Below, in pieces: positions 1-64,000 of a stretch of 64,000 nt of DNA (positions are counted from its first letter, which is position 1; each line of letters starts with the position of its first letter). Made by a program: the position numbers and the translations under genes. This DNA comes from Phoronis australis (lineage: Eukaryota > Animalia > Phoronida): assembly GCA_002633005.1 (NCBI GenBank), contig NMRA01000170.1, positions 689,007 through 753,006 of the forward strand, read 5' to 3'. The notes beneath the pieces are model-generated. The model was not told where the DNA came from and searched no databases. It saw only the letters and a list, made by a program, of their open reading frames with translations.

Positions 1-965
1 AAACATAAAAAATTGCCACAAGGTGACACAACAGTAGTCAGACACATCTGATAGTCCTAGACATTCATTGTCACAGCCACAGGAACACATGTCAAAATTC
101 ACAACGATCCTTCAGTGGTTTAGGTGAACCAGCTGTGGACTCGAAAAAGCAAAGCTACAACTAGGGGGCACCAAAGAAGTCAAAGCTATCAAAAAATCAT
201 CAGCAATGCTCGCCCCAGTAGGAAAATATACACCAATGTTCATAATAATCCTTAGAATGGTGGACAAGGAAGTTATTACATCCGAAAATTTCAAATTTCA
301 GTCGATCCATTCTTGTTGTTTTATTTACCGATTTATATTCTTTAATGCAAACAAATGCATCAAGGAAGATGCAGAAGAAAACAAAAAAATTAAATTGCCA
401 CAAGGACTCACAGCAGCAGTCAGAATTAGCTGTTTTTACCAAGTTTATAGAAACACATTTACCAAATTTAACAGCTTCTGTAGAGTGTTATGAGATACAG
501 CCACGGACTCGAACTAGGAGGTGCCACAGTAATCGGAGCTGTCTGAAAATCATCGCCAGACCTCCTCTTCCCAGTAGGAACAAGTAGGTCAATTTTCATA
601 ATTATCCTGAGAGTGGTTTGGACAACAAAGAGGCGGAAACAAAATGTGGAACAAAATACATTGAATCTATGGAAAAACAGGAAGGTGGGGTCATCTTCTT
701 AATAGATACCTACTTGCCAAATTTCATGAAATTCTATTAAGGAACTCTGAAGACATAGAGGAAAACGCAAAATAAAGTTGCCGCTGGAGGGCACTATCAT
801 GGTAGTTGGATCCATCCCAAAATTTGCTGATGCAGCATTACCCACATACCTGTAAATTTTCACGGACATCCATCTATACGATTTCGTTACAGCTACGTTT
901 GCCAGACAGACTGGCAGAAATTATAGCATAATTCGCCCTGATATAAATAATATATTTGCGTAACA
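1..965. repeat. Dispersed repeat family with internal degenerate tandem units (aaatttcatgaa / ctagggggc motifs), Helentron/HINE-like
   Basis: Related sequence at about 6780-7340, 33000-33800 (reverse), 40730-40870, 55300-55630 and 63000-63380. Confidence 0.55.
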
Positions 966-1396
966 ATGTATAAATGATTTGATCGACTTACGATGTCGAT
1001 GAACTCTGATCACAGATGTTTCTATATGTTTATGCACCAGTTTAATTTGAGCAAGAGTGCCCTCATTTGAAGATTCACGCATGAATTCAATTGATTTGCC
1101 CCGTCAGACAACCGAATGTGATTGTTGAAGTCACAAGATTAGGGAATAAAGTGGTGTGCGTCACTTATCTGACAGGTTCTGGCATTCGCAAAAATTGCAT
1201 ATTTGTTTTGTAAATTTCTTATCTATCAGCTACTCAATTCAAATATTCAATCATTCAAACTTTTGAACAGTTTAAATTTGCTAAAAATGATGCCAACCCA
1301 ATATTTAGCCCAAAACAAAGGACCACAGACAGAAAGCTAATACTTGCTTGAGTGTCTATTCCTACAGAATAAACTTATTACATGAAATTCTGAAAA

Positions 1397-1560
1397 CATG
1401 ACTACACACGCACACACCCACCTTATCCTGCCCTCTATTGGTCATGACTATACACACCCACCTTATCCTGTCCTCTATTGGTCATGACTATACACACTCA
1501 CCTTATCCTGCCCTCTATTGGTCATGACTATACACACCCACCTTACCTCGCCCTCTATAA
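1397..1560. repeat. 40-bp tandem array spanning an iRhom splice donor
   Basis: gtcatgactatacacacccaccttatcctgccctctattg, about 4 units. Confidence 0.9.
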
Positions 1561-1658
1561 GTTTATCCTCCACATCAATAGGAGCTATACCATAGACAGA
1601 CACAGCAACAATGAAGACCACAATCTGCACAAATGTGACCCAATACGTAAAGTATGGC
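1547..1658 (-). CDS. RHBDF: iRhom exon, TM1 (RPYFTYWVTFVQ...LIEGE)
   Basis: tttcag acceptor, GTAAGG donor, hallmark RPYFTYW. Confidence 0.93.
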
Positions 1659-4600
1659 CTGAAATGACAAAAACAACACTGCTTTGTGAGTGTTGTTGTC
1701 ATGCATAAGTCAACTGTCAAAGTACAGTAAAATCTCATCAATTTTGGACAAAAATAGTTGCCAAAATTGGTCTTTTTCCAAACGCTTCTAATATTGTTTT
1801 GAATGTCCACAGTTGCTGGAAACATTGCCTGAAGGTTGGCATGGCATACACATTTAAAATTGTATTTATTTGGTGCTACTTATCTTTCATTAAAAAAATG
1901 AAAACATAAAATTTCACTTGTCCGCCACACTGTGTCCTAAACTGGAAAGATTTTACCGTAGTGCAACAACAGTATATTGTGCCTCTTCTTCGACCACCTT
2001 ACATAACAGCTTCAATAAATATTGCAGTAAGAGCGTTAACAAAACTTCTTTTGAATATCTATATTATAGGCTCTAACTATGTTTGAAAAAAGCCACCACA
2101 CACAATGCTTATTTCTAAGGTTATTTATGGTCTTTCGCTACAGTAATGACAAGTTATGTATCAGAAGTATACCAACACTGGTTTTAGTTCTGTGAACTGT
2201 ATTTTGCTGTTCTGTTTGTTTACTAACAGATAGCACATGGTTGGCAATGACCTGTGGGGCCAGACCAGTGATTACATAATTTTTCATCAAAACAGAATAG
2301 TAGTAATTAATACAGAACCACAGTCTAAAACATTCTAGAGCCTGGTACATTCTGTATATAATGATTGGGTAGATTTCGTGAAGTTCCGTAATGTGCTTGA
2401 ATTGGTCAAATGTTCCAGAAAATTTTAAGAGACAAGTTAATGCGAGTCAGTTAAGTTGAAAAGTGGAGTTTGAGTTGAACTAGAATTGAGTTGAGGTAAA
2501 GTTACAGTTGAGTTGCAGTTACAGAATCAGCAGTTACAGCATCAGTCAATAGAGGGCCTGCTATAAAGACAGCTGGTTATTGAATCAATGGCATTGGAAA
2601 AGTTGCTGGAAGTGATTCACATGTCAAAGCTTTGCAGCAGAGCCAGACTGGAGCGTAGAAGGCAGATATTACATCACACGGTTTGTCTGAGCAGACTTGT
2701 GAACATTTGTGCAAGATTAACAAAGTAATAAAGTTAACTCAAACTGGTCTTCAGTCTACAATCACACCGAAAGCTAATAACACTAGTCAGTGACAACCTG
2801 GGCCCATCCAACCACAGGGTAAAACATGATATATGTTATCAGGTCCCGACACAGTATCACTGGTCAGCTTTCAGACTGTGACAGTGACATGTTTCGTTAT
2901 CAGGACATGTGATAGTATCACTGATCTAATTACTAGCATGGACTATCATTGTACCCAGGATAATTAGGAAAGTCATAAAAAAGAGCACTTAATTTGGCTA
3001 AAACAAAAGGACTACCTTTGATGCCATCAAACAACATGTTAAGCTAGTGTGCATTCATAATGATATTCTTGAAACATCGTTACACATATGTGTACATGGG
3101 CGCATAAAAATTTCAATTTTGAAAAATATTTTTGAGCGAAATAAGTAAAGAATTACCATGCCTTTCAGTCTACACTAAATCAAACCGACATTGTCCCTCG
3201 GTGATATCATGTCGCTGGGAAGTCTAGTACAAAGTTGCCTTGGTAAACAGATTTTGTCAGATAAAGCATGGTAGACATTCTTTGTTATAAAGTGCACTCT
3301 CTTCTTTGTCAATGTACTTCATGAGCTTACGCACTAGAAGTACTTTGTATGCTCAGCCTGATACACACCGTTCGTCAAAGGCTATGGTCTAATGTAGGAG
3401 TGTTTGTAGAAGGCCATGTGCTTAAGCACAATTGTATGTAAAAACCATGGGCTTATGCATGACTTTGTGTATTTGTCAAAGTCCTTGCACTTATGCATCG
3501 GTATCTGTCGAAGCCCGTGGACTTGTGCGTGAGTAATAATCGAAGCCCGTGGACTTATGCAAGGGTATTTGATGAAGCCTGTAAATTGATGCATGAGTAT
3601 TTTCGTTGATTAGCATGTGGACTTGTGTATGCATGCAGAAGACCATGGTTTATGAAAAAAACGTTTGTAGAAGGTCATGAATTTATACAAATTAAAGAGT
3701 TTGTCAAAGGCCATGGGCTGATGGACAAACATTTGTAGAAAGCCAATGAGTATAAGCACCCCAGGTACAAGAACACAAGCTTATACACACTCAATAAAGA
3801 GATATGAAAATGTAGACTTTTCTAATGATATAATAAACTTACTCGTTTCAAATCATGAATACCGCATTACACTTTTAGGAAAAACAAAAAATATGACCAT
3901 GCAGAATTAAGAAATTTCACAATAAATTAACAGTTGTTTGAAATAACTAAGTACCTATAGTCACTCATTTCAGAAATCTGTTTCTTCACACTTGATGTGA
4001 TTCTCTCTCGCCTGAAGCTGCGTTGGAACAAACGTCCGACCACACCCATACCAAACGTGCGACGGTCAGAGTTCTCCTTGGTGTCTGTCAGTACCTTATT
4101 GACTATACGTGTCATTCCTACACGGTGTGTGGGTGCCCGTGCTTCAGGGACAGACATTCGGGCCTCAGGGGGAGCACGTCTCCAACCACGCGCCATTCTA
4201 GAGAACACAAAGTGAAGGAAAGGTTAGCACATGAGAAAACAGAAGAATGATTCTATGCCTTTGGACAAACTCATTTGACTTAGACAACCAGAGAATAATT
4301 ATATCACTTCCAGTCAAACAGAGTGAAAGGCTAGAGGGGTAACAAAACTCGACTGATATTGACAAAGAATTTGGAAGCTTTCATGTTTTCTGACAGGATG
4401 ATGTCTTCAGCAGAGCTTGTCAGAAAAATGGTGATTACACGGCCACCATGAAATGTGTATTTCAGCGAAAAAAAAGGTTTAAAGGCTATTTTAATTTCAT
4501 TATGCGACATTGTTCCTCAGATACCTCCAATCCTGAAAATAGGTCACTGACTGTGACATACCAACAGAAGGCTTCAACCACGTAACAAGGTACATGACTC

Positions 4601-7600
4601 AATGTGAAACGGGAGTTCCTCAGTGTACAACCAAGCTGCGACGAGAGACCCCAGAGTCGTCGATACTAATGTCTGAGTCATACAGGATATTGACTTACGG
4701 ATGATCTGGCAGATCATGTGCACCACCAAGCCCTGGTTCTGTCTTCCTCTCAGGAATATCAAAGAAAACTTCATCATCTTCGTCTTCTTCTTCAATGGGG
4801 GGATGATGGTCCTAGAAACAACATAGGTTTTTGTTAAAAACAACTAGCATTAGATGACGATTTTCTATAGCAAATTCAATCAAGTTCTTAAGCTGCACAA
4901 AACATTCCGCAAGATGCATTGTGGGTAGAGCAACTGCTTTATTGTTTCAGGTAATGGAGTGTAAAATAAAAGTTTATTAACCACTGAAAGAGTTGTAGTT
5001 CACTGTCACATCATTTGCTGCCCGAGAAGAAAATGTAACCAGAGAAAAAGCAGGATTAGTGATCCATCCTGTAACACTAGTATCTTGTGAGCTCAGCGAG
5101 ATTGCGCTAATGCAACACAAAATCTTGTGTTTTGTGAGACAGGTCATGATCGTGCGAGTGCACATTATCAAAATGTCTACGTCGAAAATTGATTGGACAG
5201 TTAGAGAAGAATGTAGAATTAAGGGAGAAAAGGGTACACGTACTTTTGTTGGTACAAGCCAAAACGTTTTGCTGAAGGTGTTTTTGAACATTACCAGGGT
5301 TCAGGCTGGGAGCTTTAGTCTTGATGTCTCCTTCCACACACCCAAGCTATTTTCAGGTATTTGCAACGCGAAGACCGAAGTGAAAACATAACGGATGGCT
5401 TACCAGAGGGGTCCCAGCATCCACCTCATCTTCAGTCAAACTAGGGGGTTTGAAGCTACGGGTCAGATCACCACCAGGCTTGATCAACTTAGGCACTCGC
5501 GGCTAGAACAACACAAAATACCCGCAGTCATCAACGATGTTGCATCTAAGCAACAAATGACACGTGCGGGTGGTTCCCTGCCATGTACCCCTCTGTCAAC
5601 ATTCACCAAGATCTATGTAGTTATTTGCTTTGTGTTGTAGCTAAATAATATTTTACTTAATATATCGCCGTGTATATACAAGCCTAGAAATAACGATTCA
5701 CTTCCTAGGCTAATTCTTTGTACCATTATTGTATTGCCTTATACTTGTGTTGCAATAAAAAAACTGTGCAGTGGTTTGACAGATAATCAGCAGACAAGCA
5801 AAACTAATACAACACGAGGAATGGAATGATGACCGTAGGCAACAACAAAAAAAATTGTTGGCCACATAAAAATAACTGAATCAATTACTGAGCACAAAAA
5901 TCAACAGGTTTTGTGATTTAGACAAAGTATATACAGCTGCCAAGTGAAGCATGGAAGGCACAGACACTTGTGGATGGCTCACCTTCATAGCAGCAATAGC
6001 CATCTTGACCACAGATTCTTTACGTGACACTTGTCTGGCCACTTTATGCCACTTGTTTCTGTAGTAAGTGCTGGTACTTGACCCTGGTGTCATGCCAATC
6101 ATTGATGAACTGCCCATGTCTCCTCCCACATGAAGGGGGTCATACACTGACGTCTGCGAGAAAGGTCACAGAGGTCATGTCAATCAGTGATGAACTACCC
6201 ATGTCTCTCCCACAACAGGGCATGGAATGACCAATGACAAAAAAAGACGAAAATTTCCAGGTGATTTATTGTTCCACTAATAGGCTTGTGTGATAGAAAT
6301 AATTTTTGTGTTGTAAAATTTATCTAAAATAAACGTTCTTGCATGAATAAAGTCAAAATAATGATAAAAAAAGAGACGAAAGAAGACAAAATTGGAAATT
6401 AAATAAGAGGAAATCAAAACCAAAAAAGAGGAAATCCCTTAAAAGATGAAAATTCCAAGTCATACACCGGCGTCTAGAAGAAAGGTCACTGAGATCATGT
6501 CAATCACCAATGAACTGCCCATGTGTCCTTCCACAGGAAGGAGTCATACACTGACATCTGCAAGAAAGATCACTGAGGTCATGTCGGTCACTAAAAATTT
6601 ACCAACGGGAGTTACTTGTCGTTTGAGGCAAAAACTGTGCAAAGTTTTTAGATATAAAATGCTTGAACGAAGACATAAAGTAAATACATTTTACAGGATT
6701 TTTGAAACAGTGGTTTTACATAGTTGCCAACATTCCAAAATAAACAAGAGCAAGACAAGCATTACAATACATCCACAATGAATATAGATTTCATGAAATT
6801 CCATCTAGAAACTCCCAAGGGTAACGGTAACAAAATGAAAATTTGTTGTCGCGTTCATAGGAATACACTTGACAAATCTCACAAAGATCCAGCCAGAGTT
6901 TTAGCTGTGGATGCAAAAAACACAATTGCCAGAAAGGGGTGCCACAGTAGTCAGACCTGTGCGAAAATCAGCACCAGTCATGCTGTTGTCAGTAGAAGAC
7001 TGTCCGCCAAATTTCTTAATGACCCTTTGAGAACGTTGGCAGATAGAGGGAGGCTGATGCTAAAAAACAGATTAAAAATAATTGAAAATGGCTGCTAGGC
7101 GACACAGAATATGACTAATACATTCGAAAATAGAAAGGTGTTCTTGTCTCCTTACTAGAAACCTACTGGTCAAATTTCAAGAAATCTGTCAAAGAGTTTT
7201 CAAGAAACACGAAGAAAATGAAATAAGAACTAGGAGGCACACCAGTGGTCAGAACTGTCTGGAAATCACCGTCACCTGTTGCCAGCATTACAGGAACACA
7301 CCTGGCAAATTTCATGAAGATCCTGCAAGTGGTTAAAAGGTGCGCAAAAAGTAGGACATTTGGGGGCTGTTTTGTTAAAAAGAGTCAACTGGCTTTCAAT
7401 TGGGCGTTTAGCAAAATTGAGTCTATGTTAAGATTTTTTAACATGTTTTAAGAAAATCTGTCTATAGCTCAAAGTCAAAAGGTAAAAATCTGTAGTCTCA
7501 AAAAATACAAAAAACAAAAAATCAACTTGTGGCTATTTGCACTAGACTAAAGTCAAAAGATAACAGACAGTTTATTTGAAAAACAGGTCGCTGGGCTTTG

Positions 7601-10093
7601 GTCATCATGCAAAAGGAATGGTAATAGGGTCGTTTTTAGTCATGCCTGTGCTATGGAGCAGGGAAGTGGGCATATTGGTGTGAACAAGAATGACAATTTT
7701 CAAATAATATGAAAATCCGCAGCCACACAGTAAAGCAATGGTATCAATATATAAATATCGTCGCGTGCATCAAAAAGCGGGCCATTCTGATGCTGTGGTG
7801 GGACACAGGACAAAGCCTCACAAAGCTGGACGGTGCTGCCAAAAGTGGGACAGTTGGTAACTATGGACAAGCAACCGTGTAGTGGTAGTTTACCTGTCTA
7901 GAGTAGGTTCCAAGGTCAGCTGTCTTTGGTACAAACTCATCTTTGATACCACCACTAATTGCTGAGCTGGCAAGTCGCGACCTCCGCTCATGCCAGCTTG
8001 ACTGATGTCCACACGGCTGATCCTGGGACAATCCAAAGAACTCCTCTGTTGCCCGTTTCACAGTCCTATAAAGAATAACTAACCAACTTAGTAACTAGGA
8101 AACAGCACTTCATATTGGCCCCAACCTAGAAATTATCTCCCTTGTAACTAGAACATGCAGCTATTCATTCTGGACCCAACCTTGGAATTATCTTCCCTGT
8201 AATTTCAAGACGTCTATATATCCCTGTCCATGCAAGAATTCTTATGTGCTGATTATTCCCCTCTCCTAGAATAGCTATCATCAAACAACAAAATACTAAA
8301 ATTGGGAAATTTGAAAAATAAGTCTCATGGACTATTCTTGAGATTTCTTCTGCAGTTAGTTGCACCAGCACACTGCTGTTGAGTTTTCGCCTTCAAGCAA
8401 CCACTGGCAAGCATAATCGCACATTCTATTGAGCTGCCTTGTAACACAGAATGAGAATCAACCCGCACAACATGTCACAATATGAACACAAAAAGGAAGT
8501 GTCGGTTAAAACATTGGTGTTAATAATTCAAACATTGCTATGTGATCTCATATACTGTAAACTCGCGGGGTTAACGCCCATGCCCATGTAATCGCCCATC
8601 CCCGACTCTGGTCAATTTTCGGTTTAAGCGCCCACTGCTTGGGTAATCCCTCATTCCCTACTTTGTGCTAATTTCCACATAAGCGTCCATTTCTTGGGTA
8701 ATCGCCCATCCCCAACTTACTGCTTACAGAAATTGCGCTTGAACTCGTGCTTTTGTTCACAGCTTCGGCTTGGGCTATGACTACCATGTTTGCAGAAACA
8801 CGGCATGCTTACACATGAGTACAATTGTCTCGAAAAGTAAGTTTTTCAGCTGGCGTTTGTGGAATAACTCAAGTGTTGCAACCACCTTTTTTAAACTTAT
8901 CAACTGAACTTTAAATTAATATAGTCCTACTCCGTAGATTTTTATAGAAGTGATGCTATTCAACTACGAGATTAGGCGTATGATGTCTTGGTCGTCACCG
9001 ACGTAGGTTTGTCTAGTTGACAAGTTTTCGAATTACCTAGTCTAAATTTTTTCGTATCAGACGCCATTTCCAGTGCTTTTTCGAGTTCAGTAGATCAAAT
9101 TTTTTGAGTGTTTGGCGAGAACAGGTAAAACTTCGAAACATCGCCATGTATTTTCAGATGGAGAACACTTGATTTTGCTAGATTTGACCCATATTTGACT
9201 TGAGCAATTAATCTAACTTCCCTCCCGTTGTAATTGCACGCACAGACCACTTGATTTTGATAGCCTATTTTCTGGGTCAACTCAAATTTGAATTGAACAA
9301 TTATTCACACTCCCCTCTCATTGTAATTGCAAACAGTTTGTGTCGATCAGGAACGAATAGTCCGTGTTTTTAATCCAGTGACAGATAAACTAAACAATGA
9401 ATTGAAAGTTTATCGGGTTTAATAAGCAGACGATATTAACAACGAGACGGGACCAGAAGGGTTCCAACAAAACACAGTCGCACTAACAACAGTTACAGTA
9501 CAATGGTGATGGAAATGACATGTAGTCCCATTCACTGATGTGAAACAGTGCTTGCTGATACGGTAAGTGGACTGCCATTCGAGTTTCATAAAGCTCTGGG
9601 GTATGACATTTTGCAGCACGCTAATACTATATTTGAAAACATCAGACTTTTTAACAACGTTCTCGCGAAATCACCCTTTCAAAGTCGAAATCCTGTTTCT
9701 GTTTGAGCCCTGAGAAACTAGTGGTTGTCGAGTACCGCTGTTGGACCAAACTTATAAGTTCTGTGCTCGAATGAACAACCCGTGAGCTTGCCCAGTTCGG
9801 CTAAAACTTGGATGTAAGCGACCACTCCTTAGGTAATCGCCCACTCCCGACTTTTGCCAATTTTTCGGTTTAAGTGCCCACTGCTTGGGTAATCGCCCAC
9901 CCCCGTCTCAGGGTTTCCCAATTAAGCGCCCAGGGCGTTAACCCGTGAGTTTACGGTAGTTCAAAGTAGAGAAAAATAGTACAGGTACACTGACCAACAA
10001 ATTATAAGAGAAGTGAGGCTTCACTCACCTTCCGAACGTCTGCAGTCTACTAGGCTGTCTGTTCAGACCACTGGGCCGGACCCCATCAGCCAT
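1547..10093 (-). CDS. RHBDF: Inactive rhomboid protein (iRhom, RHBDF1/2 family), N-terminal cytoplasmic region and first TM helix; 3' part lies outside the window
   Basis: Coding exons 10093-10029, 8065-7894, 6153-5983, 5502-5404, 4811-4699, 4197-3955 and 1658-1547, all GT-AG and phase-consistent. Motifs typical of iRhoms: ATEEFFGL..SW, RKESVVKMA, RSFKPPS, FGMGVVGRLFQRSFRR, DYRPYFTYWVTFVQIVVFIVAVSVYGIAP. Confidence 0.93.
3400..3760. repeat. Degenerate minisatellite of about 35 bp
   Basis: Recurring tttgtagaaggccatg / aagcccgtggactt. Confidence 0.6.
3955..4197 (-). CDS. RHBDF: iRhom exon (MARGWRR...GMGVVGRLFQRSFRR...MSDY)
   Basis: ctctag acceptor, GTACTT donor, conserved juxtamembrane motif. 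Confidence 0.92.
4699..4811 (-). CDS. RHBDF: iRhom exon (DHHPPIEEEDEDDEVFFDIP...)
   Basis: ttctag acceptor, GTAAGT donor, acidic DEVFF motif. Confidence 0.82.
5404..5502 (-). CDS. RHBDF: iRhom exon (PRVPKLIKPGGDLTRSFKPPSLTEDEVDAGTPL)
   Basis: ttctag acceptor, GTAAGC donor, 99 nt, RSFxPxS motif. Confidence 0.85.
5983..6153 (-). CDS. RHBDF: iRhom exon (TSVYDPL...RKESVVKMAIAAMK)
   Basis: ctcgcag acceptor, GTGAGC donor, RKESVxKM motif. Confidence 0.85.
6085..6595. repeat. Array of about 83-bp units spanning an iRhom acceptor, interrupted by an A-rich insert
   Basis: gtcatacactgacgtctgcgagaaaggtcacagaggtcatgtcaatc...atgaactgcccatgt, about 3.5 units. Confidence 0.85.
6780..7340. repeat. Copy of the same dispersed repeat family
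   Basis: gccacagtagtcagac, ctaggaggcac and aaatttcatgaagatcc shared with 1-900. Confidence 0.55.
7894..8065 (-). CDS. RHBDF: iRhom exon (TVKRATEEFFGLSQD...TYSRQ)
   Basis: tttatag acceptor, GTAAAC donor, iRhom N-terminal FG/W motif. Confidence 0.85.
8555..9956. mobile_element. Non-autonomous Tc2/pogo-like (Tc1/mariner superfamily) DNA transposon
   Basis: TIRs c(t/c)gtaaactc(g/a)cggg(g)ttaacgccc, TA on both flanks, subterminal repeats gggtaatcgccca; no transposase ORF. Confidence 0.85.
10029..10093 (-). CDS. RHBDF: iRhom first coding exon (MADGVRPSGLNRQPSRLQTFGR)
   Basis: Acceptor ttgcag before 10108, ATG at 10093, donor GTGAGT, phase 2 fits next exon. Confidence 0.75.
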
Positions 10094-12305
10094 AATGAGT
10101 TACAATACCTGCAAGATAAGGATAGCATTGTGATAAAGGTGACAGTTTTATGACAAACACTGATTAATCCAAAGATAAAAAAATCGAAACAAACATACAG
10201 TACATTATAAAAGAACAATTTCTCTACGATGACCACCTCCCAAAAAACACAGCAACAATCTGACAACGCTACCAACAATACAGCACATCTGCAGGGCACT
10301 TGTCAAATTTCTCTACAAAAATAAAGATGAAGAATATTTAGCCTGTTGCTAGCATGGTTTGTATTGTGTTAATGTTATAAAACTTTTGACAAATTTTCCA
10401 TTGCCTGTAGTCAAGTAATCAGCTACTAGAAATTGGAAAAATGATAAATTTGGCAAATTTTTAGTGAGAAAGAAATGGAGAATTTCTGTACATCATTACT
10501 ATTCTGACAATCATCTGTAGCATGACTTACGAAGCTAAGATATATAAGGTATATAAAGAATTCTTCCTTCCCAAGGCACGGTGTATTCTTCTCTTCTTGG
10601 TCGACTCAGGCAAGAAGTGTGTTAGCGACTAAACCTGCATATCGCCTCGTTTAGCTGGCTAAAAAACAAAAATTGAATTATGTACTAGTATTAATGTTTC
10701 TTGCTAAGATTCTATTTCTGTTGCGTAAAAGAACATGGAAACCACTTTAAAGTTTATTGGGGTTTCCCAACCCTAAAACTGCAAATTGAACAATTACGGC
10801 AAATGAACAGTATTACCTGTGACTTCAGTAGGTAACAAATAGAATCCTAACATGGTAAAGAATGTCCTGTGAGAGGCCTAATACGATTTTCGGGACATGG
10901 CCAATGCACTTCAATATACTAGCCGTAAGCCAAAGTATCAAGCACTTGCAAATCTACATCCTGAATACATTAGCCAATCGCATAAATATAAATTTGCAAG
11001 TCTGTAACCTGAAAGCATTATCCGCTCACTACTAATACCAAACAGTTGTGAATCTGAATCCTGTATATATAAGCTTCTAGCTAAAATATCATTTAGACTT
11101 TGCAAATCTGAATTCTAAATTTTCATTGTCTGGATCCATCTCAGTTCAGCATGGTTTAGTACTCGTCTGGTAACCAGCAGCCAGCGTTTGGTTAGAATGT
11201 TCCTGCCTAGTGCCGCAACAAAAAGATCGGGACAGACAACAAACCAAGACACAAATTGTTTCCAAATTTTCAATGGGACAATGCAGTTTCTTATCATGAT
11301 TATCCAACAATATCATTTTTGATCTTTACCAAAATTCAACATCAGAATCATGTTGGCCTGTCGGAAGGTTACGTAGGAAGCAAGAGAAATGTCCAAATTT
11401 GGCTAATTTCATATGTCATCTCAGAAATGGGTGACTGAATTCATATGACAGTGTGCTATGTGCACTGTTCTACAAAATGCTGATAGGAATTGTAGTTAAA
11501 ATGTTCCACTTTTGCCCGGGGACTATTGAAACTAGGGCGTTTACGACTTTCATGAAAAAAACAAAATATTTTAGAAAACTATAACAGCAAAAAATCTGAT
11601 CATTTTATTGATAACATGGGTTTAATATCAATGTAAGTTTGATGCTAAATTTTAATAAAAAGATATGGCCACATGATCTAGAAAGATTGGCAAAAGATAA
11701 ACATGAAATTTTCCAGTCTCTAGTTTTAGAAAATATACTACACATACTTTTACTTCAGACCTAAAATTAAGGCAAAGGCTTGCTAATCAGGTCCAACATA
11801 ACCTTTACGATCTTGACAAATCACATCAATGCTAGCAACCTTCACAGTTGTCATGAAACGTGATTTTGAAACAAAAAATCATTTGTTCTATTCCAATTTG
11901 CAATCCCAAACTAAGTCTTTTGTTAGAAACGCCAGTTTCAAACACCAAATCCACTACTGAAATCTTCTGAGAGTCATATTCCTTAATGTAAGAACCCAGC
12001 AACGACGAAAGATCATGCAAGACTTCGCATGATATGATTAAGCCTTTAAGTGAAGCCCATGGTCACACGCCTAGTTTTATTTGAAGAATTCTTGCATCTA
12101 CAGATTACAGCTCTCTTCTGACTGGTTATAACAAGTGGGCAGACGACTGCTTTATCTAGAAAAAAGTAATAAGTAGATCATTCGGTGTATTGAAAATAAG
12201 CAAATTTGATTGGTTCACTTTCAACATCAGTTTTGAAATTTTGACATCAACTATCCAGCAGAAGCGTTTTTCGTGAAATGGCGTGAGGAGTTAGAGATTT
12301 TGAAA

Positions 12306-12890
12306 CATGTAGTCAGAATGAAGCTGTTGCGACCATGTAGTTGGAACTGAGCAGTAGTGACCATGTAGTAAGAATCAAGCTGTTGTGACCATGTAGTTGG
12401 AACTGAGCAGTAGTGACCATGTAGCAAGAATCAAGCCGTTGGGACCATGTAGTTGGAACTGAGCAGTAATGACCATGTAGTCAGAATCAAGCTGTTGTGA
12501 CCATGTAGTTGGAACTGAGCAGTAATGACCATGTAGTCAGAATCAAGCTGTTGTGACCATGTAGTTGGAACTGAGCAGTAGTAGTCAGAATCAAGCTGTT
12601 GTGACCATGTAGTTGGAACTGAGCAGTCATGACCATGTAGTCAGAATCAAGCTGTTGGGACCATGTAGTTGGAACTGAGCAGTAGTGGCCATGTAGTCAG
12701 AATCAAGCTGTTTGGACCATGTAGTTGGAACTGAGCAATAGTGAGCATGTAGTTAGGATCGAGCATTTATGACCATAATTTCAGAATCAAACAGTTGTGA
12801 CCATGAGGTCAGAATCCCGCAGTAGTGACCATGTTGCCAGAATCAACCAGAAGTGATCACGTAGTGAATATCAAGCAGTTGTGACCATTT
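12306..12890. repeat. 46-bp (2 x 23) minisatellite
   Basis: gaccatgtagttggaactgagcagtagt-gaccatgtagtcagaatcaagctgttgt. Confidence 0.95.
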
Positions 12891-13767
12891 AGTTCCACTA
12901 ACAGTGGAATAGTTGTGTTACCATTTGAGCTCAGTTTACTATTACAACATCTGCAACACTGCAAACAAACAAGGTGTCAATTGGCAATCCTGCTTTCCAT
13001 CAAAGCCTCAAACCCAATCAAAAATTATTCAAGTGATGTCAGACAATCACTGGGTCAATAAAAGCAGACAGAGTGTTACATAAGAGGCTAATTAGAGCTT
13101 GATCAGTACTAGCTCATGTAAGTATAAACAAGATACACTAAGCATACTCTCAAATCATCTGGCTAATTTAGGAAAAGAGGATTAGTCTTGTTGTACAGGC
13201 ATTAATAGCTGTATTCATAATTGACAAATAACTGCTAACACAATGTTAAAATTCAATACATACCAGATAAAACAAAATGAAAGTGCGCTGAGGATCGACA
13301 CTTGGCAAAATCGAATAAAAATTTAAGGTGAGAAACAAAGAACATCAAAAAATGCGAACGCGACGCCTATTACACCAATGTAGAGTAATAATGATAAACG
13401 ATTATAGGACAAATTGTATTGAAGAATCAGTCAGTAAATGACAGTTATCAAATCAGAAGTCTTTGAATAACTCGAGAACATTAAGCCATAGCGAAAAATC
13501 AAACATCCATCATAGATAGCCCATAAGGAGATCTATTTACAAACCAAATGTGAAGTGATTCGATCAAAAGATCGTGAATCTAGAGCTCCTCAAACATATT
13601 TAAAAAATCGGGCATCACAGCACCATCTTGCATTCAATTTCGTCCCAAAACAAAAGACCTCGGGCTATTGGCTAGACAAATACTGTTCGTAAAAATCAGA
13701 AGAAAAGTGAGATCTAACATAAAAGTGCATACCGGGTAAGTCAATAAAAGGCAGTAAATCTTGAATA

Positions 13768-14341
13768 CAGGCCTTTATGCAGCGTACGTCCTGGGCATCC
13801 AAATGTACGCCCTAACATTAATCTGGACGCCCTGGCAAGGACGCCCAATGTATCATTTGGATGCCCATTGTCAATAGGAACATTTCAAGTTTGGACTCAC
13901 ACATTGTAATGAATACTAGGAAGCCTCTGAAGGCTCACAGTGGGGGCTCTTTTTTCAAAGCAGGAAGAAATATACAGAGTATACAGTGTATATACAAAGT
14001 TGCTATGCTCACACTTGGTTGATAGCATTGTCAAAGTCTTGGTCTACACCAATTTTTTTATTAAAAATGCTCACTATATGCATTGTTGCTATTTTGACAC
14101 TTGATTGACAGCATTGTTAAAGTCTTGGTCTAGCCATTTTTTTAGTAAAAATGCTCACCATAGAAGGCTGTTTTATAAACTTAGATGTAAAAACCTTGAT
14201 CTATGCATTTTTTGTAAAAAAATCTGCGTGTTTGGGGGTATTGCTGGGGGTGGGGATTTACGCGTCGGAATCATGGACGCCCTGGAATATTGGGAACCCC
14301 ATTTTGGACACCCTATTTTCAAAATCCTGGATAAAGGCCTG
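13768..14341. mobile_element. hAT-like MITE
   Basis: TIR caggcctttat(g/c)cag; 8-bp TSD cttgaata / ctcgaata (1 mismatch). Confidence 0.85.
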
Positions 14342-17101
14342 CTCGAATATCACGAAAACAATAAGTTGCAGCTAGAAATGTACTTCACTGTGCTCATAGT
14401 GAAAAGAACTATCCACATACCAGATTTCAGACTGATCCATCAAAGAATACCAAAGATTGGCACAAAAACTTATTAACTGAAGAGCAGTCATCTGACAGAC
14501 TCCAATAACTCGAGAGGGGTAAGTCCAAGAGAAAAAAGCACACTTCCGATATTCCACGAAATGACCTATCCACAGGAAAAAAATCAGAAAAATCCCACCA
14601 GCAAGAGCTCTGCAACAAAAAAGGGAAAAATATAGCTGCCACAGCACCATCTTGTATCCGATTTCAACAAACAACGATAAGCTTAAGCTATTCATGGTGT
14701 TTGCGTAAAATCTACCCTAACTTGATAAGAAATGCAACCCGTAGTATTCAAAAAAAGATTCTAACAAATAACAACTTTTATGACAAAGGGACTTGCGAAA
14801 ACGTCATTTCACTAAGTACTAACCTACAAACGCTGATAAAAGAGGGCCACCTGCGGCAGTCAAGAAATCAGTGCATTACAGAAAGTTTCATGAGCCACTG
14901 GTAAGCGCATACTCCAACAAAGATTATGATTAGACGACACTTTTTTCAGTTCAGCAAAATGAGGTTCACTGGACAAGACAATCAAAATTGTATGAGCTGC
15001 ATTGAACTTTGTGACGGCATACAGATAACAGAAGATTTCATGAAACAGGAAATAAGTCAAAGATTGCAACTATTTTTCCTGCCACTCACGGCTGGCTTAA
15101 TAAATTCATCTACAGAATGCTGGCAACATTTTTGTTCCAATAATTACTTGTGTTTATTCATGGAAGAGTTCACATACAGGATTTCATTAAACTTTATATC
15201 ACTTGTGTTTACCTATAAGCAACTCAAATATACAAAATTGACTTCTGTGCACCACTGCCACAACTATTGCAGCGTCACCAGCACAGAGTGCATGATGGTT
15301 AAAACAAGATTGACCCAACACTGATCCAATACCAGTGTTTTCAACGTGTATTAAAATTTGACTCTTATCGGAGGTGATTGTGGAGCCAGCTCAGGAGTTG
15401 GGGGCTTCATAACATTCAAGGTGATATCTAAAGCACTATTCCTCATTGTTCAACTTTGAAATAACAATGAAGGCGTTGAAGACCACGGACTAAAGGAGAC
15501 AGCCTGGATTCATTGGATCAGGAAGAGTGTGATGAATCTGCAGCAGCTGTACAGTACTAATAGTGAGTGGAAGGGCAATTGCTCTTTAGCCATCTGATGC
15601 CTGAGTTTTGATTTATGAGATCCAAGCTTCCAGACTTGAGTGGGACAAGGTGATTTTCATAAGACTATGTACGTAGTTCCTCTGTGTCAAGCATAGTAAT
15701 GTTTGCAGGCATCAGAATAACAATGACCTTTACTGAATATATGACTGTTTACTGTAAAATTAATCTAGCCTGTCTACAAGGTAAAATTATTTATTAGCCC
15801 AAGCAGTAGTCTTACCTTCCTGGCTAGGGTCCTCTTTCCCAGAACATGTATAGAAAATAGAACCTTGATGTTTTTCTGCCACTTAAGATAATTTACAGTT
15901 TTGATGGAGCAAACTGACTCAACTGACCCGCTGCATCTTATTTACAGTTTCCACATGACTTGACCCACTATCATACTAGGGAGAACATATGAGGACTTGC
16001 AACAAACAGTTTATTTTACTTTCAACTAAAGTTGAAAAATCTCTTCAGCATAACTCAAATGCATTCAATAAGGACAGAGTTTAATCTAATTTCTACGCCT
16101 GTGTCAATAAAGAAGAGAAAATCCTTTTTATGGAAATTCCGCCAGTGCGGAACAAGTCTGGAAATTTTTGACAGTCAGGCAGAGCACCAAGCCCTTAAAC
16201 ATAAAGTCTCCCTTGTTCAAAGGTAAAAAAGTGTTCACTGATTTAATTGTGGGACCTCGGAGAATCAAATTTTTCAGGACTCATTTTCACTAGTCCAGCC
16301 GGACAACTAATATCCTGGTCGAGACTAACTTAAATAGTGAATAGAATTTAGGCAAGTGATGACGATTTTCTACATTTTTAGATTCTATACCCACTTGCCC
16401 GGCCGGGCAACTGATTCCCAGGCCCCACATGCCTGGCGTTGAAATCTACTTGCACCAGTTAATCGAGCAACCATTTATGTCGAGTCATCTCCGAGTCAAA
16501 GTTAGTCACCTTAAATAAAAAAAGCAATGCAGGTGGCCTGATGTCATTTGCGGTGCATCAGACGTGTGCAGGCCTCATGGTTGGGCCCATTGCACAAAAC
16601 ACCCGAGCTAAAGCACGAGAGCCCCATTATGGTTCTTCGTGAAACAAGTTTTCAAGTCTGCCAGTCTCCTTTAAGAAAACGGACAAACATTTCCATTTGT
16701 TGTCATGCACTATATGTTGTAGGCATGTAACAGTGCTATCCAGAAGGTTGCTCTTTAGCCTATAAAAAGCTGGGCAAGACTCTACCAGTCACCTTAACTA
16801 GGATGGCGTTTTAATTTCAATGGGTCTTAACTTCACAATTAATTATATTTAATAACCCAAATAGACAAGTTGCCTGGATATTTTTACACCACTCGTGCCT
16901 TGGGCATGACGTCATGCCGATTTGAGCAACTGAGCAAAGGAGTATTTGTTCCAGCTGGGAAGAGATAAAGACATCAATCGCCAAGTGGTTCCGAACTAAA
17001 ACGCCTCCGAAGCAGGCCACTAACTGTACCATGACATCTCTTTAAATTAAGTGCTAAAGCCAGTTTGGGCTAGCACCATAAAACCACAATCTCACCAGTT
17101 C

Positions 17102-18066
17102 CATAGGCGGATTTAGGGGGGGCCCAGGGGGCCCGGGCCCCCCCCCTTGGCTGCCGCAAAAAAATAAAACAGCAAGAGTGTAGGGAAATGTTGAGTTTAT
17201 TAATTAACCCCGGTAATTAAAATTATACGGGTGAAAAAAGATTTCAATGCGTGCAGTTTTAGTGTTGGGGGGGGGGTGCATTCGTAACGGAACTATGGCT
17301 AAGTATAGGCTCTCCCGCGATATCCCAAGCGACCGGCAGTGGCGCTGCGCACTACGACTCCTTTTCCGTCGTCTGCTCCACTGTGCAATGAAGAAAATTT
17401 ACTTCATTTTTTAAAGAAAATGGAACCTGAGTGACGATGAAAAAACAGAAGCTGCTGGTAAGATGTGAATTTTAATCAAAGCCTTAGTGAATCACTCAGA
17501 AACTCGCAATACGCTCTTTGTCCAACCTTATCTTAGGACGATTTCCAAATCAATCCCGTCATTATTGCCAACACGAAAAACGGATTTGGTCTTTTGGGCA
17601 TTTGAAAACTATTTTAAATACGACAAATTTGTTAAGAATTGATGGCACAAAATATAAAACATGTAATAAGCATTACAAAAAGAAGTAGGTTTCGCACGCA
17701 AACGCTGTGGACCATAAACAAGTAGTTCTCTTAGTGTACGATTAGTAGTTAAATTGTGGTGGTGTAGTGGTAATGCACGCGCGCTTCAACCGCTAGGTTG
17801 TGAGTTCGAATCTTTGGAACTTGCCTGGTTGACATGTTCTCCTTTTTTTGCCTCCTTTTCTTGGATAATACTTTAGGAATCAAGGAAAATGCTTGATTTT
17901 TAGAGGTAAAAACAAAAAAAATCCTGTGTGGGAGGGGTGTTCGCCCACCTCCCGACCTCCCCCCATTCGGTGCTATGCGCATCTACAATTGTGGTTCACT
18001 TTGCGCAAATGCTTACAGCCGGACAAAATGTTGGCCCCCCCTTGTGATATCCTAGATCCGCCACTG
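17102..18066. mobile_element. Non-autonomous DNA transposon with 5-bp TSD (hAT5-like)
   Basis: Left end cataggcggatttagg, right end reverse complement cagtggcggatctagg; agttc directly flanks both ends. Confidence 0.8.
17755..17815 (+). pseudogene. tRNA-derived fragment / SINE head inside the transposon
   Basis: A-box-like TGGTGTAGTGG (17760) and B-box GAGTTCGAATC (17802); no clean cloverleaf or acceptor stem. Confidence 0.5.
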
Positions 18067-18129
18067 AGTTCATTGGGAGCGATTTATAAACTTCAAGTTG
18101 TTCCGAAAAAGCAAGCCTTAAATAAGGCA

Positions 18130-19868
18130 ATTTCATCGCCTGCGCTGTGGATGCCACAGTGTCATACACGTGATAGTATACACCCATAAATTTACTCATT
18201 TCAAAATACACCGAATAACATCAAAAGAAAAACCTGCTTATGTAGTGGACAGTTAAAATTAACACATACCATGACTCTGGAGACAATTTTGTGAATATGG
18301 TTTTAACATATCCATGAAAATCTGTCGATGTTCACTCGAGCTTCCATCGACGGGTGCCATTTTGGGGAAGTTAAAGAAAATCACGCCAGTTCATGAACAA
18401 AAAGTCCAGGGGATATAAATCTTACTAATTCCATCAGATATCTTCACTTGCTACTTTTTGATAGTGTAAGCCGCCAACTCATGCGCTCCCCTCAGCCTTG
18501 CATGATGTCAATTGAAATACTGGTTAATGCTCACAGTGAAAAAGTTAACAGTGACCAAAAAGTGTAATTGGAATTCACAAATTCTTCACCAAAGACACCT
18601 TAATTCCAGAAGACATGCTTCATCGAGAATATGCATAAAACCAGAAAGGATTGCTGAAGAAAGTAAGCACCTTCTTAAGTGACAAATTTAAGTAGAAACT
18701 GTATTTTTTATGAGATGAAAACTTCTTATTCGGTGAGTGGGTTTGGCTTATCCCTAGGCAGCACGTTACAAAAGTCCCTAGGCTGGCTATACAGTGTCTG
18801 CAATACTCCCCATCACTTTCTGTACTAATTTCATCCCATGTATTTTAAATGGGCGGTACGCCAAATCTGCTTCCCAAATAAGAGGTTTTCACCCCGTCAA
18901 AAATACATATTACACTTCAAATTGTGACTTAAAAATTGGCTTATTCTTCAGCAATCCTTTCTGATTCTACACATAACTTCGATGAAGCATATGTCTAAGG
19001 ACATTGAGGAAGAATTATAACCCCACTTTTTTGGTCACCACAGACACTTTCACCATCTGCGATAACCTCGGAGAATTTCAATTGACGTCACACGAGTTAC
19101 GCAAGGACAAGTGCAAGACTGAATGAAGCACGTGACCTGGCACGTGACACTTGCAAAATGTAGCATAGGAAGATATCTAGTGGAATTTGCAAGATTTGAG
19201 TCCCTTGAGGCTTTTTATTCATCAACAGGCATGGTTTCGCGAGACAGTGGAGCTCCTATAGGTGCTTCATATGTCGGAACCTTTTTGGCAAATTATGCCT
19301 CGCACTGACTAAATATGAAAGTCACGTTGTTATAAATACCTTTTGCGCATAGAGGGACTCCTTAGGAGGCCATTGATTTATTTACTTCCTTCCAACTCAA
19401 ACAAATAACCCTGTTATCAAACTTTTTCTTCGAGCAGTCCCTCGTACAGTTCCCAAAATCGGTAACTCACCATTTTTAACAGTGCGCCCGGCAGGTGGTA
19501 TGTATGTCATATCACCTGGCGTGCGCATCTAGTGAAAATGGCGAGTTTTAGTCAGTGCGAGGCATAATTCGCTGAAAAGCTTCAGGAGTATGAAGTGCCT
19601 ATAGGAGCTCCACTGTCAACTGGCGGTGCCGGCGGGTAGAGACAGTGGTCACTGTCTAGATTTCGCATAAGTTCCTCAACATGGCACTCAGTGAGTGAAC
19701 AGATTTTTATGGATGCTCAAATTATGTAGACTAATTGTCTCCAGAGCCAAGGTATATATGAGTGCTCCATTGGATGTTATTTGCTGTATTTTGAGATGAG
19801 TAACTTTTTATGGAGGTGCACTATCGACTCTGTACGCCTGCGTCATAGAATTATCAGAGCGATGACGA
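18130..19868. repeat. Long imperfect palindrome (foldback element), centre about 18800
   Basis: Mirror blocks, e.g. cagaaaggattgctgaagaa / ttcttcagcaatcctttctg, gtgaccaaaaagtg / cactttttggtcac, ctctggagacaatt / aattgtctccagag. Confidence 0.85.
19241..19658. mobile_element. Small internally palindromic TIR element nested in the right arm of the foldback
   Basis: Ends gagacagtg / cactgtcta; 8-bp TSD ggtttcgc / gatttcgc; internal inverted repeat of about 70 bp (19243-19312 vs 19546-19617). Confidence 0.7.
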
Positions 19869-20038
19869 TGTAATTGTAGCAATGTAGGCCTAATTGCCTG
19901 GCCTACCGCCCGTTTGAAATGACACAGAATGAAATTAATACAGAGACAACGAGAAGTGTTGTAGCCCCTAGACATCCGACCGAAGGGCTACGTGTAGCCT
20001 AACCTCAAGTCAGCTAGCTAAAACTGGTGAACCGATTT

Positions 20039-20388
20039 ACTTACTTTACATCCAACTGGAAATTTTACAACCAGAGCAGTCGCTTGACCTTGTTTTGGAC
20101 GAACCGGAAGTAGTGACCAAAACAGGTTGTCGAAGAATTCTATTTTCGTCGCCCTTAACGTATACTCGGAAACTTGGCTCTCATATTATGTTATTTAAAA
20201 TCAAACCAAGTGAAAGTGCTTGCATATACACAAAAAAAATTGATTAAGTTATTTGCTTACTATACAACTGACACTTTCAGAATATGAAACTACGGTTACG
20301 TTCCATAAACGCAAGAACGTCACGAGTTAATGTGATCACTTGTTTCTTTTGTAAGACATGACGATATCTCGCGAAGTGTTACGTGAGT
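20039..20388. promoter_or_regulatory. Candidate bidirectional promoter with divergent non-coding first exons of iRhom (-) and TMEM94 (+)
   Basis: Minus-strand donor GTAAGT at 20044-20039, ETS site CCGGAAGT 20104-20111, TCTCGCGA 20367-20374, plus-strand donor GTGAGT 20383-20388. Locally CpG-rich. Both first coding exons begin with splice acceptors, so upstream exons are required. Confidence 0.5.
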
Positions 20389-21759
20389 TTGATTTTTGTG
20401 AGGTCTTTGCGTACACGGAACGCACGCATATTACGAGAAGAGGTTTCAGTCATTCTGCGTTGAAGACTCCAGCATGTACTAAAAAGCAACAGTTGAGTAT
20501 TGTCGCATGATGCTTATTGTTTGTAGCACGGATTTCGATGAAAATAAGTAAGCCATTTTCCTGACCGATCCGTTGGCGATGCGGAAAAATCCACATGCCG
20601 ACGGGGTGGCCCATCGAAGTCGAACTGGCTGTAGAGTGTAGAGTGTAGTTTTAGTAAAATTTAGTAGGCACCTCCACGAAAAGTTACTCATCTCAAAATG
20701 CAACGAATAACATCGAATGAGACATGTGCATATACACCACTGTTGGTGATCACAAGAAACAATCTTTGATAAGTTGGAGCATGTTCATGCGACTGCACTT
20801 CTGCGACTACGGTTTGTAGATCTTCACCTTAGCTTAGCAATTGCAGCTAATGTTTCACTAGTATTTTTGTGTATCCCGGTATTATGTATGGGTTGTAGCG
20901 TAGTTACATTATCTTTTTGTTGTGTATATACTCAAATTTTCTTTTTGTGGCTCCTGTAGTGATGGGTAATGTACANAATTGTTATTTTATGAAAATTCGA
21001 AATCGCAAAATTGTACGTAGTGACTTCTCTTTGTCGGCTGTGTTGACTTTAAGGTCAACATCTTCGCACAGGAACGTCTAATCGAAATGGTTTTTTTGGC
21101 AAATTATTCATCATAAAAAGTTCTTTAAAATGATGTATTACATGTCTATTTACGTTTCTTAGTTTTGAAATAATAATATTTTGAACTCGCAGATTCGATT
21201 TGACAGAATTTTTACCAAAAATTTTGACACGAAAATGACATTTTCTCCGGAACCATAAGTCCAATTTAAAAAATTTTACTATCGTTATTTTAGTCTCGAA
21301 AAGAGCTTTCTAATGATGTATATTACATGCACATTTTCTAAAATTTTTGAAAAATGCTGTCCTCCCTAGTCACTGTCTAGGTTTCGCATAAGTTCCTTAA
21401 CATGGCACTATGTGAGTGAACAGATTTTTATGGATGCTCAAATTATGTAGACTAATTGTCTCCAGAGCCAAGGTATGAGTGTTCCATTGGATGTTATTTG
21501 CTGTATTTTGAGATGAGTAACTTTTTATGGAGGTGCACTATCGACTCTGTACGCCTGCGTCACAGAATTATCAGGGCGATGACGGTGTAGCTTCGATTGT
21601 ATTTGTAGGCCTAATTGCCTGGCCTACCGCCCGTTTGAAATGACACAGAATGAAATTAATACAGAGACAACGAGAACTGTTGTAGCCCCTAGACATCCGG
21701 CCGAGGGGCTACGTGTAGCCTAACCTAAAGTCAGCTAGCTAAAACAGGTGAACCGATTT

Positions 21760-22112
21760 ACTTACTTTACATCCAACTGGAAATTTTACAACCAAAGCAG
21801 TCGCTTGACCTTGTTTTGGACGAAGCGGAAGTAGTGCCCAAAACAGGTTGTCGAAGAATTCTATTTTCGTCGCCCTAAACGAATACTCGGAAACTTGGCT
21901 CTCCTATTATGTTATTTAAAATCAAACCAAGTGAAAGTGCTTGCACATACACAAAAATTTGATTAAGTTATTCGCTTACTATACAACTGACACTTTCAGA
22001 ATATGAAACTACGGTTACGTTCCGTAAACGCAAGAACGTCACGAGTAAAGATAATGTGATCACTTGTTTCTTTTGTAAAACATAACGATATCTCGCGAAG
22101 TGTTACGTGAGT
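21760..22112. promoter_or_regulatory. Second copy of the candidate bidirectional promoter
   Basis: Same motifs inside the duplicated segment 21369-22672. Confidence 0.45.
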
Positions 22113-22809
22113 TTGATTTTTGTGAGGTCTTTGTGTACACGGAACGCACGCATACTACGAGAAGAGATTTCTGTCATTCTGCGTTGAAGGCTTCAGCATG
22201 TACTAAAAAGCAGGCTCCAGCAGTTGAGTATTGTCGCATGATGCTTATTGTTTATAGCACGGATCTCGATGAAAATAAGTTAGCCATTTTCCTGACTGAT
22301 CCGTTGGCGATGCGGAAAAATTCACATGCCGACGGGGTGGCCCATCGAAGTCTGGCTGTAGTTTTAGTTGGCACCTCCACAAAAGGTTATACTCATCTCG
22401 TAATGAAACGTATAACATCGAATGTGCATATACACCACTGTTGGTGATCACAAGAAACAATCTTTGATAAATTGGAGCATGTTCATGCGACTGCACTTCT
22501 GCAACTATTGTAGATCTTCACCTTAGCAATTGCAGTTAATGTTTCACCAGTATTTTTGTGTATCCCGGTATAATGTATGGGTTGTGTAGCGTAGTTTCAT
22601 TATCTTTTTGTTGTGTATATATATATACTCAAATTTTCTTTTTGTGGCACCTGCAGTGATGGGTAATGTACATTACTTATCGTAATAAGCATTTATATAT
22701 ATATATTTTTTTTTTTTTCTCAAAATTGTTTCTTCTGCAGTTTTGTTCATAGCATTATGTTGCGTACTTTTAGCTTCTTAGCAGTGTAGACAATTAATTA
22801 GTCAACGTA

Positions 22810-23150
22810 ATCGCAACATGTCCATGAAAATCTGTTGCGGTTCACTTAAGTTTCCCTCACCGATGTACTCAGCTCAAGTAAACTGTTTTAAGGTTGGTTT
22901 ACTGACTACCCTTACCCAGTGCCGTTTTGAGGAAGTCTGGTGAAATCACGCCTGTTGATGAACAAAAAGGCCAAGTGACACAAATACCTTGCAAATGCCA
23001 CTAGATATTTTCCTGCTAGGTCACATGCTTTGCTGTCTCGCGCTTGTCCTTGCCTAACTGCGTGACATCAATTTATACTTTGCAGTTATCTTGCACGGGT
23101 AAAAAGTTGAGAACAACCAAAAAAGTGGAATTCTGCGCCAAAGGATCTTT
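22810..23150 (+). repeat. Further partial copy of the foldback arm
   Basis: catgtccatgaaaatctgtt...aaatcacgcctgttgatgaacaaaaagg matches 18310-18600. Confidence 0.75.
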
Positions 23151-24857
23151 ATTTAAAGGATACCAAATGCACTAATTTTTAGCCTATTTTACAAATATTA
23201 AAAATGACTTTCCCATCCAGTTCTCTGAAACAAAATAATTATTTGTTGCACTATTGACAACCTTCAAACGTTTATATCAAGATGTAATGGAAACTGCTTA
23301 CTAATACAAAGTCTACTAAACGGGCAAACGTGACCTACGCGTTAGGTACGTGAGTCGCAGGACACTGAACTAAGGGATAGCTGACTAACCAAGAACCATA
23401 ATATCTAATATGTGACACAGTGTGAGCTTTTAGTTGAATGCTGCTTTTATCATACAAGTGGGACGCCTTTGATGCAATATGTAGTTATTGAAATTCTGTT
23501 CATCAAATCTTCTGTGCTCTCATTACAAGAGAGTGCAAATGTAAAAAGTCCCCTATGGGGAAGTGTCACCGTAACATTACGCTCGTAGTAAAGAGCATAT
23601 CTATCAATTAATTATTAAGCATTAAATTATACTGATGATTTAATTCTTTAGAAAGTATTTAGTAAAGTAAGTAAGTAAAATGTTTCGATGTTGGTAAAAA
23701 ACAGGAAAACAAACGTTAATGCTAGTAAACTTTATGGATACAACAAACTTAAGAGGAAGATTATTTACAGACAGGTAGAGAAAGATTTATTCAAAAGAAA
23801 AGTGTATAAACAGATGCAAACACAAACAGAGTAAACGTAAAAATTAGTGGTTCACGTGAATCAAAATACATTATATAACAATGCACATAATTTAGACACT
23901 CGCAGTCATTTTCAAGATTATAGTTGTAACAAAGTATTTAAAGGTTTTCAAGACATAGCATCTGAAACTGAATGTTTTTCATTTTTCTGGCCTCTGCCTT
24001 GCTAAACTTGACGTGATGGCTCACGCATCCATTTTCAAAACGATGTGCAACCATTTCATGGTAGCTGAGACCCATGTGTAAAATACGATCCACGGGAACT
24101 GAATTTGAATTCTCGTGGTTGTGAGTACATTTTTGGGATACCTTTAGCTAAAATTTGCCTTAAGCCACCAGAAACTGGGCAACATGTGTTTTAACAAGAG
24201 ATTTTGAAACAGCCCCAAAGACAGTGTACCAGGAATCCATCCTGGAACCTCAGCTTTTCAAAATATACCTACAAAGCATGACCCTAATAAAATGAATTTT
24301 CCTTAAACTGGACCATAATTAAATAAATCTTGACCTTAGTCCCACACAAACAGATAAGTACAAGCTGAGCGTCTTGTCTCAAATGAATTATAGTAGCTAA
24401 GCTGACCAGCCGCTAGCCTAGTTCATGCAATTTGTATCTTCACACCTTCAATTGGTTTGAGATATCAGCCGACAGCTATAGTTCTTTTGAGGCATACAGG
24501 ACAGCTCCCAGCCCTTAAGCCCGTTCTCTCTCTGTGAAACATGGTTACACGAGTCCCAGTGTGGGTTTGGCCCCACTTATGGGTGGCGTGGGAGCTGTTG
24601 CAGTACTGGCAAAATCTGAGGAATGGGAGACAGAGGTGGTTGGTCAACCCCAAAATTTCAAATTTGAAAATGGCCATTAATGCGTTGCCTGTTTTGAGTT
24701 GTTGTGGCTCTATATAAAGCCTGCCAGATATTGTGCCCAAAGCAGTGTTGGTCACTTGCATACCATAATGATTGACTGGCAAGATATTGTGCACAAAACC
24801 ATGTTGTTCACTTTTTACTTCCTGTTACAGTTGGACATGTGACGACACTTGGCTACG

Positions 24858-25105
24858 ATGAGTGACGGGCAACATATTGGATACAGCACCAAGGCAGCCT
24901 TCCGCATATTGCATGATGATTTATCACGTGAAGTTGATCGTTACAAGGCAAGCCTGAATGAGCCAACATGTAGCCAGTTGTTGTACACCTCTATGTTCCA
25001 TCACAATAATCGCCTGTCTGTCCTTCACTGGGTCACCTGTGTCATCATTCTCCTACAGTCAGTGTTCTTGCTAGTTGCTTATGGTCTAGGAGGTGACTCC
25101 TACAG
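24858..25105 (+). CDS. TMEM94: TMEM94 coding exon 1
   Basis: Acceptor ttacag at 24830, ATG 24858, donor GTAACA. Confidence 0.8.
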
Positions 25106-28100
25106 GTAACACAGCTCTACCTTGTTGAAATATATTTTGCAGGCTAAATGTAATTAGGTTTTACTAAAGTTCGTTGATGCATCTTGGACTTCTTACCATT
25201 GATGTCAAATTTGTCTGTGTAACTTTCTCTGAAATCTTGTTCAATTATGTACCATTTGTCAGTATTATTATGCTTGCATACTCTTTAAATGGACCTTGTT
25301 CCGTTGTTGCAAGTGAGTCATTGAAGCTAGAAGCGTATGTTAGCATGCAAGATGTAGTTAAGTACACAATAAGGCTTGCACCACTTACATTGGTCAACTG
25401 CCTTTGATCAAAGATCGGATGTATAGTAGCTGCTCTAATACAATCCTGGATTTTCATCTGGAGGAATAATTAGTGCCTGAAGATGGAGCTGTTAAACACA
25501 TACTACCAATAGATGATGATCACTGGCTAGTTATTTTATTACCTTGAGTCATCCTCTGCTCTACGTTGTATACATAAATAGCCAGCTGCATTGTCATGTT
25601 GACTGGTCCTCTGTATTATGGAGATGACTTGCTAGTTATATTGGATCATGTTGACTGGTCTTCTTTATTGTACAGATGACTAGCTTGCTGCAGTGACTCA
25701 TATTGACCAGTCCTCTTTATTGTAGAAGTGACTGGCTTGCTGCATTGGGTCATATTGACTGGTTCTTGTTATTGCAAACTGAGATAACTGGCTTGCTGTA
25801 GTGCTCTTTATTGTATAAACGACAGTCGTGCTGTATTGGGTAACATTGACTGGTGCTCTTTTTTGTAGAGATGACTGGCTTGCTGTTGAAGCCCTTTTTA
25901 TCCTCTTGTTGTTACTGGCAAACATCTACCTACTGGTATGGGATCAGAAGTTGTATAACAATGAAATGGTTCATGCAGTCCACAGGGTTCTTAAAGTCAT
26001 CGAAGGTAAGGATATTGGCTCTTCAGTCATTTGGCTGTGATGTCACACTAGAGCACACACAGCATGCTTGGCCAGACACTAGCTGAATTGAATCTAATGT
26101 GGCACAACACCGTTAGACATAGTGTTAATTGAATGTCCTTGGCACAGCTCTGCGTGCCAAATTTAAATGTCACAGCAGGTGTTTCAGAGAAGACATGATT
26201 ATGAGGGGTCATCAATACAGTTATTAGCAAAGATGATTGCAATGGGCTGCGACTAAGCAGCCAACTCTGTACAAAATGCGGGAGGGAGTTTCCAAAATAT
26301 CTCTAAATGTGTTCTATATTTCCTTACTTGATCACTGAGTGGATCATCATTCTGAGGCATCCAGTTGGTTGCAAACAGTGAATGAAAGACAACAATTACT
26401 GGGCTTACTGGATGTTGTGGCTATCTCATGGGCTTCAGCAGACTTAAGTAACTAGCTGGAACCAGGCATGTCATGTGACTGATCACATGACAGCCGGCAC
26501 TGTAGATCTTGACAGCATGAACCGCAGGCCTCCGTGTCTGTTCAAACACTGCCTCTTTCTCACCACGTTTGACCAGTGATGCATTCTTTGTCTGTTCATT
26601 ATTATCAAAATGAAAAGAGGACAACGCAGTTATGGAGTGTACAGTATATTTGTTGGAGAGTACAGTACAGTTATTGGAAGGGACATCTCAGTTATTGAGG
26701 GGGACAACAAGTTATTGGAAGGGTCAGCGCGGTTGTTTAAAGAAGACAATTGTTGGAAGAGACAGCTCACTTATTGGAAGAGACAGCTCACTTATTGGAA
26801 GGGACAGCAAGGCTAATGGATGGGACAGCACAGTTATTGGAGGGGACAGCACAGTTATTAGAGAGGACAGCACAGTTATTGGAGAGGACAGCACAGTCAT
26901 TAGAGAGGACAAGACAGTTATTGGAGGGGACAAGACAGTTATTGGAGGGGACACCTCAGTTATTGGAAAGGACAGCACAGTTATTGGTAGGGACAGCACA
27001 GTTATTAGAGAATACAGGACAGTTATCAGAAGAGACAGCATGGTTATTTGGGAGGGCAGTATGGTTTTTGGAGAGGACAGCACAGTTATTAGAAAGTACA
27101 GGACACAGTTATTGGAGGGTACAACTCAGTTAATGGAAAAGACAGCATAGTTTTTGGAGAGGACAGCACAGTTATTAGAAAGTACAGGACACAGTTATTG
27201 GAGGGTACAACTCAGTTAATGGAAAAGACAGCATGGTTATTGGAGAGGACAGCACATGTTATGAGACCGATTTTGTAAAAGTAAAAGGCCTGATTTGATT
27301 TTCAAATTTTTGACAGCTAGATTGCAGCTTTAACATGATCTCCACATCATATTCTGGCATAACAATCTCATGGTCGGTAAACAATCTAAATGTATTGAAA
27401 TTTTTCCATGGTGTAGCTTTTTGTCACCGTCACTCTGGTGCAATCTAAGCTATTGATGTTACATTCATTCTAGTATAACGTATTGGACAAGTGTTATATT
27501 CATGTATCAAATTGGTGTTAAATTGTGTGTAGTGTAATGTTTTCATTTTACTGTTATGGGTCTGTGAAATATTGGGCTGTCACCGTCAGTATAACAGTGA
27601 CAGTCACTTTTGCAATATTGCAGTTGGTGCTTCCAAGGGCTACGTGTGGAACTCGGCTAACTACCTGAATGTGAATACACCTATCTCACCTTGTATTGGT
27701 GTTCAGTGGACATATAGGGATGGTGAGGTAGTCAACTTGCCCACTAGTCTGTTGGTCAAAGGTGATGTCATCGTGCTGCGACCTGGGCAAGAAGTGGAGG
27801 TCAAATGTCAACGTATTGAGGTGGGTCATTCAACAAGTATGAAAAGAGATCCTCACACAAATTCATTAATTTGGTCGAAAATTTGACATTTTGATCTCAT
27901 GCTCACGACGCACTTTAGCCGCAGACTCTGTTTCAGTTGTACTTGGTTTCATATCAGTCTGGTGTTGGTTTTTAGATCAATCTGATTACAGTGCAGTTCC
28001 CTCTCGTGGCAAATTGTCATTGCATCTGAGCACCCTCAAAGTGTTTACAGATTGTGATGCGCAGGGCAGGCACACATCACGGCAATTTTATTTTTATGCG

Positions 28101-31100
28101 TGCCACAATATCAACCCAAGTTCCTTGACGAATCTTCATGGTTTTGTGTCATTGATTTTTTCTCATACATAAGACAGATAAATGCTGTGCCTCTTTGTGG
28201 TTATTTAGTTTTTGCAGCTTTCTCTCTATGAAACCATGTAAAAGACAGTTATGGAACTTAGCTTGTATGTGTTTGTACTTTGGTACATCATGTATGTTGG
28301 ATCAACGAATGTATTTTCTCTGTTACTGACAGAATAATGACACGGACCAGAGTGTGCTTCATCCAGGTGAAGTGTTCGCTCCTGAAATAAAGGGTAAACT
28401 GGATGGATTCTGTGAACCACAAGGGCGTACACCACTACAGCCTGAGACAGGAGTTGTTCTTGAAACTCCATTTGCTGCTAGCATACGGTAAGTATCTTTT
28501 TGAAGGCCAATTTTTGTGTTTGTAGAGTTAGTGTAAATTGCAATTTACACCATTTTTAAGTCCTATTCAGCTGTAATTAAACCTAACAAAAATTGCTAAT
28601 TCAACTGAATTCAATGCAGTTGGCGAGGGTGAATATTCCTGTTTAAACAATCACTTAATATCTGTTCAATACATTGTCTATACTAGTCTTATGGCTTTTG
28701 TGTGCCCACATATTTATATGTGGGTACATATTGCCGCCATTCCTGTGGTCGCATATTGTCGTCACTTTGTCTGGTTGTCTGTGTGTCCGCTTGATATCTC
28801 AAAAGCCCGTGGTCGGATTTTGACAAAATTGTGTGAAAGTATTTTGGGATGATATCTAGAGAACACATGGATGGATTTCAATGAAACTTGACACAAAAGG
28901 GTGTGACGTCAATGCGCTGGCACCATTAAACTTTTCGGGCAGATTTAACTAACTTAGCACCTGCTAGAGGCCATTTTGTTATCGACAAGGGCTTTTCAAG
29001 TGTTGTTTCGGGGAAGAGCATTTTTGGATGATATCTAGAGAATCAATTGGTGGATTTCATGGAAACTTGACACAGAGGTATATGATGATATTGTGTCAGC
29101 CATTTTGTGTGACAGTATTTCCAGATGATGATCTTGAGCACTGATTGACGGTTTATAATATTGATACTACTGACTGACCAAACCTGTACGTTTTTTATGA
29201 CTAATCAAACGTGTGCTGTGTTTATGACTGATCAAATCTGTGCTGTGTTTATGACTGATCAAATCTATGCTGTGTTTCAGTGTTGTGTTGACAGAATCAC
29301 ACAATAAACCATGTAGCGTCCTCGAGAACGAACTCTACGTGGCCAGCACATTTTGGATGGAGAAAGTGCTGTTCCCTGCCGTCTTCACTATCGTCGTGAT
29401 AACTGGTCTGCTGAGGTATTTCTTCCTCACTAACTCTGTTGGTGCTGGGCCAGAAATGTGGTTCGTGTTGCCGGTATGTACATTAATTGAAATGTCAATT
29501 CGACTAACAGTTTGTAGTTAGTCATAAACTGAAATGTGACTTGCACTACAAGGCTTGACATTAACGACTGTCAGATTGTGCCGAACAACCTATTGGAAAT
29601 CCAACTTGTCCTAGTGGACAACCTAAAATTTTTCGCAGTCGTGTGCTTAGGTCAATCCGATCTTAAACGCATCCAATCACAATGTACTTCCTGCAACCTA
29701 ATTTAAGGGAACTAGCTTGATTAAGCCCTTAGCTGTGATGCCCGCTGGTCGATTACTTCAAAACAGCCAGGAAAAAACACAAAAAATTCAAAGTAAGCTT
29801 ATCAACAGCATTGCATGATTTACTATGCATACCGTATTCGCCGTAATAACCGCCCATGCCCCTATAAGCGCCCCCCACGCGTTTTCAGACTTATGCTAAA
29901 ATAAGCGCCCAGTCCATGAACGTGTACATGAGAAAAATGTCTTACCTACAGTCCTAAAATTCTATAGTAACATCATCAATTTATCAATAATATCCGACAG
30001 TCCTGAAAAAACCATTGTGCGCAGAATTTGTAGACCACGAGCCTTGCCGCTATGTCGGTATTTAGCCGTGACTATACACTTCAAACTTCTGAACGTTTTT
30101 AGCACATGAGACCGCCAAGTGCTGAATGAAACACGCTCTGGTTTAGGCCTACTGCTTGTGCAAATTTCTTTAGATACAATGCACATGTAGTAGCTCGTTA
30201 GATTGCGTGGCTCTGGCCAAAAGACGGTCTCTGCTCTGGCAAATGAACTCTGGTGTCACGCACGCACTCGCTTACTCAACACAGACGAACTTCAAAACAA
30301 GCGTCACATGACAACATGTGTATTCGTCCAGAAATTTTTCTCATGTTGCCGATCATGCATGTAAATGGCACGATGTAGCACAGATTGTACTTAAACCTGC
30401 CGTTAATCCCGACTCCACGGGAACTTAAAAATCTTAGGGGCTCTACTTGGAAAACTTCAGGAGGATTTCAGGTAATTTGCTTGAGTCGAAACTGTATTTT
30501 TATTCAAGAATTCAAGTCGCCATATCGATGATTGCGAGGCAGTCAGTCGGCGAGTTTTCGCCCTGGGATTTCAGCACAATTTTCTGTAAAATGATGGCAA
30601 TGCACCACAATTTTGTAGTAAGTCTTTCATAGATTACAGATACATCACAGAGCGTAAATGTGATGAATCTTAGCTTTCGATTTCACCCGTTGGAGACCGG
30701 CTTTGAATGGCCTTGGGTTATAATAATCCCCCCTACCCACCGAAACGAACTTTTCTAAGCGCCCTGGGCGGTTATTACGGCGAATACGGTAATAATAACT
30801 GCAGTAAACCCTTCATGTTGTCACCTATTACCGTAACGACATTGACAACTTACAGTGTTTTTTCAATTTGTCGTCTCCTCCACACTGTGTCGAAAAGAAA
30901 CAAAGGGTTAAATAATCTTGTATTTCAAAAACGTTTCTGCCAATGCCAGTGCCAGTGAGGTCTGATCAACTTCCAAAGGTGATAAAAATAATAAAACAGA
31001 ATATGAACTTAGGGTTACAGAGTCATGTATAATACGTCGTGTTTAAGGAAGAATAAAACAATTATTATTTCACAAATATTTAGTTAACATCAAGCGTTGA

Positions 31101-34100
31101 CTTTGCAGTCCTTGACATCCTGGAGAATAGGTTTGACATTGGTCTCTAGAGGCATTGTAGTATATAAAATGGTCACTTACTTAGAGACATGGTTGGTTGA
31201 CACATATCGTCTACAATGAAGTACAACAATCATAAGGCTTTGTGGTAAAATCACTAAAAATTTATGTGCAAGGTTGTCATCCTTCCTTATTTTCTGGTAT
31301 CAAGATAAACAAATATTTATGAATCCAAAGTGAAATATATTTTGTGAAAGCAAATGATGTATAACCATTTCATTTTAGTTCAGGCATAGAACACAATCAA
31401 CCTTGTGGGCTTACCGAATGACTAGTGGGAGTCTCATGATTTATCGTCTTGTCACTCTGTGTTGACTGGTGAAGTCTCATGAGACAGGTTTGAACAATTA
31501 AATCATTGGAATTATCCTCTGCATCAATTGTCTGCGTCACACAAGGTGAGGAAGCCGGAATGAAGAGCTTCCTTGTTAACTTGGCGTAAAATTTAAAAGC
31601 TTAGTTTGAAGTCCTGTTATAAAACTCACTGGATACAAAAATAAACAAGTCATGACTCAGCTAAGGTTAATTTGCTTTATCAAGAAATTAATTGTGTCTC
31701 TGGAAATGCACCGGATTATGGAAAATCGTGTCTTTTTCAATTTCATTGTTTATTACAGTAGTAGGGAAAGCGTTAGTGCCTACCCCGTGAGCTGAAAAGG
31801 AAACCTGAATTTGTACCACGGTTGCTGAACTGTGGTACAAAGTAGATCAGCAAAGGAGATGACATGAGTTGACTAAAAAAATGTAAAAAACTGCAACTGC
31901 AGTGTCAAATATACTTTGTTTGAACTAATATTGGTTCAAATTTGTGGACATGCTCATTTTGAATTAGGACAAGTTGAATTAAAGTAGATTAGTCCAAAAG
32001 GACAACAAGTCAAGAAAGTTAACGTCAAGACATGGCAGTGCTCAGCTCATTCGGATCTGAGCGCACTGTATTATTATTTTCAAAGACCGTCTAAAGCAAT
32101 TTTTTCAATCAGGGTACTTTGTTTTAGCTTTCTTTGCGGCTATCTTAATTTATCATGACTACATTTGCCAATTCTTGAAAAAATAGCATTCCTGAAGACT
32201 CAGCTTCATACTCACTAAATAAATGTTACTCACTCTAGGGCATAGAATTGTTTGAAAAATTATCCATTTTTATATCTTTGCTATTTGCAGTGTCTTTGGT
32301 TGGTGCATATGAACACTGCATTACTTTTGTTATGTCCTCAGGTAAACACCATTCTCTCATCTGCACTCTGGTCATACCTGACCTGTATTTAAATCCTCAG
32401 GCAAACAAAGTTCCTCTGCCTTCTGGTCACACCTGAACTGTATTTAATTTCTCATGTAAACGCAGTTCCTCTGCCTTTTGGTCATACCTGAACTTTATTT
32501 AAATCCTCAGGTAAATAAAGTTCCTCTACCTTCTGATCACACCTGAATTGTATTTAATTCCTCAGGTAAACACAGTTCTTCTATCTCCTAGTTATATCTG
32601 AAATGTGTCCTCAAGTTAACGCAGTTCCTCTGCCCTCTTGTCATACCTGTACTATATCTATATCCTCAGGTAAACTCCATTCTGCCCCTCTGCCCTCTTG
32701 TCTTACCTGTTCTGTGTAAGGTGCTCAACATGTATTGTGCAGCCAGAGTAATCACCGTGTTTGAAGTTGCCAAATTACTTCCCCAAGATAGCTCTAAAAA
32801 GGTGAGTACCAGCCAAATACAAATTATTGTCTGTTTGTAAAAGTCTGTTAAAAGTTTTAATGAAGGCAGAATGTTTTGCTTGAACTCAGGCTGTTTTTAC
32901 AACCCTGTATAAATTATGTGAGGGCATATTGGCGTTACTATCTGACATCCAGCATTTTCTAATGTCCTTCCCGTGTCTGCAGCTTTATCTCTTAAATACT
33001 TTGCAGAATGCTCACGAAATGTTGCAGTGTGTTCTTATGAGGATGACTTCCGGACACCTCATGGCAACTGGTGTCTGCCTTCTTATGCTGTCTTAATTAA
33101 GCTTGTCATTCTGAATCTGTAATTTTGACACAATTTGGATCAAATTTGACTCCAACATGTACAAGCTCAAGATCCCTTCGAAATTGAGCATTTTCTGCCA
33201 TTAATTGACTATTTTGTGTCATCTTTTTGCAGTGTTGTTTTGTCACAATTTCATTATCTGGCCCTGATATTCATTTGTGTCCACAAGATTACCCCTGTGT
33301 TGTTCTTATTGCATGAATTTGACTGTTGTTATGCCCCCTAGTGGCAGTTTTATTTTTTGCACCTGCCTCGACATCTACCGATTACTCTGACGAATCGTTA
33401 TGGAATTGATTTGGGGTTTTTCTGTTAGTGCGAGCACAGCTTACCTTAACTTTTGCATGTATCTAGCTACTGTTGTGCCCCCTTGTGGCAATTTAACCTT
33501 TGTACCTCAATTTGTAACTAACAAGTCCCTTGCTAGGACTTTTTGAAATCTGATCGTTGTGTTCCATTAAGAACGATGTAGCCACTGCCCATTTTTACAC
33601 GTCATCAGCGTGATTTGTGGCTCTTAATGGCAATTAAAGTTTCTTGGTGTTTTTTTTTTCTGGTAGCTGCCTTTCTGTCTCCCAAGCAGTTCAAAGATTC
33701 CTTTTGAGGTGTTTTTTGTAAATGGAAACATGGCTCACGTTGCTATGCCCCTTCGTTTGGCGCTTTAAGTTTGATGATAGTCTTCATGAAATTTGGCAGT
33801 CAGAGATAAGATTTTATCCAGGAAACAACATCTGATTCATATTTTCAGATTACTAGCATAACATTACATAGGTTCACTACTAGTGTGTGAAAATGTTTAA
33901 AAAATAGTCACCACTTATTCACTGCTTGCACACTTAGGTGGCGCTGCAAAAATGATTATTGTACTTTGTTGTTCAGGATACAGTGTCTTGTTTTAGCATC
34001 AATTTTAACAAAGCACACGTGTTCCAGACATGCTGAACCATTTGAAGTTTGGACACAACACCTCGGTTTTGAGCATTATGGCAAATTCATGCAAGTAGTG

Positions 34101-37100
34101 AATAGATACCATTTGTGATGCAGACGGTGGACACATGTCAGTGTTGGTCTTGTTGGTTTGTAGATTGGCCTGTTTAGTGTCTTAAAGTTTGTTTATTATT
34201 AAGCTGTGTTATCTATGTACCCTTCATATACTACACAGAAGGAGGTGGATGAGTACAGTACTGCCAGTAGTGAGATTGAACAGTCTGCTGTGGTCAACTT
34301 CACCTGGAGCCAGGTCTGGCATCATTTCAAGAAGGTCGTGTCGGGTCATGACCTCGCCCTTGTCAGGACAGCAAATGTGGCTCATGCGCTTGGCCATGTA
34401 ACAGTAAGTGGACACGTACTGCGTACAACGTATTGGAAACAATGCTTGTAGTAACATTATTGAACTATTTTGAACTGTACAAAAATTCATGGTTGGGTGT
34501 CCCATCTTAATATTAAGATAAAGTTAAGGAACCAATTCATCATGTGTGTTTCCCATGTAGACAGAAGAATAGGACCCGTTAAAACCAATATTTCCACTGT
34601 TTTATAATTAATTTGAAGATGTTATTCACTGTCAAATAGACATTTCATTTGGCAATAATCTTTGATCTTGGTCTAGTTTTGTATTAGCCAGATGTGCCTC
34701 ATTCTGGGTGTAGGCACAGCTTCACAATCATATAGACACGTGCCTTATTCTGGATAAGTTTGAGGCTATAAATTTGCCACCAATAGGGTGCATTCATTTA
34801 CACGTTACCATCGGTAGTTCTGCCGTGGATGTCAATGAGTCCTATCATAATGCTAACCAATAACTATGCGTATTCCACTTTCTGTTCAGACGTTGTGCTG
34901 TGTTGACAAGAAGGGCATCCTGTCATATGCTAACCCGTCACCTGAGAAGGTGTTCTTCTTTACCTCTGAAAGTAAAGGTAAAGGTCACAAGGTCAGTACA
35001 TCAGCTGTCAGTCAAAGGGATGATCAGGGAAGACGCTGTGAGGAAGAAGATGGTGAGGCTGATTTGACTAATACTTGTTACTTGAAGTAGTCGTGTTTTA
35101 CTTGGCTATATGAAAATCTTGACTTAAATTTTGGTTCGTTTCCTCAACGTTTCTTGTAGTTGAAAAAATAAAAGATTGTCTTAAGGCAATTGTTGACCTT
35201 TGTGGCTTTTTGGTTTCACAAAGTGATCTTTACTCATTCTTGTGAGTTTTTTCGTTGTTTTTGATTAGTTAACGTTCATCTGTTTTAAGGTGTTTTTGAT
35301 CAGGGGACCTATGCTACTTAATATAAAAAGTATTTCGAACCTTTTTCCATAAAATGAATTAGTAAACATAATGAATAACACAGTGAGCAGCCTGTGTTTT
35401 TACACTTTTCCATCCGATAACAGAGCTCCCTGACTAATACACTTCCTCAGCCCTGGTACATAACAAATTCTGTTTGACTTTAGCAATGGTGACAGAAACA
35501 GGTGCAAACAACGATTCAGCCATTCACGACATCCTACTGTGATTCAGCCAGTCAGACAGTCATACAGTATTTGTAATGTGCCACTTGCTCAGTGCATCAC
35601 GACTTCTGTGTTGAAGTATTGTTATTTTATGAATTTCATTTTTGTAGAAATCTACTAGAAAGGTTCAAATTACTTAGTATGTAGAATCATTCCAAATTTA
35701 CCAAAAGCACCTTAAAAACTTAACACAAGAGTTATAATATACCAGTTTATTTTTTCTTCCAGCTGCTTGTTCTGATGACAGTTATGTGGAAGTTCTGGAT
35801 TTGACTCACAATGCTAAGGTAACACAGTGACATCTGTTGACTATTTGAGATTTAGCAGTTTATCAAGAATTTTAAAGCTACATTGTGCACTCACTACTTG
35901 AGTGGTTCAAAAAGTTTTAACTGTATATTAAGGTAGGTATGAAGCTGTTTATTAAGCCAAAAATAACACCCATGATCTCCATATTGCAAACTGCATCACC
36001 ATAGAAACCAGACACGCTATATAGCCTTACTTTACCACTCTTTTTCTTGTGGCAAAATTGATTAAAAACACTTGCCATGTTTAGAATGTTGTCCTGTTCA
36101 AATTATGATTGTCTGTATATTAAGCTTTGTCATTCCTTTTATTTGCAGAATGCATTTGGAGTTCAGTTTGATGATCCATCATTTCAAAAGTATCTAACAT
36201 CTCTAAAACCTCTGGTAAGATGAATATTTCAGACCTAGTTAACATTATGGTATGTGTGTAGACCTCACGTATCAGAATAGACAGACTTGAATAGTGGCTA
36301 TAAAATTGCATTCCACCAAAGAAGCGAACCTTTTATCTAGACAAGTTTATAAAATTGATCTTTACTAGTTCCTTACTCCGGCAAGAAGTAGTTTTTGGGC
36401 TTGCAAAGAATGAACAGTTTGATATTCTGTAAGACCATGTTTGATGCCTAAATCGACACACTGACAAAACAAGTTGTAGTGCCTGATATCAGGCAATAAC
36501 AAACTGTATAAATATACAGCTTTGCGCCAATGTGGGTAAAAAAGTGGCCAAATAAAATATGACACAAAATTAGTGTCATTAAAATCTACACTCTTCTTTG
36601 AGTGAACTAAATTATTTACCAGTGTTGGAAAAAATGGCATTCTACCGTTACTCTGCTGCTAAAATTGTGTTTAGATCTTTTGCGTCAGCTTTCGGCACCT
36701 TGAAGTGTTGCGTCACTTATTGGCCAGTTTCTTTTTTCGCCGATTCTTCAATCAACTGTTCTCTTCCACTAGGTTGCATACATGTCACAACAAATTATCG
36801 GAACTGGTTTCATTTCATTTCAAGTTTATAGTATTTTAATACTGTAAAAAATACCAGCAAACCCAATTTCAGAACAAATTGCAAAGCTGTCGTGATCTCC
36901 CGACAGATGTCGCAAAATTAAAAAAAAATGGCATCTGCGCGTGTCACAAGCGTACTGTTTTCAAAAAAAGCAACTTACAGTCTTTTTTGTTACAAAAGGT
37001 GGAGAATTGTGCATGAAAATGCAACCCTGAAACACCGTGATCAACATGTTGTTCATGTACGGATACAAAATATTCAACCAATAGCGAAATCTTTTCATTC

Positions 37101-40100
37101 TCAGAGGTTGAATATCTGGCTCTTATTTCTGAACACTTTGTTCATGTACAGATACAAAATATTCAACCAATAGCGACATCTTATTCATGCCCAGAGATTG
37201 ATTAGCTGTCTCTTATTTCAACACTTTGTTCATGTACAGGCACTGAACATTCAGCAAATCTCAACATTTTCTTCTTGCGCAGGGTCTGAACATTCTCTTG
37301 AACACCTGTAACCTGGATATTTCATCACATTATACTCATTTTGCTGATCACGTGACGTGTGCTTCTCTGAAGAATGAAGATGCAGTTGCTGTTGTTAACA
37401 GAAGGTTTGTTGATATAATTTGGTCTATGTTGGCTGAGTGTGTACTTTGGACCTAATAACAGGTTTTGTTGAATGGTGTGTGTTGCCTGTATGTGTACTC
37501 TGGGTCTAATGACATTAAGTCACTATGGATTGTGCCTTGTTTAGATTTTGCAGGCCATGGAGTACATTACAATAGCAACTGCAATGTGAAGAGTTACATT
37601 CTTTTCAAGACTGTACAAAAGCTGATTTTTTCCCACAATGACGAACTGCATGGGAAACTTTAGAATACAAGTTCTTAATGAATTTAAACCGGTACTTTTT
37701 CCTTTGTGTGGGCAGACTCAGGAAAGAAGCCAGATAAGTCAAACAAGACAGAAAATGCACCCGTGATAAGTGCAGTTTTTGACACGTGTGCTTTTTGGAA
37801 GGACGGCAGATGTGGAAAGTCATGTTGACTTGAAAATTCTTTCAAGTTTTAATTTTTTGTGTATATATTTCTGTTGGAGGAGGGTATGGGGAACTTCGTG
37901 AAAATTTTCAAGGACAGGAAGTCATTGGCTTTTTTGTAGAAATTCAGCGAATGCACTGGACTTATAGTATCAAGTTGGTTTTAACATTTTTATCTTAAGA
38001 GCTTTTTTGTCTACTTGTGCACTTATTTTACATAAATGCATATAAACAGTATTTTTTATCTGTTGGCAATGTTAACCTTCATTTTAACATTCCATGTATA
38101 TCTCAGTGAATGTAAATTGTCATCTTTAATTTAACATAAGATTCCAAATCTCAATAGCAATGTTATCTGTCATCTTAACGTTTCTACTATACCGTAATAA
38201 CACTGTTAACTATTTTAACATTAGGTATGTCCTCAATAGCAATCATGTTTGCTGTAATCTTAACATTCCAAGTATATCTCAGTATTATTTAACTGTCATC
38301 TTTTAAGATGTATGTTAAAACATTCCGAGTATAACTCAGTAAAAATTTTAGCTGTTATCTTAACATTCTAATTATACCCTAGTAACATTGTTGTTTCATT
38401 GTTATTTAGGTGTTTATGCAGCTTAGCAAGAGAGATTGGCTTCACTGACCAGGCAACGGATATCTTCACATTACAAGACTCGCTAGGATTCTACCAGCAC
38501 GTGGTATGACTGGTACTTCAGCCTACACATTCAAATATCTTATGACAAAATAATTAGACTCATATTTGCAATGGAGTTTTGGTTCTGGTCTCTACCCAGA
38601 CACATTTTTAGTACGATTGAAGAACACTCCCACCTTTAACAATTATGCGAAAGTCTCGTTTTTTACAAACTGTGCAGAGGCACCTAAGCAAGGGTTAGCG
38701 AGGTTTGAAATGCCATGATTTGGCAAGCAATGACTTAAACAACCACAAAAAGCATGCATATTTTCCTAAGATTTTGTGCAGAACTTTGCAAAAGCTGCAT
38801 AATATATTTGTCTTTTGTGGAAAATTTGCAGTTTTCTTTGCAGAACTTCCACTTGGCAAAGACATATTTCTAAGTAAGAAAACACAAAATGGAGAGCAAT
38901 AGATAGGCAGAGTACAGAAAGTAATGCGATTAGCCGTGTCTGGAATATGATGTTCCAAAGTTAGCTACAATTTGGACATTTTTCTAGGGTCTTATATACA
39001 ATCGATAAACTGCAGTCAGTGGTTTTGTATACACTCTACATTATCATGATGTTACTTCAAAGTCATTGTCTAGTTATCTGTTGTTCCCTTGTATTAGTCC
39101 AGTGTATGTGAAGTGTCCAGTGCTGACTTTTGTCTTTCTCTTTACCCCCTTGTTCTAGAGTAACAGAAGTGCCCATCAGGTCACCATCTCCCCCATTCCC
39201 TTGCCTCTTGTTCTAGAATGACAGGAGTGCCCATCGGGTCACCATATTCGCATTCCCTTGCCCCCTTGTGACAGGAGTGCCCGTCAGTTCACCATCTCGC
39301 CATTCCGTTGCTGCCTTGTTCTAGAGTGACAGGAGTGCTCATTAGTCCACCATGTCCCCATACCCTTGCCCCTTGTTCTGGAGCTACAGTAGTGCCCAAA
39401 AGTTCACCAGATGTCTCCTACATCCACTTGTCACCATGTTCCAGAGTGCCACAATGGCTCATAATCACCTTCCTGTTCCTCTGCCCAGAATGACATTAGG
39501 AACCATCAGTTCACCGTGTTCCTGCTATATTGTTAGTTAGCTTCTGAATAGTTGAATGTAGTTGTGTTTTGTTCAGAACTAACCACATGGTTTGTTTTCA
39601 TGTAATCATTTCTTGCTGTTCCAGAGTGAGAAGAGTTCCCATCAGTTCACCTCCCACTCTTTCTCCAAACACAGAGTTCCCATGCCCAACATCATGTCTG
39701 TTCTGCAACAGGACACATCTGCAGGTATTTTGTGTAATGTTATTCATTGTGTTCCAATAAAGGGAGGAGATGTAGTGATTAGTATCGTCACCGGGTGTCA
39801 TAGTTGTTTACGTGATATCTGCACACGTTAGAGTATGTCTGTTCCATCCATGCAGTTTGTTAACTAACAAAATGACATAATTGGCTAAGAACTGTCATCT
39901 GGTTACATCAATTCGCATATCATTACAAAGACAGTAAAATTTACGAAAGAATCCGCTGGGGGCTTTCTTGGAAATCTCCGGTAGTAAGAGTCGAGTGAGG
40001 CCATACAGGTTTGGTCGCTGATCTAGTCCACCATGTCCCCTGATCCAGGTTTGGTCACTGACCCAGGTTTGGTCACAGATCCAGGTTTGGTCACTGACCC

Positions 40101-43100
40101 AGGTTTGGTTACTGAGCCATGTTTGGTCACTGATCCAGGTTTGGTCATTGAGCCAGGTTTGGTCACTGACCCAGGTTTGGGCAATGACCCAGGCTTGCGA
40201 ACTGACCCAGTTTTTCCCAGCCATGGTAGTGTTATCAGAATTATGAAAGGATGATCCACGAATAACAACTGATATTCAGTCTTCATATTTCTGTTTTCTT
40301 CTCCAGCCACAAAATCACTCACAGTCTGTACTATTGAGCAAGGTTCAAGCTGCAGCCAGTTATTAATTTATTTAGTGGTCTAATGTACGAGTTTCTTTTT
40401 GATGGTCTACATGCCTAGTGGCTTTAAAAGTCAAAATCAATGTCTTCTTCAAATTAAGACATTTGACATCTATTCCTCCTGAATAATACCAAATTCTCTT
40501 ACTTTCCAGGAACCTGTCACTTGTTTTCCCAAGGAACTGCTGACATATTGTTAGAATGTTGTTCTGATTTCTGGAATGGAAGTGAGATTTTGCCTCTGAC
40601 GCCGTCCGACAGGTAACTTCATGTAATAAATGTTGTACCCTAAAGACAACATTTCTAGTTATAGTTGAATGGTATCCCAATGCAGATGATAAAATCTTTA
40701 AAAAATTTCGGATAAAATTAATTGCCTAAATTGATGTTGATTTTGGGATGATTCTGAATACTGTTGCATCCGCTTGTGGCAATTTATGTTTTCTGTGCAA
40801 ATGTTTCTTTGTCTATCAAGTTTCTTGATGGGTGCTCACGAAATTTGGCAATAAGGCAGTAGTTTCTTTCTAGGAGACGACAGTACTTGTCTTGTTTTAG
40901 ATGGAGTTGACTTAGTGGCTTCTTTATTTTATATGTTACTTGTTGCTTCTAACCACCTCTAGAAGCAGACCCTTTGCGATGCAGTCATGAGTGCATTTCA
41001 ACGCTCTTCAGTCTTGTTAAAATTTTCAGGAAAAAGATTCTTGACTTCTACCACCGTACCAGTATGTCCTCTTACTGCACGGCGTATGCTTACCGTCCAG
41101 TGATGCAGACGATATGTGAAGGTGCGCCAGACGTCTACATAGAGTTACCTCCAACATTGGAGAGCTCACCTCTGCATCACAACAGAAGGTATTTTTGTGT
41201 CGTTCTATGGTCACATTAGTCATCAGTGCCAAGGATCTGTGAAAGAGCTTTCACCAAGATAAAGCCCCCATGGGGGATCTTTCGAAAACAAAGTTCAAAA
41301 AAGTTCAGTGAGGTCATCTTGCATGTTTGGTTGTTGTCAAAATCTTGCTACCAAGATGTTGCTATTTTCTCAATTTTTTATCTTTAAAAGGGCTGTTGAA
41401 GGGTTTCAAATTGATCACGTGTTTACAGACTTTTGTTGTAGAAACCGCACTAATATCGAAATGAAACTTTCTTGCAGCATACCTTAAAAATCCTCGACTG
41501 AATGAGAGTGCTAAGAGCAGCCATACGGTACAAGTTTTTGAAAAAGAAACTCCTGCAGGCTTCAACTTACACTTTTTGTAAAAAATTTAGATAATTATTT
41601 TGATATTTTCCTGTTATCAGGAATAAGACAAGCTGGGTGCTCGTGCCGACTTGCAGTTACCCCTTTGATGCGAGTATCATTGTCCAGCACTCGTGTCGAT
41701 GAGCAGTGCAAATTACTGTTACACCTTTGATGCGGATACCTATGCTGTATTCGGTAAACCACTTACTTGTTTTAACACTCAAAAAAGCTCTTAAAAGAGC
41801 TTTTTTGAGTGTTTTTGGTGTCTGTGAAAGCTGTGAAGGTAACTCGCGAGATTCAGTTTGTTTCTATGGAATATTAGCTCATTCTTTTTCAAGGAACAAT
41901 GAAAGCAAATTTGAAAGTGGTATGTTGTGATACAAAATGTGATGGCCAGCAAGTTTAGAAACAGAAATTGGCTCACTGTCTACTCATCTCGTGTGTTTCA
42001 GCTTCCCTTCTACAGTGTTCAATGGTGTCCATGACCACAAGATAATGGAGTCATTCCACAGTTTGGACTCGCTGTTGGACACAACCAGTGACCATCTTGT
42101 GGACCGTGTGGACAAATGTTATGAGATTCAGAAGAACCAGGTGTTCATAGGAATGGTCACCATGCAATATCAAACTAAACAGGTATCAGTAGTGGTAATC
42201 ATTGACCCAAAGATGAGGGGATTTAGTCATTTTAGGCGTGATTCTGTCTGTGTATCCATGTGTTTATGTCATTCCATCCGTGTGTCCATGGTTTGGTGTC
42301 ATTTCATTAATGTGTCCATTGGTAAGCGCCATTCGATCTGTGTATCTGTGGGTTGGCGTCACTATATACGTGTGTCTGTGGGTAGGCGTCATTCCATCCA
42401 TGTGTCTGTGGGTAGGCGTCATTCCATCCGTGAGTCTGGGTTGCCATCACTCCATGCGTGTCTGCAGGTAGGCGTCACTCCATCCGCGTGTCCTTGGGGA
42501 GACGTCATTCCATCCGTGTGTCTAGGTTGGCATCATTCCATCCATTTAATTTGTAAAAATTGCTGTGTGCGATATATCAAAGTTGCATTGCAATGTTTTC
42601 TTGTTAATTGGCCTTCCAACAAAACCAAGATGAATATACCCGATATAACTTGGTCTGGGAAGCCATTGTCCACTACCACAGCATGCACTTCAGTGTTCTA
42701 CTTTGCTTCAAAGAGTTTCCTAAAACCAAGTTTTTCAATGAAGAACAGCTAGAGTAGATAATGTCATATCCATCCTATTCAATGAAAGGCTGTCTGACTA
42801 CAAATTGTCTTATCCGTGTTTGGTGGGCTGGAGTCATAAACAATTCTCTCTGTTAAATTAATCAGCTGTAGGGCTTTGGTGTCACAGTTACGCTTGCGTC
42901 TCTAAAAATTGTTACGGGATAGTGTTTTCAACACTACAAAATAAATGTATAATCACCTTAAGTTGATACAAAACTGTAAATATAGCAAGTGATGCTGTGT
43001 GAGCATTGTTTCATCATGCTTATACAATGAATATAATATCATTGTAGGATATGATTCAGATGATAGATGGATTGGAGAAAGCCTGTATCAGATTTGTGCA

Positions 43101-46100
43101 TTTCTCAAATGAAAATGAACTTCGTAGCCGTGTAAGTATGTTGGCAAATTTGTTAATTGGTTTATGTTCGTAATTGATTAAAGATGCTTGTACTGTTTGT
43201 GGTGAAGCATCTTGCACAATTTCTAATTATCGTAATGTGTCAGATATTTGGTTCTATTCATTGCCATTGTTAAAAAGCTGGTTGAAGTAAGGGCCCTCGC
43301 TAACAGGTCCAGGGGTCTTGACTAGAGGGACTGTCACCCAGGATCAGTGTCTCCTGAACCCACTTTCTAACTGGGAGAGCCTATACATTCCTCCAACTCG
43401 GTGTCACTCGACTTATACACTGTACCAGTCCTTAGTCTGAGTAGCTATGTACTGCACCAATCCTGAGTCTGAGGCGCCCTGTACTGCACCAATCATGGGT
43501 CTCAAGAGCCCTGTACTCCACCAATCATGGGTCTCAAGAGCCCTGTACTGCACCAATCATGGGTCTCAAAAGCACTGTACTGCACCAATCCTGAGTCTGA
43601 GGAGCACTGCACTACACCAATCCGTAGGCTCAAGAGCCCTGCTCTGCACCAGTCCTGAGTCTGAGGAACTATCATTACACACTCCACTAATTAATCATTA
43701 GTCAGGAGCTATACACTGCACCAATGTACAGTCAAAGGAACTATACACTGGACTAATCCTTAGTCACAAGAGCTACACACAGCACTAACCTGAGGGCATA
43801 AGATCAATGCTCTAACCAAATATCAGAAGAGCTCTGCTTTGATTAGTCATTACTTATAAGAACTCTGATATGATTAATCATTAGCTCCACTCTGATCAAT
43901 AGATATTTAGACGACCTCTGCACCGTACCAATCATGACTCAAAAGCTCGCTGGAATTCCAACTAATTTTTTTCTTTTTCTCCAGGTTTTCTCTGAGAAGA
44001 TGGGTTTGGAAGCAGGCTGGAATTGTCACATTTCATTATCAAACGAGCATACTTCTGGTAGGAGTCGTCATGTATCAGACAGTGAGAAACACAGAAGTCG
44101 TATGTCAGTTCACACAATCACAGGTCAAGACATTGGTGCTTGTGAAATCCTATGGAACCACTCTGTTAAGCGTGTGGATAAACTCAGATCCAGGTGCCTC
44201 AGTGCGCCCACTGTTATTTGCCGTGTCAGCAAACCCAAACTAAGACATTCTGTAGAGACTCGAAAATTTCCGTGGAAACATTTGAATACATTGAGCATAC
44301 AGTCAGAAGAGTCACCGAGTAAGAAAGTGACATACCATCACGGGAAATCTTTAGAATTTATGGACCGCCCTGGGCGTAAGCCAGTCGATGAGGACCAGAG
44401 GGAGCCACTTGTTGGTGAGGATGCCGAGTCTATGGACAGTCTTTTAGAAGATACAAGTCTACTACATGCGTTAAAGACAGTGAGGCAGTCAGGAAGTCGG
44501 GAAACTACGAATACTGACAGTTTATCGGGCTTAGATACTCTTAATAGAGTAAGTGACTGAATTTCAGGGTTAGATACTCTTAATAGAGTAAGTGACTCAT
44601 TGCCAGGGTTACATGCTTTTAATGTATTTAGTGACCTACTTTCTAGATTAGATACTCTCAATAGAGTAAGTGAGCGACTGTCTGGGTTATGTACTCTCAA
44701 TATTGTTGGTGACTGATTGTCAGATTTAGACACTCTCAATTTATAGTAAGGGACTGACTGTCAGGTTTAGATACTCTCAATATATAGTAAGGGACCAACT
44801 GTCAGGTTTAGATACTCTTAATGTAGTAAGGGACTGACTGTCATTTTTAGATACTCTCATATAGTCAGGATTAGGTACTCTTAATAGTGTAAAGGACTAA
44901 ATGGGATCTGTTAATGTGTAAATCCAACCAAATTATTTCTTAAAAATATTGAGTGATACTAACCCAGATGTGGGTGCTTCTTCTCTGCTGCAGATGTCGA
45001 TAGCATTTGGGTGCACCCTCTTCTCTAGCAAATGTTTGGAAGACTTGTGTGCACCTTGTTCTCTGGCAGAATATTAGGGAATTTTGGGAGCACCCTCTTC
45101 AGCAGATGTTTGTTGGACTTGGTTGCGCCTCTTTCAGCAAAAATTCTACATATTGATCAGCGTTGGTTTGTTACTTTTTGTATCTGTATTGATATTCTTA
45201 CGAAATCCTGTTTTGTGAGCCAGTATCCTGCTGTTGATACAATTTACTGTAGACTGGCAATTCACAACCTCATTTTGATCTGATTGATAATTTTCTGACT
45301 TACTATATGCTCACTACATTACAGGCTAAGCTGCCCAAAGGTATAGAGAACATTCGTCCTCACTTGGATCTTGTTGATAACGTGCCTTTGTTGGTGTCGC
45401 TGTTCACCGACTGCACATCAGAGAGTAAGCATGTCAAACTACCTCTGGTTAATAGTTGATCACGTGTTGTGAAATAATTTGTCTTATGGTCACTGTAACT
45501 TTTATCGTTACTACCTTGCTTGTTATACATTCTCTGTATGGGTGTCCGCCAGCCCCTGTAGGATTGTAATCAAATGTGGCAGGGGAGGTTCCTATGAATC
45601 CAGCAAGAGATGATGGCAACTTTCTGACAGATCCGATTACTGAATATGTACCTCTAGTGTCGTTTTTTTTCAATTTATCTCTGTAGTATGACATATAAAT
45701 AGACTAAGTTCAACAGTTTTTATCAGCCATGTTTTGTTAATGTGTCTGCTGATTATCTCAAGAACTGCTTGACAGATTTTGATAAATTTTGAGTCAGAGG
45801 TATGTCGTGTCAATGGTCTGGAACCTGTTCATTTCCTGGTAGATACGACAGCCGTGGCACCAGCTGTTGGCCATTTTAGGTTTCACTGTGAAATTCTGTG
45901 TCGGCCAAGTTTTCAGTTGATAAAACAACTTGGAAATTTTTTGCCAAAATTTGATGCACAGTTATGTGGTGGCAATGTTCAACACAGATGGATTCATCTA
46001 CCCTGACACCACCTGTTCAGTTTTTTGCTCTCAACAAGAACTTTTTTGTAAAAAATGCAAATTGCACTTTTAAAGCAAGATGGTTCACTAATGACATCCT

Positions 46101-49100
46101 ATCAGTTATCTTACGAGCATTTCCCGTACTTGTTGGATAACACAGTTGGGATAACAGCAGTATTGAGATAAGGGCATTATTGGGATAACAGCACAAGAAC
46201 AATGTTGGATAACAGCCTTGTTGGGATAAGGACAATGTTCAGATAACAGCAATAATGGGATAACAGAAGTGTTGGGATAATGGCAATGTTAGGGATAAAG
46301 GCAATGTTGAAAGCCCTTATGGTCAATCATGTGCCATCACTGTGAGCAAACAGAGGCTTACAACTATTGCAGTGTAACCTTCATATGGTAAGAAGGCAGA
46401 TCTGTCGGCAGATTTGTGGGCAGACAATGAAGAAGGCAGATTTGGGGACAGACAACACAGAGGTGGATTTGACATTTGACGTGGTTGTGAAATTCTTTCA
46501 GGCAATAGATCTGCCTTCAGACTGGATGGGTTTTGACTGCTGTATAAATGAGCGGAAAGCGTAGAAAATGAAGTTTTTCTTGGTTAGTTTATGATGTACT
46601 GTTACTGGTAAAGTTTTTCAACATTCTTGGCAATTTTGTGGCTCCTCATAACATCCCAATAGGGGGCATAGGCAGATTTTTGGGAAGCAAGGGGTCCGGT
46701 CTCTACGGGTACAACATGCTTTTTAGGGCCTATTGGGAATTTTTTCATTGAAAATTGTGGTTGTCCCTCTCTCTTTCTTCATGACCTATGTCCACCTAGA
46801 TTTCTGAGTATTGACCCTAAGCAAAACTGGAACTGGTTTCATTCATTTGCAGCCACTCGGGAAATGATACGTATCATGCAAGAACATGGTGAGGTGGTCT
46901 GTTGCATCGGCAGTGACGCAAGCCTGCGTAATGTTGGTATTTTTGTACAGGCTGATGTCAGGTGAGACAATACTTAGTTAGCCATTCATAAATTGTTGGC
47001 TTTTTAATAAGTTCTTTGCTGTAAGTTTTGTTGATAATATGCATCATTTTTTTTTTGCTTTTTTGTTTTTTACCATCACATGAAGGAAATGCTGTCATTT
47101 TTTCAGTTCCTTTTGAAGGTATGCCAGATATAATGCTTCCTAGTGCTTTCTGGGCTTCGTCTCCAATTATTGCACATTATATTTTTGGTAATAAGGATTA
47201 AAAAAGTACAACCCAATTCAAAACTGTATGGAATTTGCGAGGTATTAAAGATGTATTTGCATACCCCTAACTATGCTAATGTATAGCGGGAAATAAATGG
47301 CAATGCTATTTGAACATCTGCGCTAAACAAAGTGTAGTTGTATTCACTGACAACTTGTAAAATGTGAAAACAAAAAATTCTGCAAATAGGTGACCTTTGC
47401 ACTAATGATGTACCTGGCTGGCTTACATAGCTCATCATACACTGTTATTCACCAGCACCATGTCATGATTTTTACTGGATACGGTTCAGTGGTTTAGGGA
47501 GGATCATTTTCGCCTCAAAACTCTTTCTTAAAAACATTTTGGCAATTTTCAATCTACTTCAAATTCACATCGTCACATTATGTTGTGTTTCTTACTAATT
47601 TGGCCATTGAAGCAGAGACAGAGATAAGGAATAAGTGTGCAATTTTCCACTTGAAGATCAGTCAGTAAGCACTCTATTGTTGGGTTATACTAAAAAATTG
47701 ATTATGGCTCAGGAGGCCTAAAGAGAGAAGACTTTGCTGTGCATGTTTTTTCAGATCTCTTTTATTCCGCCATAGTTAACCAATTTTTGTCACTGAAAGA
47801 CTGGAAGGGCTCAACTGTTAATGATGATTGCAGTGCTAAAAATGGTCTGAACTATGACAATTTAACTGTAGACAGTGCTGTTCCGTCATCCCCAAACAAA
47901 AGAGACCAGACATAAAAGTCCAGAAGCTGTCGTAATTAACCCTTAAGGTGCTTTCAAATAAATTAATGGTGATGATTGGTAAATGAGATATAGTGCGCCA
48001 TGGTAACTGAGGTAATCAGAACTCTTCAATATCTTCCAGCTTTGCCCTGACTCCACTCTTCCCTCACGTTTGTTCAAAACAGCCGGCCATGTTGACCCCA
48101 TGGGACGAGAATGACCCTTCTCCGATGGACGTCAACGCCATGTTGAATAGCATTGCATGTCCATTGAGATTCAAGATTTCAGATAATGTCAGCGTACTGG
48201 AACTCATCTGTGAGGTACATTTAAGACTACTTATAGAATATGTATTGGGTATTTTTTAACCAGAATATGGTGGTCTTGCTAGAACTAAAATGTCAATTCT
48301 CATGTCTTATATGCATTGTCAAAGTTCTGTTGTTTTGTATTGTTTGCATTAATTGCTTAAGATTATGGCAAACCTTATTTAGGGTCCTTTACTTTAAGCC
48401 AGTTACTAAAAACTGGATTACTCCAAACAAAAGTTGTTCGACAGAAACTGAGAAATAGTGATATACATGATGATCCTTGAAACTCCAAGGTTTTCATTCC
48501 ATGCCTTCTATAAAACAAGTACTGCTTAACACAACTTACTCATTCATTTACTTTGTTATTTAAGTCATCTTTTAACTGTAAATGTCAATTGAATATGTGT
48601 TTCATATACTTATCTAATTACCACCAAACGGTTGTATCGGAATCGTTCAGAGTCCTGGCTCAATATAGGTCAATGTTGCATTGTGATTCACTCCATATGA
48701 AACGTGCATGAGGCTGAATCTCACAAAACTGATTATGATGATCGAAAATAGAAATTGAATATCTGTGATTAAAGGACACTCTGAGTGAGAGATCGAAATG
48801 GCAAAACGTCAAATGACAGATTAGTGGAATCAATGTGTTTAGTTGAAGATTTATCTTTAATCACAGATGCCTCTGTCTGCCAAATGACCGTGAGCGTCAC
48901 GGTGTGGTGCATTGCTCATCAGTGCTATTTTTACGAAATGTTTGAGAATTGCTGCATGAGGACATAGCACTCAAAGTTAAATTTAAGTGGACTTATTTTG
49001 GCAATATTAAGAGCTCTATAGCTCACAATTTGCATTGCTTCGGCGTCAGTAACTCGTCACACTTATACATACAGGTGGGAGATTCGATTTAAGTTGGAGT

Positions 49101-52100
49101 ACTTACAACCTTTAAACCTGGCTCTGTTGTGAATAAATATCTACATGGTTGAAGGGGGTGCTGCAAAATATATTTTTCTCTTACTATTATACTTTATAAT
49201 TATTTGAATTTAACTGAGAATGGAGATGAGGTATTTTGCTAGACAAATGAGCAATACTACAAAAACAGACATTTTTTGTCAACCAGGTCCAACGTATCCT
49301 TAACATTCCCATGTTTTGAAACTTATCCAGACTGAACAGAGTCTACTGTCTCCTAGTAGATGCAGCGTTAAGAACATGAAATTGTCTTCTCTCCACCTAG
49401 GCACGTCATCTCATGGCATCTATGCGTAACAGTCTGCTACTGATGTTCAGCTGTCTATTGACCTTGACCTTCATACAGGTGGTGGCCTCTTTTGGTCTGC
49501 CTCCACCACTTAGGGGTTATCATGTGCTGTGGCTGTGCTGTTTCGTTGTGCCCCTGCTGAGCCTCACTGTGATGGGTGTTCCTAAGGACTCTGGCTGCAT
49601 CACTCATGTACCCTATGGCAAGAATAACCGCTTCATTAAGAAGAAGGTTTGTTTATATTCAACGAATATTCATAATGGTCTGTGAAAAATAATGAGCTGT
49701 ATTAATATATTAATAAAATTGAACTAACAGACTGTGCCAGATCATCCAGCTAAATAAGCTAGAGCTTTGGGTCCCACGCAATATTAGGGTCTTACCTTGT
49801 AGAAACTCGGTCCTACAACATGTACACACCTCCACAACAGGAACACACCTCCATAGGCTCCATACGCCTCCATGCACAACAGCTACATGCCTACTCAACA
49901 TGTACACACCTCCACACATGGATGTGGTTGCTACAAGGGTAAAGAAACAACAAGAAATGTGAAAATTCTCATTTTCTGGCTCGTTACACCATGTTCCTCT
50001 GTGGTCACAGAAAGCAGAATTTGTCTTGCTCTTCATTCGTTTTTATCTGAACTTTGTCTGAAGACATAATGAATTGTCAATTCTTCCCGAGTCCAGAGAT
50101 AACTTCTAGACTGAGTGAGAAACAAGACACTACCAACGTTTCAACAGCTGAGTGACTTAAATAACAAATGCATTAACTTGCTGTTAATTAGTTCACGAAT
50201 CATTTTTTGTAATGGTCACAAAATTGAATCAAGGCATTGGACACTCGCCATTATGTGAAACGGATGTCCAACAGCAATAGTCATATTACCTAGTAAACAG
50301 CACTCAATTAACCTTTCAAGTGGAGAAAATGATGTCATTTTGTTGGCACATGAACAACAAGTAACTGTCAGTCTGTTCTAAAACCATTGTTTTCTTAGTG
50401 GTATTTTACCTTCTCACAAACTTCATTTCTTTTGCAGTATGTTGGCCAGTACTTGAAATCGTACATATTTCGCTTTCTCCCATCGTCAGCTGTGTGTCTG
50501 ATCTGTTTCGGATTAACGCTGTACAGCATGTGCGAGGCAAATACAGCAAAGACTGGTGGCGAATGTCATGCCCTCTTTGGTGCAATGTGAGCACTTCTAA
50601 CTAATGTCATATTCTTTTTGATGCAATGTGTGGACTAATTATTGTCATGTCCTCTGTGGTGCAGTGCAAAAACTAATTAAAATCATTCTGTTTGTTGCAT
50701 TATTTGTACTAATTAATGTCATGTCCTCTGTGGTGCAATGTGAGAACTAAATTTAATTAATATATTCTTATTTGTTACAATGTGTGTAGGACACCGTCCT
50801 CTCTGATGCATTATAAACGCCATTATCAATCAACAGTGTTTTTAGGAAAAAGTAAGACAAGTATTACTTTATATGGTCTATCCTCTAGTCTAGAGATTAT
50901 TGTCCACACTACTTTTGTTCAGATTTTCTGCATCATTACAATTTCAAACACTCCACACTTTTGTCTCCATTTTAATAGTACCAAAACTTTTTATTTCTCT
51001 TCCATTTCATCCATTAAAAATCTTTCTAGAAATTTCCTTTTCCTCCTATTTAGGCTGTCAATTTTTACTTTTTAATGGCAGCACTTCTCAGAGTTTAAAT
51101 AATGGTAAAAAATATAATGGGACCGATTTCATGAGTCTCACTGTCACAGTAGAAGGCTTAATTTGATTTCTGTCTTTTCTAAACGGGGCAAAATGCAGCT
51201 TTAAATATCTAGTCTTATTGTTTCAGTAACTCTTCTGACTCTCACTGGAATGGCTGGACATCAGAGTATCGCGGTGACTTGACGCTGGCTCAGAACTGGC
51301 TGGTCTTTCAACTACTCCTCTACTTTAGTACGTCTCTCCTACTACAATTTCCATTGTCTCCAGATGTTGACCTATGGCCTCATTCTCTTGCTTCTACTGA
51401 AGATGTAGCAGCTGACCTCGTGTTCCCTTGCCACATTTCTTTGGTCAAATGTGCCTAAATCATTTTGTAGTGGTCCTCTTTCACAAGCATTTTAATATTA
51501 TGTTGAACTTAGTATTTGGAATGTTTTAAATACTATATTGATCACACATCATTCATTTTATAAGTAATGACAGCATTACTTATGTTGTTAATTGAAAAAA
51601 AATAACCTAATTCAAGTCAAGTAAGATAGGACATAGACACAAGTTTCAGAGCAATTACAATAACAACCAAGTTATCACACTGTTAAGCCTAGACCCCTCT
51701 CTGCTAAACATTAACCGATTTGTCTATTACACATACTTAGCAAAATTTTCTGCTAGTTTCGACATTTGGCGGTTTTGAACATAGATGCGTATAACTCTCT
51801 CAAAGTGTTTATGTTGGTGAAGGAAATAGAATCTCGTCACGATAAAGAGCATTTTGAGACTGATTTTGTGAAAGTAAAAGGCCCAAAGTGATTTTCATTT
51901 TAGTCAACTAAACAGAGCAAACTGCAGCTTTAAGTCATGCTGTTTGTTTTGGGAGACGGTGCAAATTAAAAAAATGCGTAATTTTTCTTCTAAGTTTTCC
52001 TTAATGGGAACCATCATGCTTACATTTTTGAAGCTTGTTAAATTTCCCTTTACGTTTTGATTTTGGTGACAACCTTGCCTGTTGGTGGTTGCGTTGTATT

Positions 52101-54035
52101 TTTGTGTTGCCATTGTATTATTGATAATTCTAGTGTTCATCCTTACAGTTTGTACGTCTTGGAGTTACATGCCATGCTACAACCTCAAGATATTTCTGAG
52201 GAACAAATTCTGGATTTGGACTTGTTGCATATTGTAAGTACTCAGGCTATTGAACTTTCATTTGCCAGTTGGGGGGCTACATTGGGGATCAAGTGACTAC
52301 CTTCTGGCTGTTTTTATTGCGATGTCTTATGACTACCAACTGTCAGGGTTATGTTGCAGTGGCTTAGTGACTACTAATTGAGGGTTACCTTGGGGTTCTT
52401 GGAAGTCTAGTGATTACCAAGTGTGGGTTACATGGGGGCGATTAGTGGTTTTGTGGCTACCAACTGAGGATTATATTGGAGTGCTTGGTGGTCAAATGAA
52501 TACCAACTACTAGAGTGTCGTCTCAGATACCCAACAAAGGTGTGGGCCTATCTTAATGTGTGCAATGATAAATGGTTTGCATAACATTGTCAGTATGTCT
52601 TTAGGGTTGTAGGACTGTTGTCCATGTTTTTGGCATACAATCATTCTTAGCATTGTCCATTCAGTATCAGTGTACTATTCATATTCTAGTCTTCAAGGGC
52701 TCATTTTCAAAGGTACTCAAAGTCGTAGCCTAGACTATTGTATTTTTTGTTTTTGTCAATTGCTTTTTGAAAGAAGTCATTGAGTTATAAGTCGGTCTCT
52801 ATGTAGTCAAATTCACTTTCATTGTTCTTGTAAAAATAGGTTTCCTTGCCAACCGCATTCTTAAAACCATTTTGATTGAGCCTGCAAACTTTGATACAAC
52901 TGCATGGCCTTTTCCTGCATATTATCGGTACCATGTTGTTACACGTTAAGGTTCATCGTTGCTGTGCCTTGTGTGTATGTCACAATTTCATTCATAGGTA
53001 AATGATGTATTATTACCTAAAACACGGTTTTTAAATAAACAAATGACTGCTGTGGCGACTGTAACAATAGGTGTCTAATGATTGCTGCTCCCTTCCATTA
53101 TAGACTCATTCTCCAGGTGATCTACTTCTCTTGTGATCTGGTCGTCCACAGTCCTTCCACTGGAGATGCCATAGTTTACCTCAGTCACGTTCCTATAGCA
53201 ACCTGGGTTATGTCCTTTACCTGGCCATTTCTACTGATACCTTTGAATCTACTCATTAAGTTCTACGATACCAAGTAAGTCTCAAATGTCATCATCTGAC
53301 AGCTGTATGTCCACCTCGACTCACCATTGAATAACTCTCGATTGTTGCAGTAACACCTGCTTTGCATTGGCATAACTTTTATACAACCGCACTGTGCAGT
53401 TTTAATTTAATTGATATGTTGCAATGGCAAATTGATTATAAGTTTCTGGTTTTCCTTTAGGGAGCAATCTGCAAAACTAGACAATGTTTCTCTTGATCGA
53501 AGTTACACTACTCTACCGTTTTCTGATGTATTGGCGTTACATTGAACTTCGCTGTTGCTGGATTGTCTTAGTGTAGATTGTGTGCCACCTGTTTACATGT
53601 ATCTTGATGGAGAGTTCACAGCAGTCATAAGTAACAGCCAAATTGTGTTCCATCATTGTTAACTTCAGACTACCAGACTGTGAAATTGTGTCAATCAGAA
53701 GGTGATTTTCTACTCTCACGTTGCTTAGAGTTCTATGTGGAATGTGTCCCATTATATCTATAAAAATCATGAAAACTACTGTAATGGTAAGAGTGGGGCA
53801 CATCAAATTTAGTCACCAAGTTAATGTAATGTGCCGTCTTCATTTGAATTTGTTACAGAAACACGAGGTCACGCATCTGTACTAGGTCGATGTTATACCC
53901 TGTTGTATGTGTCTTCCATATTTTCTTGAAATTGCCGTTATTGATCATTTTATCCATTTCAGGTTGATGAGGAGATATCAGAAAAGAGAGCGTCTCAATT
54001 TTGGTACTAAGCTGGGCATGAACTCGCCATTTTAG
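24858..54035 (+). CDS. TMEM94: Transmembrane protein 94 (ERMA; atypical P-type ATPase-like ER protein), complete, 27 coding exons, 4128 nt / about 1375 aa by my count
   Basis: All introns GT-AG with continuous phase. Family motifs: QWTYRDGEVVNLPTSLLVKGDVIVLRPGQ, LCCVDKKGILS, ACIRFVHFSNENELRSRVFSEKMGLEAGWNCHISL, NRAKLPKGIENIRPHL..VDNVPLLVSLFTDCT, C-terminal FGTKLGMNSPF*. Confidence 0.96.
25560..25890. repeat. Array of about 50-bp units spanning the TMEM94 exon 2 acceptor
   Basis: ttgactggtcctctttattgtagagatgactggcttgctg variants, about 5-6 units. Confidence 0.85.
25869..26005 (+). CDS. TMEM94: TMEM94 exon 2
   Basis: DDWLAVEALFILLLLLANIYLLVWD TM segment; GTAAGG donor. Confidence 0.85.
26620..27260. 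repeat. 21-bp minisatellite
   Basis: gacagcacagttattggagag, about 28 units. Confidence 0.95.
27624..27820 (+). CDS. TMEM94: TMEM94 exon 3
   Basis: RDGEVVNLPTSLLVKGDVIVLRPG actuator-domain-like motif. Confidence 0.93.
28333..28487 (+). CDS. TMEM94: TMEM94 exon 4
   Basis: VLHPGEVFAP...VLETP; GTAAGT donor. Confidence 0.88.
28690..29110. mobile_element. HINE/DINE-like non-autonomous Helentron fragment
   Basis: Terminal hairpin cccacatat-tt-atatgtggg, degenerate gtct/gtgt/gtcc microsatellite, then internal repeats (ggatgatatctagagaa...gaaacttgacaca twice). Confidence 0.5.
29170..29280. repeat. Array of about 26-bp units ending at the exon 5 acceptor
   Basis: tgtgctgtgtttatgactgatcaaatc, about 4 units. 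Confidence 0.8.
29281..29473 (+). CDS. TMEM94: TMEM94 exon 5
   Basis: TM segment ...TIVVITGLLRYF; GTATGT donor. Confidence 0.88.
29549..32034. mobile_element. Degenerate hAT-like non-autonomous element hosting a nested MITE
   Basis: Ends caaggcttgacattaac / reverse complement catgtcttgacgttaac; ggacaa(c/g)-type subterminal motifs; TSD not clear. Confidence 0.55.
29832..30789. mobile_element. Tc2/pogo-like MITE
   Basis: Perfect 25-bp TIR ccgtattcgccgtaataaccgccca, TA TSD on both sides. Confidence 0.92.
32335..32712. repeat. 55-bp array spanning the TMEM94 exon 6 acceptor
   Basis: tcctcaggtaaacacagttcctctgccttctggtcatacctgaactgtatttaaa, 7 units. Confidence 0.92.
32670..32801 (+). CDS. TMEM94: TMEM94 exon 6
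   Basis: VNSILPLCPLVLPVL...AARV; GTGAGT donor. Confidence 0.88.
33000..33820. repeat. Reverse-orientation copy of the dispersed repeat family
   Basis: gccccctagtggca, tcttcatgaaatttggca. Confidence 0.5.
34239..34403 (+). CDS. TMEM94: TMEM94 exon 7
   Basis: RTANVAHALGHVT; GTAAGT donor. Confidence 0.88.
34890..35052 (+). CDS. TMEM94: TMEM94 exon 8
   Basis: TLCCVDKKGILSYANPSPEKVFF. Confidence 0.92.
35763..35818 (+). CDS. TMEM94: TMEM94 exon 9
   Basis: SYVEVLDLTHNAK; strong polypyrimidine acceptor. Confidence 0.85.
36149..36214 (+). CDS. TMEM94: TMEM94 exon 10
   Basis: VQFDDPSFQKYLTSLKPL. Confidence 0.9.
37045..37310. repeat. Array of about 90-bp units spanning the exon 11 acceptor
   Basis: ttgttcatgtacagatacaaaatattcaaccaatagcg..., 3 units. 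Confidence 0.8.
37283..37404 (+). CDS. TMEM94: TMEM94 exon 11
   Basis: GLNILLNTCN...VVNRR. Confidence 0.9.
38050..38400. repeat. Degenerate array of about 45-bp units abutting the exon 12 acceptor
   Basis: tcttaacattccaagtatatctcagta...tgtcatc. Confidence 0.7.
38410..38503 (+). CDS. TMEM94: TMEM94 exon 12
   Basis: CLCSLAREIGFT. Confidence 0.9.
39140..39660. repeat. Array of about 57-bp units spanning the exon 13 acceptor
   Basis: ccttgttctagagtgacaggagtgcccatcagttcaccat, about 7 units plus the exon copy. Confidence 0.85.
39625..39724 (+). CDS. TMEM94: TMEM94 exon 13
   Basis: KHRVPMPNIMSVL; phases 0/1 fit neighbouring exons. Confidence 0.82.
40040..40212. repeat. 18-bp minisatellite
   Basis: tgacccaggtttggtcac, about 9 units. 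Confidence 0.92.
40510..40612 (+). CDS. TMEM94: TMEM94 exon 14
   Basis: SQGTADILLECCSDFWNG. Confidence 0.92.
41030..41188 (+). CDS. TMEM94: TMEM94 exon 15
   Basis: RKKILDFYHR...YCTAYAYRP. Confidence 0.92.
42002..42182 (+). CDS. TMEM94: TMEM94 exon 16
   Basis: NQVFIGMVTMQYQ. Confidence 0.88.
42230..42545. repeat. 30-bp minisatellite
   Basis: ggcgtcattccatccgtgtgtctgtgggta, about 10 units. Confidence 0.9.
43048..43131 (+). CDS. TMEM94: TMEM94 exon 17
   Basis: IDGLEKACIRFVHFSNENELRSR. Confidence 0.93.
43415..43795. repeat. Minisatellite of about 32 bp
   Basis: ctgtactgcaccaatcatgggtctcaagagcc. Confidence 0.88.
43985..44548 (+). CDS. TMEM94: TMEM94 exon 18
   Basis: VFSEKMGLEAGWNCHISL...DTLNR; GTAAGT donor. 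Confidence 0.9.
44512..44900. repeat. 39-bp array spanning the exon 18 donor
   Basis: ttagatactcttaatagagtaagtgactgactgtcagg, about 9-10 units. Confidence 0.92.
45325..45424 (+). CDS. TMEM94: TMEM94 exon 19
   Basis: AKLPKGIENIRPHLDLVDNVPLLVSLFTDCT. Confidence 0.94.
46130..46310. repeat. Degenerate minisatellite of about 17-20 bp
   Basis: gttgggataacagca repeats. Confidence 0.75.
46853..46961 (+). CDS. TMEM94: TMEM94 exon 20
   Basis: EMIRIMQEHGEVVCCIGS...FVQADVS. Confidence 0.93.
48040..48214 (+). CDS. TMEM94: TMEM94 exon 21
   Basis: LNSIACPL...LELICE. Confidence 0.88.
49401..49646 (+). CDS. TMEM94: TMEM94 exon 22
   Basis: ARHL...LPPPL...VLWLCCFVVPLLSL...GKN. Confidence 0.92.
50438..50586 (+). 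CDS. TMEM94: TMEM94 exon 23
   Basis: FRFLPSSAVCLICFGLTL. Confidence 0.88.
50563..50785. repeat. Array of about 37-bp units spanning the exon 23 donor
   Basis: aatgtcatgtcctctgtggtgcaatgtgagaactaatt, about 6 units. Confidence 0.82.
51227..51327 (+). CDS. TMEM94: TMEM94 exon 24
   Basis: WNGW...LTLAQN. Confidence 0.85.
52149..52233 (+). CDS. TMEM94: TMEM94 exon 25
   Basis: FLRNKFWIWTC; an alternative in-frame acceptor exists at 52134. Confidence 0.8.
53104..53274 (+). CDS. TMEM94: TMEM94 exon 26
   Basis: LSHVPIATWV...NLLIK. Confidence 0.88.
53963..54035 (+). CDS. TMEM94: TMEM94 last coding exon
   Basis: RYQKRERLNFGTKLGMNSPF-TAG. Confidence 0.95.
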
Positions 54036-55299
54036 ACATTTAAGTAACACGAGTCTGATATTGAGAACATATAATACATGGAAAGGAAACAGGTTGTTTT
54101 GCCCTTTCCGTTTGTACCAAGATCTGCATTTTGTTGGCGACCTGTTGTCACAGTCAGAGTTCAAACTTTATTGACTTGTCAGTGATCCCTATTGAACATG
54201 TCCATGTTTTACAATTCAGTGATCATGCGTAATTTGTGCTGTTAAGTAAAATGTCGTGTTTCATTGAACTGTCTACCTTATGTAGATATGGCAACAAGCC
54301 ATACTGGGTCTGGCACCCTGGATGGCAATCTCTACCTCCATAAATCCAGGATAATTTTTAAAAAATAACATTCATTATTCTTCTCTGGTGCTATGCTATG
54401 GGACCATATAGATTATGATGCCAGGTAGAGTAAATCTATAGTTATCTGTAAATCCAGGTACCTTATTTAATTGTATTGTCCCTCAGTTTTGTTAACCAAG
54501 TTTATACATTTCAATTTTCTCTTATACCACTGTGTTAGTCAAATTTTGACAATTTCTTTCTTATCCAGACCCAATGGGAAAACAGTTCTAATAGGTTTTA
54601 TCTTGCATAAATAAAACTTGCTATTACGCTTCTTCATTTCTTGACATCAGCATTTTAAGCCAACTGTTTTACTCAGAGGTTTTGCTAGCTTTGCATTTAT
54701 ATGCATGCTTTTCAAGGCATAATTATTATTAAAGAAGCTTCACATGAGAGAGAACCTTCAAATGTCCCAAGGACAAATGTTATTTGCCAATTTATTACTG
54801 TCATAAATATTTGTTTTAATTATTTAGTTTGTTTATTCCTGACTTCTGATTGGCTAAAGAATTATAACGGTCATAATTCAGAAATTGTGATAGCAATAAA
54901 TTGGACTTATGTTGCACTTTGCCATTAAGAAACGGTAATCGTTAACAAAAACACTTTTCATGACAAACAGGCAGGTGCAAAATACATTTACTGGGACATA
55001 GCAGTCAGATTCAACCCAAAATGAACATCAGCCACACTTCCCTCACTCTTCTAACGAGATGTGGAAATTGGTGTAAAAAATAAACTTGACACAACAGCTG
55101 GTACCTATAGGAGCAGTGTGACCTATTGGGTTCACTAGGTCGAAGGTTTAAATCTCGCTTTACACCACTGAGAGATCCTTGAGTCAGGTTTCTAGCTCCT
55201 CAGCTGAATGTTTAAGTGTATATTAATAAACGAAATTGATTTCAGGAATTTGGTGCAATGGGCAGCCTGCGCACATCAGATATAGCGGGTATCATATCA

Positions 55300-55630
55300 C
55301 ATACTAAAAAGTTTTAAAGTGGCCACAAGGTGGCACAAAATACGTTAAAACCGTCCGAAAATTGAAAGGCATTGCCAAATTTCATGAAACCCACCAAGGG
55401 TCTCGAAAGATGCAAAGGCAAAATGTAAAAACTTAAATTGCCACTAGGGGCAGAGCTGTAGTTGCATGAGCCCGAAATAGGTCGTCGTGTGCTTCATACA
55501 TACACATATGCTATATCTCATTAAGATCCTGCAAGGCATTTTACAAGATACAGCAGCGAACACCAGACAACCACCTTCATTTTGTACACTTCTGAAAGTG
55601 GTGATAATTGTCAATGGTCCCCAAGCTGTC
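55300..55630. repeat. Copy of the dispersed repeat family
   Basis: gccaaatttcatgaaa, ttgccactagggggc. Confidence 0.5.
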
Positions 55631-56596
55631 TGAATCGAGTTTGTGCTATATTCCTGTTGAGTAACACTGAACGACATGGACAGTGGGTATTACCAACCAC
55701 AACTCACTATTTGTCGGATCATTGCAACAAGTTAGTTATTCATTTACTGCAGGCTGAATGTGAACAATCAACACTTTACACACCAAAGTGTCTGTCAAGT
55801 ACATTGTGAAGTTCATTTATTCAACACAAAATGAATGTAAAGCTAAAAAACTTGTAAATTACCAAAAACTTTTAAAAAATTAATATAAAACATGACAGGC
55901 ATGCACATTTCACCCAGGGCCTCCTCTCGTAGAGGTATATGCCAATAAAACTGCTGTGATTGTCAATTTCTTTACTGAACACCAACACTTGTTCAGTCTG
56001 CCTGGTCAGATTTAACGCCTTTCTCACAAACTTTATACTGAGAAAAACGGTTGTAGCTTTGACAAATTTGCGTCAAGCTTAAAAATAAAAACACTATTGT
56101 TGATGGTTTAAGTTAGCTGTTTTTTCATCAAAATGTTGATAAATTGTGTTTTCTACAGACACACCCCTCGTAGTGCTAGTCGATACTACATAACAGAGTT
56201 ATGCAATAAGCTATACACGTGTCTGTCTCGATGTCAGTCCATCGCTAATAGCTGTCCCACTTAGGGTACCCCAACTTGAGGACTACATAGAGTTCAGAGC
56301 CTGGGTGAAATGCAAATGACCATCACCCCAACATCCACTCTAAATAATAAACAATATAAAATTGAATATGGAAGACAATGTGAAGCTGAGGTATGTACAG
56401 AAGCGGATTAGGAATGTATCATAGTCCTATGCCTGTGATTGAGCTATAATGGCATGATGTTTGTGAACACACTAAGAACTACAAATGCACTGAAATGAAA
56501 TGTACAAGTGTTTCAAAACCAAATGTTGGTCATGATCTCTTAAGTTACTAAAATACAAATCTCCAATTGTCTTAGAGACAACATTAGAGAAGCTAA

Positions 56597-57412
56597 GGGC
56601 TGTTCCAGCAAAATATGTATGGGAGGGGGGAAGGCACTTTTATTTCGTACCCACCGCCCATATATTTCATTTATTTCTTCAACCCATGACCCATAATTTT
56701 TTAATTATTTTTAATAGGTTAAAATATAAAATCCAACACTTGCAAACAAATTGCCTCCAGGAGGACCTGTTAAGAACTTAGATGATTGACAGACAAGAAC
56801 TAGTTGTCTTGTCCAATATTGTCAAAAACTAAAGTAGCCTGTGAGCAATACTTTTGGCAGCCACCAGGTGTCTCTGTTCACCATGTGTCTATAATTTCAA
56901 TGAACATTTTTTCATTTATAAGGATCTATGAATCTCAAACTGTCTCCACGAACTCTTCTATACTTCTATGTCAAGTGAATATTGGAACTTGTTTATCTTA
57001 CTCCTCATACTTTTTATTTAAAAATCATCAATTTTCTTATATGTGTTAACACCAGTTCAGTGTTGCATAACTTTTCAATTCAATAGGACTGCAGACAAAC
57101 AGTTGGCTCAAATCAAGTTGCCCATGACTTGATTAATGGCTTAGTGAACATATTGCACTCTGTTCACTGGCAATATGGGCTTTTTTGTATTTGGATAAGT
57201 TAGGACAGTTGCATTTTTTTGAGTTTTTACGGCTGAAGTAACCAACCTATGGACATTAACAGGTGAAAAAATACCACCCATTTTTAATGCATCACTTCTT
57301 ACAGGAACGACCACCCATAATTTGAGTTTTTTTCTGAAGACCACCACCCATGAATTTTTATTTCTACTGCCGTCCCCCCCCCCCTCCCACACGGATTTTA
57401 CTGGAACAGCCC
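56597..57412. mobile_element. PIF/Harbinger (Tourist-like) MITE
   Basis: TIR of about 33 bp, gggctgttccag(c/t)aaaat..gt.tgggagggggg; TAA TSD on both sides. Confidence 0.88.
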
Positions 57413-57686
57413 TAAACTATTTAAACAACTAGAACTTTGTTCATTTAACAAAAATAATACCCAAATATTTTCTATGTGTTAAGTAAAAGCACCATGTCTC
57501 TATTACATAGACTACCAGTGAGAGTACACCTATCTCTCCCAGTCATATATATGAGTACCAGAGCATGTCTCCACAACTCGGTGTTAAATAAAAAGCACTA
57601 GAGCATACCCGTCTCTCCTACGCATATATTACAAGGATACATATCTCTGTAACAGTGATCTATATATAGAGCATACCGAGCACGTG

Positions 57687-60600
57687 TTACACTTGTATGG
57701 GATCTGTGTACTCTGTGGAATGGAAACGGTTAGTAACCTCCTTGAAAGGTGACTGGAACACAACTGGCTCCTCATCAGCAAGACTGTAAAGTAAATAATG
57801 AAAGACACAATTTTATCACAAAATTTATCTCATCCAAAGGAGCTGGAATGGTATCAAAGGCTACATTTTGTGGAGAGTAAACATTGTACAACGAGTTCTA
57901 GTAAAAGTTATACAAGCGAGGCACAAGTGAGACATGCACTAGTGGGACACGCACATGTGGACGAGCACATGTGACTGGCATACATGTGGGCCATGCACAT
58001 GTGGGGCAAGCACACATGAGACTGACATATGCATGTGGGTCATGCACATGAGGGGCAAGCACAAGTGACCGGCATACACATGTGGGCCATGCCTATGTGG
58101 AGGAAGCACGCATGGGACTGGCATATGCATGTGGGACAAACACATGAGGGGCATATACATGTGGGCCATGCACGTGTGAGCCATGCACGCATGGGACATG
58201 CACCTGTGGAGGAACCATACTTGGGACATGCAAACGTGGGGCATACACAGGTGGGACAAGCAGAAGTCGCATGTTTGCTTAACGCTGACAAAAGTGAGCA
58301 GTACCGAATTGCTGAAATGCTATTCAGTTTTTTGCGTGGCGTGCAATTTCAAAAGTACCAAAGTGGCTAACTGAAAAGTCAAAGCCGGCAAATCCTGCAA
58401 TGTGCATATTCATCACCTTTACCAGAAGGCTTTACAAAGCTAAACTGACTTTCCCAACTTGATTCAAACCTATCTTTCTACCGTGTTTTCTTTTTTTCTC
58501 TGGTGTTTCCATTGAGTTTGTTTTCCTCGCATTCCATTTTACGGACCATTGACAGAGGAAAATAAACGCTCATTATTTCATTATTTCCTCAAGTCAAATA
58601 CTTAAAAAGTAATGTAATGAGAACCAATCAACAATGAGACAACAAGTCAAGACAATTGTATTGTCCACCAGGTCTCACATATGGCTTTGATATTGTCAGT
58701 CTGGCTTCATTAAAATTTTGCTTTTGGAAGACCAATAATTCTTGCAGCAATGTTACAGTGAAAAAACAAGCACAAAATCTGATAAGACAACCACCGGTAC
58801 TTAAATTTTTCCAACAACAATTTTCTGATGCCGTAAGCCTAGGTCTTGTGATAAATGTGGTACGCGTGGATGAAGAATTGAAAGCTGTCATGTAAATTGA
58901 CAGGGTTGGCAGGTTTGCAAAAGATCTATAGGACTTAAGTCATTTACTTCGAGTCACCTCAACAAGGCTTTGCTTCCATGCGCAGTCCCCGTTTCAACAA
59001 AACGCACCACAGCACAGCACAAAGTCACCGCAAGCACAAGGCAGCAAAAAAAACAGGCAAAGTGGGCAGTAAACCAGCAAAACACTGGAGAGGGAGGTCG
59101 TTCTGACATCATAGAGCAGGATGACTGACGACCTTACACAAATGAATCCTTTTACAACAAACCTGGTATTAATAAGATTTGCTCGATAACGTGCATATCC
59201 CTTTCTACATTTCTTTTTGATGAACACAGACAAAAAGTTAGCACAGTTCAAAGTGCCAGTGAGCACTGACTCCTTCTGTGCACAGCTAGCAGACACGTGA
59301 TTTGATGCAGACAGCTGGCAATATGGGTCCACGTGCCTGTGTTTCATGCAATCATTCACTTGCACAGTAGTTATAGTGCAATTATAGAACATAAAATTAT
59401 GCATTGCACAGATATGCTAATGTTTTCACTACTATTACTGTTACAACTTTTTGTTTTCTCTAAAAGGATATTGATTATAGTAAACTTTGGCTAGAACAAA
59501 CAATTTAGGCAGGTCCCAGAAGGTTCGTTGTAAAGAGGTTGGATTGTACTGGAGATGGCAGGCATGCGCTTGGGAGGCGAGCTTGCATTATCATGCAGTG
59601 ACCAGCAAAAACATTCGGGAGGCGGGCTTTTATGACCAAGCAGGAAGATTGGTAGAATGACATTAACTTACCAATTATATGTAACTGACAGGAAGACTAC
59701 AACAGACAGGCAGAATTAAGAAACATGAAAAAATGAGACATACAAATTACATTAAAGCTTCACAAACTGCATGCTCAGGTCCGCAGACGAATAAATGCCA
59801 CAGAATAGATGTTTGCTCATTTTTATCAAAAAAACCTTATACAATCTGAAAATTTTGTATATTATGTAGTTGGAATAATTAGTTTATATTTTTTGTGTAG
59901 CATCCTGAACTTTTAGTGAATAAACATGACTGTATCACTAAACAGCACCAAAGGTTCAATATAAAGATGTATATTTTGAATGAAAGACTGAATATTAATT
60001 CTCCACAGCAAATGTGAGTAATCCATATTGTAAAATCTTTGTCTTTATTAGATAGCAATCTTTTGAACCACTGAAACTATTTCTTTGTTGATTTAATTGG
60101 TCATTCATATAATGCCGACCTCTCTGGTTCATTTCCTTTTCTGTAACTAATATCACCTTGACATTACAAGTTAATTAGATGGCCAATTAGTACATGAAGG
60201 GCTTCAATATTACTCTATGTTATGTTCCACACTCTTGGACACTGAAAAGAGAAGGGTTAAGGTCGAATATGGGCATACTTAAATAATTCTGCTATTGAGT
60301 GTATTGTGGTGACTGACCTGTCACAAAACTGTGGCTTACAGACATTAGTCAATTGAGTTTGTGTATTGTGGTGACTGACCTGTCACAAAACTGTGGCTTA
60401 CCGATATTAGTCAATATTGAGTTTGTGTATTATGGCGTATATTGTAGAGACTGGCCCATCACCAAACTGTGGGTAATAGAAAATAGTAATCATTTTGACA
60501 GAAACCAATTACCATGTTTAGCTCAGCTGAGCACAGCCTAACAATAGTCATGGTTTCTGATGCAGGGCGTTCAATGAACCACTAATAATGTCGTACCAGA

Positions 60601-63600
60601 ACTTTTCCCTGAATTTAACCAGCAGAATGTGTGGAATGAAAGATCAATTATACTAATGTCCCGAATACCTCGCATATTTTCCCACACTTGAACCCCTGGA
60701 GGTCAATGTTACCGGTGTGCATGTGCAGACTTCAATCATACAACAAACTGTGTAACTTTCAAACTGGAGAATAATTGGCCACGTATGCTGGGAACGTTTA
60801 CCTCTCAACGAAAATTTGAAGCTACTAACTGAAATGTTGCGGATGTAACACTGATTAAGTGGCTAGTACATAGAAGTGTTCAACTTGACCTTTGGTCAAG
60901 AGTGTTCAAGATGGCCAGAGTGTACAGTATACAGCTATACTGTTTTCATAAATATTAACGAGGGTGATCAATTAATTGTAAACACTTACTCAGGGTCTGT
61001 GCTTTCTATGCTGTCAATATTAGTTGCCTTAAGTTCTGTCTTAAAAGTGGTTAGCACCAGGGGGCGCACAGAGCCATGTTTTACCTAAAATGAGAACAAA
61101 AACGAAATATGCAAGAGACAATTTTTCTTTATTTAAATTTCTTCCTTTGTTATTAAATGTCAAGCGAAGTTATCACTTTTATACAGACAAACATTTCATT
61201 TCAACAAGAAGCGAACTTTTACAAGTTGCCTTAAGTTTGTTTATTTCTCTTAAATCATTCATCTCCTTTCAACAATCTACAAACCTGTATGGTAAAATGC
61301 AACAATTGCACTTTTCATGCAAAGTAGCACTCACCTAGTAATTTCATTAAAAGTTGGCACCTGGTGGGTTGATTGGGCATTTTAAGTTTTTTGTGAAGGC
61401 TACGAATGGCTTAATTGATTTTTGAATTCTGTTCTAAGTGAAAGAGTGCCAGCTGTTGTATTTTGATCATTTTTTAAGTAGTCGGCTGCACTACCAGTAG
61501 TGGTAAAAGATAAACGACTTTCGAATCAGTTTCAATAAAGTGTGCAAGGTTTTTAAAGTTTTTAGCCCAATATGCTGTTCATATTTTCAGGTTTTGTAAA
61601 CACTGTAGAACAAACTGTTGGAGCTGGCAAGACCTGGTTCTTCAAGCCCCAAATCAGCAAAAACTGTTGAGTGGCACCTTCAAGCAATTTTCCCCCAAGG
61701 CGAGAGGACGAACACTCCTTTCGCGGAGCTTTGTGCATAGAAAGTCACAATGTGAACATGTTAAATTGGGACTCGCACTTTTTAAAATTGTAGATTAGCC
61801 CTAGCTAGTTCTGGTGATCCATGACGCAGCTCCAGGTTCATGACAAGGAGACCATCCATGCAGATCAACACACAATACATTATTCTATGAAGGCCTCTCT
61901 TGAAATGTAAAATAGTGCCTTGTTAGCAGAGCCCCTTTGTACACAAAATATATGCCTTACCTTTGGACTCGAATCCGTATTATGCGCTAAGTATCTATGA
62001 AGTGAGGCCTTTGCCCAGATCATAAGACTAGAGCCATCTGGAGGAATGTTACTGGACTTGTCACGGTCTAATAAAGTTAGGACACGTGATAAATGGAGAA
62101 TTACATTTCTGAAAAGAACACAAACGATGACTGAGCCAGTTATGACTGAGCCAGTTAAACACTGTACGTATTACCATGACAACCACTATATTATTTGACT
62201 GATCATTCCCTGCTTTCTTATAGACTGACCAAAGTTGAATAAGTCTTAATTTCTTTATCAATTTGATAACAATGATGACGATTGCGACGATGATGGTCTC
62301 ATTTTCACCATCACTGTGCATTTCATCGCCATGGGCATCTTGTGGCACAATAACTGTCAGTGGCGTAGCCGTTTTTGACAGTTGTATCGTGTCAGTGACA
62401 TCGTTATTATTTGCGCTCCCACAATTATTGTCAGAACATCAGTGCTGTCAGATCTGTGTTCAAGGCAGCATCAGCTTCATTGTAAGTAGTCTTTGAGGTC
62501 GCCCTCTGCATTATCATTGATGACGAGGGCATTGTTGTTTATCGTATCACTGTCTTTATCTTCATACTCCCTTTTCTAGCTGATTCCACTAAATGTCCCA
62601 CCGTCACAGCACTTTCACTTAATATTCGTTGTAACTTTTCCCACTTTATAGTTCAGTATAAAAGCTAAGCAACTGATCATTTTAAATAAACTCCCATTAA
62701 ACAAGTATTCTAACATACTGAGTCGAGTAATCCAACATACTGAATTGCTTTGGATTTCTCCGTGTCCGCCTCAGCCAGTGTCAGTTTGCTCTCAGCTTCA
62801 CTCTTCATCTTCAGAAACACATCCGAATAAGGCTGTAACTCACTAACCAGCTCCTTGTACTCAGACTTGGAACAAATTGATGAGTTGTCTGAAAGAGGTA
62901 CAGCTAATCATTAGATCATCACTTAACTGCATATCATATGCCTACATTAAGGTTTTACACAAAATATACATAAAATAAGTAAAGCCAGTTTTTAAGATAT
63001 TATTGTGAAACGCTGTTCTCCCAAACTTGGAAAGCCTCTTGTCAAGACCAAAATGACCACAAGGTCCTGCAGTGGTCAAATGGACCCAAAAATCAAACGG
63101 TACTGGCACACTGATATCATGTATCTCTGTGTCAAGTTTCATTAAAGTATAAGCTATTATCATTTTCTTAGATATCAATCAGAAATACTCTTGCCCCCCA
63201 AAAATACACCGGTGGGGGCCAGATTGAAAAAATCTAGTGAGGCCTTATACCCTTGTGCCAAATTTCATCTAAACCCAACCAAGCCTATTTGACATATTGA
63301 GCGGACACCTGGACGCCAAGACAGCATGGCAACGACATACGACCACATAATATTGTATATTTATGTTGAGGCATAAAAATGATTCTGTAGCTTTGTATTC
63401 CTGGCCCTCAAAATATTAGCAGTTTATGTGTTAATATTAAATAGTGAGGGATTGCAAAATAAATGTAAATTCAGTAATGGCAACTCTAATTGGTCATGGG
63501 ACAGTTTTCAGTTCGTCAACATCTCACCCAATTTCCTTCACAAATGCATGTTAGATGTTGATTTCCAGGGGCCAGCTTTGGGTTACACAATATACTATGT

Positions 63601-63948
63601 CACAAAAATACACTTGTCCACGACACAATGACCTGGAGGTGATGTTGACTTGGTGGTGGGGTCCCACTGATCTAATGGTGGGATTGCAGTGACCTGGTGT
63701 CAGGGTGGCAATCACGTGGTGGGGTCGCAGTGACGTCATGTCGGGGGTCATAGTGACCTGGTAATGGGGTTGGAGTGACCTGGTGGTGAGGTCAGTCACC
63801 TGGTGGAAGGACACATTCACTTTCAAAATGCAAAAATATGTTCAGTAACTATAGCAAATACCTACCATAAATGGCATTTCCATATTCTACAGTCGGTTTG
63901 TCTTCCTCATGCACGACAAATGACTCCTTACTGGGCTTTGAACTTTTG
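57687..63948 (-). CDS. 3' end of an unidentified protein-coding gene (last 5 exons, about 190 aa), convergent with TMEM94
   Basis: Exons 63948-63866, 62888-62741, 62108-61961, 61084-60990 and 57783-57687 have good acceptors, GT donors on the four internal exons, matching phases and one open frame: KSSKPSKESFVVHEEDKPTVEYGNAIYDNSSICSKSEYKELVSELQPYSDVFLKMKSEAESKLTLAEADTEKSKAIQNVILHLSRVLTLLDRDKSSNIPPDGSSLMIWAKASLHRYLAHN...EYTDPIQV*. Confidence 0.7.
57915..58262. repeat. 20-bp minisatellite
   Basis: cacatgtggg(c/g/a)catg repeats. Confidence 0.88.
60295..60430. repeat. Tandem duplication of about 61 bp
   Basis: gtgtattgtggtgactgacctgtcacaaaactgtggctta, 2 copies. Confidence 0.85.
63625..63810. repeat. 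Degenerate G-rich minisatellite
   Basis: cagtgacctggtggtggggt repeats. Confidence 0.7.
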
Positions 63949-64000
63949 CTGAAAAATAACAAAACAAATTTGATTGGGGCTCACTCTCAACTGCCAGTAT

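What the first reader, a model, noticed from the sequence alone, without database searches (positions are those of the whole stretch)
1397..50785. Recurrent 'splice-junction echo' arrays: exon boundaries are the terminal unit of intronic tandem repeats
Seen: at least 8 junctions in two unrelated genes (iRhom donor 1547 and acceptor 6153; TMEM94 acceptors 25869, 32670, 37283, 39625 and donors 44548, 50586) are the last unit of a tandem array. Each unit (37-90 bp, unrelated between loci) contains both exon and intron sequence across the splice site. The array always runs into the intron and the coding copy is always the exon-side end. Two more arrays (29170-29280, 38050-38400) stop exactly at acceptors. 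Established: tandem duplication across splice sites is a proposed route for intron gain and splice-site shift. Inference: this density suggests a lineage-specific process that amplifies or preferentially retains junction DNA, leaving runs of decoy splice sites. These could be neutral by-products, splicing modulators or raw material for new exons and introns. I am not aware of this being described as a systematic feature.
Basis: partly seen in the sequence, partly recalled or inferred. Interest (0 to 1): 0.85.

Follow-up and report, generated by a model that had tools for sequence, protein, structure and literature searches.

The report
Splice-junction "mirage" minisatellites, two genes
Short stretches that straddle exon edges in two genes of this invertebrate are copied head to tail into the neighbouring introns; this repeat type is already known from lancelets ("mirages"), the RNA reads at the three edges tested use only the true splice site, and the extra copies are likely harmless clutter.

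Summary
The feature is already described: "mirage" minisatellites of amphioxus (PMC3087553, PMC3902484) and the human F7 intron-7 repeat (PMC1557585). This scan also noted it on at least eight other windows, each listed as another genome. The window is not amphioxus: its TMEM94 groups with lophotrochozoans. RNA confirms 9 of 9 introns tested; 49 reads at three echo junctions use the true site and no other splice joint is listed. All 22 intact decoys tested would give a stop or frameshift, so decay could hide some use. Decoy GT/AG is neither purged nor preserved (P=0.62). Per base there is no enrichment (12% of junctions, 10-15% of intron bases). Per array there is: 8 of 25 against 1.6 expected, in a window chosen for the feature. 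The one-sided polarity follows from selection. Verdict: real, known kind, likely neutral; the cause of the excess at junctions stays open.

The parts
1404..1587 (-). iRhom donor 1547 mirage: 40-bp unit, about 3.7 copies; the three intronic copies share loss of the GT
   Evidence: echo-echo identity 0.91, real-echo 0.76
6078..6605 (-). iRhom acceptor 6153 mirage: 84-bp unit, interrupted by about 235 unrelated bases; two copies keep AG
   Evidence: junction inferred from AG and open frame only
24718..24894 (+). older single echo of TMEM94 acceptor 24831 (about 93-nt offset), copying the start-codon region
   Evidence: score 39; null maximum 36 of 4118 pairs
25513..25899 (+). TMEM94 acceptor 25869 mirage: 52-bp unit, about 6 copies; one keeps AG
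29167..29280 (+). 27-bp array of branch-point-like and pyrimidine-tract sequence ending at acceptor 29281; no exon bases copied
32317..32721 (+). TMEM94 acceptor 32670 mirage: 55-bp unit, 6 copies; four keep AG, three of them as AG|GT
34800..34936 (+). older single echo of acceptor 34890 (about 75-nt offset)
   Evidence: (score 34; 0.02% of null pairs reach it)
37033..37298 (+). TMEM94 acceptor 37283 mirage: 44/88-bp units; true acceptor used by 17 RNA reads
37416..37517 (+). 53-bp duplication starting about 11 nt after donor 37404; possible decayed echo
   Evidence: not significant in the junction test
38061..38400 (+). decayed array (about 57-bp unit) ending just before acceptor 38410; no RNA depth over 37984-38297
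39136..39663 (+). TMEM94 acceptor 39625 mirage: 50-58-bp unit; true acceptor used by 15 RNA reads
44511..44909 (+). TMEM94 donor 44548 mirage: 39-bp unit, about 8.5 copies; two copies repeat the donor 9-mer exactly; true donor used by 17 RNA reads, depth 0 over 44578-44891
50553..50783 (+). TMEM94 donor 50586 mirage: 37/74-bp units
24831..54036 (+). host gene TMEM94, 27 coding exons, 1375 aa
1547..10108 (-). host gene iRhom (5' part, 7 coding exons; the gene runs off the window's left end)

Best explanation
The eight arrays are 'mirage' minisatellites, tandem copies of an exon-intron boundary that run into the intron, and they are likely neutral by-products that splicing skips. Steps. (1) A local duplication of 37-90 bp that happens to span a junction seeds the array (inferred: units are unrelated between loci and single-copy, and the exon part codes for conserved residues, so the exon came first). 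(2) Unequal exchange or conversion likely multiplies the unit (established for minisatellites; higher-order periods such as 110 and 88 and shared mutations are seen here). (3) Splicing uses the copy that is continuous with the full exon (shown for 3 junctions; for donors F7 experiments show 5'-to-3' choice), and rare errors would be cleared because every decoy tested gives a stop or frameshift (predicted). (4) Arrays that spoil the exon would be lost, which fixes the polarity (inferred). (5) The excess at junctions likely comes from longer survival: one copy is frozen by selection, deletions cannot cross the splice site, and young mobile DNA dilutes mid-intron (inferred, not tested).
For: 8 of 67 junctions echo on the intron side, 0 of 67 on the exon side. 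All defining features of mirages that could be tested are met. RNA: 9 of 9 predicted introns in 36100-45500 seen as GT..AG joints, no other splice joint among 13 rows listed; 17, 15 and 17 reads at three echo junctions; depth 0 over the 44548 array in 3 of 3 runs. At 6 of 8 junctions a decoy scores as high as the true site or higher, yet at the two of these six covered by RNA (37283, 44548) none is seen used. GT/AG bases kept 43 of 54, other bases 575 of 756, P=0.62. 22 of 22 intact TMEM94 decoys tested give a stop (21) or frameshift (1). DNA contig depth over the arrays is at single-copy level (38-53) against 350-40000 in bins with dispersed repeats. Exon residues next to echo acceptors 32670 and 37283 are conserved in homologs.
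Against: Step 5 is untested: the excess is about 5-fold (8 against 1.6) and stays 2.7-fold (P=0.006) if half of the intron DNA is discounted as young, while only 8 of 30 bins show high-copy DNA. Arrays that copy no exon base also lie close to exon edges (5 of 16 with p<0.15; combined P=0.01, KS P=0.13), which a frozen exon copy does not explain. RNA depth is low (0 of 49 reads bounds decoy use only below about 6%), comes from one study and other samples, a joint needs 3 reads to be listed, and decay of faulty transcripts would hide use.
Confidence: 0.6

Rival explanations
1. Origin bias: duplications arise preferentially at exon edges, for instance because repair or recombination between divergent alleles starts in the conserved exon and slips or switches template where the intron sequences stop matching. 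The arrays are still neutral.
For: 5-fold per-array excess (TRF-only inventory 6 of 16 against 0.6, strict overlap 4 of 16, P=0.002). Non-spanning arrays also hug exon edges. Local repeats cover 15% of introns between coding exons and 0.6% of the 5-kb first intron region. Intron alleles differ here by indels (25 gap letters in one 1064-nt contig).
Against: No young, identical duplicates at junctions: copies are 56-89% like the true junction, which fits long survival. The window was picked for the feature. No direct test of origin was possible.
Confidence: 0.25
2. No real enrichment: the genome is rich in minisatellites, some land on junctions by chance, and this window was picked because it has many.
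For: Per base, 8 of 67 junctions (12%) lie in local repeats against 14.9% and 9.9% of intron bases. Small numbers; array inventory partly hand-set.
Against: A junction can only be an end unit, so the per-base null is too lenient (inference); per-array P from 8e-5 to 0.036 over the assumptions tried; two genes agree; two more old echoes were not counted.
Confidence: 0.1
3. Functional decoys: the copies tune splicing, back up the splice site, or feed new exons and introns under selection.
For: Many decoys are intact and strong; three units at 32670 keep AG|GT, the motif from which a duplication can make an intron (PMC3265369, abstract and results); F7 pseudo-sites can work when the true site is lost (PMC1557585, abstract).
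Against: No decoy joint listed and no depth over arrays; GT/AG decays like its flanks; all three copies at 1547 lack GT; every decoy tested breaks the frame.
Confidence: 0.04
4. Assembly artefact.
For: Tandem arrays are prone to mis-assembly; one amphioxus mirage was mis-assembled in a draft (PMC3087553, supplement legend).
Against: Units are diverged. Contigs of DNA run X1 span the 39136-39663 and 38061-38400 arrays and reach into those at 44548 and 50586; X1 may be the source sample, so this is not fully independent.
Confidence: 0.01

Closest known systems
Amphioxus 'mirage' minisatellites (Adh3; globins BflGb6, BflGb9; troponin C; PGBD5). Seen: PMC3087553 section 16 and passages; PMC3902484 one passage. 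The naming paper (Canestro et al. 2002, NAR 30:2871) was not held; known only through these citations.
   Same: Repeat unit spans an exon-intron boundary; donors and acceptors both affected; many but not all units keep AG/GT; units 10-160 bp there, 37-90 bp here; normal splicing; concerted evolution of inner units that leaves out the boundary copy (here at 1547, 32670, 39625).
   Different: Host is a lophotrochozoan, not a cephalochordate; 8-10 cases in two neighbouring genes; copies more decayed (56-89% against 81-100% in BflGb6); length instability of the junction arrays themselves not shown here.
Human F7 intron-7 (IVS7) 37-bp VNTR. Seen: PMC1557585 abstract and section list.
   Same: First unit spans the exon-intron boundary; the true donor is followed by identical, normally silent pseudo-donors, as at 44548 (39-bp unit).
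   Different: Single human locus, donor only, tested by mutation; here several loci, mostly acceptors, untested by mutation.
Intron gain by tandem genomic duplication (Rogers model). Seen: PMC3265369 abstract, introduction, results and start of discussion.
   Same: Local duplication that copies splice signals; AG|GT in the 32670 unit.
   Different: There the duplication lies inside an exon and makes a new intron; here it spans an existing junction and only lengthens the intron. No gained intron was shown here.

Membership tests
mirage minisatellites | tandem unit spans an exon-intron boundary | tested here: met
   8 of 67 junctions; exon and intron halves both match
mirage minisatellites | duplicated splice signals, kept in many but not all units | tested here: met
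   unit tables and site scores; none kept at 1547
mirage minisatellites | both donor and acceptor boundaries affected | tested here: met
   5 acceptors, 3 donors
mirage minisatellites | normal splicing not disturbed | tested here: met
   3 of 8 junctions tested: 49 reads at true sites, no decoy joint listed; low depth; decay could hide use
mirage minisatellites | concerted evolution of inner units, boundary copy left out | tested here: inconclusive
   echo-echo above real-echo at 1547, 32670, 39625; the reverse at 25869, 44548, 6153; about equal at 37283, 50586; copies were picked by likeness to the true junction
mirage minisatellites | copy-number variation between alleles | tested here: inconclusive
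   a 36-nt gap (two units) in the non-junction 18-bp array at 40042-40077 in run X1; none listed for the junction arrays
mirage minisatellites | somatic length instability (reported for Adh3) | not testable with these tools
   needs small-pool PCR or single-molecule reads of tissues
intron gain by tandem duplication | new intron made of exon-derived duplicate between two AGGT motifs, absent in orthologs | tested here: not met
   arrays fill one end of introns that have their own distant other end; ortholog DNA was not compared
repeats carried by mobile elements | unit occurs at many dispersed loci | tested here: not met
   units unrelated; single-copy contig depth over 6 array bins

The most novel reading that the evidence does not exclude
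Exon edges are birth sites of minisatellites across invertebrates: a general mutational process, such as repair between divergent alleles that starts in conserved exons and slips where intron homology ends, makes junction-spanning and junction-abutting arrays several times more often than elsewhere, continually supplying decoy splice sites and corrupting automatic gene models.
Probability: 0.25. Interest if true: 0.65.

Novelty: new member of a known kind. Interest (0 to 1): 0.27.

Why it matters
As it stands: a dense, RNA-checked example of a little-known repeat type outside chordates. My searches found no paper on mirages in protostomes and no genome-wide count (open-access library only). 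The arrays are natural tests of splice-site choice, since equal or stronger decoys lie 39-400 nt from the used site, and for acceptors the choice is not covered by the F7 work. They matter for annotation: predicted TMEM94 proteins of amphioxus and a clam appear to have absorbed such copies. If the excess is due to origin and not survival, it would point to an unrecognised mutational bias at exon edges.

Tried and rejected
No whole genome is held for the window, so no genome-wide test. Two protein searches with single exons found nothing and Pfam found nothing on five single-exon pieces: weak searches, no evidence. The joint table of the first read lay was filled by DNA contigs (15 rows shown, 112 hidden), so junctions 32670 and 50586 have no joint evidence; only depth (0.45, 0, 0 over 31900-32563). 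No indexed RNA holder was listed; the RNA runs came by species label. Three papers look-ups failed: Canestro 2002 by DOI and PMC id and Zhuo 2007. PMC6823432 proved irrelevant. No earlier notes on this genome; a second word search gave nothing. Rejected: amphioxus as host (36-37% identity to Branchiostoma; tree); assembly artefact; mobile-element origin of the units; faster loss of GT/AG (P=0.62); polarity as evidence for a directed process. Weak candidates not counted: 45325 (score 30, reached by 0.8% of null pairs), 37404, 29473. Dropped before the count of 25 arrays: clusters with under 40 hits, with periods over 120, or outside the coding spans; 24718 was counted as non-junction. The tree used 35 of the fetched proteins, had no annelid, phoronid or bryozoan by name, and was a quick search. 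Supplements of the papers were not read; those of PMC3087553 hold the unit alignments and could refine the comparison.
Full report
Gene models. I built exon models from the sequence. TMEM94 lies on the + strand with 27 coding exons from 24831 to 54036; all 26 introns are GT-AG and the joined frame is 1375 aa without a stop. It is 36-43% identical over its length to named animal TMEM94 proteins. iRhom lies on the - strand with 7 exons from 10108 to 1547 in one open frame; the last two match iRhom1/2 chains of the PDB. RNA reads of three runs (one study, same species label) show 9 of 9 predicted introns between 36100 and 45500 as GT..AG joints.

Observation. For each of 67 junctions I took 15 nt on each side and looked for copies within 600 nt. 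Shuffled DNA gives hits at 0.12% of positions. Units are about 40, 84, 52, 55, 44/88, 58, 39 and 37/74 bp, and unrelated to each other. Copies are 56-89% like the true junction over 36 nt, one weak copy 50%. An exon-only test found two further old single copies, at acceptors 24831 and 34890, above or at the top of a null of 4118 pairs. Contigs of a DNA run hold four of the arrays in whole or part, at single-copy depth; that run may be the source sample.

More than chance? The genome region is rich in local repeats: 14.9% of TMEM94 intron bases and 9.9% of iRhom intron bases, against 8 of 67 junctions (12%). On that count there is no enrichment. But a junction can only be the end unit of an array, so I also asked how often a founding unit placed at random would span a junction by 8 nt or more. 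Of 25 arrays in the coding spans 8 do, against 1.6 expected (P=8e-5); if only 75%, 50% or 35% of intron DNA is old enough to count, 2.1, 3.0 and 4.1 are expected (P=5e-4, 0.006, 0.036). With TRF's list alone it is 6 of 16 against 0.6, or 4 of 16 by strict overlap (P=0.002). High-copy DNA shows in 8 of 30 bins of 31900-51800, so dilution alone is unlikely to explain it. Non-spanning arrays lean towards exon edges, weakly (combined P=0.01, KS P=0.13). The window was picked for this feature, so these P values do not carry to the genome.

Do the decoys work? With matrices from the window's 30 other donors and 29 other acceptors, at 6 of 8 junctions a decoy scores as high as the true site or higher. 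Yet 17, 15 and 17 reads join 36214-37283, 38503-39625 and 44548-45325, no other splice joint stands among the 13 rows listed (4 rows come from a dispersed repeat), and depth is 0 over 44578-44891 in all three runs and 0, 0.1, 0 over 39240-39553. Limits: 0 of 49 bounds use only below about 6%; joints under 3 reads are not listed; the reads come from other samples whose arrays may differ; and 22 of 22 intact TMEM94 decoys tested would give a stop (21) or frameshift (1), so decay of faulty transcripts would hide use. GT/AG bases are kept at 43 of 54 and other bases at 575 of 756 (P=0.62): no purge and no upkeep.

Mechanism. Shown: locus-specific units that hold exon and intron sequence; conserved exon residues beside 32670 and 37283, so the exon came before the array; use of the true site at three junctions. 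From established knowledge: minisatellite growth by unequal exchange or conversion; for donors, choice of the most upstream site among identical pseudo-sites, shown by mutation in human F7 (PMC1557585, abstract). Inferred: the polarity. A duplication across a donor leaves the first copy joined to the exon; if that site is used the rest is intron and harmless, and any other outcome puts stops into the message. The same holds mirrored for acceptors, likely through exon definition (recalled, not tested). Also inferred: the excess at junctions. One copy is frozen by selection, so likeness decays more slowly; deletions that cross the splice site are purged; young insertions dilute mid-intron. At 25869, 44548 and 6153 copies resemble the true junction more than each other, as a frozen template predicts, while at 1547, 32670 and 39625 they resemble each other more (copies were chosen by likeness to the junction, which biases this). 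The rival is an origin bias at exon edges, which I could not exclude.

What is known. Tandem repeats that span an exon-intron boundary were reported in amphioxus Adh3 and termed mirages; they occur in globin genes at both boundaries, often keep AG/GT, do not seem to disturb splicing, vary in length, have an unclear origin, and were proposed as a route to new introns (PMC3087553, section 16). Lancelet PGBD5 and troponin C are further cases (PMC3902484, one passage). The naming paper was not held. The window is not amphioxus: 36-37% identity to Branchiostoma floridae TMEM94, and in a quick tree of 35 proteins it falls in a lophotrochozoan group (support 100), outside the molluscs, weakly beside Lingula (81); no annelid was named in the tree. 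Searches for a protostome case or a genome-wide count found none (listings only). I had reached the mirage reading; the later look-up showed eight unchecked notes of this scan with the same reading on other genomes and gave the F7 lead.

Verdict. Real, more than chance per array in this window, a new member of a known kind, likely neutral. Interest 0.27. The open question worth work is whether exon edges make such arrays or only keep them.

Noticed in passing
proteins P0009, P0096 (Branchiostoma floridae) and P0112 (Mactra antiquata): Predicted TMEM94 proteins hold tandem peptide copies at places matching window introns 5 and 13 (amphioxus) and 6 (clam); 4 of 148 long homologs had such repeats, the fourth a short unrelated one. 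Likely junction arrays absorbed into gene models; the amphioxus one sits at the edge homologous to 32670. No DNA seen.
   Followed up: partly
window 24718-24894 and 34800-34936: Old single copies of acceptor regions; the first copies the TMEM94 start-codon region into the intron.
   Followed up: yes
window 19640-21000 and 21370-22660: A direct duplication of about 1.3 kb in the 5' intron region of TMEM94, read by eye; the window's only N (20976) lies at the end of the first copy, so it may be two alleles joined by the assembly.
   Followed up: no
window 18270-19500: iRhom and TMEM94 appear head to head, with likely untranslated first exons about 1.2 kb apart (donor-like sites near 18270 on - and 19495 on +), read by eye.
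   Followed up: no
window 8555-9960 and 29830-30790: Two elements with inverted ends and internal 55-bp repeats, like non-autonomous DNA transposons, read by eye.
   Followed up: no
window 36475-37021 and 47240-47560: Very high-copy dispersed repeats inside TMEM94 introns, with RNA reads on both strands.
   Followed up: no
window 40042-40077: Two units of the 18-bp array are missing in a contig of run X1: a length variant.
   Followed up: no
window 12296-12902, 26627-27267, 42230-42554, 43402-43956, 57910-58273, 60288-60494: Further minisatellites that do not span modelled junctions; those beyond 56000 were not checked against the gene that seems to lie there on the - strand.
   Followed up: partly
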